Source: Trichosphaerium sp. ATCC 40318 (taxonomy: Eukaryota; Protista; Tubulinea). Taken from it: a stretch of DNA of 64,000 bases. The notes below the pieces were generated by a model. It was not told the origin of the DNA and searched no databases. It saw only the letters and a program-made list of their open reading frames with translations. The position numbers were made by a program, and so were the translations under genes. This document shows positions 1-64,000 of this stretch, piece after piece (within the stretch, counting starts at the first letter, position 1; each line of letters starts with the position of its first letter). The DNA lies in contig JALMLS010000504.1 in NCBI GenBank assembly GCA_038496445.1, forward strand, positions 62,001 through 126,000. Reading direction: 5' to 3'.

Positions 1-671
1 TTGAACATTGGTTAGAAAATTCGCATGAAAAGAAAAAAAAAAAAGACGTCAAGTAGTTTTACATCAAGGTGGCTGTAAACCTTTCTGAAAATAACTTCTT
101 TTAGTTTAATTAATCTCTATGAATATATTACGAGCAATTTTGAGCAAAACCACGTGTCCAAAAATCGATAGTGTTTCAACAAAACAATAACGAACTTTTT
201 GTAAGCAAAAAAGAAATTTCATCAAACCCGAAATTTAAATCTACTAACCTGCTAAAGCTGTAACTTGCTCGATATCATGCTTCTTAGCAAATTTCATTAC
301 TTCGCTAACGTCTTGTGAAGATACTGCTTGTATTATTGCACGTGGTTGACCATCTGGTACGTCATTTGGTAAAATAAGAACTTGGTTCCTATAGAACGAT
401 TAAAAAACCCAAAAAAGACTCAAACTTCCAAAAAGCCTGACTCTTGGCGTGTTTACAACAGAAAAAAGTAAGTTGAACGTACTTTATGTTATCATAGCGG
501 ATATCTCCAGGAAGAAGTACATTCCCTCCAATAACATCTCGTAGGTCTTGCCATGGTTGCGTTGATGCCAAGAACACGAGTGATAAAAGAAGTAGGGTAA
601 CCTAAAGACATGGTAACATTAGTTTATTATTTAACTCATAAAAGGTCACGTGCTTGAAGAGGTGTTGCCAT
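1..671 (-). CDS. Secreted FAD-binding (PCMH/berberine-bridge-like) oxidoreductase, 5' part, multi-exon, runs off the window
   Basis: Spliced reading: MATPLQ|VTLLLLSLVFLASTQ (signal peptide), LRDVIGGNVLLPGDIRY, then PDGQPRAIIQAVSSQDVSEVMKFAKKH. This matches the FAD_binding_4 N-terminal pattern P-x-A-I-x5-DV-x3-KFA. Confidence 0.65.
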
Positions 672-1700
672 CAAGTTTGAAAAGCTTTTCAAAATAACAG
701 GAACAGAATTACACTATTTTTAGAAGCGCACACGCTAGAAGATTCACACAGTTTTCAATAAATATCAGCGAGCGTCTAGAGGTTTAGTTAAAATCTATTA
801 CAGTCAAAATCATCCATATAAAATTGAGTTCACCTTTAATTTTCCCGTTGCTCCGCTTGAAAACTCTTGCAGTCACGTGACGTGGCTACAGCGCCGTGAA
901 TGTCTTATATATTGACGTATACGCCACAACGGCGCAAGATTATGGGCACCACGTAAGAAAGAAATCCCGTTTCAGTGCGCAGTTAATCGCTTGTGCTGTG
1001 TCAACGTACGTCACGGATTACAGTGACAAAAAAAAAAAATGAGTATTTGTAAAGTACGCAAACTCTCGCTGATGCTCGCACAACTATTGACATAGGCTTC
1101 CTTTCACGCTGAACCGGAGTTAAAACAGTACACTGTAAAGTTTAGAGATGTACCAAAACAAACCTTCAAGTTGTCCCGACACGACCAAACTCATAGCTCT
1201 TGTTTTTTGGGATACTTTTGGAGCAGCAAAATGGGAGCAGAAAGAATGGAAAGTTTTTTTGTATTTCAAGATTTTTTTTTTATTTTACGTAGCTCGACTC
1301 TCCTCTATCTTGTTGAACCTAAGATGACAATTATAAGCTTGATCACCTCTTCAGCAGTCATTTGGTATCCTTTGTATACTGCCAGTACATTTCAAAAAGA
1401 GGTCAATTAGAACCTTCCATTGAGCTTCAACAGAAGATATAGAGCGTCTTGTAAGGTTTTCATTGAAGTTTATCTTCTTTGTTTTTATGTTTATATATTT
1501 TCCACCCAAGTAGTAATACAAATGCAGAAGCGCTAACTTCAGATACACTAACAAAAAAAAATCAGCATCCAAGAGAGAAAGTGAAGAAGAGCTTTCACTG
1601 AGTCGTTCTTTTTCAACCGAAAAAAAAATGCAAAAAAAAAAAATGTCATTTTTAGCGCTGAGAGGCTGTATCACGGGTTCACGATGACCCATGATGTAGT

Positions 1701-2267
1701 TTAAATTAAAGCGTACCGCCATAGCCACCATGACACGATGGCAAAGTCCTCAGAAGGCAAAAACTGCCAAGCACCGTAAACTCCTAATCCAGCTGCAACG
1801 CCAAAGAAAGCAGCGTAGAATGAAGCAATCACTGCTGCAGTGCCGGCATACACAACACAAAAAAAAGGCATAAAAGCAAGTGAAAGCATCACTTTAGGTA
1901 CAATATCGGCTACAGTGTCTACAAAAAAAGAGCGTGAGGGTTGTTTTAACGCAAAATAAAGTTATTCGTTAAATAAACAATAAACGCAATTCCCACGTAC
2001 TTGTTTTTGCGCGTTGAACGGGACTTTCAACTCTCTTCTCTAATTCAGCCTTCTTCCAGATGTTGTCCATTACTTTATTCCAGAACTTTGTCATATACTT
2101 GTTCGTACGCTCTAGTATTGCCTCTCGCTCTTATTTTGAGTAAGAGACAATAAAAAACGGTATTTGTTTTACGTACTCGCCAAAGCACCGAAATACATGA
2201 GGGATAGAACCCCTACGCCATCCCAGGCGCACCACAATGGGTAGGCTATACTGCCGAACCAATCCAT
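1701..2267 (-). CDS. Small membrane protein of unknown function (3 exons)
   Basis: MDWFGSIAYPLWCAW... splices in frame through two GTACGT..AG introns to a hydrophobic exon (ORF 1701..1892). The 3' end is uncertain. Confidence 0.5.
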
Positions 2268-2324
2268 GGCTGTTTGAATGAACTGTAACGACTTTTTGTG
2301 ATTTCTATTTTATTCGGACTGAGA

Positions 2325-3647
2325 ATGTCAGAAAGCACCAAATGTGTCGTGGCTGTTGACTGCGATGAAGGTATAGTTTAATGGAGAAGTGTTGTACTAA
2401 TAAGAAGAAGTTCTCGCAGAGTTTGTTAAAAACCTTGCTTTATGGCATAATGACGCCTATAAAACGTCGCTCACAATAGCTGACTTTGTTTCGTATGATT
2501 TCATGAACGTCTGGGGTGGAACCATGGAAGAGTGTATGTAAAAACTACTAAACTCGTTTCTGTACAAATGGAAACGTTCTATTCAAAGTTTGAAGCGACA
2601 CTAACGCTAAACTCTCCTAGCCGTCGTAAAAGTGAAGCAATTCTTCAAATCTAGCTACTTCCAAGATCTAGATGTCATTCCAGGATCACAAGAGGCAAGT
2701 AATACAGCTAAAATCGAATAACTTACAAACAATACTATAAACGGTACTGAGCGTATCTAGCTCTTTATTTAACGCGTCTCAGCCTATTTCAACCTGTTTC
2801 ATATATTTTTTTCACGCGCCAATTTCTTACTTCTTTGCAGGTACTAACTGAATTGGCTGCTACTGGAAAATTCAAATTTATTATTGTAACGTCAAGACAA
2901 CATCATTTGGAGCAAATAACAAAAACATGGTACGTTGCACGTGCAACATTACAACAACATTCAAAAATTTCAAAAAAAAACTATTTCGGACCACCATGTG
3001 TTGCCAGTGGATTAGATAGACTTTCGGGAATGATGTATTTTGTCGTGTGTATTATTTTATTATATTTTCGTCGTTCTTTGTGCTGATTTGTTTGTGCTGT
3101 GGGTAGGATTGATAAACATTTTCCAAATATTTTTTCAGATATCAAGTTGGGTAATCATTACGGTACTACTGGAAAGAAGATATCAAAACCAGAGATGTGT
3201 AAACAAATCGGTGCTAAGATACTCATCGATGACTCTTTGAAGTATGCACGACAATGCGCAGAGGCAAAAATGAAGGTAACAAAAAAAAGAAACATTCCAA
3301 TCAGTTCAAAAAAACTTACGGTTTTTTTAATTTGTTTTCTGTCTTTCCGTCACAAAGTGCCATTTCTTCCTGAGATGGTTTATTTACGCATACTATAATT
3401 TTTCATCTATAACTTGCAACTATTGATTGTTTATTTGGTTTTTAATCGAACAGAAAATGAGGTTTTCTTTTTTTTTTTTTGTTTATTATTAATGTAGGTT
3501 TTACTGTTCGACTGGAAAGGAATTTACCCTTGGAACAACATACCAAAAGGAGAGAAGCCTGTGGCAGAGCAATATCCTGGTTTAGCGCAACGTGTAGGAA
3601 ACTGGCAGGAAGTTAAAACTCATTTACTTAACTTGCTAAACGAATAA
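2325..3647 (+). CDS. 5'(3')-deoxyribonucleotidase, NT5C-like HAD phosphatase, multi-exon
   Basis: HAD motif I VAVDCDEVL, motif II IVTSRQ, K of SKPEMC, motif IV LIDDS, and a C-terminal VLLFDWKGIYPWN. One intron is GC-AG (donor at 2695). Confidence 0.85.
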
Positions 3648-3863
3648 ACAGAAAAACGTTTTAACAAGCAAAAAAACCCAGAGATTGCTTCTTGTCAGTA
3701 CACTGTTACCCAAAATAACTAATTCGTGATTGTAGTCGTACTACAATATAGACGAAATCTTCTACTGGTCACTCAAGCTTCAAAATTATATCACGTGGCC
3801 TTCTCACAATCAAACACAACCTGATATTTATTCGTATTTTTTTCCTTGTTTTTCTTCTTGTCA

Positions 3864-5606
3864 CTACCCGTAGTGTCGCATATGGTACCGAAAGCACATT
3901 GCCAAACGGTGTTTGGATACACAAGCCATCGTCATATCACGTGATAAAAAATCCTCACGATATTTATCAAAACCAGGATGAACAACCAAAAACCAACGTA
4001 TTTCATCATTTGGCATCACTTTTACACTTTGTTCCATAAGACTCTTCCATTTTTGTGCTTTTGCCCAAGACTTCCTAACGGCCTCACTGAAATACCTGAG
4101 ATATACATTATGAGATAATATCACCACTCAATAAATAAAGAAAAGAGTACGTACTCTCTCATTTTAGCAAGCTTTGTTTTATCTTTTTCTATCATTGGAA
4201 AGGCACGTGTACCATTAGGTAATACAACACTACCATATTTAAAAGATAATGTGCGACCAGGCAATAAGTATATCATAGAATGTAGTAGTATCGAGTCTTT
4301 ATCCATCTCAAACCAAGGAAGAAAACCATAACCTATTCAGGTCAACACAAAAAAAGAATGCGGAAAGGAAACTTTTCAAAAAAGGAAGCTATGCTAAGCA
4401 GGAACACTTCAGAACAATACTAAACAGGACATATGTGATACTTCAAGATTGTCCTGATATCTACTGCTAGTATGTACCTGTGTCTGTTTTTTTGAGTGTA
4501 TCGTGCCACAAGAAATTATACTGACCAGTCCCTCTAAGGCCAGAGCCATATGGTCCTACAAGGGCTGTAAGTATCGTGTGCCTAGTACTAAAAGGATGTT
4601 GTGATTTAAATAGATTACATACCTGGACCTGCAGGCAACCGTCTTACAGGGTCACCATTGTCTTCATCCATCCAATGATCTCTTTCAGGTATTGGTTTGA
4701 TGAGCTTTTCAAACTCTACCTCCAAACACGTGTCTAGCACATGATAAATCTCTTCACTAGCGACTAGTGGTACACCTCTGGTACTCCTAGATGAATAAAT
4801 AAGAACAGTTATTTAATTTAGAATGCATCAAAAGCGCAAAAACACAAACAAAGAAAATCGTACTTGTAATAAAATAGTTTCGGATCTTTTTCATCGTGTT
4901 TAGGTAATGGATGTTGTGTTGATGCGTAAGCTTCTTTATACAAGTCAGGTACAATACCTTCTTTCTCGAGAGCATCATTTATGATTTTATCATTGATAGT
5001 AGGTGGTGAATCATCTAAAAACAAATAAGTTTTTGACAGCCTTTTACACATGATTTTTTTCAGTGAAAAAGTGACTTTTGTGTATCGAAATGAAGAACTT
5101 TAAATGCTCGTACCGCGATCACTAGTTATAGTTAAGTCGTTTTCTAGAGATAAAGTTTCATCTACCATCTCTTTGACCTCGTTTTCTGTTGGTTTGTTTA
5201 TTTTAGGTAATAGATGGAGTTTAGACGTTATATCCGACATCCAGTACGCCTGTGTGCGTTGAGAGTCGTCCCATTTGAGTTCTGGATCTTTTAGGGCCTC
5301 TACTGCTACCGCTACTCTTTTAGTACCGCTGTACGCACGCGACCATGCTCCAGAGTCTGCTGGAGCGTCTAATTGCGTAATTATGTTTTGTATTGTGTTT
5401 GAGAGTTCAGGATGTTTCAAAGCTACGACTTGACGCCATAGTTCGTCTTTGGAGAATAGTTCGTTTGATTTGGAGCACAATGAACCAAAACGAGCTCTAG
5501 TTGTATCGCATGCCAATAACTGGGTTGTAAGTATTATGTCCTTAGGTAGACCAAGTAAACTGAGCGTTGTTGTGGTCATCTTGGCAGTTTTCGCGCGCTT
5601 TGACAT
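3864..5606 (-). CDS. F-box-like protein, multi-exon
   Basis: N-terminal SLLGLPKDII...LCSKSNELFSKDELWR is an F-box-like pattern. Exons match ORFs 5100..5615, 4818..5051, 4121..4306 and 3864..4127. Confidence 0.5.
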
Positions 5607-6131
5607 ATAAAGCAAAAATCGGTTGTACTAAGCTGTAAACTTCTTTTCAACGAGACTCCGCTATTTTTTGGTAATGTCAAGCAAAGTAAATCAAAATACC
5701 GGAATTCTCCACTACCCTTGGCTGAGCAAAACAATACTATTGATTACGAAAGCTGAACTCGAGTCAGAATGTTACAGGTCCAACAGAGAATTTAAGCTTA
5801 CTATAAAAGAATAACAGATGTGACCCTAAATATTTCGCCTACCTTTTTAAAAAGGACTCCCGATTTGTAGCATGCACGTGCCTTTCTGCTCTTTCCCTCA
5901 TACAGAGAACTACATATGGATACACTAATGGATACCTTGCAGAGTTGCCCGAGGGCTACCTATGCTACACAAACCATCCCGAAAAATCAGGCTTAGCGCT
6001 AAACAGACTATTGAAATTGTATTCCAAAGACTACAGTTAAAACAAGATACACTAAGATCTATACGGGTTTTTGTAGCAACATGCTGCTATTTAGTTAATC
6101 GGTTTTTTTCGCAATCAGTGAGCACTATGTG

Positions 6132-8555
6132 TTAGTTATAGGCTTCCATTTGTTCGGTAATTTTGGCCATTTCTTTGTCATACTTACTTTCCCTTGATTT
6201 ACTAAAACGCATATGTTAGCTTCCAGACTCAAAGTTTTCTTTTGTTTCTTACGTTACGTAAACACTTATCACTATTATTAGTATAAGTATAAGTATTGCT
6301 GCGCAAACAACAACAGGTATCAACCATGCTAGAAAGCTTGTTCCTTCATCATTGCTAGCAATGCAATTGCTTTCATCACGTGATACCAATAAACTTAATC
6401 CAAAACTAGATTCTTTACCTGTTCCACTCTTGATGGTACAATCTCCATCCTATCAACACAAAACATGTAAATAAAACTTCATCCTAAGTATATCATTCGT
6501 GCTTACAGTTGGCATGTTTCCTGTTGTCTCCAAGTCATGAGTTGGTTTCACATCAAGACAGTTTGTTAAAATAACTGGGATATCTAGTTCTTCACCTTTG
6601 TTCACTTCGACAGCACTGACATTAACGTTTATATCTCCAGCAAGTTCAGTACAACCAGTAACAGTTATAGTTGTCCCTGCATCAAGAGATACCACACCTT
6701 TAGATCATTAGTAAACACAAATCAAATAAGACTGCGTTTGAACCTGTTTCTGAAAGTGTGAAGTTGCCTTCTATGACGATATCGTTGACTATATTAACAG
6801 ATGATGTGATTTCCATATTATCTGGTATGAATACACTTGTGACGTTGGTACAGTCGGATTGTCCGCATCCTAAAGTGCTTGTGTTAGAACAACTGAAAGT
6901 TAAAGCAAAACGCACATACCAATTGTAGGAGATATTTGCTCAGTGAACTCCACTGGTTGCGCTACCGTCACATTGAACGGAAGCAAACTAAGAGACTGAT
7001 TAACATATGAATATTGTTACGTCTTCATGTACGTGAATTCCATAGCTACTGTGTCTCTTTTTGTACTTAGGGAAATTCGAGGAACAAGAAAGCAGAAGCC
7101 AGCTATTGCAACGCTGTTAGTTTAAACCAAAATATCTTGTCTGTTTGAAAAAAGCCTTCATCGCTTTAGCGAAGGTACATTCATTATTTTAAGCCTCACA
7201 AATAACTGAACTCAAGAAGGCTTGGGCGATATTCATGTTGTACCTGAAGTGGATTCTATTTGTATGACTCTTTGTGAATAGACTGGTATCTTGTCTATCG
7301 TAACTGTTGATGGTTCATCTTGGAATACACCTGCTATATCTGATGTACAAAGAGCGCACACGTGACTGTAGATAAAAAGGGATTCATCATTTTTATTCAA
7401 GAACCCTAATGAAGGTTGAGAACGAAAAAAGAGAAAGAACATGTTCGTACCATCATCGAAATAAAACTCGCAATTGATATTCGCTGCGCTTAATATAGGC
7501 GCTAGTGTTGGTGCATCTGTTGATGCATCTGTTGGTGGAAGAGTAGTTTGAACTGGTGAGTTTGTTGGAGTCATACTTGTCGGTGGCATTGTAGTAGGTG
7601 AAAGAGTGCTTGGAGGCAAAGTAGGCGTTAGGGTTGTTGGAGTTAGTGTTGGAGGCAAAGTGGGTGGTAGAGTTGTTGCAGGCAAAGTGGTCGGAACTGG
7701 TGTTGTGGGTTGCATTGTTGGCTCTACTGGAGCTTCAGTTGTGGGTGCTATTCTCTCTTCAATGTTAACGACTAAGTAAGGCCTATCAGTAGGCATTGGG
7801 CTATCGCAACTGTATTTGTCATATTAGCGTAAATACCTCAACAATACGGTGTTTGTTTACCTTGCAATAATCAACTGGGGATCTCCTCCAAAACCTCTTT
7901 TAGCTTGCTGAGAAGGATCGTACATAACCCATCCACGATTGTTGTTCGCTTTCCAGAAGTTTATGAAATCAGCAACGTCGTGCGCTATCGCGTTATCCAT
8001 ATAGGCAACTGGTGTCACAGGTGCCGAACCTGGGAGTCCTTGCCAAGAATCAAAAGTTGTAGTACCATTCCAAAAAGTAGTGGCAGTGCTAACTGTTAAT
8101 GGATTATCTCCAGATTCTACTCTTAAGAACAGTGTAGCGTTTATAATCATGTCGTCTCTTAGTAGAGGCCCTCCTGAGTTTGTTTAGTGACGTTTCGGTA
8201 GTAGGGGTTTTTTTTTGGTCACGTGCGTGACTTGAAGTGGTAAAACGAGTACCTTCGTCAATAAAGATGTTAAATCGGAGAAGCCCAATGCTTACGCCTA
8301 GTGAAATGCCCGGCCGTATGACTATTATCGCTTCAGTGCCAAATGAATCGAGAGTATCGTCTTCATCAATGTAAGTGTCTGTACATTGGTCTGCCTCGAT
8401 ACGAACTAAAATCTAGTTAGTTTTGAAATAAACTAAAAAAAGGTAGATAAATAGGATTCTCAAGGAGGTTTTTGGATATGCTTGCTTTCTGAGGCTGAGA
8501 TAAGATAACTTGCGGTTATAAATATAACAAGGCAGAAAAGATTGTGCTTCCACAT
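6132..8555 (-). CDS. Type I membrane surface protein: signal peptide, DNRLRE/CBM96-like domain, Pro/Thr stalk, Cys-containing domain, TM helix (paralogue A)
   Basis: MWKHNLFCLVIFITASYLISA signal. DTYIDE...GLLRFNIF...NATLFL...W...FDSW...W-x4-N-x-GW pattern. PTTLPP repeats, TM FLAWLIPVVVCAAILILILIIVISV, short tail. Confidence 0.7.
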
Positions 8556-8841
8556 GAATAAATCCAAAAAAGATGATCGCGCTACTATTATTAACTTAAA
8601 CAGTTTTTTAACCATGACTTAAAGTACGTGCAATGTGTCACGTGTATCGGAGCGTTGTACCCTAAATCTATTTGATATCGGTTTGTTTATGCGCGCACTT
8701 TATTGGTACATATTACCACATACTGAACTGACAGGAAGTACGTTCATTTATTTTTTCGTGCTAAAAACCAATTGCATTTGGCGGCCAATTCTAGGTTTCT
8801 GCCGAAGATTTTTGTTTGTTAAAACCCGTGCGAACGAGGTA

Positions 8842-10997
8842 TTAGTTATATTCTTCCATTTTTTGATTAATTTTCGCCATTTCTTTGTCGTACTTGCTTT
8901 CCCTTGAGCACCTAAAAAAATGTAAAAAGTTTGCTATAAATAGGTATTTTTGTTTCGTACGTTAAGCAAACACTTATCACTACTATTGTTATAACGATAA
9001 TTAATGCTGCACCAACAACAACAGGTATCAGCCATATTAAAAAATTTGTTCCTTCATCATTGCTAGCAATGCAATTGCTTTCATCACGTGATACCAATAA
9101 ACTTAATCCAAAACTAGATTCTTTACCTGTTCCACTCTTGATGGTACAATCTCCATCCTATCAACGTAAAATAAGTGAATAAAATTTCATCCTAAGTATA
9201 TCATTCGTGCTTACAGTTGGCATGTTTCCTGTTGTCTCCAAGTCGTGAGTTGGTTTCACATCAAGACAGTTTGTTAAAATAACTGGGATATCTAGTTCTT
9301 CACCTTTGTTCACCTCGACAGCACTGACATTAACGTTTATATCTCCAGCAAGTTCAGTACAACCAGTAACAGTTATAGTTGTCTCTGCATCAAGAGATGT
9401 CACACCTTTAGGTCATTACCCAACTCATGTAAGGCTTGAAGAATCTAACCTGTTTCTGAAAGTGTGAAGTTGCCTTCAATGACGATATCGTTGACTACAT
9501 TAACGGATGATGTAATTTCCACATCATCTGGTATAACAATGCTTGTAATGTTCGAGCAATCAGAGTTACTACAGCCTAAAAGTACACGTATTAGAATCAA
9601 CTGATATTCTTTGAAACAATGCACCTAATGTAGGAGAAATTTGCTCAGTGAACTCCACTGGTTGTGCTACTGTCACGTTGAGCGACCTCAAACTAAAGCC
9701 ATTAGACTAGTGGTATGCTTATAAACTTACGTGAATTCCATGGCAACCATGTCTCTTTTTGAGTTAAGCTTAACACGAGGAACAAGAAAGCAAAACCCGG
9801 CTACAACTTTATAAGTTCAAATCCAAATCAACTTTTAATGTAGTTTTTGTTTATGGTTCCTACTTGTAGTAGCATCATTTTGAATGACTCTTTGTGAATA
9901 GACTGGTATCTTGTCTATCGTAACTGTTGATGGTTCATCTTGGAATACACCTGCAATATCTGATGTACAAAGAGCGCACACGTGACTGTAGATAAAAAGG
10001 GATTCATCATTTTTATTCAAGAACCCTAATGAAGGTAAGAACACAAAAACAGAGAAAGAACATGTTCGTACCATCATCGAAATAAAACTCGCAATTGATA
10101 TTCGCTGCGCTTACTATAGGAGCTAATGTTGTAGGGGCGTCAGTTGTTGGTGGTTCAGATGTAGGCGCGTCAGTAGGTGGGCTTGTAGGCGGTGGTATTA
10201 TGTTGATGACCAAGTAAGGTCTATCGCTAACAATTGGGCTATTGCAGCTGATGTATAACAATTTAGTTCACGATTTCCTTACTCTTTTGTTTACCTTGAA
10301 ATCAACGAGTCTTCACCTAAACCGACTGCTTTTTTGGAACTTGTAGAATAAATGGACCATCCATAGTTTGGGTCCGTTTTCCAACGATTGATAAAAGTAG
10401 TAACGTTTAGCTCTATTGTTCCGTATGCAAAGGGTAGGTTAATCGCAAGTATACTAATATCATAAAACCAAGATGAATAAGTCGAATCTTCATCCCACTC
10501 AGGAAAAGCAGAGTGGAAGGCTAACGACCCGTTGCCCTCTTCTACTGTTAAAACCAACGTGGCGTTATCGATTAGGTCATTTCTTCTAATAGGCCCACCT
10601 GAGTATGATTTAGGTGATGAATAAGCTTGAAAAGAGGTTTTACGCAAGTCACGTGTTAATTCTTGAACCGATGAATATTTACGGTAAAACAATTACCTTC
10701 GTCTTCGAAGATGTTAAATTTAATGAGACCAATGCGTTCTTCAATGCCAGATGCTACATTCAATGTAGTGACATTACTAAAAGAATCATTGGGGACATTT
10801 TCGTCAACGTAAGTGTCAATACACTGATCTGATTCGATACGAACTAACTTTTGTCAGTTTGAATAAAAAAAAAACCAAAAAAACATTAAAATAAATAAGA
10901 TCGTATTGGAATTCTGGCTATGCGTACATTCTAAGGCTGAAACAAGATAAATACTGGTTAAAAGTATAACCATAAAGCGGGGATTTTGTTTCCACAT
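8842..10997 (-). CDS. Type I membrane surface protein, tandem paralogue B of 6132-8555
   Basis: Same exon layout. The C-terminal exons are near-identical to paralogue A (ORF 9161..9403 vs 6453..6695). The stalk is shorter. Confidence 0.7.
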
Positions 10998-12127
10998 TGT
11001 TGTCATCAGTAGAAATAAAATCACAATCGGCAACTTTAAGTTTTCATGACTTAAGAGAAGCACAGTTTTCCGTTTACATCATCACTGTGTTACATGCGAA
11101 GACCTTAAATAAGTTGGCTGTAGTTTTTCAGCGATACAGATATGTGAAACATTTCAGCGCTGTTCTGTATGCAAGTTTCTTGACTTGTAAATACTTGAGG
11201 TATCAATAAGACTGTGCCAATGTGGAGACCTCGCAGTTTATGAGCAAGCGTGCACAAGGCTATTAGATGTAGAATGCAAGCTCATGAGAGCTTAGGTGTT
11301 GTGCTTGGCAGTGTATAACATAGCCAAGATCAAGTGGGCTAAACAACTTAAGGTCAATAACTTTTTAGGTTTAAATTCAAGGAAACAATCAATCAAGACA
11401 AAGCAACTAGCTCTAGCCATCGGTCAATTATTACACGTTCAATAAGCTTAACTAAAACACGGCGTGTGGAAACAGTGGGTAGAAATGGAATGATACGAGA
11501 GCAAAGAAGATGTCTTGGTTCAAAAGCGGAGAACTGAAAACTGTTTGACACTATGCAAATAATGAACCAGATGGAGAGCAGAGTCTGTCTCAAAGCTTGA
11601 ATTAGACAATAGTTTGTGATTACTTGCTCACTTAAAGCCACAAAATCCATGATTTGGGGTGTTGTTAAACTGTGCGTTGGTTAAGTAAGTTCAGCAACTG
11701 ATAAAAAGTCATCCACTTTTTAGTTAACCTTTATAATTTTCATGCCTTCTATTTTGTGTGACGGGTGCTAGCAGGTAAACGTTTGCAGATTAAAACAACT
11801 GCCGTATGTTCACGTGATGAATTACAACAAAAATAGGATTGATATCCAGATATCCTATTATCTCTTTTTCTGTTTCATACGAGCCAAGTGGTAAACTAAC
11901 TGATCAAATGAGTCAATCGCTGGACTAACGAGATGTAGCCGTAGCATACATACATCACTACTTTACTTCAAGCAGGTACTGCCTATAATACAACAATTAT
12001 GTAACAAATGTACACTTGGGCAAGTATAAAAATCAAACGAAATGTCACTTGGAGACTTAACACTTGTTGTTAAGATAACTTGAACGAATAAACCGTAAAA
12101 CGACAATGCACATCTCTCTAGCGTAGA

Positions 12128-15100
12128 ATGCAAGGTTCAGGCGGACCTGAGCCGCTTTTTAAAGTAATTAGATGGCTTGGTTTATCACAGCATCTAAAGG
12201 TTTGTTTTTATGGCCTATTACGCGCTTGTATTGATCGTAGACCTTGTTTTAGGAGAATGAACGAATAACCTGTTTTGATAAATCACTACAATTTTTCGTG
12301 ATAGGCACCAATACGGGCTCTATTTATTTATTCTACGTTCGCAATGGCAGTTTGATATTCAATCATAAAATAACGCAAAACGAGTCTTCAATTACTAGCA
12401 TTTTCGCCATGGGCCACTATATCGTTGCTGCTAGCAAAGACGGGTATATTGAAGTGTATCAATGGCTAAACGGCAATGTTGAAAGATTTAAGGCTACAAC
12501 GAACGAAGAAGGTACGTGTGATTCGTAACGAAGGTTAAAACGCTATTTACGCGTTGATAATTTGTAATTGACGTTTGAAGTGACCAATACGCTTAAACGT
12601 CTCTGCTCTTATTCTAACGGTTGCACATAGAGATTACGTCAGTGTACGTGCCAAAAGATTTCACAACACGCGACGGTGTACTTTTTTTTGGGACAAAGTC
12701 TGGTACGTCTTTTTTTCTTTTTTTTTTTTCTTGTCCTTGTTGAAAGTTTTTGTTTTGTTTTGACTTGTCGGTTGTTTGTAATGATTTTTTTTAAGGGTTG
12801 TTGTTTATTAGAAGAAAAGGGCAGTTATATGGGCATGCTGTTGATAAACTTTATGGACCATCAAAGAGAAATAAGGCTCAAGTAGGGTCCATAAAGTACG
12901 CTGTTTTTTTTTTTTACTCAAAAAAACTTTATGTTCACGTTTGCGTATAATCACGTGACATGATGTTGTGGTTTCTAAAATATTATCTAAAATTTTGTTT
13001 TATTTTATTGGATAGTACTCTATTCATAATAGCAACGTATAACCAACACTAAGTGTTAGAAAGGTTTTTTTTTTCTAATTTTTTTTGTAAGGCAAATCAT
13101 TGTTGTTGATGGTTTCTATGTTGCATTCACTTCTGGAAGAAAAGTAAGAATATACTCACTTAAATCAGAAAAAGTCATAGCGGAGTTCACATCAAAATCA
13201 GCAAAATGTGCGTCAACCAACCATGCGTTTTGTGGATAAGACTTTTTTTGTTTTGTACTCATTCACTGAAAGATTGTCAAATGTTCATGGATGCTAATAA
13301 TTTCATTGTTACTGGTGATAAAGCAATTCACGTTTGTGAACGTGCCTTTGTGACGTAAGTTCTTACCATAAACCCTTCAAACATGACAGAAATTAACACA
13401 AGAAAAGAAATCCAAAAAAAAAACTTTTGTAGGTTGTTGCTCTTTTTTTTCGCTTCTCACGTGTCTCTTTTGGAAAAATAATATTTTATAGACAAGGATT
13501 TAAAGTTAAGAAGACATTCAAACCAAACTTTACTCTTAGATCAGCCTTTATATTATCAGACAATGTACGAAAAAAATGAGATTGTTTTTAGTACATGCTT
13601 TTTGGCGCGCTAACTAACCTACTCATGTAGCTTATTCTTGTTGGTGAAACAAAGCCAAAACGCCGTAATATTGTACGCCGCGTATCATTCGAACTACCAA
13701 AAGATGAAGAGCCTAGTATGTACCTCACAAAAGCCTAAAGTCTTAGATCACCAAAAACTTACTCGATTTTACAAGATTACGAAAAAGTGATGAAGACGCC
13801 ATACAATAATAAGGACACACCTCCATTACCTTCTATTCTTAAAAGAGAGTCCAGTGTACCTTCTGGACCATTCGCTGGCGGAACATCTAATGATATAACT
13901 GTGGCGTCTTACAGCCTGGCAATTGATAAAAGTCTTGAAGAAAACGATAGATTCACTTTACCTAAAAGGTATTACCTTCCCATCTCACCTTCTTAACTAA
14001 TAGTCTTTCTAAAGTATTGATTATATATCATGTATTCCAGGGATTCATCCTTCAGCTGGTCCTGAAACGAGAGGGGTACGATAAGTCGAAAAGAAGTTTT
14101 AACGTTCGTTTTTTTTTTCTAATTGTTTCCTTTTCAAGGCTCCATGTTCGTCATTGTATATTCTCTTCACTACAGCACTATTTTTAGTAGTGCCTCTTGA
14201 AGTTAGCGAACGTGTTGCTTGGCTTGTAGATAAAAAGATTTTTCCTAGAGCAATATATCTATGCAAGAGAGCAAGAAGGTACAAATCGTTCCTGAACATA
14301 AAAAAACACTTGCACTTCTTCTTTTTTTCAAGACGACCGACTGACATGTCTTTCTGTTCTAGATACAAAGAGCTTCTAGAGGTAGCTGATGCTTTTGCAA
14401 TGTATTTATGGGAACAAGAGAAAGCATACCAAAAAGCTGTTAATGTTTGGGCAGAGTATGTGTTACCAACAAGTGATGCTAATTACTGGTCAATCTTTGC
14501 ACAAAGACTTAAAGGCGTAAGTGTTTCAGGATGTTATAATCTTAATGTATATGATACTTACCATGTATGCCCATGTAGTGTGACAAGTTAGAGCTACTTG
14601 AACCGTTCCTACCCATGGCAAAAGACTTACTTCCTGGAATTTTTTACATTCGCATCTTGGAGACTTACCTTGGTGCGGTTTTGTTTTAATTGACCTTAAG
14701 TTTTGTCTAAAATTATGCTATGGTTTAAAAACTTGCTTGCTGACACTTGATGTTGGTTTACAAACCAACTGAGACAGAGTATTTTTTGTTCGTGTTTCAA
14801 AAAAAAAGAAGCAAAAAAGTTACAATATTTTTTGCTTAAGGTTTTTGTCAATTCTTAGTTTTTTTCGTACTGATTTTGTGTTTTAGCGCAAGGTGATTTT
14901 AAGGGTGTTTATGATCGCATAAGACGTTGGTCTCCAGTTTACCCACACAGACTGGCAGTGGATTTACTGTTGGAACGCATAAAAGTATGACTTTACAAAA
15001 AACTCACAAAGTTGACATTAGCCTTAGAGGGAAACAGGGAGTACCCCTTCTACAAACTCAACGTTGGCAACCATTGAAAAACTGACTGAACAGAAAGATG

Positions 15101-15901
15101 GCAATGCGCAAACTGTACAATCAAGCCCTGAGGACTATCAATCTTCATCTGTTGTCTTTCATGGTAAAACTTGAAAAATCCCTTACATCACACTTCTAAC
15201 TTTCAACGTCCTTGTCTAGACAGTAACTACCTAGAAAATAGGAACTCTCCTAATAGTGTAAGAAAAACCCATTATTCCTCAATATCTCACCACCTTCTTA
15301 TAGAACAAACCTACAAGCGTTGATATTTCCAAAACAACACAAAATTCTTTTGCTTCAACAAAAGAAAAAAGCGAAATTATTTGGTTACAACTTGCTTTAT
15401 TCTGTCTTTACGACACAGCCAATGACCTTCCAAATGCATCACAAGTATTAATAGATATGGGTAACCCGCATGTACTATCATACTTCTTTGCAAGGAACGT
15501 ATGGCAGTTTTTTAGCCAAAAAGGAATCGACCAACGTCGATTCGAACAAAATATTTCTCGACCGTAAGTCAACAAACATTTTTGGTTGACAACTTTTCAC
15601 TGAAAATTGTTTTAGTCTCTTCAGCATTGATCCTTCTGCTTCTGAATACGTTGAGGATACACCACAAGGTGTCATACCCGAAATCAAAGCAAAACAAGAC
15701 TTACTAGCATCGCTTATTTCTTACACTTCAGCGGAAACTGTTCTGACTGCTTTGATATCCAATAAGCAACATGCTCCTGTACGGGTTTTTTTTTTCTTGG
15801 TTTTTTCTTCTTTTCTTTCTCAGCACTCTTGTGAGTTTATTCGAAGTTTAATTGTTTTGTATTTAGAGTGCTGTTGTAAGTGTTTTGTTGAAAGGGATTG
15901 A
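12128..15901 (+). CDS. Vps41-like HOPS subunit (beta-propeller plus helical repeats), many exons; 3' end approximate
   Basis: N-terminal EPLFK (cf. Vps41 EPKLKY), WD40-like FVIGTNTGSIYLF and YIVAASKDGYIEVY, and VSERVAWLVDKKIFPRAI (cf. Vps41 DHI-x-WLL). Confidence 0.55.
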
Positions 15902-16056
15902 TCCAGCTTTGCAAGAAAAATACGAGGAGATGGAAGGTCATTTGTGATGTCTTGTTGTAAACTTTTACGATCGCGACCTGTAGAGGTTGCTTGTTTTTTT
16001 AACAATTCTATGCTGCATCTTGTATTGTGATACTGTTATAAACACAAACTATGGGA

Positions 16057-18290
16057 CTAACATAATGCTGATGAAGGACGCATAAGGGTAAATCCTAAGG
16101 AAAGGGTTAAGGGAGGGAAAAATTGAAATAAAACTGTAAACAAAAAAAAAATAGTTTTGGTTTTTTTTTTCAAAATCTTACTTTGATGTTGGTGTGTTGG
16201 TATTTCATTTACTAGTGGCACTGCATCTGCTTTAAGTGATTTTAATTGTATATGAGGAGCGTAGTGTTTTATAGTAGCGATTAAGGAGTCTTTAGTAGCA
16301 TCCCACCAGTACGGGATTGGAACAAGGCATATTCCTAATAATTATTAGTATAAAAATGGTATTTTTTCTTTTTTGTAATTCACACCTGCATCATTACACA
16401 ATTGGCTCTTTTCTGTATCTCTTGTTACTTGCACATCAGAAGGGTTCCATTTATATGTATCAGTATAATGATACTCACCTACAGAGTAGCATCAGTTGCA
16501 AGAGTTTCTGAGTTTTTGGAAAAAAATGATAATTGAATCAAAATTGTTTTATCTCCGTACCTTGATACTCAAATGCTAGGTTCAATTCTGGTATGTATAT
16601 ATCAACAATACATGATTTTGATGTATGTGATAGTAACGCTAATGGAGCCTCTTCGATAATGTCCATGCCTTTGAAGATACTCTTAAAGTAGTTCATCAAA
16701 AGCCTTTGCTGTGATTTCTTTCCACCAATACCAAACCCAGAAAATACGCTCCAATCCCACGTAAAATAAGGGTCTATGCTCTCAAGAACATGCGGCCAGT
16801 ATTTACTCAAGCTTGAGCCTCCAAAGTTCGATAACTGTAAAGTAGAAACTCGATACCTGATCAGACAAAGTTTAGTACAAATTCGCTAATCCAAAAATTG
16901 TTTTGTACTTACCACATTTCTGGTTTTGTTATACCCAAGCTTTGTCCTACTTTTCTCAATAAAGACCTTTGCGCGCTTGTCCAAGCACTTATTTTCGTAT
17001 CATTACTTTTATAAGCAGTCTCAAAATCACGCAAACGCCTACAAAAAAAAAAGTCAAACACGTGTTCAAACCAATCGACTCTTTCTGATTTCTACAACAT
17101 CAAACACGCACTCAAACTTCTCCGGTTTCCACGGGTGAGTAGGATACAAGTCCTGCAAGCACTGTCCAAGGGAATCATTGTGATAGTGTCTAAACCACGT
17201 AAGAACAAATTGCACGTGATATCCAAAGAAAAAAACCGATAATCGTACAACAGTCCAGTTAATCCCAAGTTTGATTTGTACTGCCAAGACACTTCATACC
17301 ATGAATCCAAATCTTTCATATCACATTCCTCAGCTATACTTTCAAGCTTTAACATTCTATTATCCTCTGAATTCCAATAATGTCTCGGTACAGACCTGTA
17401 AAAAAGATGTCAACAAAAAAAACTTTTGGAAAAAGTTTTATCCTTGAAATCACTTACGACCAAAACTTGAAAGGAACCCATTGATGATTTGGATAGAAAT
17501 GAACTAAACAAGCGTAAAGAGACCCTCCGTAGTGTTTCCTTTCGATTCGTTAACAATTTTTTGAGCACTTTCTTCAGAAGAGGTACCAGATGAAGCTACT
17601 TCCTCCTTTTGTTACTACGTCGTCTACTCTAACGTTATACCAATCGTCCAAGTGTTTTACGTTCAATTCTCTACCAATGACACCGAACCGTTCTCTACAG
17701 TTTTCTGTGCTATTCCAGAAGTGCTGTGGTGCCTTACTGGGTCAAGTGTCAGTAAATAACGATAAAACGCCAGCAATAGCTACAGCTGGCGTGATAAAAT
17801 GGTGTACACGCGTACCAAAACCTCATTGTGATATTAATGAACGTTAGCGCTTATTTTAGCTATATTTTACGCTCTCTTGCAGTGGAGTCTTCACACTACC
17901 ATTCTCTAGCATGTTGTAGCGTACAGCCCAAAAAAAACCCCAGCTTAACTACCTTTTAAGCGAGTAGCAAAATCAGATCTAGGCACTTTAGTGTTTGATA
18001 TTTTTGAAGAAAAAAGCACTGTAATCAAAGGTTGCCATGCTCAAGAGAGGGCCCAGTGGAAGCTTTAAATTCTCATTTATTAACAAGAAATACCTTAAGA
18101 ACACAAGAAACCTTATAAACGTTTCATCAAAACATCTCTGTGCCAACAAACGAATAGCCAAATGTTCTGTGCTTACAAGCTGTGAAGTGGGCCTAACGCG
18201 CCGAAATATCTGATTCGCTTGTAGAGTAAATTAGCTGTAACCACACCACAGGCAGTCCTTGGCCTTCCTTCTCATGAACAAGAAGTACAT
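16057..18290 (-). CDS. Tandem-repeat protein with C-terminal PD-(D/E)XK / RAP-like domain (family member 1); start uncertain
   Basis: Repeats of the type W-Y-x-V...GG-x-LL..Y...L...YP...W..F..VP..YW. C-terminal IVDIYIPELNLAFEYQGEYHY...LVPIPYWWD. Confidence 0.75.
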
Positions 18291-18378
18291 TTAACGCCAG
18301 TGGTTTTTAGATAATTAGCCACTGTATTTTTCTTCTAATCTTTTTTTTCAAAAAGATAGGGCCGAGCAGACATCCTCT

Positions 18379-18456
18379 CCTTAATAACCCACAGAGCGCC
18401 CCACTCCATTGACAACAGCGTACACTGGAACACCGGCCAAAGGACACTCGAGACCA
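18379..18456 (+). repeat. Dispersed ~80-bp repeat, second copy at ~50065-50135
   Basis: ccttaataacccacagagcgcccc...ggaacaccggccaaaggacactcgagac aligns to ccttaatatcccagagcgcccta...agaacaccggccaggacactcgagac. Confidence 0.65.
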
Positions 18457-19850
18457 AGGAACTGTACCAGTTCATACCAGTTTCTCTCAGTCTAACATGA
18501 TTCTAGATTGATGTTTGTGTTGAGAATCAGGTACGATACCTCGAGGCACTGAATTCTCATCAACTTCAAATCATGTCGTTATTTTCTATTTACAAAGCGC
18601 CAAGAGAACACACACTCCTTTTGCTTTCCATTATCTCATGAATCCAGAAATCCTTTTGTACATCCAAGTTTATCCACGCAATAAATTGTGGGATATCACA
18701 AAGTTGTAGCGTTTGTCGTGCTGTTTAGAGGTTCGTGATTTTGGATTGAAATGATACACGTTGAGCCGAGATATTTGAGGTGTAGTGAAAGTAATGATAA
18801 TGCACATGTAGTAGAGGTAACGGCACCTATCAACATCCAACTTCGAATTCATTTTGTTCGTTTTCAAATGAGTAATTTATTAAACACTGTTACACACGCT
18901 AGAACGCTCAGAAGTGCACCTTTCAACACTCTGAAAGCGTTTACTTCAGTTGGATATTTAGCGGTTAAACTCAAATTCAAAAATGGGTACCGCTCGAATT
19001 CCACCTTACTTTTGAACCGGTATTGTTGTAAAATACCCATTTTAATTGGTTTGAATGTAGCTGAAAGTAAAGAAATTGCGTTTGTAGGAAGTTAGGTTGA
19101 ACAGGCTTCTTCAACGGTCAAAATGCGTTTTGATAAGAGAAACATATAGAACGACGTGTGGAACAAACAAATTCGCGTAACAAATTAGTTTCTGTAGAGA
19201 TTTAGCCAAACAACGCAGATCACGTTTTTTAATTGAATATTATCCTAACCATCTTGGCAACAAATATTAATATTAAATATCCCATGATTACCAACAAGGC
19301 ATTGCTCATACTGTCAGAAGCTGAGCACTGTACCAGGCCGTACAAAAAAGTTGTGATTGGCTGTGTTCGTTTACACGTGGATATGACCCTCATACGCATG
19401 TGAACAAAGAACCGCCATTTGTATGTTCGTAGGTGGCAGACAAAATTAGTCCAGCTCCGCGAGATTTTATCAAATTTATACATAGAACGTAATAAAATAG
19501 AGGGCTATGGCTGAGAGTTACGTTGATGGTAATTTGACGCGATTGCGTTCACTGATCACGGGTTGTGGCTATTTCGTATCAAGTTATTGTTAATGGAATA
19601 GTAGCAGAATCAACTCATTCCATTTAGCATGTGTTTTGCTGCAGTGTAATAAAGTAAGGCGCCTTACATAGCACAGTGCGTTGCCCATAAAGGCTCACTA
19701 CGTATGGGTGCATAGTATAACCAGCGGTGTGAAGTCACAAGGTGGCACTTAGGCTATCAAATTAATTGAGTTTGTTATTAAAAACCATAAGCGTGATGAC
19801 GCTGGTGTGAAGATTTTAAATCAATCTGTTTTTTTTTTTTTACACAAAAG

Positions 19851-21539
19851 TTATTCAATTAATACATCTTCAGACTCGACTTCTTTTTCCTCTTCTTCAA
19901 CAGTAGGTTCTTCGCCATCTCCATTTTCTTCTGGTTCAATCGTAGGTATCCCATCAGTTTCATCATTGTTCTTGTTTTCTTCAGTTTTGATAGTTTGTCC
20001 TTTCTTCAGTCTCTTTGTCATTTTGGTTTTTATTATGTTTGTTCTGGCACAGCTTCAGGCTTTTTGATTTCTTCTGTTACGATGGTGGGTAAATCCTCGG
20101 TAGTTCTTGGTGCACGTTTTCTACGATATCTAGTAGGTAGTTTCCTTCCTTTAGGCCCCTTAGGTCGTGCTCTCTGTACAACATCAAGGCGAGCTTTTAT
20201 TGAAACTTTTCCAAATTGAGGATCTTCGTAATAAGCTTGAGTAACTGCAGAGTCTTCCAAAGTATTGCTATCACTCTCACCATCTTCTTTATTACTTAAA
20301 GATACCCCAGAAGATCTTGGAGGCGGTGGACCACCAAACATACCCTTTGAAAGGAAGTATAAGCGCACAAGCACAAAACCACAACCTTTGAAGAAAAAAA
20401 GAAAAAGATTTTTTCCACTTACACTCTCATAAGCATAAGTTTTGCGACACTTCGGATTTTTTTTTCGAATCGCGACGTACTCCTTTTTCGTTAATGGTAG
20501 CTGTTAAAAATTTTGTTATGTACATTGAATCTCTTAACTTAGCTTCTTGTCTTCTTGTTTTACGCTTCTCTTCTTCTTCAGCTTTAACTTGCCTTTAAAA
20601 AAAAATGAAACAGTTAGAAACGCTACAATACCTCAAATGTATTACTTTTCTAAAGATTCTAAGTCGACTTCTTTGCCACATACTGAAGTTGACAATTCTA
20701 CTCTCCGCGTTGTTTCTTTCTCTTGTTCAACCTTAGATAGTACCTAACATCATTTAAATAAAAACCAAACAAGTGGGGCGCGTATGAAACGGTTTTTTTT
20801 TCAAACAGCTGCTTACTTTTTCAGGCTTTTCAAGACGCAAGCCGCTTGGTTTTGGAGCTTCCGACGCTCTCCTGAAGTGAACCCATGACCAGGAACTAGA
20901 TCTTCCAACTCCTTGCGCTTTACCTGTAAAATGTCTTAGCCAATAAAAACAACCGCTTGTCACGTGATAATTAAACGTCACGTGATAGTTAAACGTCACA
21001 ACTTCTTTTTTTTTCAAAAAAAGTTTTGTGCACCTTTAGGAAGCATGTTAGGTCCAGAATTTGATAAACGAAATGCTCTACGTATAGAACTCATAATGGT
21101 AGTTCTAACAGACTCATTTGGCCTAAGTTTGAGGGTAAACTTACAAAGTTTTGCACCTCAAATGTCAAAGCGTACGTCGGATCAGAAGGCTCTGTACAAC
21201 ATCTACAACATACCCTTACTTTCTTTTTACCGAATGTTTGTGGTAAAGAAATAAAAAAACAAGCGCAATCACCACAAAAAATACCACCACACTTACGACA
21301 GTGATGCTATAATATAATTTTTAGTAAGGTTTAAAGATAAGAATTTGATGATTTCTTTAAAGAGTGGAATTCTCTTCCAAATACGCACGCGTCTAATGAC
21401 TACATGAAAGGAAGAGCCACAGAACATACACTTATTAAAGTCCTTATTATCAAGCCATTCTGGCTTTACCTTCAAGCATAAATGTTAATTATTGCACGTG
21501 GAGATCCTAACACGTGGTACTTACCTGCTTGGTGGCCAT
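19851..21539 (-). CDS. FYVE zinc-finger protein with Pro-rich and acidic C-terminus
   Basis: Spliced MATKQVKPEWLDNKDFNKCMFCGSSFHVVIRRHHCR contains the FYVE WxxD and RRHHCR motifs. The tail has GGPPPPR and RARPKGPKGRKLPT. Confidence 0.85.
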
Positions 21540-21599
21540 ACCTCCCTACTGTGTTAAACAATATGCTCGTCAGTTAAGTGAATGTTAAGGTGATACCAC

Positions 21600-24127
21600 G
21601 TTATATTACGGCATTGGTGGGTATTACCCCGACGTTTCTGCTTGTATTGTTGCTGATTAGATTTTTTTATTATTACAACTACTATCCTTATCAGGAAGTA
21701 TAGATCCAGTTGGCAACTTATTATGCCTTTTCTTACTTTGTTTATGGTATCTAAAAGGAAGCATCTAATAAAAGTTAAAGGCGACTTTCTCCACGTGGGT
21801 CCAACCCAAAAAAAAACCAACTTTTAAAACAAGGCTTTGAAACGCTTGTAAAAGGGGTAATGTCACAAATCAATTTGAGATTGAGGTCATTACAAAGTTC
21901 AATACAAAATTCTCCACAATCTAAAAATATTGTATTTTTAACGACTGTTTTTGTGATACGGCTTGATAAACATACAAAGACCTGTCTCAAAGGAAACGTC
22001 TACGTAAGCTAGTTGATAATTTTTTATTGTGGGATAGTGTTGAAACCATAATTGATGAGACTGATCCTGCAACAGGAGCAACTGATCCTGAAATTGAATC
22101 AGTTGGAAATACTCCTGCATTGGTTGGAGATACTCTGCATCAGTTGGAGATACTCCTGCATCAGTTGGAGATACCCTTGCATCAGTTGGAGATACCCTGA
22201 ATCAGTTGGAGGTACTCCTGCATCAGTTGGAGATACCACAGGAGCACGTGTTGGAAGGTCATCAAAACCAGGAAGCTCAGGAGCAGTTTGATTTAACGGA
22301 GGAACAAATTCACCAGAGAAGCCACGTCCAACAGTGAAAGCATCAAAGCCTAAAATTCAATAAAACTACAAAAGCTAGGCGAAACTCTGTACCTCCAGTG
22401 GAGAACTTGGTTAATAAGTCGATTGCAGCAGAAGGATCTGTAATACCAATGTTTGTCAAAGCAGCGCTGATTTTATCTTCAAAGAAAGGGAACTTTGGTA
22501 ATAGAGAACCAGCCATCTTTTCGCAGATAAACTTATTACATGAGTCGATATCACGACAAATAGATTGGGCAATCTCAACTAGAGTAAAGAAATTAACAAT
22601 AAAGTAATGCAGTTTCTTCTTACTAAATGGTTCTAGCTCTTCTTTGATTTCGTCAAATTGTAGTAGGTTCTTAATAGTGGCTGGTATGCTTACGGTAACA
22701 ATAAAGTCAATTATTGTAGGACCACAATCTCCAATCTTAACAACTAGATCACGGAAGTCAATGAGCCAAGGTAGACACACTAGAAGCAGGTTTAGAAATA
22801 AAAATGCTTACTGATAAAAATCACGTGCATGTTGCGAGATCAGTACAAGTTTCTGTCGCAATAGAAACAATCTTTTCGGATGTCGTTCCGTCGAAAAATC
22901 TTAGAGGATTAGAATCACATGCATAGCATAGAGCACCAGCCTTATTAAGTATAAGTATAAGACTAGCTATAAATCAAACGTACAGCGAATGCTGAGAGTC
23001 CAGCGACACACTTCAATCCACTTGTAGATAACTCTGCTGAACTACTAGCGTATGACAATAAAATCTAAGAAAGGCAATAAGCGCTATGTATTCTTGTAAG
23101 AGTCTATGTTACGTACCAACTGCACATGTACGGACATCCGCAGGAATAACAATATCTGGCAATAGAGGTATATCAATCACGGTAGCACCCTGAGTCTTAT
23201 CAACGAAGTTGTCAAGAACAGTGCTTGCGCTTGTTAAACCCTTATCAATGAAGTCAACTAAATACAACAGTCAGAAGATGAAGATTAGTGGCCACTATAG
23301 TGATTACCTGCGAAGCTCATAATAAACCTATTGGTAGAATAAATGCCATTAATAATAGCCAGAGTTTCGTCTTTACAACAAGTTTGACCACCAGTATCTG
23401 GACAAGCAGAGTTTGCTGGCCACTACGCTTTTTGATTAGTTTTTTTTTTTCACAACAGTGTTGCGTACTTCTTGTGGTGATGTTTGGAACGCTATAGTGA
23501 GTACTGCTGGGAGGAAATCATAACTACAAGTTTGTTCTGTGCTGCGCTTTTTCTCATACTCTGATGACACTCCAATCAACGGATCAGTGTCAACATCTAG
23601 CAAACAAAAAAAGTTAGTTTCTAATGTTGTTTTTACCAGATTGTCAGAAAAGTCTTACTCCCGTTGCAAACACCACGAATATTAGTACCAAAGTGATCAC
23701 TTGGTGAAGAAGTTAGTAAGAAACTAGCATTGAAAATGGTGTACATGCAGAAGGTCTTGTATTGTACAATAACAGTGGGTTCATCTGCGCATGTGGAAGA
23801 CGAATATCGCTTTGTAATTGTCTAAAGAAACTAGTATTAAACGCGAGCGTTTACCTAATCCACTATCTACTGAATGAACCTGTACCTTGTCGCCATAGCA
23901 GACAAGTTTGTAGTAACCGCCGAGTAGAGATAAGCATTCATTTTGTTCGACAGGTGGGAGCGCAGCTCCAGTGTTTGGCTATACTACATGTTAGCCTACC
24001 AATAGTTTTAACTGTATTTTCTTTGTTTTACCGAGCATAATGGAGAGTCTGAGATATTCAATAGCACCGACTGTGATACAGTAGAAGCTATAAAAGCACT
24101 TAGAAATATAAGAAGTAGTGTCTTCAT
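21600..24127 (-). CDS. Large secreted Cys-containing protein with a VSPTDAG repeat segment; 3' end uncertain
   Basis: Signal peptide MKTLLLIFLSAFIASTVS, many short exons, ORF 22343..22780. No family recognised. Confidence 0.55.
22101..22240 (-). repeat. 21-bp coding tandem repeat (about 6 copies, VSPTDAG)
   Basis: The unit agttggagatactcctgcatc is repeated with substitutions. Confidence 0.85.
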
Positions 24128-25326
24128 GTGGGTGATGTAACAATAATGAAATTTAGATTCGGGTATTTTTTTGAAAGTGACTTAAGTACATACAGGTGAG
24201 TTAGAATCACATGGCATATGTTCACAAGAGTATTAAACTATCTTATGTTGCGCGTGAAACGAAAAAAATATAGTCGGGTATGCATCATGCAATACAAGGT
24301 TCACTTAAACGTACAAGTTACATTGAAAAATAGTATTAATTTTATTACCACATTGGTGAACCTTGGTAAGGGTACGCTCATTACCTGCTCCGAGCGGGTT
24401 AGAGATCTGATTTGTCACAGAAAAAGATTCAACTCGGACAAATAAAAAAAAAACAACGAAAAACTTCACGTGATATTTCACAAAATTCAGGTCATTGCTA
24501 TCTACATAAAGCTATGACCTATGATTATAGGGCGACAACAGTTTGTACCAAGCCATATTGAGCCAGGGAGTTAGATAACTTAGTGACTGTGACCAGCATG
24601 AGTAATTCTGTTATTTGAAATCAATCTAAGCGAAATGGATTGTTTTAATTGAACCAAACTATATTGATTTTTGTCTGGATCTTCTGCTTTCACAACAGGA
24701 TGCGTTTCTTCATAGTTGGGTAGTTCCTATTTTTATGACTAGGGAGAATATTGGGAAGACAAAACAACGAGCTCTCTGGTGTATATAAAGCATACATTAA
24801 GTTTGCTTACACCCTGGTTTAGGAGGTAGTTTTTGAAAAAATAAAGCCCATTTTTTTGATAAACATATGTCGATGTACGTCTTTGTAACAATACATTTAT
24901 ATGGATTTAGTGTACTACAGAGAAATCATAACGACTCACAAACTAAAAAAACTAAGCGTGAACATTTTTAAAAACGGTTTGTAACACGTGTAGAGCATAG
25001 AAACAGGCCGAATAAGGCAGTTCCATATAAACTCAGTCGCGTTCTGAACATATTTTTTTTTTCCTCTGAGCAGTGCACATATGAGTGATTTAACCTCCGA
25101 CTGCAAAAAGCCCAAGCTACATTCATTTCTTTTTTGCTTTTAGTTCGTATTGTTTGATTTTACGAATTCAACATGCCAAGCAACTTTTTTTCTTTTGTTT
25201 TGTCTAACCGCGATCTCTATGATATTGTTGTAATTTCTCTAACTTATATTGTAGTTTAATTGTGAAATCGCCAGGAAGTCCACGCAACTCTTGCTTTTGC
25301 AGAGATCAGGCATCTACATACTACTG

Positions 25327-25470
25327 TGTAAGAGGGTAAGGTACTCGTGAGTAGTTGTACTAAGCTTGGGTCTGGTTTATTGTTGTCCTTTAAGGACTTA
25401 TTACATTAAGTAGGTGCTCCGGCACCTTCCGGGTTAATCAATGTGATTCATGTCGACTTTCCGCCTTACA
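25327..25470 (-). repeat. 3' LTR (144 bp)
   Basis: TGTAAGAGGG...CGCCTTACA with TGTAAG/CTTACA terminal inverted repeat. No difference from 34002-34145 seen by eye. Confidence 0.97.
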
Positions 25471-25490
25471 AGAACTCCCCTTTCCTTTAG
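25471..25490 (-). other. Polypurine tract
   Basis: Minus strand CTAAAGGAAAGGGGAGTTCT directly abuts the 3' LTR. Confidence 0.8.
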
Positions 25491-25633
25491 CTATGACTTC
25501 CACGTCATAGCCTCTTGTTCAATAAATCTTTCTTCTACTCCTTCTCTGTTCGTTTTCTTCGTGGATCTACTTAGGCAGCATGGAAACCTTCATAACCAAA
25601 TTTACCAAGTTGTCTTGGAGGTCGATTCTGCTC

Positions 25634-28600
25634 CTAAGTGTGATCTCCACTCAATGATAATGCTATGTCCAATGCAAATATATTATCAAAGTTCTCTATT
25701 ACGTAATCTAACCAATCTCGTAGATCGCCCTTCATGCTGCAATTCTTCATTTGCACCATTAATTTATCTTGTGTTGTTCCGTCTCTAACATATGGTGATC
25801 CTGCTCCCATTATATCCTTTATACTTTTCTTTATCTCTTTCATCTCTAATCTCGGTGCCGCTACCACTATGTCTTTTAATATTCTTCTTAGCATTTCCAT
25901 TCTGTGTGCTGTTCTTGATCTTGTTATTCTTCTTCTAGTCGGTGTTACTCCCTCTGTTTTCTTTATTTCATTCGTCAAACTTTCAACTCCTCCGATATCT
26001 TTCTTCATCATTCTTTCTACATCTTTCTTCGTCATCTCTGCTTTCTCTACGTAATCTTCATCTCCTACTAATCTAATGTTTCCATCTTCATCTTCGAATT
26101 TCTCATACTTTTCTTCTATATATTCTTCTGGTCTTAAGAATGAATCAATAAATGGTTTAATTCTTTCTACGTTTATCACTCTACTCATTTGACTGTCTTC
26201 TGGTAGCTTTAACATTACTGTGTTCCGTCCCATCACTCTTAATATCTCATATGGTCCTCTCCATTTGCATGTAAATTTCCCATGTTTTTCCTTCTTGTAT
26301 GGTACGCTTAGCCATACTAGTTGATCTTCTCTGAAGTCTACCCATCTCCTTCTTTTGTTGTAGTATCTCGCTTGGTCCTTCTTAGCCTTTAATATTGCCT
26401 TCTTCGTGATTTGATATGCATGTCTTAGTCTATGTGCTAATACTTCCGCCCAATGTGCCATATTATATTTATCTGGTATCTGTACTTTCTCTTCTGTCGC
26501 CATATCTAATGGTAATCTCGGTTCCCTTCCAAACATTAGCGCGAATGGTGAGTATTTCGTTGCGTGATGTATCGCCGTCCGGTATGCGTAGAGTGCGTAT
26601 GGTATCCAATAGTCCCAGTCATTTTGACTTTCGTTCACAAATGACTTTAATATTTCTACGATTGTGTGGTTGAATCTCTCCATCTGTCCATCTGTTTGCG
26701 GGTGAAATGCTGTCGTCCTTGCTGGTTTGATGTATAACGCTTCGTATACTCTGTTCATGAATTTTCCTGTGAAATCTCTTCCCTGATCCATCAATACCTG
26801 TTTTGGCATTCCATATCTAAAACAGAATTCTTTTATGAATACTAGTGCTACGTCCGTAGCGTGATGACTCACTAACGGATACGCATCAGTCCACTTTGTA
26901 AAGTGATCTGTTATCACTAATAAATATTTATGTCCTCTCACTGTTGTAGGTAACGGCCCTACTATATCCATTGCTATTAACTCCATTGGTTCTAGAATCG
27001 GAAACGAAACTGCAAATCCTCCTTTTGGTTGACGAGGAGTCTTGGCCTTCTGACATTTTCTACAGGAATCGCACCATTCCTTAACATCAGAGTACATTTG
27101 AGGCCAGTAGAATCTCCTTGAAGCACGATCATAAGTTTTGATGAATCCGAAATGGCCTGCGAAAGGCATATCATGACAAGTTCTCATCACTAAGTTCTGC
27201 AATGACGCTGGTACATAGATTTGAAATTGTTTATCTTTTAGGTTAATCCGTGCCATACTATTCTTCACATGGTACAGTATATTTGTATTTTCATCATATC
27301 TTAGTACCCTCGCCTTTGTAATAAATATCAACTTCTTAAATCCGTATTGTTTTTGAACCCATTGTGGAATTCTTCCCTTGGTGAGGAACTCAATGTATGC
27401 CAACGCTTCTCCATCTTCCCTTTGAGCAGCGCTCCAGTTGATAGGTGCTAGCTTCTCTAATATGTTTACTATGTACGGTTGCCATTCCGTGAATTCATTC
27501 TTCTTTGTGACCGCTTCTTCATTTTCTATCATCCCATCATATAATCCTCTTGTTATTAATAATAATTGTTCTCCTTTGTTTGTTTGCATTATTTCCTTAT
27601 TATCTAAGGTATTTACTCTGGCCAGAGGTGGACGCGTGAGTGCGTCCGCGTCCAAATGCTTTTTCCCGGGTTTATATATTAATTTAAAGTCATAATTTTG
27701 CAATTCTAATAACCAATACGCTACCAGCGCTCTTGGGTTTTGCAAATTCTGGATGTACTCCAGTGGTTTATGATCTGTATAAACTATTAGTTTAAATTGT
27801 GAAAATGATATGTATCCAGCGAACTCCTTAATCGCTAATATTATTCCCAATGTTTCCCTTTCAATTGTTGAGTAATTCTGTTGAGCAGCGTTGAATGTTT
27901 TACTGTAGTATGCTACTACATGTTCTCTCCCATTCACCTTTTGTACTAGCGTCGCTCCTGCTGCTACCTTTGATGCATCTACGTGTATTTCAAACGGTAG
28001 TGTGAAGTCTGGATGCCGTAATATTGGTGGTGTTGTCAACAACTGCTTCAACTTCTCATATGCTTTTTGTTCTGTTGTCGTCCAATTCCATATTGTACCC
28101 TTGTGTTTCAATTGATTAAGCGGGTGTGCCCACTGTGCGTAGTTAGGTACGAATCTTCTGTAATATCCCGTGATCCCAAGGAAACGTTCCAATTCGGCGA
28201 TGCAGGTAGGTGGTGGTGCCTCGTCTATCAACTTGATAATTCTAGGATTTGTTGCAATACCATTCGCCGACACGACGTGTCCCAAGAACTCTACCTCATC
28301 TTTAAAAAGCACAGTCTTCGAAGCTTTAAGCATTACATTGTGCTCTTCCAGGCGGTCAAACATGAGTTTAAGATGCACTAGGTGCTCTTCAAAACTCTGA
28401 CTGAATACTATGATATCATCAACATAACAAAGGCACGTCTGCCAGAGAAGTCCGGATAACATCAAATTCATTTGCCTTTGGAACGTAGCCTGTGCATTTT
28501 TCAAACCGAAAGGCATTCCTAACCATTCGTACAAACCCCAGGGTGTCGCAAACGCTGTCTTAGGTCTGCTTTCTTCTGACATCATGATTTGCCAGTACCC

Positions 28601-29107
28601 TGAAATTGCATCAAACAAGCTGAAGTATTTCGCTCTAGCCAGCACCTCCAGTAGTTCTGTTACCCTTGGTAATGGATGCACATCTTTCTTTGTAATCTTA
28701 TTTAGCGCTCTATAATCTATACAGAAGCGCCATGATCCATCCTTTTTCTTAACCAAAACTACTGGCACTGACCATTGTGACTTTGACGGTTGTATCACTC
28801 CTTGCTCTAACATTTTCTCCATTTCTTCTCTTACTATAGCTCTCTTATGTGAGTTAAGTGGTCTATATGGTATGTGTACTGGCTTCTTTCCTTCTTCCGT
28901 TTCAATATGGTGTTCCATTCCTTTCGCGTTCGCTGGCTTCTTCAACTTGGATGTGAATCTATCCAGATGTCCTGCCATGAACCTGTATGCTCTTTCTCTC
29001 TGCTCCTCCGTTAGCTTAGATCCTTCCATTTTAAATAAATCTTTCGCTTTCTTAATATCTTCTTCCTGTACTTGTTTCTCTTCCTCTTTCATCTTCTTTA
29101 TCTCATT
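25634..29107 (-). CDS. pol: pol, C-terminal part: reverse transcriptase, RNase H, integrase
   Basis: RT motifs RFCIDYRALN, MPFGLKNA, YVDD. RNase H motifs DAS, ERE, TDH, DALTR. Integrase HHCC (HDMPFAGH..CDSCRKC), DDE core (MDIVGP, DQG, GQMERFN) and GPY motif (WRGPY). Confidence 0.97.
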   Translation of the reverse strand, partial: NEIKKMKEEEKQVQEEDIKKAKDLFKMEGSKLTEEQRERAYRFMAGHLDRFTSKLKKPANAKGMEHHIETEEGKKPVHIPYRPLNSHKRAIVREEMEKMLEQGVIQPSKSQWSVPVVLVKKKDGSWRFCIDYRALNKITKKDVHPLPRVTELLEVLARAKYFSLFDAISGYWQIMMSEESRPKTAFATPWGLYEWLGMPFGLKNAQATFQRQMNLMLSGLLWQTCLCYVDDIIVFSQSFEEHLVHLKLMFDRLEEHNVMLKASKTVLFKDEVEFLGHVVSANGIATNPRIIKLIDEAPPPTCIAELERFLGITGYYRRFVPNYAQWAHPLNQLKHKGTIWNWTTTEQKAYEKLKQLLTTPPILRHPDFTLPFEIHVDASKVAAGATLVQKVNGREHVVAYYSKTFNAAQQNYSTIERETLGIILAIKEFAGYISFSQFKLIVYTDHKPLEYIQNLQNPRALVAYWLLELQNYDFKLIYKPGKKHLDADALTRPPLARVNTLDNKEIMQTNKGEQLLLITRGLYDGMIENEEAVTKKNEFTEWQPYIVNILEKLAPINWSAAQREDGEALAYIEFLTKGRIPQWVQKQYGFKKLIFITKARVLRYDENTNILYHVKNSMARINLKDKQFQIYVPASLQNLVMRTCHDMPFAGHFGFIKTYDRASRRFYWPQMYSDVKEWCDSCRKCQKAKTPRQPKGGFAVSFPILEPMELIAMDIVGPLPTTVRGHKYLLVITDHFTKWTDAYPLVSHHATDVALVFIKEFCFRYGMPKQVLMDQGRDFTGKFMNRVYEALYIKPARTTAFHPQTDGQMERFNHTIVEILKSFVNESQNDWDYWIPYALYAYRTAIHHATKYSPFALMFGREPRLPLDMATEEKVQIPDKYNMAHWAEVLAHRLRHAYQITKKAILKAKKDQARYYNKRRRWVDFREDQLVWLSVPYKKEKHGKFTCKWRGPYEILRVMGRNTVMLKLPEDSQMSRVINVERIKPFIDSFLRPEEYIEEKYEKFEDEDGNIRLVGDEDYVEKAEMTKKDVERMMKKDIGGVESLTNEIKKTEGVTPTRRRITRSRTAHRMEMLRRILKDIVVAAPRLEMKEIKKSIKDIMGAGSPYVRDGTTQDKLMVQMKNCSMKGDLRDWLDYVIENFDNIFALDIALSLSGDHT

Positions 29108-31079
29108 CAGGTCTGAAAATTATCATGGTATTATACCATATTTTATGGTATAATCACCTTTTATGGTACAAGCTCAGTATAATCCATAATTATACCATAT
29201 AATTATACCATAAAATATGGTATAATACCATGTTTTTTGGACAAATGGTATAACAGCCATTATACCATGTTTATACCATATTTCAATTTATAGAATATAA
29301 TTATACCATAAAACATGGTACTATACCATGGTATTATACCACATTTTACAGTACATTATACCATGCATTATACCATATAATTATACCATAAAACATGGTA
29401 CTATACCATGGTATTATACTGCATTTTAAAGTATATTATACCATGCATTATACCATATAATTATACCATAAAATACGGTATAATACCATGGTATTATACC
29501 ATATTTTACAGTATTGTATACCGTGCATTATACCATATAATTATACCATAAAATGTGGTATTATACCGTGGTATTATACCATATAAGTATAAGTTAGTCA
29601 AAGCTCACTTGGTCTATACTTGATTTAATAGCCTTTGGCCCTACACAAACGCCATACCACACAATGCTTTGACAGTAGCCGTTATTGAACATAATTGGCA
29701 TATAAATGTGTGAAAAACAGTTTTAAGAGAGAAATCTGGTAATGCGCCCCAATTGTGGGCGTTTTAGGGATAAATTGGCCAATTTTCTCCAATTGACAGT
29801 ATTTGAGGAAGAAACCACTCCACATACCCCATGTTAGAACACTACAGTGGTAGACACACCAAAAACGCGTTTAGCGCTTGAAAAATGCCCATTCGCAAAA
29901 AACCTCCAGTTGGAGGTTTTTTTCCCCAGCTTTCATTTTTTTCTCCCCTCCATAGGCATTTTTACACTCAATCAACGCCATACAGCCTCATTTACCAAAT
30001 CAGGAGCAAAATTATTTATTTTTTTTTGACATTTTTGATATACGCTCCAATGCATGTTAAAACGCGTGAATAGTGCTATAAGGCCAAGTTGTTTCAGAGC
30101 CTACCCATTTTTTGAGTTTTTTGGTTTTTTTTGGATTTTTTTGGATTTTTTTGAATTTTTCCCTACTAAATGCCCGCATTTGCCAGAACAGATAGCATTT
30201 AGGCTTCACACCCATGTGTTGACCTTACGAGTGATATTGTAAACCAATTGGCTAAGTCAGAGCACAAAACTAAGTCTTGTCCAGTTTATCGCCCGCACAA
30301 CACAAGGTACGCTAAAAGTAGTTGTTTTGAAGCCGCTTGCCATAGGTTTTAACCAAGCTAAATAGATGATAAAAAAAAAACCAAGATGTGTTAGCTAACA
30401 GGTACGATTCCGCTAGAACTTGTTTCCGATGAAGTTGGCAGTTATTTTCATTTCTTTGTTTTAGTCTTGGTTTGGCTCCACCACACAGGTCATTTGTTAC
30501 TCCCAGTGCTGCCACCACAACAAAACAGCAATTTTTGTACGACTATTTATTTTGTGCATCAAGCCTTCACTAATTCTTCTTCTAGTTTTCATGCTATGTC
30601 CATTCGATGCACTTACAGCAAGTACAATATTTTTTTTGAAGGTTATTTGATGTGTCAACTACCACAAAAGAGGATATGGACAAAACCAAAGGTCACGGAT
30701 GTAAACAAAAAAATGTATTAATAAATGTGGTTTTATTATTAGAACAGTTTTTACACAGTATAATACACTTGGTTTTGTGGTATAATCTACCAAGTTTTAA
30801 GGTATAATATACCAGACTTTGTGGTATTATACTGTGTTTTATACCATGTTTTATGGTAGAATTATACCATATATTGCATTTTTTCAGGTGAAAAAATATG
30901 GTATAAATTCGCACTTTCTACTGCATATTTATGGTATAATTTGGCTGTTTTATGGTATAAATCCTTTGATTTATGGTATATTATACTGGAATTTGTGGTA
31001 TAAAATTGTAATCAATGGTATAATTATACCACAAATTCATGGTATCTACCATAAAAACAGCTCGAGAATTTTAGACCTG
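29108..31079. mobile_element. Non-autonomous DNA transposon (1972 bp) inserted in pol; TIRs CAGGTCT(G)AAAATT, 2-bp TT TSD, subterminal repeat arrays
   Basis: Left end CAGGTCTGAAAATT at 29108; right end AATTTTAGACCTG at 31079. TT flanks both ends. Removing the element plus one TT restores ...DYT-NEIKKM... in frame. Confidence 0.88.
29120..29585. repeat. Subterminal array of TATACCAT/ATGGTATA motifs, including an 80-bp higher-order tandem (about 3.5 copies)
   Basis: ttataccataaaa recurs at 29301, 29381, 29461 and 29541. The same motif clusters again at ~30775-31052. Confidence 0.9.
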
Positions 31080-31796
31080 TTTGTATAATCTATATCTAGT
31101 ACTGATACTTCGTCTTCTTCCGTTACCGGTGTGAATCTCGCTAGATTGCATTTCGCTGGTATGAATTTTGCTTTGTTTGTCATATTCATCACTTGTACCA
31201 GTACCTTTGACTTCACTACTCTTCCGCATGTTCTCGCTAATTGTACTCCAAATCTTTTTAATAAATAATTGTGTCCGTCAAACTCGTCTTCCTTATGTGC
31301 TTCTACTATTCCCTCTTTGAATGATACAGGTGTTGTCAGATTAACCCAAAACATTACTTGTGAATACTTTGGTATCTTAATCCTGTTGCTTGTCATCACG
31401 TTCGCAGCCTCCGCCTTTTCTGCTTTTTCTTTCGTGTATGTAATCCTTATTTCTTCACCAATCTCGTTCTTGACTGTCTCTTTGTTGAATGATATCGACA
31501 AGCCGAACGCCTTCATCATATTCGTTCCTAATAATAACGGATATCGGAAGTTCTTGACTACAAAGCAGTTTACGTTCTTCTTAAGTGTTCCGAATGTAAT
31601 TGGTACTGTAGTTGTTCCTACAACGTTCAGTGTTGAATTGTTAGCTGTGTACACTGGTTGGTCGTGTTCCTTAAATATTCTTCCGTTTCTTTTTAACCTC
31701 TTTACTAATGCAAGGTCAATAATACTACAAGAGGCACTCGAATCTAACACTGTCTTGATCATCTTGATCTTTCCCACCGACGTTCTTAATGTGTTT
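31080..31796 (-). CDS. pol: pol, N-terminal part: aspartic protease plus dUTPase-like spacer domain (in +1 frame to gag)
   Basis: TVLDSSASCSII...LLLGTNMM retropepsin motifs, followed by the IKIPKYSQ...GVQLART...VQVMNMT pattern. Confidence 0.88.
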
Positions 31797-33950
31797 TAGA
31801 TTGTTATTTCTCTCCTCTACCCTCTCTTTGGTAGTGAAACTCCTTTTGTGTTTGAAGGTTGGTCTCTCCTCGTTAACAACCTTTTTTATCTTATCTTGTT
31901 GTTCTTCTGTTATCTTATTCTTCTCTCGCTGTTCGAATCTATTGTTCTCACATGTGTGGCCGGTAAACAAACGTGCTACTTTATAATTTGAACCGCTCCA
32001 TATGCTTTTATTAGGACGTTTACGCTCGTCCGAAACAAACACATCTTCGCGTTTAACTGGGCACTCTTTAGCCGTGTGAAAGTATCCTTTGCATCTACTA
32101 CACACCACGTCTGTGTTACCTCTACCTCTCGTTCTTGTTCTATCCTCTCCCCCTCTGTTCCATCGTCTCTCCTCTCTCTCTCTGTTATCTTGCCAATTTC
32201 TACGCTCTTGCGTATCTCTTCTGTCATATCCTCCTCTGTATCCTCCTCGATATCCTCCTTGATATCCTCTTTGATATCCTCCTCGGTATCCTCCTCGATA
32301 TCCTCCTCTGTATCTTCCTCTGTATCCTTTTTGTTGACCTCTCTGTGCGTATCTTCCCTGTTGGTATGGTACATCTCGATCGAATCTTCCTTTATCTCTT
32401 GTCTCAGTGTATCTGGTATCTCTTTCCTTATTCCTATTTAATTCTCGCTTTTTCCATAGCTTCCGTTCTTTATCTTCTTCTCTCTTTTTATCGTTTTGCC
32501 ATTTACGCTTGCTTCCAACCTTCGTGGTCTTAATTATGTTAACCTCCTGTGTATGAGACGTTCTTCTGTTGTCTCTATTGCGTGCGAACGTCTTAACCTT
32601 CTTCGCTTCTTCTACTCCCGTGATGTATTTTAATACCTTCTCGAATATATACTTCTCCGGATTGTCGCCGAATTTCACTTCCAATTTGAGCTTCAGCGTT
32701 GATAATAACCCTCTGTAGAACTCTCCGTACTGTCTCGCCTTCGATACTTGTCCTAGTTTCGCGTACTTATCTACTAACGCTCTGTATTCTTCTATGCTCT
32801 GATCCTTTGTTTGCTTCAGATCTTCCAGCATTATACGCGCCTGCTTACGTTGTATTGTTGGGCTGTACGCACGTATCAATGCCAATACCGCCGCCACCGG
32901 GTCGAATGTATATTTATCTTTACTCAATAAATCATTGACCTTTCCTTTTGCCAAAATTCTTAATGCGAATATATATCCTCGTTTGCCCAGATTGAATCCG
33001 TTCGCCATGTGTTGTACGCCCGTGAGGTATTTATCCAATCCTACCGATGACATCTTGCCGTCTCCGAATGTTGTGAAGGAACTAGCGATGTTGCCTATGC
33101 TGGATAATTTACCTTCACAATCGTGCCAGTCGTTTCCGATGCAATTGCCATCACTCCCTTTGACTCCGTGCGGCAAGAAGTTATAAATAGCTTGTCTTTC
33201 TTCTTCCGTACAATAGTCATCACTAATGGTCTCCATATATCGTCTGCTCGGCAATCCTTTGCTGATGCTATCTCTTGAAGTATCATCCCTTTCTTCGTCT
33301 GAATCCTCTACTGCGATAATATTTTTCTTCTCTTCTTTAATATACTCTCCCATAGTACTCCGTGATTCATATTCTGCTTCATCCATCTCTCTGTTGTTGT
33401 GGGGTGATCTGTTCTTCTCTGGTTCTTGCTCCGGTCGTTCCGATACCATAGATAATGCTTCTGTTCTCCGTCTTTTAGCTGGAGTTGACGTAGCTACTGG
33501 TGATCTGTTCCGACTTCGTTTTCGTGCCACCGTTTGTCGCAGTTGCTCCATTTGTCGTTGAATCGATCTCTGTTGTAATTCTAACTTCTCCATCTGTCGA
33601 ATGTCGTTTTCTTCATTGCTCGATTCGCTATCGGAGTCTTCACGTGATATTTTTCTTCTTTTTCTAGACTCCGTATCCCGTTCGCTTCTTTCCGGGCTGT
33701 ATGACCGTTGTTTTATATTGCGTACTGGTCTTTCTAGCTCCCCATCTTCGGAGTCATCATCGTCGGTGTCGGATCGCTTTCCATCTTTCGTCGCTTGCTT
33801 GTTATCCCGTAAGCTTTTATCCTTGGCTGTGTTAATTAATTCATTCAAACTAGTGTCCAAATGTGGCGGTAATATGTTATCCTGATAATTATATCCCATG
33901 CTATAGTCATCTAGTAACGTATCGTTATCATCCTTGTTCCCTGTCTCCAT
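31725..33950 (-). CDS. gag: gag: charged low-complexity N-terminus, capsid-like core, RGGY repeats, CCHC zinc knuckle
   Basis: 751-aa ORF (first ATG at 33950) with LKQTKDQSIEEY (MHR-like) and CSRCKGYFHTAKEC. Confidence 0.9.
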   Translation of the reverse strand: METGNKDDNDTLLDDYSMGYNYQDNILPPHLDTSLNELINTAKDKSLRDNKQATKDGKRSDTDDDDSEDGELERPVRNIKQRSYSPERSERDTESRKRRKISREDSDSESSNEENDIRQMEKLELQQRSIQRQMEQLRQTVARKRSRNRSPVATSTPAKRRRTEALSMVSERPEQEPEKNRSPHNNREMDEAEYESRSTMGEYIKEEKKNIIAVEDSDEERDDTSRDSISKGLPSRRYMETISDDYCTEEERQAIYNFLPHGVKGSDGNCIGNDWHDCEGKLSSIGNIASSFTTFGDGKMSSVGLDKYLTGVQHMANGFNLGKRGYIFALRILAKGKVNDLLSKDKYTFDPVAAVLALIRAYSPTIQRKQARIMLEDLKQTKDQSIEEYRALVDKYAKLGQVSKARQYGEFYRGLLSTLKLKLEVKFGDNPEKYIFEKVLKYITGVEEAKKVKTFARNRDNRRTSHTQEVNIIKTTKVGSKRKWQNDKKREEDKERKLWKKRELNRNKERDTRYTETRDKGRFDRDVPYQQGRYAQRGQQKGYRGRYRGGYRGGYRGGYQRGYQGGYRGGYRGGYDRRDTQERRNWQDNREREERRWNRGGEDRTRTRGRGNTDVVCSRCKGYFHTAKECPVKREDVFVSDERKRPNKSIWSGSNYKVARLFTGHTCENNRFEQREKNKITEEQQDKIKKVVNEERPTFKHKRSFTTKERVEERNNNLKHIKNVGGKDQDDQDSVRFECLL

Positions 33951-33982
33951 CTTATGATCTCCGTGACTTATGTAGATCAAAG

Positions 33983-33999
33983 ACTGCTGCGTGTCGCCA
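33983..33999 (-). other. Primer-binding site, probably for a Ser-type tRNA
   Basis: Minus strand TGGCGACACGCAGCAGT lies 2 nt inside the 5' LTR. It is complementary to a tRNA 3' end ...GTGTCG-CCA with a G discriminator. The tRNA identity is inferred. Confidence 0.7.
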
Positions 34000-34001
34000 A
34001 A

Positions 34002-34145
34002 TGTAAGAGGGTAAGGTACTCGTGAGTAGTTGTACTAAGCTTGGGTCTGGTTTATTGTTGTCCTTTAAGGACTTATTACATTAAGTAGGTGCTCCGGCAC
34101 CTTCCGGGTTAATCAATGTGATTCATGTCGACTTTCCGCCTTACA
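34002..34145 (-). repeat. 5' LTR (144 bp)
   Basis: Direct repeat of 25327-25470. Confidence 0.97.
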
Positions 34146-34618
34146 ACTGTTGTAACTTTTTTTATCCTTGTACATCTAATTGTATCAACTTTTTGAGATG
34201 TATGAGCAAGAAGCTTCCCTAAAGTATCACGTGATAAATAAAAGAGTTAAATTCATGCATTGTAAGAGCCTTTTGTTTATTAATCGTCTTTACATTCCTT
34301 GAAGCCATCCCAGTGAGTGCAATGTCTACGCCAAAAAGAAGAGAGAATGTGCTTGAGAAACGTTAACGGCATTCTTAGATCAGCTACAAAGAATCTTCAA
34401 CTGGGTTCTAAAGTACACCTGATAAATTTCCAACAGATCCTTTCTTTCAAAGTTTGTGGTAATAGTGAACACTGCCAAGGCGAACGAAACATGGCGGCCA
34501 GAACAAACTCGGAGTATCATGATACCAGACATCGATATCCAGTACAATTGTCAAAAATGACAACGTTCAAAGCAACACAGTATTTGAAATACTTTTTTTA
34601 TTTTGTATTTGTTTACAT

Positions 34619-37600
34619 TCACTCGATGCCGTTCATTTCTACATCTAGTGAAGCTAAATCTTTACCAAACTGAGCTGCAATACCAAGAGTCTTTTGGATA
34701 TGTTCATTTGTAACAGGCTTTTCTTCAGCAATTGCAAGCGCTTGACTCAATCTCAAACTAATAAAAAAAAACGTCAATAAAAGTCTGGTCAACTTGGTGA
34801 TACAGAACGCTACTAATCCAAAAAATATTGTGTATACTAGTCAGAATATATAATAGTATATGTATAAAGCGTACTCAATATTACAAAAAGAAGGCTTTTC
34901 TTAGTGATAAATGCGAAAGGATAACGAAAGGTTTTTTTGTACTTCAAAAAAAAAAAAGTACGCACCAGTTCTTGATTTGACGCCCATTTATGTTATGCTT
35001 AGCAAGAGGTGCTGGGTCTACACCTTCAATACCTGCGTCTTCAAGGAAGTTTTTCCAAATTTTGGCTCTGACAGGTTCTGTCAAGTCCGGATATCTGAAA
35101 GGGAAAACACATCAGAATTGTTAAGAAAATAATAGGATATTGTACTTTATGGCAATCGTGATACGTGAGTGAAAAGCTTCATCAAATGATCTGACGCGGT
35201 TTGTTGTTAAAAACAAGACACCATTATGGTACTCTAGAAGTCTATAAACAGAATAAGCTCAGAAACATGAAGCTGTACAACAATTACGATTTCCTCAACA
35301 AAAAAAAAGATACCTCAAGAAGATACCAACCATGGCGTTTCTGTGTACGTCTTGCTCTGTTCTGCGCTCCAAGAATATGTCTAATGAATATAAGTAATCA
35401 TACTAATTCTTTAGCACATACCTGCTTCGTCCAAAAGAATGACAGCGTTCCATAAAGAAGCAACGTCCAAAATCTCTCTAGAAGAAAAAAATAAGAAAAT
35501 ATTTTCCTTTTCACCTTTTTTTATGAGTTCCAGTGACGTACTTTAGTTTAGATTCTAAGCTTTGTGGTGTGGTACCAAGTTCTCCAACAGTTACAGAATA
35601 AAGGGGACGTTTTAATAACTCAGCAATAGCCTCAGCAGTCAAAGTTTTTCCAACTCCTGGTTTTCCGTGAAGCAAAAAGATACAACCATTTCCCTTTGTA
35701 CTGATGATATCAGTCCATGTTTTATGAACATGCTCTACTAGTGCTTTGATAAGTGTCTTACGCTCTTGAGGTAGGACAAGTCTATCGAAAGCCTTAACAT
35801 CAAAATCGACTGGTTTCAATTGATTTATGTTGAACTCTCCCCATTTCTTTGCTTGGAAAGAAAAACCGTATACAATAGGTACTGTCTTGTATATCTCGTG
35901 TTCTGGAATATCTTCCATAGCACCATCGCTGAACCCTGTTCTATAGTTCGGTTGACGCTTTTTAAAAGTTGCTGGGTCTACCATGACACGACCATCGCTT
36001 AAAAAAGAGTAAGAACGCAGAAACTAAGTTTTAAAAGAGTTGAACTCAAGTTTTGTTTTTTTTTTACACTTACGCTTTTATCTTGTACCAACCTGTCAGC
36101 ATGTTTCCAGTGTGTGATAGGAACTTAACACCCTTTGCTATTTCTCCAAATCTCTAGAGTAATTATAGTGAGTAGTTATGTTTAAACAGGAGGGAGTAAA
36201 AACAAAAAAAGAGAATACACATACTTGACCTCTTTCTTTCAATTGTTCGAATACTTCTGGTGTCATCTTCTTCAAATCAAAGTCATCTAAAGAATGAATA
36301 CCATCGTATTTTGGTACAGTCCATTTACGCTTTTCTAAAAGGAATAAGCAAAAAGGTAATACAAGAAGAGGAGGAGCTAAAAACAGAAGAAAAAAAAAAG
36401 GTACCATAAGAAAATGTCTCGCCAACACACTTAATTAGCTTCGCATTGATCTCAGCGTAACTTGACCAATAACCATGTACGTAACGGAAACTATCTACTT
36501 CTGTACCAATATATTCATTTGGTAATTTCGAACTTGTTGCTAAAGCAAGTTAAGTAATTAATTTGTTTTACAAAGAAAATAATCAAGACTTTTGATTGAC
36601 TTCGTTCACTTGTATTGCGCCTCTGTGGTAATAATTCTTTTCTATAATACGGAGGTTTGCTTACCATACACTTTTTGTCCTTGTGGGAACAAGTACCACA
36701 GGAATTCGTAAGTGACATTTCCATCTTTGATCATATTCTAGAATAACTATTAAGTTTTTTTTTCGAAAGAAAAGGTATCTTCACGTACTTCTATTTTATC
36801 AAGTTTCTCTGCGTATTGTTTTTGTAGATAGTCAACAATAGATTTAACAACATGCTCGCCATTTTTGCTCAGCCTGAAGCATGTAAACGTAAAAAAACGA
36901 GAAAACAAAAAACTACAAAATGAAAAAGAGAAAAAGGTGAGCGATTCACTTTGGTCATCTCTTTCACTACTTACTCGTGTTGCATAGTACGTAAATGGTT
37001 CAATAATGTCATAGCAAGTATCTCAGGTGTATCATGATCATAAAATATCTTCCACTTCGTCAAGTCAAGCAAATATTTTTTCAAAGCTTGATTCTTTATT
37101 TTGATGTAAGTATGTGACACCTTCATTGTGCTATAAAACAAAAACACAAGTAAGTAAAATCACGTGACATTAGTGTGCGCGTAAAATAGCATAAAATAAT
37201 TATGTGTAAGATTACCTATTGGCATCACGTTCCTAGATAAGGTGTAAGAAGGGAGACAAAAGCAAAAAAAGACGAGGAAAAAAAAAAAAAAAAAGGAAAA
37301 CACCCCAAACCACGGTCCCCAAACAAAAACTTTGTGATCGATTGTGGCTTCAAACGCGTGTAACCAGTGTTTGTGGCGTGCACGTCATCTGAAGTGTCGC
37401 AGACGGAAAATTATTTTGAGCTTTTTTCTTATGGGTTAAGACGCTTGTTTTGGCTTTGATACAGTGTGGGATATTGTTTTTAGTGGTTTGGGGTACTTTT
37501 GAGTATAAACTTACGTATTTCTTTTTGACCTCGAAATCTGGACCGACGTAAATACCTGCAGAGGTGCCAAACTTCGATCGTTGCGAACTAGAAGGTGTAG

Positions 37601-37985
37601 CGCTCTTAAAGTTGATGAGAAAGTTCATAGGATCATCTGGAGTCTTTTTATGCGATATAAATGCTTCGTTTAGGTCATCATCTGTTTCAATCTAGTGTAG
37701 GGAAGAGTTAGAGAGAAAAAGCCTTTAATGTTACAATATGATTTAAAGTAGCCTAGAACGACTGCGTACGCGTAGCCAAATTGGAGAGCGCATTGTTGTG
37801 TCTTTGTACTCAAAAGTGACGTCTTCTGGTAATGTCTGAGATACAAATAGCTTTCTAAATAGACCCATAACCTTCTTGCAAGTATTGAATTCATTTTTAG
37901 GCACTGTAGAGCGTTTTTTCTTGATACCGCTACAAGTTACCATTATCGAAACAGTATCAGCCTGGGAACCATTAGGTGCGCTCAT
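34619..37985 (-). CDS. AAA+ ATPase (fungal/protist family with long N-terminal region), multi-exon
   Basis: YGFSFQAKKWGEF, FDRLVLP, Walker A LLHGKPGVGKTLTAE, LYSVTVGELG, Walker B WNAVILLDEA, FLTTNR. Confidence 0.9.
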
Positions 37986-38246
37986 GGTGTATGGTTGACT
38001 GGATTGACTTGTATTGATTTCTATTGATGGTCTATTCCATGTGTATCTCCGCTGATCTTATCTATTCGCTCTAGAGAACACAGTAGAGAGCGCTGAAACA
38101 ACAAGTCGGAATTACTGTTTGTAAACACTAGGAATGCTGCTCGCAGATTTCTACAATCAACTGGTGTTGTAAATACCCACTACTTTACGAGTCACTATAG
38201 CTTAGCGTTTGTGATAAGTTGACATATCACAGTAATCACCAACACA

Positions 38247-40111
38247 ATGGCCTTAGAGCTCGATGTACGCATAGAAAAGATTATATACCCACCTTACATG
38301 TAAAAAAGACCGTTTTAAAAAAACTAAGTTGCTAAATTAAAAAACCGGTCAACGATGCATTATTAACCTAAACAATGATGCTTTTAGCGTATTACGCGCT
38401 GATAAGTTTTTTTTGTGTTTTTTCACTTTTATTCACCTACAAATAGCTTTTTGATAGTGGTAATCCAATAGAATTAGGACCGGTTGAAGATGGTACGATA
38501 AGAAATTGCTAACGGTGCGACTCTAAAAAAAAAATCGTGATAGGTGGAAATATCGTGGCATATCCAACAGAATACTCTGATATTGATAGCTCCACTTTCA
38601 TTAAATCGCCTACATCGCATTGTGGTACGTGTTTTTCAATCTCAGACAAAATTATCAACAAAACAAAACAAAACAGTTCTTTGCAACCTTGGCTCAGTGT
38701 ACACGTGCCTATGTTCCAAAATACCAAATCTATTACTTGCTCGTACCATTACACCTATTGTATGTACACGTGCAGCATGGCAAGGTTGAAACTTTACATT
38801 TTGTTGCTTTTTTTTTTCTGATAATATTCCATTCCGTATTTGATTGTCCGTTTCATCGCTAATGTTTTTGCTAAATAGTGATTAATATCATACCACCGAG
38901 AGAAAATTGGCCAATGATGCAAGCTTTGAGATCTATATCAGTACCAAATTCACGTTGTGGACCACACTTGTCATTCATTGATCCTTTTGTTAAAGTTAGT
39001 TTTACTCCGCTTAACTTTTCCTTAAAATTGCTCCACATAGTCTTATAATATTTCAGGTGGAACATTATGATGATGCTTTCAAACTTATTAATGAGGCATT
39101 ACAATGGTTTATGCCATTTGATATTACATTAAATACCCTAAATCACTTTGAACATAAAAAGTAAAAACTTTATTTATTTTTTTTCATTGTCTCAACTTAG
39201 TTCTCTCTCTAGGAGTTTCACTTTGTATGTTGAAGCAAAATCTGATCCACCAACAGCACTTCAAGAGCTTCAAAATACCATTATGAGAGTTATACCTCAG
39301 TGTAACGATACAGTACAGTTTTTTTTGTTACAACTCGAAGCAATCGTTTTTACTGATTGTTTTTTTTTCACTTTTAGGCTACGAGATCAAAGCAAGGATA
39401 CATACCACACCTAACTATAGGTAAATATAGAAGCAGACAATCAATGGAAAATGCGAAGAAACAGATACAAAAAGAATGGGTTAATGTTCGATTCAAGCTT
39501 TCAGAGTTGTACTTCCTAAACAGGTAACTTCGGGATATTTTTTTTGAGCTTTGTTTTAAAAGAAATTTAGGAAAGGCGGCGACCCTTTCCATGTTTCTCG
39601 TGTTGTCCCAATAGGTTCCTCACTTGATCCAAATTCTCCTAAACCAATACCCCATTTTGGACCTGGAAGTTGTTTGGAGGGTAAGGCTGGATGTACAGTT
39701 GTTGTGATGGGCTTTCCAAAAAACTTTTCTGATGAACAATTGGAAGCACTTTTCAAACCTAAGTACAAGGTTGTTGCAGCTGAGGTTACACAAAACCCAA
39801 AGGGAAAGAAACGCCAACTAGGTAATAGTTTATTTATACCATAACCAGCAATTAAAAGTCATTTAGGTGTCGTTGAGTTTAGTAGCTTGGAAGAAGCTCA
39901 AAAAGTATTAAAGGAAGAATTTGTATCTGAGCAACCTATTCCAGATCACGTGATTTACACTAAGCACTTACCAAATATGGTACTACACGCGCTACAATAC
40001 AACTACAATACTAAATATCTATAGGTATTCCCTGGTACTGTAGGAGACTATTGCTCATTCCCAGGTGCTTGTGAGTACCTTAAAGAAAAAGGACTTTGGA
40101 CACCAAAGTAA
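38247..40111 (+). CDS. 2H phosphoesterase (2'-5' RNA ligase/LENG9-like) fused to a C-terminal RRM, multi-exon; start approximate
   Basis: IIPPRENWPMMQALR...GPHLSFIDPF (HxS) and YIPHLTIG (HxT). RRM motifs TVVVMGFPKNFSDEQL and GVVEFSSLEEAQK. Confidence 0.75.
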
Positions 40112-41176
40112 TACCATCTGTAAGCCCTACTTATCTCATACCCCACGTAACATTAAGAGTACATATATCACGCAATAATACATCCGTGTATCATAAACAT
40201 GTACGCCAGTGCAAGAAGGCAACAAGGGTTTTTTATTGCAACCTTGGATTTTTTTTTGTGCACAGTTTAATCACGTGGTAATCTGTAAATATTTCCTTCG
40301 CGTCTTAGAGCAGGTTGTTGACGTGCTTGGCGTTGTTGAGGTCGTCTGGCATTTGGGTTATTCTATTTGGACACGTGTCAGTACTATGATTTACAACTCT
40401 ATACGCCTCTACGTACTTGTGAGGGAGCAGGTCCTAAAAATGAGTTGAAAAGGCTTTGTCCGGTTGTTTGATTCTACATTAAGATTTAAACTTGCTATAA
40501 CAGTAATATATATTATTTATGTACTTGTGGGCGTTGTTGCTGGTTATTTTGCCCGTTTTGTGAATTTCGTGTCGTATTACCGTTTTGAGGACCGTTATTC
40601 TGGCTTATGGCGTAGTATATTACAGCTGCGTACAGTAGAGCCATTTGCCATCCAGCAAAGAAGAATATGCCTAGTTTTTGCTTAAAACGCGTTTTTCTGG
40701 TTTAAAAACCAACACACCGGCGCCTATGAGCAACAAATTTTGCTTTGTAAAGCGATTACCAAATACTTCAACCGTTGTCCCAAGCTGGTCCATAAAATTG
40801 TTTCCTCCTTGATTTGGTTGCATTTTACGATGTGTCAGTGATGCCAAAAGAAGTTATGAACAAGTCAAAGCCAAGCTGAGGTGTTTATCAACTTAACATA
40901 AACTACGTCACAAAAACGGTTTCTATAAGGACTTTCAAGTAATTGTAATAAACCACGAAGTTGTTTACGAAAAAAATAGGAATGAAAAGTCACATAAGTA
41001 GAACTCATCTCTAAGTTAGTCCTGTATTTGTTGCAGTCCGTAATTAGTATATGATATTGGCTTGTAAAAAAAAGGTGCACTAGGTGCAACCTCTTGGGCA
41101 ATGAAATTCGTCAAGTTTCACATTAAAAAGCAGGAATGTTTCGACAGAAAAGGAAGGCTAGTTTATTGGTTTGAAC

Positions 41177-43078
41177 TCATGAAATGGTACAAGTAGAATC
41201 TTTTGATTTTGAGGGGCATGCTTTCTTCACTACATCAGCATAAGATTCATAAGGATTTACATTCTTCACTGCCATGTTAACAATCTTTTGGTTTTCTAGC
41301 ATGATTTTTATTGCCTTGGATCGCTGCTCAAATCCAGGTTGCTAGAACAAATGTTAGCACATTCTCGTTGGTAAGCCCTTTTTGTACCTTGTTAGTTTGC
41401 TCTGACTCGAGCATCAACATAAGATATTTTTCTACAGACTCGACTTGAGGTTGAAGTGCAATTTCCGAAAGGCGATTAGAGCTTCTTTTGATTAGCATCA
41501 ATGATGAGCTGATTACTTCGCCTATTTTTTCTATATTCTTCACTAAACCTTGTTTTACTTGCTCTGTCTTCTCAACGTCCGTTTTTGCGTTTGTGTAGCG
41601 ATCAAACAACTCTTGTTGTGTAACAACAACATCTTTGGAAGAGTACTTGAACCAGTAGGGTACATTGCTATGCGAGCTCCAATGACACTTCTTAGCGCAC
41701 CTTGTACAATTTTCTTGTTTCATGGCAACACATCCTTTTTTACCGCTGTCATTCGGTATGGCACAATTACTATGGCATGTGAAATTGCACACACGACAAG
41801 TAGTTGTATTTATTCCTTTGTTCGAAATGTCAATTTTTTCAATAGTCGGTTGCTTGACTACAACTTTGAAGTTGCTGTTTGTCTTCATTTCGGCCTTGTG
41901 CTGTTCAATTAGAGAGAGCGTTGTTGTTAGATTATCGAGTAATCCTAAACAGTTATCAAGCATTGGACGTGCTTGAAGCACTTGCATCTCAAGATACTGC
42001 CTTAACAAACAGCTTTAGTGACGATGAACGATTATTCGTTCAGTACCTTTCTTTCAGTACATCCTTTGTAAGCTGAAGACTAACTGGAGACATTTGATCA
42101 AGCAGTTGAAAGAATTTTTCGAACTCATTGACACCGTTCTTCCACCAATATTTGGCAATCTCATCCTCATCGATTTGCGAAAAGAACCCAGAATTATTGA
42201 ATTTGAAGTACTTTGTCAAAGGCATGTTATGTGCTTTAACCGCTTCCAAAGCAGGTGGTACTTGACTGTCAGAGAAATTGAAAATGAAGACTATGTTGTT
42301 GATAACATCATTCCCAAAGAGTCCTAGTAGCCGGCCGAATACGTATACTTGAGCTGGGGTTAAGCGTCCCTGAGGAGCACGCATAGTGAAGCAAATCATG
42401 TGAAGAGAATCAATTTCCCGTTCAAAGAACCTTTTGATATCATCAAGGGTTTGTTTGTCGCCATCTATACCACGTTCGTCGCTGAATCCAGGAGTGTCAA
42501 CTAAAGTGAGGTTGTATTCAAGCGCAGGAGGTTCCATTTTGTAGGCAGTTACGTCATGGGTACGATGGCAGGCTTTCCCATGAGGAGCTTCTTCCTCATG
42601 CACCAACAGCGTTCTAAAATCATCGCAGTATTGAACGTTAAAGAGGTAGTTTGTGGCTGAATTTAACCATGTGCTTTTGCCAGTGCCTGTTTCGCCGACT
42701 ACTAGTATAGTTTTTGAAGGCTTGATAGCGTCCTACAACTAACTAAGAACTGAACTGTTTTGTTAGAAGCAGAAAAGACCGTACCTTGTACTTGCGGACT
42801 ACAGGAACCTTATACAAGTTAGGTCCTACTTGCTCAACCCCAGAGATATCGTTTGGGTTTTGCTTCTTTTTAGCGCTTTCTTTTTCATCCTGAGCTTCAA
42901 TTTCGGGGTCTTTTTTGTTGTTGGTAGCTGTGTTGTCTTTTTTAGAAACTAGCGTGCTGAATCTCTGAGAGATTGTTGAAGCAATAGAAGACGTAAACTG
43001 TGCCACGTTAAACCTACGCTACTCACCTGTTAATTTGCTTGGAAATAAGGTGACACGTACTTCAGTATTTTCTGCCAT
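41177..43078 (-). CDS. Septin/AIG1-like P-loop GTPase with Cys/His-rich insert, coiled coil and CaaX tail
   Basis: G1 VVGETGTGKST, G3 DTPGF, FKFNNS, and CRVCNFTCHSNC...CTRCAKKCHWSSH. The last exon ends DSTCTIS-stop. Confidence 0.85.
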
Positions 43079-43389
43079 GTAATTGTCTCTGAGAGGTTTT
43101 CTTTAAACTGGCAACTCGCTTAACTACTACAACCAACTTAAGGCCTTTTATCACGTGTTTTCAGCGAGTGTGTGGTCAAGTTTCATCTAGAATTTTATTT
43201 GTCTAAATCTACTTCTCGTTCACCAACTAGTTATGAACAACTTGCGAACATTACCGTTTCTGTACCAAACATGCCACTTGCATTCAGCACGTCATTTGTA
43301 TACTAATGCACTGACAATTGATCATTCTCAAACCACTGCTTGCACCTACCATTCATCATGTTGATAGCAGTGTTCCTTCAATACACAGA

Positions 43390-43500
43390 AATACCAGCAT
43401 TTTCTTGTGTCTTATCATTCTCAAAATATTCCTGGGTTGCAAGTTGACCATTCTCATACCATAACTGTCTCACTCCATCTTTAACGCCATCAATGTCATG
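43390..43500 (-). pseudogene. MORN-variant (YwqK-like) repeat gene fragment
   Basis: Reads DGVRQLWYENGQLATQEYFENDK. The surrounding frame is broken. Confidence 0.55.
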
Positions 43501-43815
43501 GCATAGCTCCATTGAACCACTTTTATAGCGTGAGTCTAAATTTATCTTATTGTAATGGGTATGAGACGATCAAGAGTGCCATCTTTTCTCCAATTTGTTT
43601 GTAGTACTTTATGTTGATATTTTCCCATTTTTACCAAGTCTTCTCTTACATTCCTCTTGTTAACGTTTCCAACTTCAATGCAAAGGTGTTGAATTTAGCA
43701 GAATGAATTTAATATCAGCTATGTCATTGTACAAGCAGCTTTCAGGACATCATTCACTTGTCTAACCTATGCAATGCGAGATTACTACAATTGTTCACCG
43801 TGGTGGCATTCTAGA

Positions 43816-43894
43816 TGCGCTAAGAAGTGTCATTGGAGCTCGCATAGCAATGTACCCTACTGGTTCAAGTACTCTTCCAAAGATGTTGTTGTTA
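43816..43894 (+). repeat. 79-bp exact inverted copy of a GTPase exon segment (41621-41699)
   Basis: tgcgctaagaagtgtcattgg...gatgttgttgtta is the reverse complement of 41621-41699. Confidence 0.9.
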
Positions 43895-44946
43895 AACATT
43901 GCGTACGAAGGGTTGCTTGAGAATTAGAAGAGTCCTTTGAGTAACCATTCTAGACAAAGGCTGGAGGCGCTTTTGGAGTCAAGCTGCTGCAAAAAGAGTT
44001 TAGAGCTTTTGGCGCCTATTGATTTGCACAATAGAAATTGATGTGGATGTACGTTGTTGCCACTAATATCATTTGTTTTATTCGGGATTTGCACAAAATG
44101 GTGTTAAGCACTTAGAACCGCGTTCAGCGGTACTTTTAATACATTTACAACTTTCCATCCGTGCGACACGAGCCTTAGCCTGTACACTCTTAAACACCAT
44201 TAGAATGTGCCCTTACTAGTACCATTGTAAATAATCAAAGTAGTAAATTGCAGAACTTCGGTTGGGCCCATGTCATAAAATTAAATTTGGAATAGTGTTC
44301 GTTAAATATGTAGACTAGATAAGTAGTCCTAGATGATGGTGACATGTACCGTGAACTTTAAAATCCGCTTTAATTTTATTTCACTTGAAAACACAATCAC
44401 GCAATGAGGTCCATTAACACAGCCTTCAAGTGTCCAACAGTCCGGAATTCAAGCACGTATATCGTAAGCACCTTGGGGGGGATGTTGGAGAATACCCGAC
44501 TGGAGAAATTACATGTAATTTAGGAATAAAAATGTTTTGTCACACGTGATTTTCAAACATCGTAGTTTAAAAGTAATTTTCAACATCTCAACGCGTAGGA
44601 GAGCTGTTTACATACAACGTTTGATACTAAAGCGATTTAACTTAAAGAACTACCAATACGAAATGCCTCTTATTAAACGTGTGTGGAGCATTTTACTAAA
44701 CGGGTTTGGCCCTTTACCATTTTATTAGGAAGTATTTTTTCATCTCCGAACGAGGTATTAGTATTGTTCCACTTGTAAACTTCAGCGTAAATTGTTTTTC
44801 TTTAAAGACAACATTAGACCGAACCGAAACTATCGGTCACCTCGAAAACTCGCGAAAGTTGTTCACATAAATCGATTGGTTAAACAGACTTATTGACCAT
44901 TCCTGTATTAAAGCAAAGCGTACCTTCGATACAATTACTTATCAAC

Positions 44947-47900
44947 ATGCAGAGCATCTCCACGCTTATAGCTCTTTGTTTTCTTATATTAGCGCTTACT
45001 GGTACGAAATACACTTAAACACATCCACACGCAAGAGACTACTGCTGATGGCCATTTATAACAAAAATCTATTTGAAGTGTTTTGTGCCTCTTATCTCAC
45101 AAAGTCATAACCACCACCACTATGTAGGTGCTACGACGACCAAGCGCCAAATGACTGTCACTTGGGCGGAGTTTCTTAGCGATATTTCTTCATCGTGTCA
45201 GGACACTGTTAACAGTGCTAATACAGTCACGTGGATCATAAATGATCCTTCCCGAAACCTACAGCTTGAAATGTTTAGAATCGATACACCTTTTCTATCA
45301 ACAACGACCATAACAAAAAATGATAATCAAGTCCAGCCCATCCCAAGTACGTACCAGTCTTCGTAAAAGGAAAAAATCTAAACTTGTGTCGCTACTACGG
45401 CAGCAATTTATCAAAAAATCACGTGGAATTGAAAAGTTTCTATTTTTAGTCAAAAACACAATTATACTAACCCCTTATACTATCCAGATAAATGGTATTT
45501 TTACGGTGATGTCGTAACTTCCACTGATCGAGATAACTCTGCTGCTTTCATAATGGTAGATAAAGGCACTTTACAAGTTTTTGGAGGCTACCACGACGGC
45601 GTACAAACTTGTTTATCTTGTTTTTCTGTTTGACAGCCTTTTCCCATAATGCGTATTTACCTTTTGTTTAGGGTAGCTTTTCAATAATAATACAGGGTAC
45701 AGCCAATGCTCAAGGAAGTACTATAGCATACGAGAACGAGTTCTTCTTCTTTCCTGACCTTAGTAAAAAGAAAAGTACTTCAGAAGAGCCAAGTACGCCA
45801 ACAAACTAACTAAAACATCTTAAACAACTTAATGATTTTTGAATAGCAACATCTTGTGGTTTCGATCATGTTGACCATGATCATGATGGAGTGCCAGAAG
45901 ACGCTAAACGCCAAGGTGGAGGATCTCCTTTTTTTAAGTATACATACAATGCAGGTCTAGATTTAAACACGCCATACTATACAGCAAGGGTATCGCTTTG
46001 TTTTTTTTCCAAATTAGACCTAATTTTAATCCACTAGTATGCTGTCGATGTTACATCTGATGTATTCAGCACCTCTGGTCAGTCTGAACAGTTTGTCATA
46101 GACTGGATAACTGCTACTTTCGCTTGGGGAAGTTGGGTATACGAAAGAGAATATGCACTTAAACTCAAATTAGCTGCAGTTTTCTATTACACAGACCCGA
46201 GTAAACTACATAAAAAAAACCCATAAATGACATCTTCTCACTTTTATATAGGCACTGATCCATATGATGGCTTGACAACTAACAGTACTATAGCATTGAA
46301 CACCTTAGAAAGGCTATATCCAGAAACACCGTATGCCAAGTTTGTAACTTTCTTCATACTAACGAAAATTTCAAGCGCGAAGAATGCAATTCAAAGAGAG
46401 TCAACATTAATTCTTTTCGGAAGTAGTAGTAGTAATAGCGCTTCAGGATTGGCTGGTTTGAATGTTTTCTGTGCTCCTGGATTCGCTTCAGCTTCAATTG
46501 GATGGAGGCTTGCTTCTGGATCAATGGTACCTTAAGAAGTTTTATAAAACTTTATTTTACTATGGTAGCTAACCACTGATCTAGAGACTAATGTTTCATG
46601 AGATTGGTCATAACGCTGGCAGTGAGCATACGCATTGTTATGGGGACTTGAGAATGAATATACCCGGCTTTGAGATGACAGAGGGCATAGATGGATGTGG
46701 CTTTGGTGGAGATGGATGTACTCCAGGAAGTATTGTACCAGATGAATGTAAGTTATTTGAAACAACATTGCTGTATTGACTTGGGTATTGTAGCATCGAT
46801 TATGTCTACTGGATGTCCTCAGGCTACAACTAGAGTGGCTTATCTTGGTAGAGCTGGTTTCTATGGTACAAACAGCGAACGTGTTCCTATTCTTCTGAGA
46901 GCTGCAATTGCATGGAGAAGAGGTACAACCATTCATAAAACAAAACACTGTTTTGTTAACATTTATGTAGTTTCTCCAAATAACTTTGCAAACTGCCTCC
47001 CTGATTGGGTTCACGGTTCAACAACAGTAGAATGTGATGACATTTTCCCAACAACAATGACAGATCCCCCAACAACTCTACCTCCAATGACAACTGATCC
47101 TCCAACAAGTCTACCGCCAACAACTCTACCACCAATGACAACAGACCCTCCAACAAGTCTACCTCCAACAACACTACCACCAATGACAACTGACCCTCCA
47201 ACAAGTCTACCACCAACTACACTACCTCCAATGACAACTGATCCTCCAACAAGTTTACCACCAACAACTCTACCACCAATGACAACTGATCCTCCAACAA
47301 GTCTGCCACCAACAACTCTACCTCCAACTATGACAGACCCTCCTACAACGCTACCTCCAACGACACTACCACCAATGACGACAGACCCTCCAACAAGTCT
47401 ACCACCAACAACATTACCGCCAATAACAACAGATCCTCCAACAACAGAACCACCTAATGCGCCACCAACTACAATAGCACCAAACACACCTCCAACAACT
47501 GTACCACCTACAACACCTCCAATAACAACAGATCCTCCAACGAGTCTACCACCAACAACATTACCGCCAATAACAACAGATCCTCCAACAACAGAACCAC
47601 CTAATGCGCCACCAACTACAATAGCACCAAACACACCTCCAACAAGTCTACCACCAACAACAATACCTCCAATAACAACAGATCCTCCAACAACAGAACC
47701 ACCTAATGCGCCACCAACTACAATAGCACCAAACACACCTCCAACAACTGTACCACCTACAACAACTCCAACAACATCAGCGCCAACTGAATCACCCACA
47801 AGTCAACCAACAACCATCACTCCAACTACAACTGCACCTGTGGGTCCTCCAACAAGGGCTCCTGTGCGATTCATACCACCACCAACAACTTCACCTGTGG

Positions 47901-49338
47901 GACCTCCAACAAGGGCTCCTGTGCAATTCACACAACCCCCTCCGACAAGGGCTCCTGCGCAATTCACACAACCTCCTACAAGGGCTCCTGCACAATTCAC
48001 ACAACCTCCAACAAGCGCCCCTGCGCAATTCACGCAACCTCCAACAAGGGCTCCTTTCCAATTCACGCAACCTCCAACAAATGCTCCTGTGCAATTCACG
48101 CAACCGCCAACAAGCGCTCCTGGTACTATATCTCCCACCAACGCCCCATTTGCTCCTCCAACACAACCTCCTACAAATGCACCATTTGGTACAGAAGAAC
48201 CAACCAACGCCCCATTCCCTCCTCCAACACAACCTCCTACAAATGCACCATTTGGTACAGAAGCACCAACAAATGCGCCATTCCCTCCTCCAACCACCCC
48301 TCCTACAAACGCACCGTTTGGTACAGAAGCACCAACCAATGCCCCATTCCCTCCTCCAACCAGCCCTCCTACAAACGCACCATTTGGTACAGAAGCACCA
48401 ACCAATGCGCCATTCCCTCCTCCAACCAGCCCTCCTACAAACGCACCGTTTGGTACAAAAGCACCAACCAATGCCCCATTCCCTCCTCCAACCAGCCCTC
48501 CTACAAACGCACCAGTTCAAACAAGTTCTCCAACCAGTTTACCAACAAGCGCACCAGTTTCAACATGTTCTCCATTCACTCTTGATGGTGGCGTGTTTCC
48601 AAATGGTGTATTCTCTATGGCAGATACTCAAGGATCTGAAGCACCACCACCCTATTGTCTACGATTAGATCGTGGTACCAATATGGTACAAATATTATTA
48701 TGTTTACTCTGCATTATGTTTAACTTCTATTTTTAGAATCCAGTGACTTTGTCGTGTATCAGCAATAATGTCAGAATTACGTTTGATCCTGTTTCTCGAA
48801 GTTTACAAATGTCTGGTGTAACTAGTGGAGGTGTTGATACTGGAAATGTCAGACCAAGCAATTCTTTAGCTCCATTTGTGACAGTATTTAGGTATGTTTA
48901 AGCAACTATTCAAGACTTAACTTATTCTCTCCTCACTCACTCTGTTATAGTAATGTCGAAATTATTGCAACAGGAGAAAGGTTTAGAATGATCTCATCAA
49001 ATTTAAGCCAAGGCTTACTCATTTTCAATGTACACCTTTTCAATCAACTTTTTACTGATTCTTAATTTTTTCTCTTTATTTATGTTGCCGCTTACATTGT
49101 AATTATAGAATGTCTTTTACCTGGCATCACCAGTTCCAGGTGTTAATAGCGTTATAATATCAGGAAATAGCAATGGATACACAATTGAGTATGTCACTAA
49201 TGAAACACTAATCTAACATAACAAAACTTTATTGACTTTTTTTTTTTGTTTAGTGCAAGCTTCAATTTTCTTCAATTGCAAAATCAACAAGTACACACCA
49301 TCAACATTAATGCATCAATTGGAAATTGTATAGCTTGA
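44947..49338 (+). CDS. Secreted reprolysin-like (M12B/M84-type) zinc metalloprotease with long Pro/Thr mucin stalk and C-terminal domain
   Basis: Signal MQSISTLIALCFLILALT, cysteine switch CGFDH, SGLAGLNVFC, HEIGHNAGSEH zincin motif, SIMS Met-turn. Confidence 0.88.
47050..48560 (+). repeat. Coding tandem repeats of the mucin stalk (TTDPPTSLPPTTLPPM, FTQPPT and NAPFGTEAPTNAPFPPPT units)
   Basis: Successive blocks of different repeat units within ORF 46691..48736. Confidence 0.9.
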
Positions 49339-49561
49339 GTTTGATCCTTCTGAGTTAAAGGCTCTTAAACTTATGTAATTAAATGTAATAGAATATAATC
49401 AAAAAAGGGGTTTCAAACCAAATAAAGAAACAACCTCGCTTTAGCAGTAACATGCTCAAAAAAGTACAAAGAAGCACCCTTATTTACATAGGCACAATTG
49501 AATCTATTAAAGACATGTAGCATTTGCTCTGATCGCTACCAACCGATCCAGCCTAGAAAAA

Positions 49562-49603
49562 TGGCTAAGATCAAATGTAGTATCTGTTTTATTAAGTTTG
49601 ATA
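49562..49603 (+). repeat. Solo end of the TGGCTAAGATC TIR family
   Basis: tggctaagatcaaatgtagtatctgttttattaagttt matches the reverse complement of 50905-50944 with a few mismatches. Confidence 0.7.
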
Positions 49604-50624
49604 AGTATCATAGAAGATCAACTAAGAGAAAAACTGTTACAACGTGCTTCCTTAGGATCAGTTTCTATTTCACCGATCTTACAGTACAACCAACCACCAA
49701 TTTTGAAGTATTCATAAAGCACCACATTTTAGCGAAGACATGCAAGGTACATCCCTTGATTGCAATTACAGCATTGCTTGCAACAATACCTGGTTTTGGG
49801 TAGATTGATAATGGTACACTCTAACTTGTGATTTTTGTTTAGACTAGAGCGCCGTTTATCTAAACAACGTATTTATTGCATACGGCGCAAGATTTCTGTT
49901 TTGTGACTTGGAGAATTGCAATACTAACGCAGTTTTGTACAATATTCAAAGTTGAACATAGAATCTTTCTTTCGTAGCAAAGGGGTAGTACTATTTGTTT
50001 CCACACTGGTAACAAACCATGTAAAATACACCACATCCTTATGGCCAAGTATTTAATATCCCTCCTTAATATCCCAGAGCGCCCTACACCATTGAGAATT
50101 GTGTACGCTAGAACACCGGCCAGGACACTCGAGACTAGTACATAAGGGTCGCTTAATATAACTCAGAGCACATTCACATTAACAGTGTACAATTGACTTG
50201 TTTAGTAGTAAACGTACTATAAAACGCATAGGCGTTAGTCTAACAAAAGATATTGACACGCTTAGCCAACCCGTTTCCTATGAAACGGCGAACGGAGTTT
50301 ACCATTTGTGAACTTATACTTGAATCAATGAGCTTTTGCTAAAGCTCTTACAACTTGTACAACTCTTTTTTAGCGCTTTTTAATACTTATCCAAACAACG
50401 GTTTAGTGAGTTTGAGGTAATTGTGAAAGCTGAGTGTACTGTAAGCGAGTGACGTGTAATATTCCGAGTCCAATCACATGTTGAAAACAGGGAAAAAAAA
50501 AGTACAATGAGCTTGTTAATAACTTTGGACATACCTTTTGGACGTAGAACGTACGGTAAGCAATTAGATTCTGTGTTCTTCCCACAGGTTTTGGAAAACA
50601 AAACGAAAAGTGTGATTTGTTTTG

Positions 50625-50944
50625 TGGCTAAGATCAGGTGTAGTATCTCCGAAATTTAGCAAAATTTTTCGACTTATGAAATTTTTTTGGTAAATTTAGA
50701 CCCTAAGATAGAGATTGTCGTCCCAGCCCGAAGGTGGTTATTAATTTTCTTTGTTGTTTAGAGAAGGGGTTGACCTCATCTGGCGGGTAGTGTAAGGCCT
50801 GACAGATCATTGCTGGGGTGGAAAGGCAAGCCAGTCCGACAATCCCCTGCCCCCGGAAAAAATTCGCTTAATCTTGTGGGGGACATTCGTCCCCCATTCA
50901 GAGATTAAACTGAATAGAACAGATACTACACTTGATCTTAGCCA
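50625..50944. mobile_element. 320-bp MITE-like element with 24-bp TIRs and a GC-rich structured core
   Basis: TGGCTAAGATCAGGTGTAGTATCT vs AGATACTACACTTGATCTTAGCCA (1 mismatch). No clear TSD. Confidence 0.75.
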
Positions 50945-52163
50945 AAAGGCCGAGAAGGTTACTTACTGGATGCACTTGAACATGATTTATCATGCAATAC
51001 ATATTTTTAATTGTGGTATTATCAAAAAAATAAGAAATTGCAAAATAAAATGTACACACCAACGCATACCACAATATCATTGATCGGTATAAGGTTTTTA
51101 AATTATTAGAATATATGATAACAACCTGGAAAAATAACTCAAGCTCATCTTTGATTATTTTCATTGAGCGTTATTGAACGTTTAAAGTCAATTGCACGAA
51201 AATGTGGAGAAAAACTTTTGTGCATCCGTATTTTCCTTTTGTTCAGAAAAAAAGCCTTAAAAAAGCAGCTTGTCAGTATTTGATATTCTACTAGTAAGGA
51301 GCTATACAGAGTTGTAACATCAGTTCGTCCTTAATCACATTTAAAGACACGCGTATGAATAGTGACAAGCACAATGTTATTTTATTTGCGTTCATTTTCT
51401 TACACATCAGCGTGGTCCATTGGCGCAAATACGCTGTTCCAAGTATTACAATAGTAAGTTAAGCTTGCAAAATACTAATCCAGTCAACAGACGCTCCGAC
51501 TACAAGACTCCAACAACTCCACATCATGCAACAACTCATACCTTTTGGTCACCAACACAATCTACAACGCCCTTCACTACTCATTCACCACCCACATCAC
51601 CACCAACAGGCGTTGCTTCATCATGACTCAAGAATCTACCAACCAGGTTTTTTGAAGTTGATGACACTATTAATTTTTGTTTTTGAGCACCTTTAGAATT
51701 AGTCGTTATAATCCGCGCTAGCACAAGGCGTGTACTACTGCGGTTTAGTTGTGCATCAGCGCTAGTACTATTTGTAGCATCGTTTGCTTACTGCTGGAGC
51801 ACGGCGAGTTTGGAAAGTGGAACCTCTTAAAACGTATTTCATCTTGGATGTGACGGTTAGAAGTAACACACAGTATCAGTTTCAACAGATGATTCGATCA
51901 CAAGAAATGTAACGATAGACGAGAAGACTCGAGGATGTGATTCATTGAAATTTTGAGAGTATTCACGTGCTTAGAGAGAGACTCCGTGTAAGTTGTAGTT
52001 GTTGTTTAATTGTTAATGTAACAAACCACTTTCTACCTCAGTCACAAGTTCTGTTACAATAAATCTCGTGTTCTAACTTCCTGAAGTAATTCATGGAAAA
52101 AACAAAATCGTATGTTTGACTTAACTGTTGATTGTCGTACTTTAATTTTGCTGTTTAAACCTC

Positions 52164-53057
52164 ATGCACAGCTTAATAATTGCTTTATCCTTATTTATGT
52201 GCTTAGTACAATGCCAGGTAATGAAACACAACTGACTATAATAACTGTAGCTATAATCTAATTTGTTATAGATCACGCTTGTCGAATATACAATGGCGGA
52301 TATGGCACTCGCTATTCCAGCCAACACTCCATCAGCACCAGGAGTTACAGGTGTTGATTTAACAAGAGGAATGGGTATTAATCAGGACAACAGGATGAAC
52401 TCTTTTAGTTCAAGAGGCATGTGATTAACCGAAAAAAAACTGTAGTGGTTTTTTTGCTTTTCCCCGAAATACCAATTGGTTAAAGGTTCTTTATTGATTG
52501 TATTTATAGACTTCACAAGCTTTAACACGAACCTCGATGTTGCTGTAACCAATGAAGACTTTTTAGAATTTGGGTTTACTACCACAACACCATACGAGCT
52601 TGTTAGTATGGAGTACGTGAACGTAAAACAAGTTGATCAACTTCTTGTAAATTCTGTAATATTAATGCATTGTAGTTTCACTCATGACAAGAGTAGTACA
52701 GGACCTAATGAGCTAGCTTTCTTTCTTGATATCGACGGAGTTGTAGCAACAATGCCCTTTGATTCATTCACTCCTGTAATCGATACTTTTGATGATATTG
52801 GTACTGACATCTCCATAAATTTTCCTCCAGGAACAATGATCCAAAGTTCTGCAACAATCAAGATTGTTGGATTTAGAGCAAGTTCTGCATTGGGAACATA
52901 CTCACTCTTTGGTACCTTGTCAGTGTTTGGAGTACCTGGTATGATACCTTGTGTGAGTAAGAAGCGAAGCATTCATGAGGAAGGGGTTGCTTATAATCAA
53001 CGCATTGCTTTGCTTAAGGGTCTATCACGTGATAGAAAAATGCCATCAAAACAGTGA
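52164..53057 (+). CDS. Small secreted protein of unknown function, paralogue A (4 exons)
   Basis: Signal MHSLIIALSLFMCLVQC. The exons join in frame, one through a GC-AG intron (52417). Confidence 0.75.
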
Positions 53058-53147
53058 CCTTAGTTTTATTTGTATACAAGATTGATAGTTAATAAATTGT
53101 TTCAAAACACAAAATATTTGTTTGTCTAGTCTTAAAACGTTAACAAT

Positions 53148-53262
53148 GGTATGAACTCCTTTGAGTGCTTTGACACCCTCATGTGTAATCTTTGTAAGTG
53201 ACACTTTGGTTACATTCCAATATAAATAGTATGCACGTGCGCTGACACCTTCATCTGTAGTA
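53148..53262 (-). pseudogene. Decayed fragment of the 22-aa LRR family
   Basis: tatgaactcc...gtgctttgacaccctc and tgacaccttcatctgta match repeat units of 63312-64000. Confidence 0.55.
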
Positions 53263-53647
53263 CCATTTGTATCAGCTTGGAAAGTATGTGGTACTTCTTA
53301 TGGTATGTGTCGCATGATGAGCCAAACATTTCAGCAACTAATGGCGTTACTCCGACCCATAAATGATAAGCTTAAAAAATCTTGTCTAATGCAACGGAGG
53401 AGAAATCTCGAGGATGGATTCTCTGAATACTTAGAGTATTCACGTGTAGTATTAAGTGGTTGTAGAATGAGAATAAACAGCTACTACCTACGTCACAACT
53501 TTTCCGTTACATCTACATTGTAGAAACGAAGTTCGGGGCAGTTAACAAGTTATCTAAAAGTCGTAAGATCATTTTAATGTTGAAAAAAAAACACAGAGTT
53601 GACTTCCTTGAGATTATTTTTATCACTTTTTCAACTGTTTACACCTC

Positions 53648-54663
53648 ATGCGGAGCTTAATAATTGCTTTATCCTTATTTATGTGCTTAGTACAATGCCA
53701 GGTAATGAAACACAACTGACTATAATCTAATTTGTTATAGATCACGCTTGTCGAATATACAATGGCGGACATGGCACTCGCTATTCCAGCCAACACTCCA
53801 TCAGCACCAGGAGTTACAGGTATTGATTTAACAAGAGGAATAGGTATTCGTCAGGACAACAGGATGAACTCTTTTAGTTCAAGCGGCACGTGATTTAACG
53901 AGGAAAAAAAAAACCTAAAGTGAGCTGGGATGTGATTTAGGTAGATTGTTTTGCTATTGGTGGAGTTTGTGTTATGAGTTTTCGCTACAAACTAACGTCA
54001 TCTCGACTTTTTTTAAGCAAAGCACTCCTGATAGTAATTGTTTGTAATAACCGCCCGAAATACTAATTGGGTTAACGTTCTTTTATTGATTGTACTTATA
54101 GGCTTCACAACCTTTAATATGGATGTCGATGTTGCTGTAACCAATGAAGACTTTTTAGAATTTGGATTTACTACCACAACACCATACGAGCTTGTTAGTA
54201 TGGAGTACGTAAAAATGAAAAAAAAAGATTCATTGTTTGCCTTTTCAATTTACTTTCTACAATATGTTAATATGCTTGTAGTTTCACTCATGACAAGAGT
54301 AGTACAGGACCTAATGAGCTAGCTTTCTTTCTTGATATCGACGGAGTTGTAGCAACAATGCCCTTTGATTCATTCACTCCTGTAATCGATACTTTTGATG
54401 ATATTGGTACTGACATCTCCATAAATTTTCCTCCAGGAACAATGATCCAAAGTTCTGCAACAATCAGGATTGTTGGATTTAGAGGAAGCGCTACACAAGG
54501 AACATACTCACTCTTTGGTACCTTGTCAGTCTCTGGATTACCTGGTATGATACCTTGTGTGAGTAAGAAGCGAAGTATTCATGAGGAAAGGGTTGCTTAT
54601 AATCAACGCATTGCTATTCTTAAGGGTCTATCACGTGATAGAAAAAGGCTATCAAAGCCATGA
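53648..54663 (+). CDS. Small secreted protein, tandem paralogue B of 52164-53057
   Basis: Near-identical exons and the same GC donor (53886). Confidence 0.75.
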
Positions 54664-54827
54664 ACGTAATAGAATTTTACCAGTTTATTAACGTTCAATC
54701 AAATCAAAGATACTACTGTTAATAAATTGTGCAAACGTTCTAAGATGTATTTGTATCACGTGAGCAGAAACGTTTGAAACGTTAGCTAGCAATGTAAATT
54801 TTAAAGTTTTCGTGTATGTTCTACCTC

Positions 54828-54949
54828 GAGGAGTATCCACACTCATACGATTTAAACTGCCCGCCTAAAACCTTGGCACACAACGAGCTATGTTCGTAGA
54901 TGCCACATTTCAGGACACGAGCTCTCTCGTATGAGTCAGGATACTCCTC
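54828..54949. repeat. 122-bp element bounded by 23-bp inverted repeats (tiny MITE or hairpin)
   Basis: GAGGAGTATCCACACTCATACGA ... TCGTATGAGTCAGGATACTCCTC (2 mismatches). Confidence 0.65.
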
Positions 54950-55927
54950 TGTAAAGGGAGCTAGTTTTTAGAGCTTGTTTAAGGAGCATCAGCAAAGGAA
55001 GTTCGTTTAGGAGTTTATATAAAGTACACGTGCACAGGTACTTCTAACGTCTTTGTATCTAGAGCGCAAACGATGACTTCTGACAGTATACTATCGTAGA
55101 TATAAACGAAACAAGAGCAGAGACTTGTTTGGTAGCTAATCCCTTTACTCTTCTTTTAGATAATTTATTGTGTTCAGTAAGCCAAGCATACGAAATGAAT
55201 TGCAGTTGCTAGAAACGTTGTTAACAAAGCCTCGTTTTTTTGCTTCTAAATGCTCCAAGCATAATCGCATACACATGAAGTATTTAGCAGCAACAACACG
55301 ACCACATTATGAGAAGCGTCAATAGCTAAGGCTTTCGCTGACAGTTATGTTGACACGGTTTTCAAAAAAAAAAAAAAAAAACTGGTTCTGACTCTTTTGT
55401 TACCTTTCTAAAACCCAACCCACAGCACAATGAACTTTGTATATGTACTAGTACCATAAAGATGTAAACACTCTAAACAAGGCTTTGTATTCAAAAAAAA
55501 TATAGCCAAAATGAGAAAAAACGTGCATCAAAAAATACCAAAAAAAAATAGACGAAAAAACAGCCTCTTGGCGTCTTCTCTTCTCTTTTTATTCATTTTC
55601 TTGAAAAAAATACCACAAGCGTACTTGAATAGTAGTAAAAAAATCCAGTTATTTCCTTTTTGAATTACACTCCTTTGCATAAAAATCACGTGAGCAAAAA
55701 CAAAAATAGTAAAAAAAAAAAAAGCGAGTTACTGAGATGTCGATTGTAACCACTGCCACTCTCATCTTATCAATCATTCGCTAGCACGACAACTGTCATC
55801 TAGTCTATAGAATGGAGGGAAAATGTAGATACACAATTAAAGGAAGAAGGGGGGTACCAGGCGTCTTTACTTTTTTTTTTTTTGAAACACTTCGTCCGTT
55901 ATTTTTTTGGGTTTTTCTTTACTTTAG

Positions 55928-57511
55928 CTACGGCTTCTGCTGCGTCGCCTACGTCTACGTTTGTGGCCATCATCGGAATCACTTCGACTACGACTATGAC
56001 TGCGCTTACGCTTATAGTCTCTGTCTCTATCACGACGACTACGGCGTCTGAAAAGGTGAGTATAAAATATTCCTTCTTTGAAAGAAAAACTAAAGTAGCT
56101 AAGAGCACTTACCTATCATCACGATCACCGCTTCTATCACGTCTCCTACGTCTATGATCACGATCATCACGTCTAGGTGAACGTCTACGCCTTCTATCAT
56201 CACGTCTGTCATCGCGTCTATCATCACGGCGATCTCCTCTTCGGTTGCTAAAAGAAACAATAAGTCACGGGTAAAAAAAAATAACAGCAACTTTGCATCA
56301 ACAGATAAAAATTGTAGAGTGCTTTCAGTACAGCAAGAACATGTTAATGGCATATACATGCATAATTTTAATACTTTTAATGAGCAATAAAGCCGACAAT
56401 TAAGGAAATTTCAAAAAAACGAAAAAAAAAAGTGCCAAAAATGTGTCAAAAAAAAAAAAAGTTGTAGAGGCACACGTACCGTTTGTTTTCTTCTCTGCTT
56501 TTAGCCACGACTTCTTCTAGCTCCTTAAGTTTTTCTCGGATCAATAAAAATCCTTTGTACAGTTTGCCATTCCTGAATTTGTCCAAGTCGTCTCCATCTT
56601 TACGCAAGTATGATCCACAAACATCATCAACACTGAGAGAACAAAAGCGTTAGTTACTCGTGGCGCGTAGTGGAAAAAAAAAAACAAAAAAGGTGAATAT
56701 ACTTACTACATGTTCATTTGTTGCTCATCGCTTTGGTACGTATTCTCTTTCATCAGTTCTTGCTTTATTTTTGCGATTTGCTCCTCGAAGCTGCTGTAAA
56801 GCGTCAAATCTCCTTGTTCTCCAGCTTCTGCCATTTTATCCTGTAATTCTGTAATTTCACGACGTAGGGGGTTCTGTGCAAGCTATGGCGGGAGTCAGTC
56901 ATGGCTTCAAAAAAAAAAAAACGATTTAGTTTAATAATGAATTCAGGCCATACAATGCCGTCTTGACGCTCTGCGAGTTCTCTCTTGCGTTTTTGTATCT
57001 TTCTGTCACATTTATAAACAATGTCCTTCAAAAAGTAGTACAGTTCCTTTTCGTAGCCGTAATCCTTACCAGCTTCACGAGCCGCCAAGTATCTTTCATG
57101 TTAAGGCAGTTTAAACTACAGAAGCTGTCGTTTTATGAAAAAACCGGTTAAAAAGCTTTTCGTTTAAAAAGGTGTTTAGGATACTCTTCTCGTAGTATGT
57201 CAGAACATTCTCTGTGATTTGAGCCCAGATGTTCTTTCTGAAAGAGAAAGTTACAAAGAATCGTATAAATTATAACGTACTGTGTTTGTAAAGAGGTTGT
57301 ATACGTTTATACCTATAATGAAGGTTATTTTGACTAAATAATTGCTAATGTACCCCAAACCAAGTAGTATTTACATACGTCATCATCTGTGAACTTTTTC
57401 TTCTCTCCAGGCTCCAGAGAATCCCTGTTAAAGTTAAAATGGCGAAAAACCTTATAATCCGTACCTATCAGGTCCTAGGAGAGCATCTAACTGTTTGCGG
57501 AAATCATCCAT
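55928..57511 (-). CDS. LUC7: LUC7-like U1 snRNP protein with RS/RD tail, multi-exon
   Basis: MDDFRKQLDALLGPDR, FTDDDVCKYYL, YGYEKEL...CDRKI, GKLYKGFLLIREKL, followed by RS/RD repeats. Confidence 0.88.
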
Positions 57512-57929
57512 CGCTTTGAATACTCAATGTATTTTCGAGATTCTTTAAATGCACTACCACGCGTACGTTTATCAACACGTATGTACAGCAAGTCAATTCT
57601 TAACGAATAATACAAACTCAGAAGAAAAGTAAGACGAGTTCAGTCAAAACGCTTCAAAAAAAAGTTAAAAAAATGTCGTCCAAGCTTTTTTACGATGTAC
57701 GCCAAATCACGTTTTGTGTCAGAAGTGTCACGTGTCAAGCGTTAATATGTAAACAAGAGGTTAAAGAGACGCCAATGGCGTCAATATTTAATTAAATAAG
57801 TTCTCCCCAATTTCCCTACAAATACACCCTTTTGTGAATTCTTTCAATCACTCGGTTTTTTTTTTCTCCTTCCTTTTGTTGGCTGCGCTGTTAATACCAT
57901 AGCTTACCCACAAACGAAAAAGTAGTTCT

Positions 57930-58948
57930 TTAAGACAACACTGCTGTTCTCCTTTCTATCCATTTAACTGGCGCTTGTTTTGCTTTAACTACAGTAGACC
58001 AAGGCTTCCAAACACCTGTCGCTAGTGAATTTGAAAAAGCGTTCGTTTCCTTCCAACATCCTTGAAGGCCTTTGTTTCTCGTATTTGTAATGACAAGTGC
58101 GTTTATAGTATTGTTACGAATTCGGGTATTTGCTTCGGGTTTTTTCACGCCACCTTTTAAGGGTGAAGAGGCAATTTCAAACTTTCTCTTCAATTTTCTT
58201 TTTGAAACATCAAAGTTTATAATAGTCGTTTTATGCATCACGTGATATTCTCCGTCTTGAACCTTTTTGTTTTAAAACAAGTTAGTAATTAGTAAGAATC
58301 ACAAATGGATCAATTCTTTAAAATATAAGCGTGAGATTTTCTCACAACGCAAAGAAAGAAAGGAAGAAAAAAAAAAAAAAAAAACTAAACGGAACAAAAT
58401 ATCTTCCGTTTAATAAGTTGCCCGTATCACTGCTTTTCTGCTTTTTGTAAAAGTTACAAGAAGATTTATGGTAACTTCTGTCACCTCTCTTTGTAAAGAT
58501 AACTTGGCTGCAACATAAGAGTTTTTTAAAGAAAAAACAAGGGTACCTGAGAGTAAGCAAGTTTTTCCCTTAGAGGGCTTTCGACGTCGACTTCTCCGTT
58601 CAGTTTTATTGGCATACATTGTAAAGGATCGCACGTGGCTCTTTCGAAAGGGTGCTTTGAATACCTGTCGTTAGGGTGTTTTGTGCTTATGTACTTAAAA
58701 AAGTCCATAGCGTCCTTCCTGCCTCTAAAGTCTTGTTCCTTTCTGAAATTGACTGAAGCGTTATGGTACGACGTCAAACTACTTAATATCGCTGCTGTAC
58801 TCTCTGCACTATCAATATCTACTTGAGATCTTTCCATGGGAGCTGTTGTTACTACGGTAGGGATGGAATAGGAGTAATTAGAGGCAGCTGTCACTTCTCT
58901 AAAATTCATTAGTGACAGGATGGATTCATGTGTTTTTTTTCCCGGCAT
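57930..58948 (-). CDS. Hypothetical protein, multi-exon
   Basis: ORFs 58526..58948 and 57930..58241 are linked by GT-AG introns. A basic NLS-like segment KRKLKRK is present. Confidence 0.45.
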
Positions 58949-59669
58949 GTCCCTCGTCTATATCGGTAGATATAATATGTCTATAGAACCTAACTAGCGT
59001 TTATTCTACTGGGTCGCTTCACAAATAAATCATAGTGGTTGATTATGCGCTAGTTGTTTTTTAAGTTTTCGCAGGAAAAACACAAAAAAAAAAAAAACTA
59101 CTTTAAATGTTTTTTCGCTAAAGGTGACTGAGAAGAAGGCCATTTCCATGAACTTCACCCGCTCCAATGCGGAGTTGACTCCCAAGAATATATTCATGTT
59201 AGCTGAATGCCTAAAATAACGTTTCCTCGCGAGAAAAGGTGTCATATATCAATGGAAGGTTGAGTCACGTGATATATTTTAAACTAAGCAAAACTTGCGC
59301 TGGGAAACGCACAACCCAAAAAAAATTTAAAGAAAAGAATACAACGTCCGAAAACCGACTTGCGAATTGACAAAGATACCAAAGAGAGTTACACAAAAGA
59401 CACGCGAACAAAAAAAAAAAATCAGAAATGCTTTGGATCATTTTTTTGAGATTTTCAAAGTTTGTTTCCTAGTTAACTGCAAACGACACTTGACGCACAA
59501 TGAGGTGTACTATTGCTCTTATTGGTAGTGTATGTATCGTATGAAAGGGTCTAAATGAGTAAGTTTTTGGTTTGAAACGAGGTGGTTATTAAAAAGTCAA
59601 AGGACTCTACAACGTTTGAGTGTCGTTGTGTACGGATCTCGGGAGTACTACGTCGGTTATGGTTATTAA

Positions 59670-62632
59670 ATGCTATCAAAGGCAAAAACACTTATATTGC
59701 CTGTACGTACGCGTGGGCGCTTTTTCTGTGCCTCTGGAGCCATAGCAGGGTCTTTAAAAGAAATTGGTGCGGAAAAAGATAAAACGCAATGGGGAGATCC
59801 AAAAACCCGCTTGAAGTTTTTAAACAAGGTGTGTTACGCTAATAACGAAATATGACTTGTGTTACATTCAAACTTAAGGTGCACAGTGCGTTACGGTTAC
59901 AATCGCCGAGTGCGTGGTATGGTGTTACTGTCAGTGATATTGCTGCGCTTGGAGGGAGAACGTTACTTCGGTACACAGTGACACTTGCGGGTAAAGCTTA
60001 AAATGGTGTAGTGAGTACGATTACAACTTGCATGGGTTATTGGAGGAACATTACGCGCCTCAGAGATGGGATCGATGGAAAATGCGTAAGAAGAGCTACA
60101 ATCTTCTTTTTTCGCTTTGAACGGTTAGTAATATGATATTTAGAGGTTAATCATCCCGGATTTTGGGAATGTAAGCGTGTACAACGGCGTTTTTTGAAAC
60201 ATGTAAGTTTTTTTTTTCGTTATGCTCTCTGACACGTGTATGTAACTCATAGGTATCCAAAAACTTAAACATTAAACAACTGTCGGATTGGTATAGAGTT
60301 TCTCAAGGATCCATTGTTCAACTTGGAGGAGCTGGCCTTCTACGGTACCTAGTTGTTGATTAATTAATGCAATTTTTTTTTTTTTTTTTTTTTTTGAATT
60401 TCAAGAAAAATTGAAACTGTCACTTTTGTGACTTGTAAAAAAATCCCTTATCGCAATAGTATATAAGTACACAGTGATAGATAATTCAGAGTGATTTTGA
60501 AGTGTCCAACACGTGTTTTGTTTGGCCATCATCATTCTAAAACCTTTGTTAAAGTCAGCATGGATACTCACTGGCGTCTGTATTGAAAACACATTATCCG
60601 AATCATGAATGGCATGGCTACCGTCTAGGTACTAGCATTATAGGACTCTGATTGTTATTGTTTAGACTCGTCTTAACCGTTCTTTTCTAGAGCGAGTACC
60701 AAGCAAATTTTGGGCTTCAACTCGTCATCAGAAAGATTTTTTATCACATGTACGTCAAACCACGTGATACATTTTGGAGTTGGATGGAACTAGTAATTTA
60801 CCTTTAATAGCTTGAAAGTAAGTTTTCTATAACGAAGATGGAGGACTGGTATAAAATCTCAGTCAATAACTTTAACTCTATTGGTGGTCATGGTCTTCTG
60901 AGAGGGTATACTTAAAGTAGTTTATTTTGTCTTTTTTTTTTTCTTCAGTTTTTAGCTTTTTGAGGAGTTATGTTACTTTGTTTGTCTAATATATAACCTA
61001 GCAAGTATATGTCTTCGTTACAGGGATTACTGAAAAGAGTATATCCGGATTTTGAGTGGGTACCATGGCGTTTCAGTGCGTTTTTTTAGATTTTCTCCAA
61101 AGATTTTTTTATTTTACTTTGTTCTTTGTCTCTTGCTCCATCATCATTGTTATGGTGACCAAGGTCCTATGATTACCGTCTAAGACTGCTAACTTTATTT
61201 TTCAAACACAGAAAGCGTTCCTCAAGGCTTCTGGGATTCAGTAGATAATAGAATTGCTTTTATCATTGATGTAAGGATACACATATATTTGTTTATTATT
61301 TTCTATTTGTAACTCATCTTTTTCCAAGGCTGAGAAAGAGCTAAGGATTGAAAAGATGGAAGATTGGTATGATGTAAAGATAAACGAACTTGGACCTCTG
61401 GGAGGACGGGGTTTAGTGACGTGAGTTGCTGTGATTTTTTCAAAGAAAACTATTTCTTTTTTCAGCTATTAGTTTTCGAGTATGTGGCTGACTCTCTAGT
61501 GTCCAAGGTTCAATCGAAGCTTTGTTAAGAGGATGTTATCCAGATTATAATTGGGATGGGACACGTTTTCGTCGTATGAAGGAAAAAGCAAAACGTGGGT
61601 ACTGGTAAGTCATCTCGACGTTTGCTCTTTTTTATTCATTTGTGCTGACACGTGTTCTTTTCCTTTAAGGCAACGCTCTGAAAATGTTAAACCATTCTTA
61701 AAGAAGGTTGAACGTAGATTTAACATAACAGATGCGAGTGGTTGGTATAGAGTGAGTGCCATGGATATAGGACAACTGGGACAAGGTACAATTTGTTTCG
61801 CAGCTTTGGAATCATTACATCTCTTGTTTTTTTTTTGTTTTCTGAGTTTCGTTGACTCCTTTATCAAGGTGCTGTTCATTATTGGCCACAAATGATTTTA
61901 TCACTTTACCCTAATCATAATTGGAGATTTAACCAATTCGCTAGAAGAGAAAAAAAAACAATACAAAGGCACTTACTTTTTGAACTGTTGACGATTATGT
62001 TGCTTTAATTTTGCTTTAATGAGCATGTGTACTGATATTTTTTTATTACACAGGTTGCTTGTTAATGCTGCAACACGCATATTCCCTCAAGAAAGATTTG
62101 AAGAGGAGTACCGCCTTGGCATGGCAAATGATACATCCGGCGCTGTTTTAACTCTTGATGTTTATTTCCCAGACCTAGAATTGGCTTTAGAGTATCAAGG
62201 AGAGCACCATTATGAAGAAGTAAATGCATTTGGTCCTACAAGATTACAGCAACTAAGAGACACAGAAAAAGCAATAAAATGCCGAGAGCACGGTATGCAA
62301 CACTAGTTATCTCCTGAGAAAGAAATTCTCTAATTTTTTTTTCTTACCTCCAGGCATCACACTTGTCCCAGTACCTTATTGGTGGAACCCTCAAGATTTG
62401 GAATCATTATCATCAACAATAGCGTACCATAAGCCTGATCTTAATATGAAAATTACTGTTCAACCACTTATCTCAAAACCTCCTGAAGCGTTGCTTCCAA
62501 GCACATTACACCAATGTACGTTATTTGCTTTTTTTAAAACACGTGTTTTCTGACTTTCAAATAAAAGCTGTGAGAGGACCTACATCGAATGCCATGGATC
62601 CAAGAGTATCCCATGCAATGCCTATTATGTAA
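59670..62632 (+). CDS. Protein with five ~73-aa tandem repeats and a PD-(D/E)XK / RAP-like C-terminal domain (family member 2), putative mitochondrial presequence
   Basis: MLSKAKTLILPVRTRGRFFCAS, five repeats rebuilt over many short exons, then LTLDVYFPDLELALEYQGEHHY...RDTEKAIKCREHGITLVPVPYWW. Confidence 0.82.
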
Positions 62633-63311
62633 TACATCCATAATGGCGTATAAACCCCATAGCCTGGAACTATTGTATATTAAAGAAAAAACCCAAAAAA
62701 TTTAATCGTCCAATGTAAAAAAGGTTTCCTGTTACTTTATGCTACCACATACAGCTTAAAACGTTAAGCCATGTTGTCATGGGTGTGATAAATATAATTT
62801 TCTTCGTCAAAGTGAAAAAAAACACATGAGTAATTTCTCCAAAAATGGCGTCCACGTGATTTTATTATTTTCTATTAGGTTGTCAACTTTTTCTCATAAG
62901 TGACCTTGGTGATGTTTCAGAAGTTACTATTGCATGTGACACTCGCTACTCAGGTAAAGCTTTGGTTATTTTAACTGAACAAAATAATTAATTGAATGAT
63001 GCTGTGTAGGTTTGGAAAAAGCAACACTCACTTGCTGTTGACAATTTGGATATTGAGAAACCAAGTGTATGTGTTTTTTCTCTTGATAACAACCTTAATA
63101 TTGAGTTATTTAGGGTTTTTGTTTGTACAAGAGATGCATGTCGCACAAACCTTAGAATACAACAAACTTCACAAAGTCATTGTCTCAATAATAAAACTAA
63201 TTTCACAAATTTGTTTGAAAAATGTTACTAAAAAAAAAAAGAGCAAAAACTGTTCGCTTGCATGATAAAAAAAAGTTTGTTTATTCTTCTATTCTTTTAT
63301 AATTCTTTAAT

Positions 63312-64000
63312 CTAAATTAATCTTCTACTAATCCAGGGACCTTGATGGTTTTCACGTGATATAGAAAACGTGCCAGCCAGCCGAAGTGTTTCTATACCTT
63401 TGTCACTCACTTTTGTTCCTCCCAGTCTAATAGTGTGAACACCTGCTAGGGCATTAACACATTCATCTGTAACACTTGCAAATCTCAGAGAAATATCGTG
63501 GACACCCGAAAGTGCTTTTACACCTTCATCCGTAACTTTAGTGCTCTCTAGAGATATAGTGTGTACACCTGAAAGTGCTTCAACACCTTCATCCGTAACC
63601 TTAGTGCTCTCTAGATCTATAGTGTGTACACCTGAAAGTGCTTTGACTCCTTCATCTGTAACTTTAGTGTCCTTAAGGTCAATAGCATGAACACCTGCTA
63701 ACGCTTTGATCCCTTCATCTGTTATCAGGGAAGAATGGGCAAGTTTAATGGTATGAACACCCGCAAGTGCTTTTACACCATCATCTGTAACTTTAGTGTA
63801 CTCCAGATCAATAAAATGGACTCCTGCAAGTGGTTTTACACCTTCATCAGTCACTCTTGTAGAACGAAGGTATATTGTGTGAACACCCGCAAGTGCTTTC
63901 AAACCTTCATCTTTTACTCGGATTCCTACTAAAGTAATTGTATGAACCCCTTGCAAGTGCTTTGACACCTCTGTATGTAACCTTGGTTTCATTGAGGATG
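63312..64000 (-). CDS. Intronless 22-aa leucine-rich-repeat protein (GVHTIxLxxTxVTDEGVKAL), 3' part, with an apparent frameshift near 63950
   Basis: About 9 regular 66-bp repeats in ORF 63312..63992. The repeat register continues in another frame upstream of 63950. Confidence 0.85.
   Translation of the reverse strand, partial: SSMKPRLHTEVSKHLQGVHTITLVGIRVKDEGLKALAGVHTIYLRSTRVTDEGVKPLAGVHFIDLEYTKVTDDGVKALAGVHTIKLAHSSLITDEGIKALAGVHAIDLKDTKVTDEGVKALSGVHTIDLESTKVTDEGVEALSGVHTISLESTKVTDEGVKALSGVHDISLRFASVTDECVNALAGVHTIRLGGTKVSDKGIETLRLAGTFSISRENHQGPWISRRLI

Follow-up and report, generated by a model that had tools for sequence, protein, structure and literature searches.

The window analysed here is a 64,000-nucleotide stretch of the genome of the marine amoeba Trichosphaerium sp. 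ATCC 40318 (assembly GCA_038496445.1, contig JALMLS010000504.1, positions 62,001 to 126,000 of the forward strand). It contains predicted multi-exon genes, a young Gypsy retrotransposon, a repetitive open reading frame and a pair of paralogous genes (A and B), and scattered through it are 64 exact copies of the palindrome CACGTG. Table 1 lists the features considered. Each site was assigned to a class using our own unsupervised gene model, and multi-exon genes were searched exon by exon, without the use of joined models.

Table 1. CACGTG sites and associated features of the 64,000-nucleotide window.
Feature	Position	Strand	Observations
All CACGTG sites	151..63358		64 sites. Intron (25): 151, 647, 2938, 7359, 10650, 12952, 13458, 17059, 17213, 20961, 20979, 21495, 21511, 22822, 37161, 38702, 38767, 45420, 53887, 55687, 60233, 60510, 60761, 61649, 62540. 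Coding exon (14): 339, 4204, 4727, 6377, 9085, 9979, 22245, 33641, 39947, 45228, 53026, 54632, 58632, 63353. Spacer/UTR (25): the rest
Close pair	20961..20984		18 bp centre to centre, inside an 18-nt tandem repeat that carries GTCACGTGATA
Close pair	21495..21516		16 bp centre to centre, inside one 55-nt predicted intron on the minus strand
Gypsy retrotransposon	25327..34146	-	Young element of 8.8 kb used as the baseline control; LTRs at 25327-25471 and 34002-34146, 100% identical; RT, RNase H and integrase domains present; 1 site (33641), about 1.1 expected from its composition
Stretch without a site	45426..51963		6.5 kb; contains a Pro/Thr-rich repetitive ORF (46691-48736) that is open on both strands; 1.0 site expected, 0 observed
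Upstream site of paralog A	51964..51969		Block AGAGTATTCACGTG shared with paralog B (53441), while the surrounding upstream DNA has diverged
Upstream site of paralog B	53441..53446		Matches the site at 51964
CATGTG in paralog A	52418..52423		Paralog B has CACGTG (53887), within a block that is 94-96% identical; one gain or one loss by a C/T transition
3' site of paralog A	53026..53031		TATCACGTGATAG at the 3' end of the coding region; paralog B keeps it at 54632

Abundance of CACGTG

The first-pass annotation had counted about 63 sites by eye and described the word as strongly over-represented in host DNA, and this observation is confirmed. Dinucleotide-preserving shuffles of the window gave 9.02±3.45 sites with a maximum of 18, and none of 100 shuffles reached 64. 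Nearly all of the coordinates listed in that annotation are right, although the site placed at 51965 starts at 51964 and there is no site at 54572, the nearest being at 54632 and 54757. Its claim that the word is nearly absent from the retrotransposon is weakened, since the single site in the element is simply the chance level, and the element is therefore at baseline and not depleted.

It had been proposed in advance that the excess would be discounted if it disappeared under a higher-order Markov model, being explained by ACGT frequency for example, or if other palindromic hexamers were equally enriched. Markov expectations for the window are 7.8, 9.5, 11.5, 16.8 and 33.1 at orders 0 to 4, respectively, and the excess therefore survives the first of these. 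CACGTG is the top non-homopolymer hexamer in the window, and it is also top in an independent 200 kb of a second contig (C1), with 172 sites observed against 33.0, 46.7 and 89.5 at orders 1, 3 and 4. The second condition did not hold either, as CACGTG is 7.5 times expectation in non-coding DNA whereas the next palindromes (AGCGCT, ACGCGT and GATATC) are only 2.2-2.5 times. Half-site variants such as CACGCG, CATGTG and CACGTT are near expectation, as are most one-off neighbours (range 0.4-1.7), so that the exact palindrome stands alone.

Genome-wide there are 53,777 sites, against 10,418 for the reversed word, and the extended form ATCACGTGAT occurs 3,194 times, against 72. The 10-mer is thus 44 times its control, compared with 5 times for the core. 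The paper describing this genome does not mention the motif. As a loose control, we made the same word count in 26 actin-bearing metagenome contigs totalling about 215 kb, none of them taken to be human, and found 61 sites against 55 expected. Searches for close relatives gave none: an M20 exon matched only marine bacteria, and an actin exon matched mostly animals, including primate entries, none of which was used. A search for contigs encoding one ORF of the window, from which records of this genome were left out, returned nothing.

Distribution of the sites

We next addressed where the sites lie. In the sampled 264 kb, which is 0.4% of the 70-Mb genome and to which the gene model was applied, the density is 1.44/kb in introns, 1.11/kb in spacers and 0.52/kb in coding DNA. 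The coding figure is nevertheless 3.4 times that of synonymous-codon shuffles (61 sites observed against 17.7±4.2), the excess is present in all three frames, and in exons of at least 360 nt, trimmed at both ends, 17 sites were observed against 4.8±2.0. The profile is flat around predicted start and stop codons, with no enrichment upstream of predicted ATGs, and convergent, divergent and tandem spacers carry 1.12, 1.07 and 1.11 sites/kb, respectively. Within introns there is no fixed position. Only about 11% of predicted introns carry a site, none of the 78 introns shorter than 45 nt does, and distances to both splice sites are broadly spread, apart from a mild, non-significant bump 30-50 nt before the acceptor (2.3-2.5/kb against 1.6-2.0/kb elsewhere in the intron interior).

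The word is not a repeat. Of 236 sampled sites, 228 have unique 80-nt flanks, and the remaining 8 form four pairs that all come from local duplications. Young DNA, namely the Gypsy element with identical LTRs and tandem-repeat genes, sits at the chance level, and DNA with a paralog in the sample has 2-3 times fewer sites; transposon age was not analysed. Comparison of paralogs was under-powered, with 8 sites conserved and 3 not, against 5.3 expected. However, the upstream site shared by paralogs A and B, about 390 nt before their start codons, is a conserved 14-nt island between diverged upstream regions, in agreement with what had been noted for it at first pass.

CpG is not depleted, with an observed/expected ratio of 0.97-1.08 in non-coding DNA and 0.90 in the Gypsy element. 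The one-off neighbours of CACGTG are not consistently depleted, and the deamination products CATGTG/CACATG are not depleted at all, being 0.93-1.0 times expectation at order 1 and above 1 at order 3.

Spacing and flanking sequence

Spacing periodicity had been named beforehand as a point to examine. Counts per 1-4 kb are Poisson, which speaks against a kilobase-scale lattice, and a chromatin-phasing array at nucleosome scale is therefore not seen. Close pairs, however, are helically phased, with centre-to-centre distances of about 11, 21 and 31 bp. The 50 pairs examined have distances of 10-13, 19-24 and 27-32 bp, with none at 7-9, 14-16 or 25-26, and the Rayleigh R is 0.53 at 10-10.5 bp, with a global p below 1/3000. 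Genome-wide, gaps of 13-17 nt hold 506 of 1,898 pairs, against 316 if gaps were uniform (z about 11.7). The evidence for phasing is these 50 pairs plus two genome-wide counts, it is seen only for pairs closer than 36 bp, and the two close pairs in the window itself are off-phase. Whether the sites have a quasi-periodic spacing along the genome, as a HIP-type palindrome would, is left undecided by these observations. The sequences between close pairs are all different.

The extension TCACGTGA(T), which had also been pointed out at first pass, is real. In the window T is at -1 in 34 of 64 sites, A at +1 in 27 and T at +2 in 32. Flank preferences are graded and symmetric: per half-site, T at -1 is 1.40 times background and C 0.47 times, while A at -2 is 1.55 times. 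This is the flank preference typical of USF, TFE, SREBP and Cbf1, as opposed to CCACGTGG for Myc/Max, and the pattern suits a transcription-factor-like binder and not a restriction-type enzyme. Sites sit in slightly more A/T-rich DNA, and A6+/T6+ runs lie within 40 bp of 44% of sites, against 31% of near-cognate controls.

Candidate reader proteins

A search for bHLH factors and bacterial-type DNA methyltransferases had likewise been suggested at the outset. Nine HLH loci were found in the genome, and four of them (numbered L001, L002, L004 and L006) have His-x3-Glu-x3-Arg in the basic region, the residues that read CACGTG and whose roles have been described (PMC6329520). The closest solved structures to L001 are USF, MITF, TFEB, SREBP, Pho4 and Max, all CACGTG binders. 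At least six bZIP loci are also present, and bZIP proteins could also read an ACGT-core palindrome.

No N6/N4 or Dam-type methyltransferase was found in a six-frame scan, although absence in such a scan is not proof. The only C5 enzyme found is of DNMT1 type, at 645.5-646.9 kb of contig C7, and its best match among solved structures is DNMT1 (E = 2e-17). A search for Tet_JBP gave no hit, which does not establish that such a gene is lacking.

Discussion

The first-pass interpretation, that the density is too high and too independent of position for ordinary promoter sites and may represent a genome-wide mark such as a chromatin-phasing site, a methylation or self/non-self tag or a mutation/repair bias, is partly supported. 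Its first half holds, as does its placing of sites in coding exons, where the motif is in excess at the synonymous level. Of the marks suggested, the nucleosome-scale phasing array is not seen, a methylation tag lacks its expected footprints, and a repair bias of the Vsr kind is not supported, since CATGTG/CACATG are not depleted and CpG observed/expected is about 1, although a different conversion drive is not excluded.

Our preferred reading, to which we give a probability of about 0.45, is that CACGTG, with the fuller form A-T-CACGTG-A-T flanked by A/T runs, is a DNA-level word recognised as double-stranded DNA by a dimeric protein, and that the most likely readers are one or more USF/TFE/SREBP-like bHLH-zipper factors encoded by this genome. 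In this view the sites, which do not behave as gene-specific promoter elements, are spread at random, about one per kb, over all long-resident DNA, and are kept there by a weak, uniform pressure, an 8- to 11-fold excess corresponding to a scaled advantage of about 2 per site. Newly arrived or newly amplified DNA would start at the chance level. The preference of neighbouring sites for whole helical turns fits two dimers bound on the same face of the helix, or a fixed rotational setting on nucleosomes. The analysis itself demonstrates the excess, its distribution, the flank preferences, the phasing and the presence of suitable bHLH genes; that these bHLH proteins are the readers, that the pressure is selection for occupancy, and what the bound protein does (open or 'resident' chromatin, or an architectural role) are inferences, made without binding, expression or chromatin data. 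The two SREBP-like factors of this genome are membrane-tethered, which does not suit an abundant constitutive chromatin factor.

The alternative that survives best, though we consider it unlikely, is a neutral sequence-specific drive, in which some repair or gene-conversion bias favours CACGTG over its near relatives everywhere, so that the word piles up with residence time and has no function of its own. The Poisson counts, the equal density in all spacer types and flat profile around genes, the excess in coding DNA in all three frames, and the baseline level of young DNA are what such a drive would also give. Against it, there is no consistent depletion of the one-off neighbours that it should consume, CpG is not depleted, helical phasing between neighbours and graded flank preferences are not expected from a drive acting on single hexamers, and no known eukaryotic mechanism has this specificity.

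Two further readings are less likely. The first is a DNA-modification mark, in which the central CpG is methylated, or kept unmethylated, as a self tag. A DNMT1-type gene exists, bHLH binding to CACGTG is sensitive to CpG methylation, and TET enzymes prefer CpGs in bHLH and bZIP sites (PMC9451156). However, no orphan methyltransferase of bacterial type was found in the scan, the CpG ratios give no sign of mutagenic 5mC, DNMT1 has no hexamer specificity, and graded flank preferences do not fit a strict recognition site. The second is that these are ordinary promoter or enhancer E-boxes that merely look ubiquitous because the genome is compact (about 2.6 kb per gene). There are about 2 sites per predicted gene (53,777 sites and 27,369 transcripts), one conserved upstream site precedes a paralog pair, and suitable bHLH genes are present, but the flat profile at predicted starts, the undiminished density in convergent spacers, which hold no promoter, the highest density being in introns, and the extension into long exons all count against it.

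An RNA-level or splicing signal is very unlikely despite the high intron density and the mild bump before the acceptor, given the low intron occupancy, the broadly spread positions, the nearly equal density of spacers, including convergent ones, and a strict palindrome with symmetric flanks, which points to double-stranded DNA. Fragments of a dispersed repeat, MITE, introner or transposon footprint, for which only the abundance itself speaks, are refuted for the sampled 264 kb by the unique flanks, the differing sequences between close pairs and the lower density in repeated DNA.

A more speculative possibility, which we regard as unlikely, is a eukaryotic counterpart of HIP1, a 'resident DNA' watermark. 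A USF-like bHLH-zipper able to bind two sites at once would read about 54,000 helically phased ATCACGTGAT sites and keep long-resident DNA in an open or protected state, while newly arrived transposons and giant-virus DNA, lacking the word, would be treated differently. The genome paper reports that this amoeba takes up giant-virus DNA in unusual amounts.

If the sites are bound, this is a eukaryote that uses a classic transcription-factor word at about one copy per kilobase, with copies that extend into exons, show no link to promoters and are helically phased, and no case of this kind turned up in the papers searched. It would give a tractable system for asking how DNA sequence itself marks host chromatin against incoming elements. 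If instead it is a neutral drive, it would be the first sequence-specific drive of this kind that we know of in a eukaryote. Long reads (Nanopore and PacBio, PRJNA826761), a published annotation and RNA-seq (PRJNA826761, PRJNA833396) already exist for this strain.

Comparison with known systems

Cyanobacterial HIP1 (GCGATCGC) is a hyperabundant palindrome (PMC5861425; PMC4390886). Both it and CACGTG are short exact palindromes far above expectation in coding and non-coding DNA alike, both remain in excess against codon-shuffled sequence, and both average one or more copies per gene. HIP1, however, is bacterial, 8 bp long, 15- to 300-fold enriched and tied to two orphan methyltransferases, whereas here the host is a eukaryote, the word is 6 bp (10 bp when graded flanks are counted), no bacterial-type methyltransferase was found and a transcription-factor family fits as the reader.

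The periodic An/Tn clusters (PATCs) of C. elegans, which protect germline genes from silencing (PMC4947018), are likewise abundant non-coding DNA features, richest in introns, with 10-bp helical periodicity, that foreign or newly arrived DNA lacks. PATCs are a structural A/T periodicity without a specific word and are concentrated in particular genes and chromosome arms, whereas here an exact palindrome, for which any anti-silencing role is untested, is scattered as a Poisson process. With the sites of architectural or general regulatory factors (yeast Reb1/Abf1/Cbf1 next to poly(dA:dT); animal CTCF) the present case shares tens of thousands of sites for one factor, in intergenic, intronic and exonic DNA, with an association with A/T runs. 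Here binding, a nucleosome effect and looping have not been shown, and there is no preference for gene boundaries.

The class-B E-box read by bHLH-zipper factors (USF, MITF/TFE, SREBP, Max, Pho4, and yeast Cbf1 at RTCACRTG) has the same core and the same flank preference, with T before the core, A after it and a purine at -2, and the genome encodes bHLH domains with the His, Glu and Arg contacts, whose closest solved structures are USF, MITF, TFEB and SREBP. Known E-boxes are local regulatory sites at promoters or enhancers, or at centromeres for Cbf1, whereas here about 54,000 copies show no position preference relative to genes and extend into coding exons, and the word is 5- to 11-fold enriched genome-wide.

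CACGTG is over-represented throughout the genome

We first asked whether the abundance of CACGTG could be accounted for by base composition or by shorter words. The word occurs 64 times in the 64-kb window, whereas dinucleotide-preserving shuffles give 9.02±3.45 with a maximum of 18, and Markov models of order 1, 3 and 4 predict 9.5, 16.8 and 33.1 copies. The first-pass annotation had specified that disappearance of the excess under a higher-order model would count against it; this was not seen, and the excess is therefore not explained by ACGT frequency or by the splice donor. CACGTG is the top non-homopolymer hexamer in the window, and the same holds in an independent 200-kb stretch of contig C1 (1,255,013 bp), where 172 copies were observed against 33.0, 46.7 and 89.5 expected at the same orders. 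Equal enrichment of other palindromic hexamers had also been set in advance as a reason to reject the observation. In non-coding DNA of the 264-kb sample (the window plus the 200-kb stretch) CACGTG is 7.5 times expectation, whereas the next palindromes (AGCGCT, ACGCGT and GATATC) are only mildly over-represented, at 2.2-2.5 times the order-1 expectation, and AAATTT-type words are the most under-represented. Across the genome there are 53,777 sites, against 10,418 for the reversed word, and ATCACGTGAT occurs 3,194 times, against 72. By contrast, 26 actin-bearing eukaryotic contigs from metagenomes show no such excess (61 observed against 55 expected). The excess noted at the outset is thus confirmed.

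The published assembly of Trichosphaerium sp., a marine amoebozoan, has 37.69% GC, 27,369 transcripts and a mean intron of 75 bp (PMC10521059). That paper contains neither 'motif' nor 'methyl', and literature searches for a genome-wide CACGTG excess in a eukaryote found nothing. The word is not a repeat, since of 236 sites in 264 kb, 228 have unique 80-nt flanks and the other 8 lie in four local duplications.

Distribution of sites relative to predicted genes

To assign sites to genomic classes, as had been proposed beforehand, we trained an unsupervised two-strand HMM gene finder on the window plus the 200 kb. The model converged on a GTA[C/A]GT donor and a TAG acceptor and predicts 45-49% coding sequence. 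GTACGT is itself among the most over-represented hexamers in non-coding DNA (100 observed against 32 expected). The median predicted intron is 61 nt (mean 90), with lengths peaking at 40-60 nt, and the mean exon is 182 nt, where the genome paper gives 75 and 154 (PMC10521059). The model misses some exons (an example is given in the table below), and the figures for each class are therefore approximate. On this basis, density is 1.44/kb in introns, 1.11/kb in spacer plus UTR and 0.52/kb in coding DNA. Coding DNA nevertheless holds 3.4 times more sites than synonymous-codon shuffles (61 against 17.7±4.2, with 0 of 300 shuffles reaching 61), and all three frames show the excess. It also holds in exons of at least 360 nt trimmed by 30 nt at each end (17 against 4.8±2.0). 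The pressure therefore acts on DNA and not on protein.

Around 75 predicted genes the profile is flat at both the start and the stop, and convergent, divergent and tandem spacers carry 1.12, 1.07 and 1.11 sites/kb, respectively. Only about 11% of introns contain a site, none of the 78 introns shorter than 45 nt does, and distances to both splice sites are broad. Sites avoid the first 40 nt or so and the last 20 nt or so of introns, with only a mild bump 30-50 nt before the acceptor.

Coordinates of features described in the text (L-numbers are our locus labels)
Sequence	Position	Strand	Feature
Window	2838-2929		Exon near these positions, missed by the gene model
Window	20955-21000		18-nt unit (GTCACGTGATAATTAAAC-like) repeated about 2.5 times in a predicted intron; the only place in the window where the motif is multiplied by tandem duplication
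Window	25327-34146		Gypsy element with 100% identical LTRs
Window	33641		The only CACGTG between the LTRs
Window	51964 and 53441		14-nt island, AGAGTATTCACGTG, shared by two duplicated genes in otherwise diverged upstream DNA
Window	53026 and 54632		Site shared by the two duplicated genes at the 3' end of the coding region
Window	52418		CATGTG in one copy of the duplicated genes
Window	53887		CACGTG at the corresponding point in the other copy
C1	214911 and 214931		Phased pair of CACGTG sites just upstream of the M20 exon
C1	214981-215928 (L011:4981-5928)	+	316-aa exon encoding an M20 amidohydrolase, with one CACGTG inside it
C1	239000-256100 (L013-L015)		17-kb block, 44.6% GC, of Gly/Ser/Lys-rich tandem repeats open on both strands; a giant repetitive gene or array; no CACGTG
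C1 sample	L015:6479-8176, L021:7064-7753, L029:8762-9859, L028:3080-4201		Family of long single-exon genes with an F-box-like N-terminus and MORN_2 repeats
L026	206-1012	+	ORF with a Tc5-transposase HTH domain, next to further long ORFs
C7	644018-647164 (L030)	-	Multi-exon DNMT1-type cytosine methyltransferase gene

Density at the kilobase scale and in young or duplicated DNA

We next addressed the spacing of sites, for which a test of periodicity had been suggested. Raw inter-site distances are over-dispersed, with a coefficient of variation of 1.4-1.5, and this comes from three blocks that lack the word: the Gypsy element, a Pro/Thr-rich repetitive ORF in the window and the 17-kb tandem-repeat gene on C1. 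Each block is at or below its composition-based expectation, with 2 sites observed in the 9.3-kb block scored around the Gypsy against 1.1 expected, 0 against 1.0, and 0 against 1.9, respectively. When these blocks are removed, counts per 1, 2 and 4 kb are Poisson, with variance/mean of 0.95-1.13.

DNA that has a paralog inside the sample has 2-3 times fewer sites. The F-box/MORN_2 family, whose paralogs lie within 100 kb of each other, is likewise poorer in CACGTG than unique DNA; given the giant-virus gene traffic reported for this genome, a viral origin for it is worth considering. Most of at least 150 reverse-transcriptase matches in the genome have open frames of 500 to more than 2,000 aa, and together with the identical LTRs this suggests that the retrotransposon population is very young. 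The Gypsy element and the reverse-transcriptase copies were only counted and described. The Tc5-type ORF may be a pogo/Tc5-like DNA transposon or a domesticated copy. The M20 amidohydrolase exon has its best relatives, at 54-58% identity, in marine gammaproteobacteria (Vibrio, Marinomonas, Oceanospirillum) and is probably a horizontally acquired gene. It now carries the word. For the duplicated genes of the window, one upstream site and one coding site are shared and one point differs. Across all duplicated DNA in the sample, 8 site instances are conserved and 3 are not, against 5.3 expected, numbers too small to decide anything.

Mutational footprints argue against Vsr-like repair and heavy CpG methylation

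CpG observed/expected is 0.97 in spacers, 1.08 in introns, 0.75 in coding DNA and 0.90 in the Gypsy. The deamination products CATGTG/CACATG are at 0.93-1.0 of expectation, and most other one-off neighbours are near expectation as well (range 0.4-1.7), with only GACGTG/CACGTC about 2-fold low. This argues against a Vsr-like repair drive and against heavy CpG methylation.

Neighbouring sites are helically phased

Genome-wide there are 1,898 pairs of sites with a gap of 1-30 nt, whereas a homogeneous Poisson model predicts about 1,234, and our hand estimate allowing for the coding/non-coding difference is about 1,460. The first 50 pairs, taken in genome order, have centre-to-centre distances of 10-13, 19-24 and 27-32 bp, and none falls at 7-9, 14-16 or 25-26 bp. 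The Rayleigh R is 0.53 at 10-10.5 bp, a value that none of 3,000 random sets reached over all periods from 5 to 16 bp. Gaps of 13-17 nt account for 506 of the 1,898 pairs, against 316 if gaps were uniform (z of about 11.7 by our arithmetic). The two close pairs in the window, at 16 and 18 bp, are exceptions, and one of them sits in the 18-nt tandem repeat. The spacers between the pairs all differ, so this is not a repeated element. Neighbouring sites therefore tend to lie on the same face of the helix, which is expected for cooperative protein binding or for rotational positioning on nucleosomes, and is not expected for a drive acting on single hexamers.

Candidate readers of the word

Since bHLH factors and bacterial-type DNA methyltransferases had been named beforehand as the proteins to look for, we searched the genome for both. 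Multi-exon genes were searched exon by exon and not as joined models. Nine HLH loci were found, four of which have His-x3-Glu-x3-Arg in the basic region, the residues that contact the E-box (PMC6329520). At least six bZIP loci also exist. No N6/N4, Dam or Tet_JBP match was found in the genome, although the Tet search has no positive control. The C5 methyltransferase on contig C7 carries the PCQ, ENV and QxRxR motifs and a DNMT1-like target-recognition region, and is present in a genome whose non-coding CpG observed/expected is about 1; a second fragment, on contig C59, contains an in-frame TAG.

In non-coding sites each half-site prefers T at -1 (1.40 times background, with C at 0.47 times) and A at -2 (1.55 times), and positions -3 to -5 are A-rich. 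A6+/T6+ runs lie within 40 bp of 44% of sites, against 31% of near-cognate controls. This graded, symmetric extension explains why the 10-mer is enriched far more than the core.

Interpretation and comparison with known factors

The data fit a double-stranded DNA word read by a dimeric, transcription-factor-like protein. In this view it would be held at about one per kb by a weak and uniform pressure on resident DNA, and would be absent from young DNA only because that DNA starts at the chance level. The excess, its distribution, the flank preferences, the phasing and the presence of suitable bHLH genes were observed here, whereas it is inferred that these bHLH proteins are the readers and that the pressure is selection for occupancy, and what the bound protein would do is not shown. 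We tentatively favour bHLH-zipper binding sites kept by selection for occupancy, at a probability of about 0.45. A neutral conversion or repair drive is unlikely but is the strongest alternative, while a modification mark and ordinary regulatory E-boxes are each less likely still. The first-pass annotation had proposed a genome-wide mark, such as a chromatin-phasing factor site, a methylation or self/non-self tag, or a mutation or repair bias, and this interpretation is partly supported.

Among known systems, the HLH locus L001 is closest to the solved structures of USF, MITF, TFEB, SREBP, Pho4 and Max. The flank preference of the sites is that of USF, TFE, SREBP and Cbf1-type factors, whereas Myc/Max prefers CCACGTGG.
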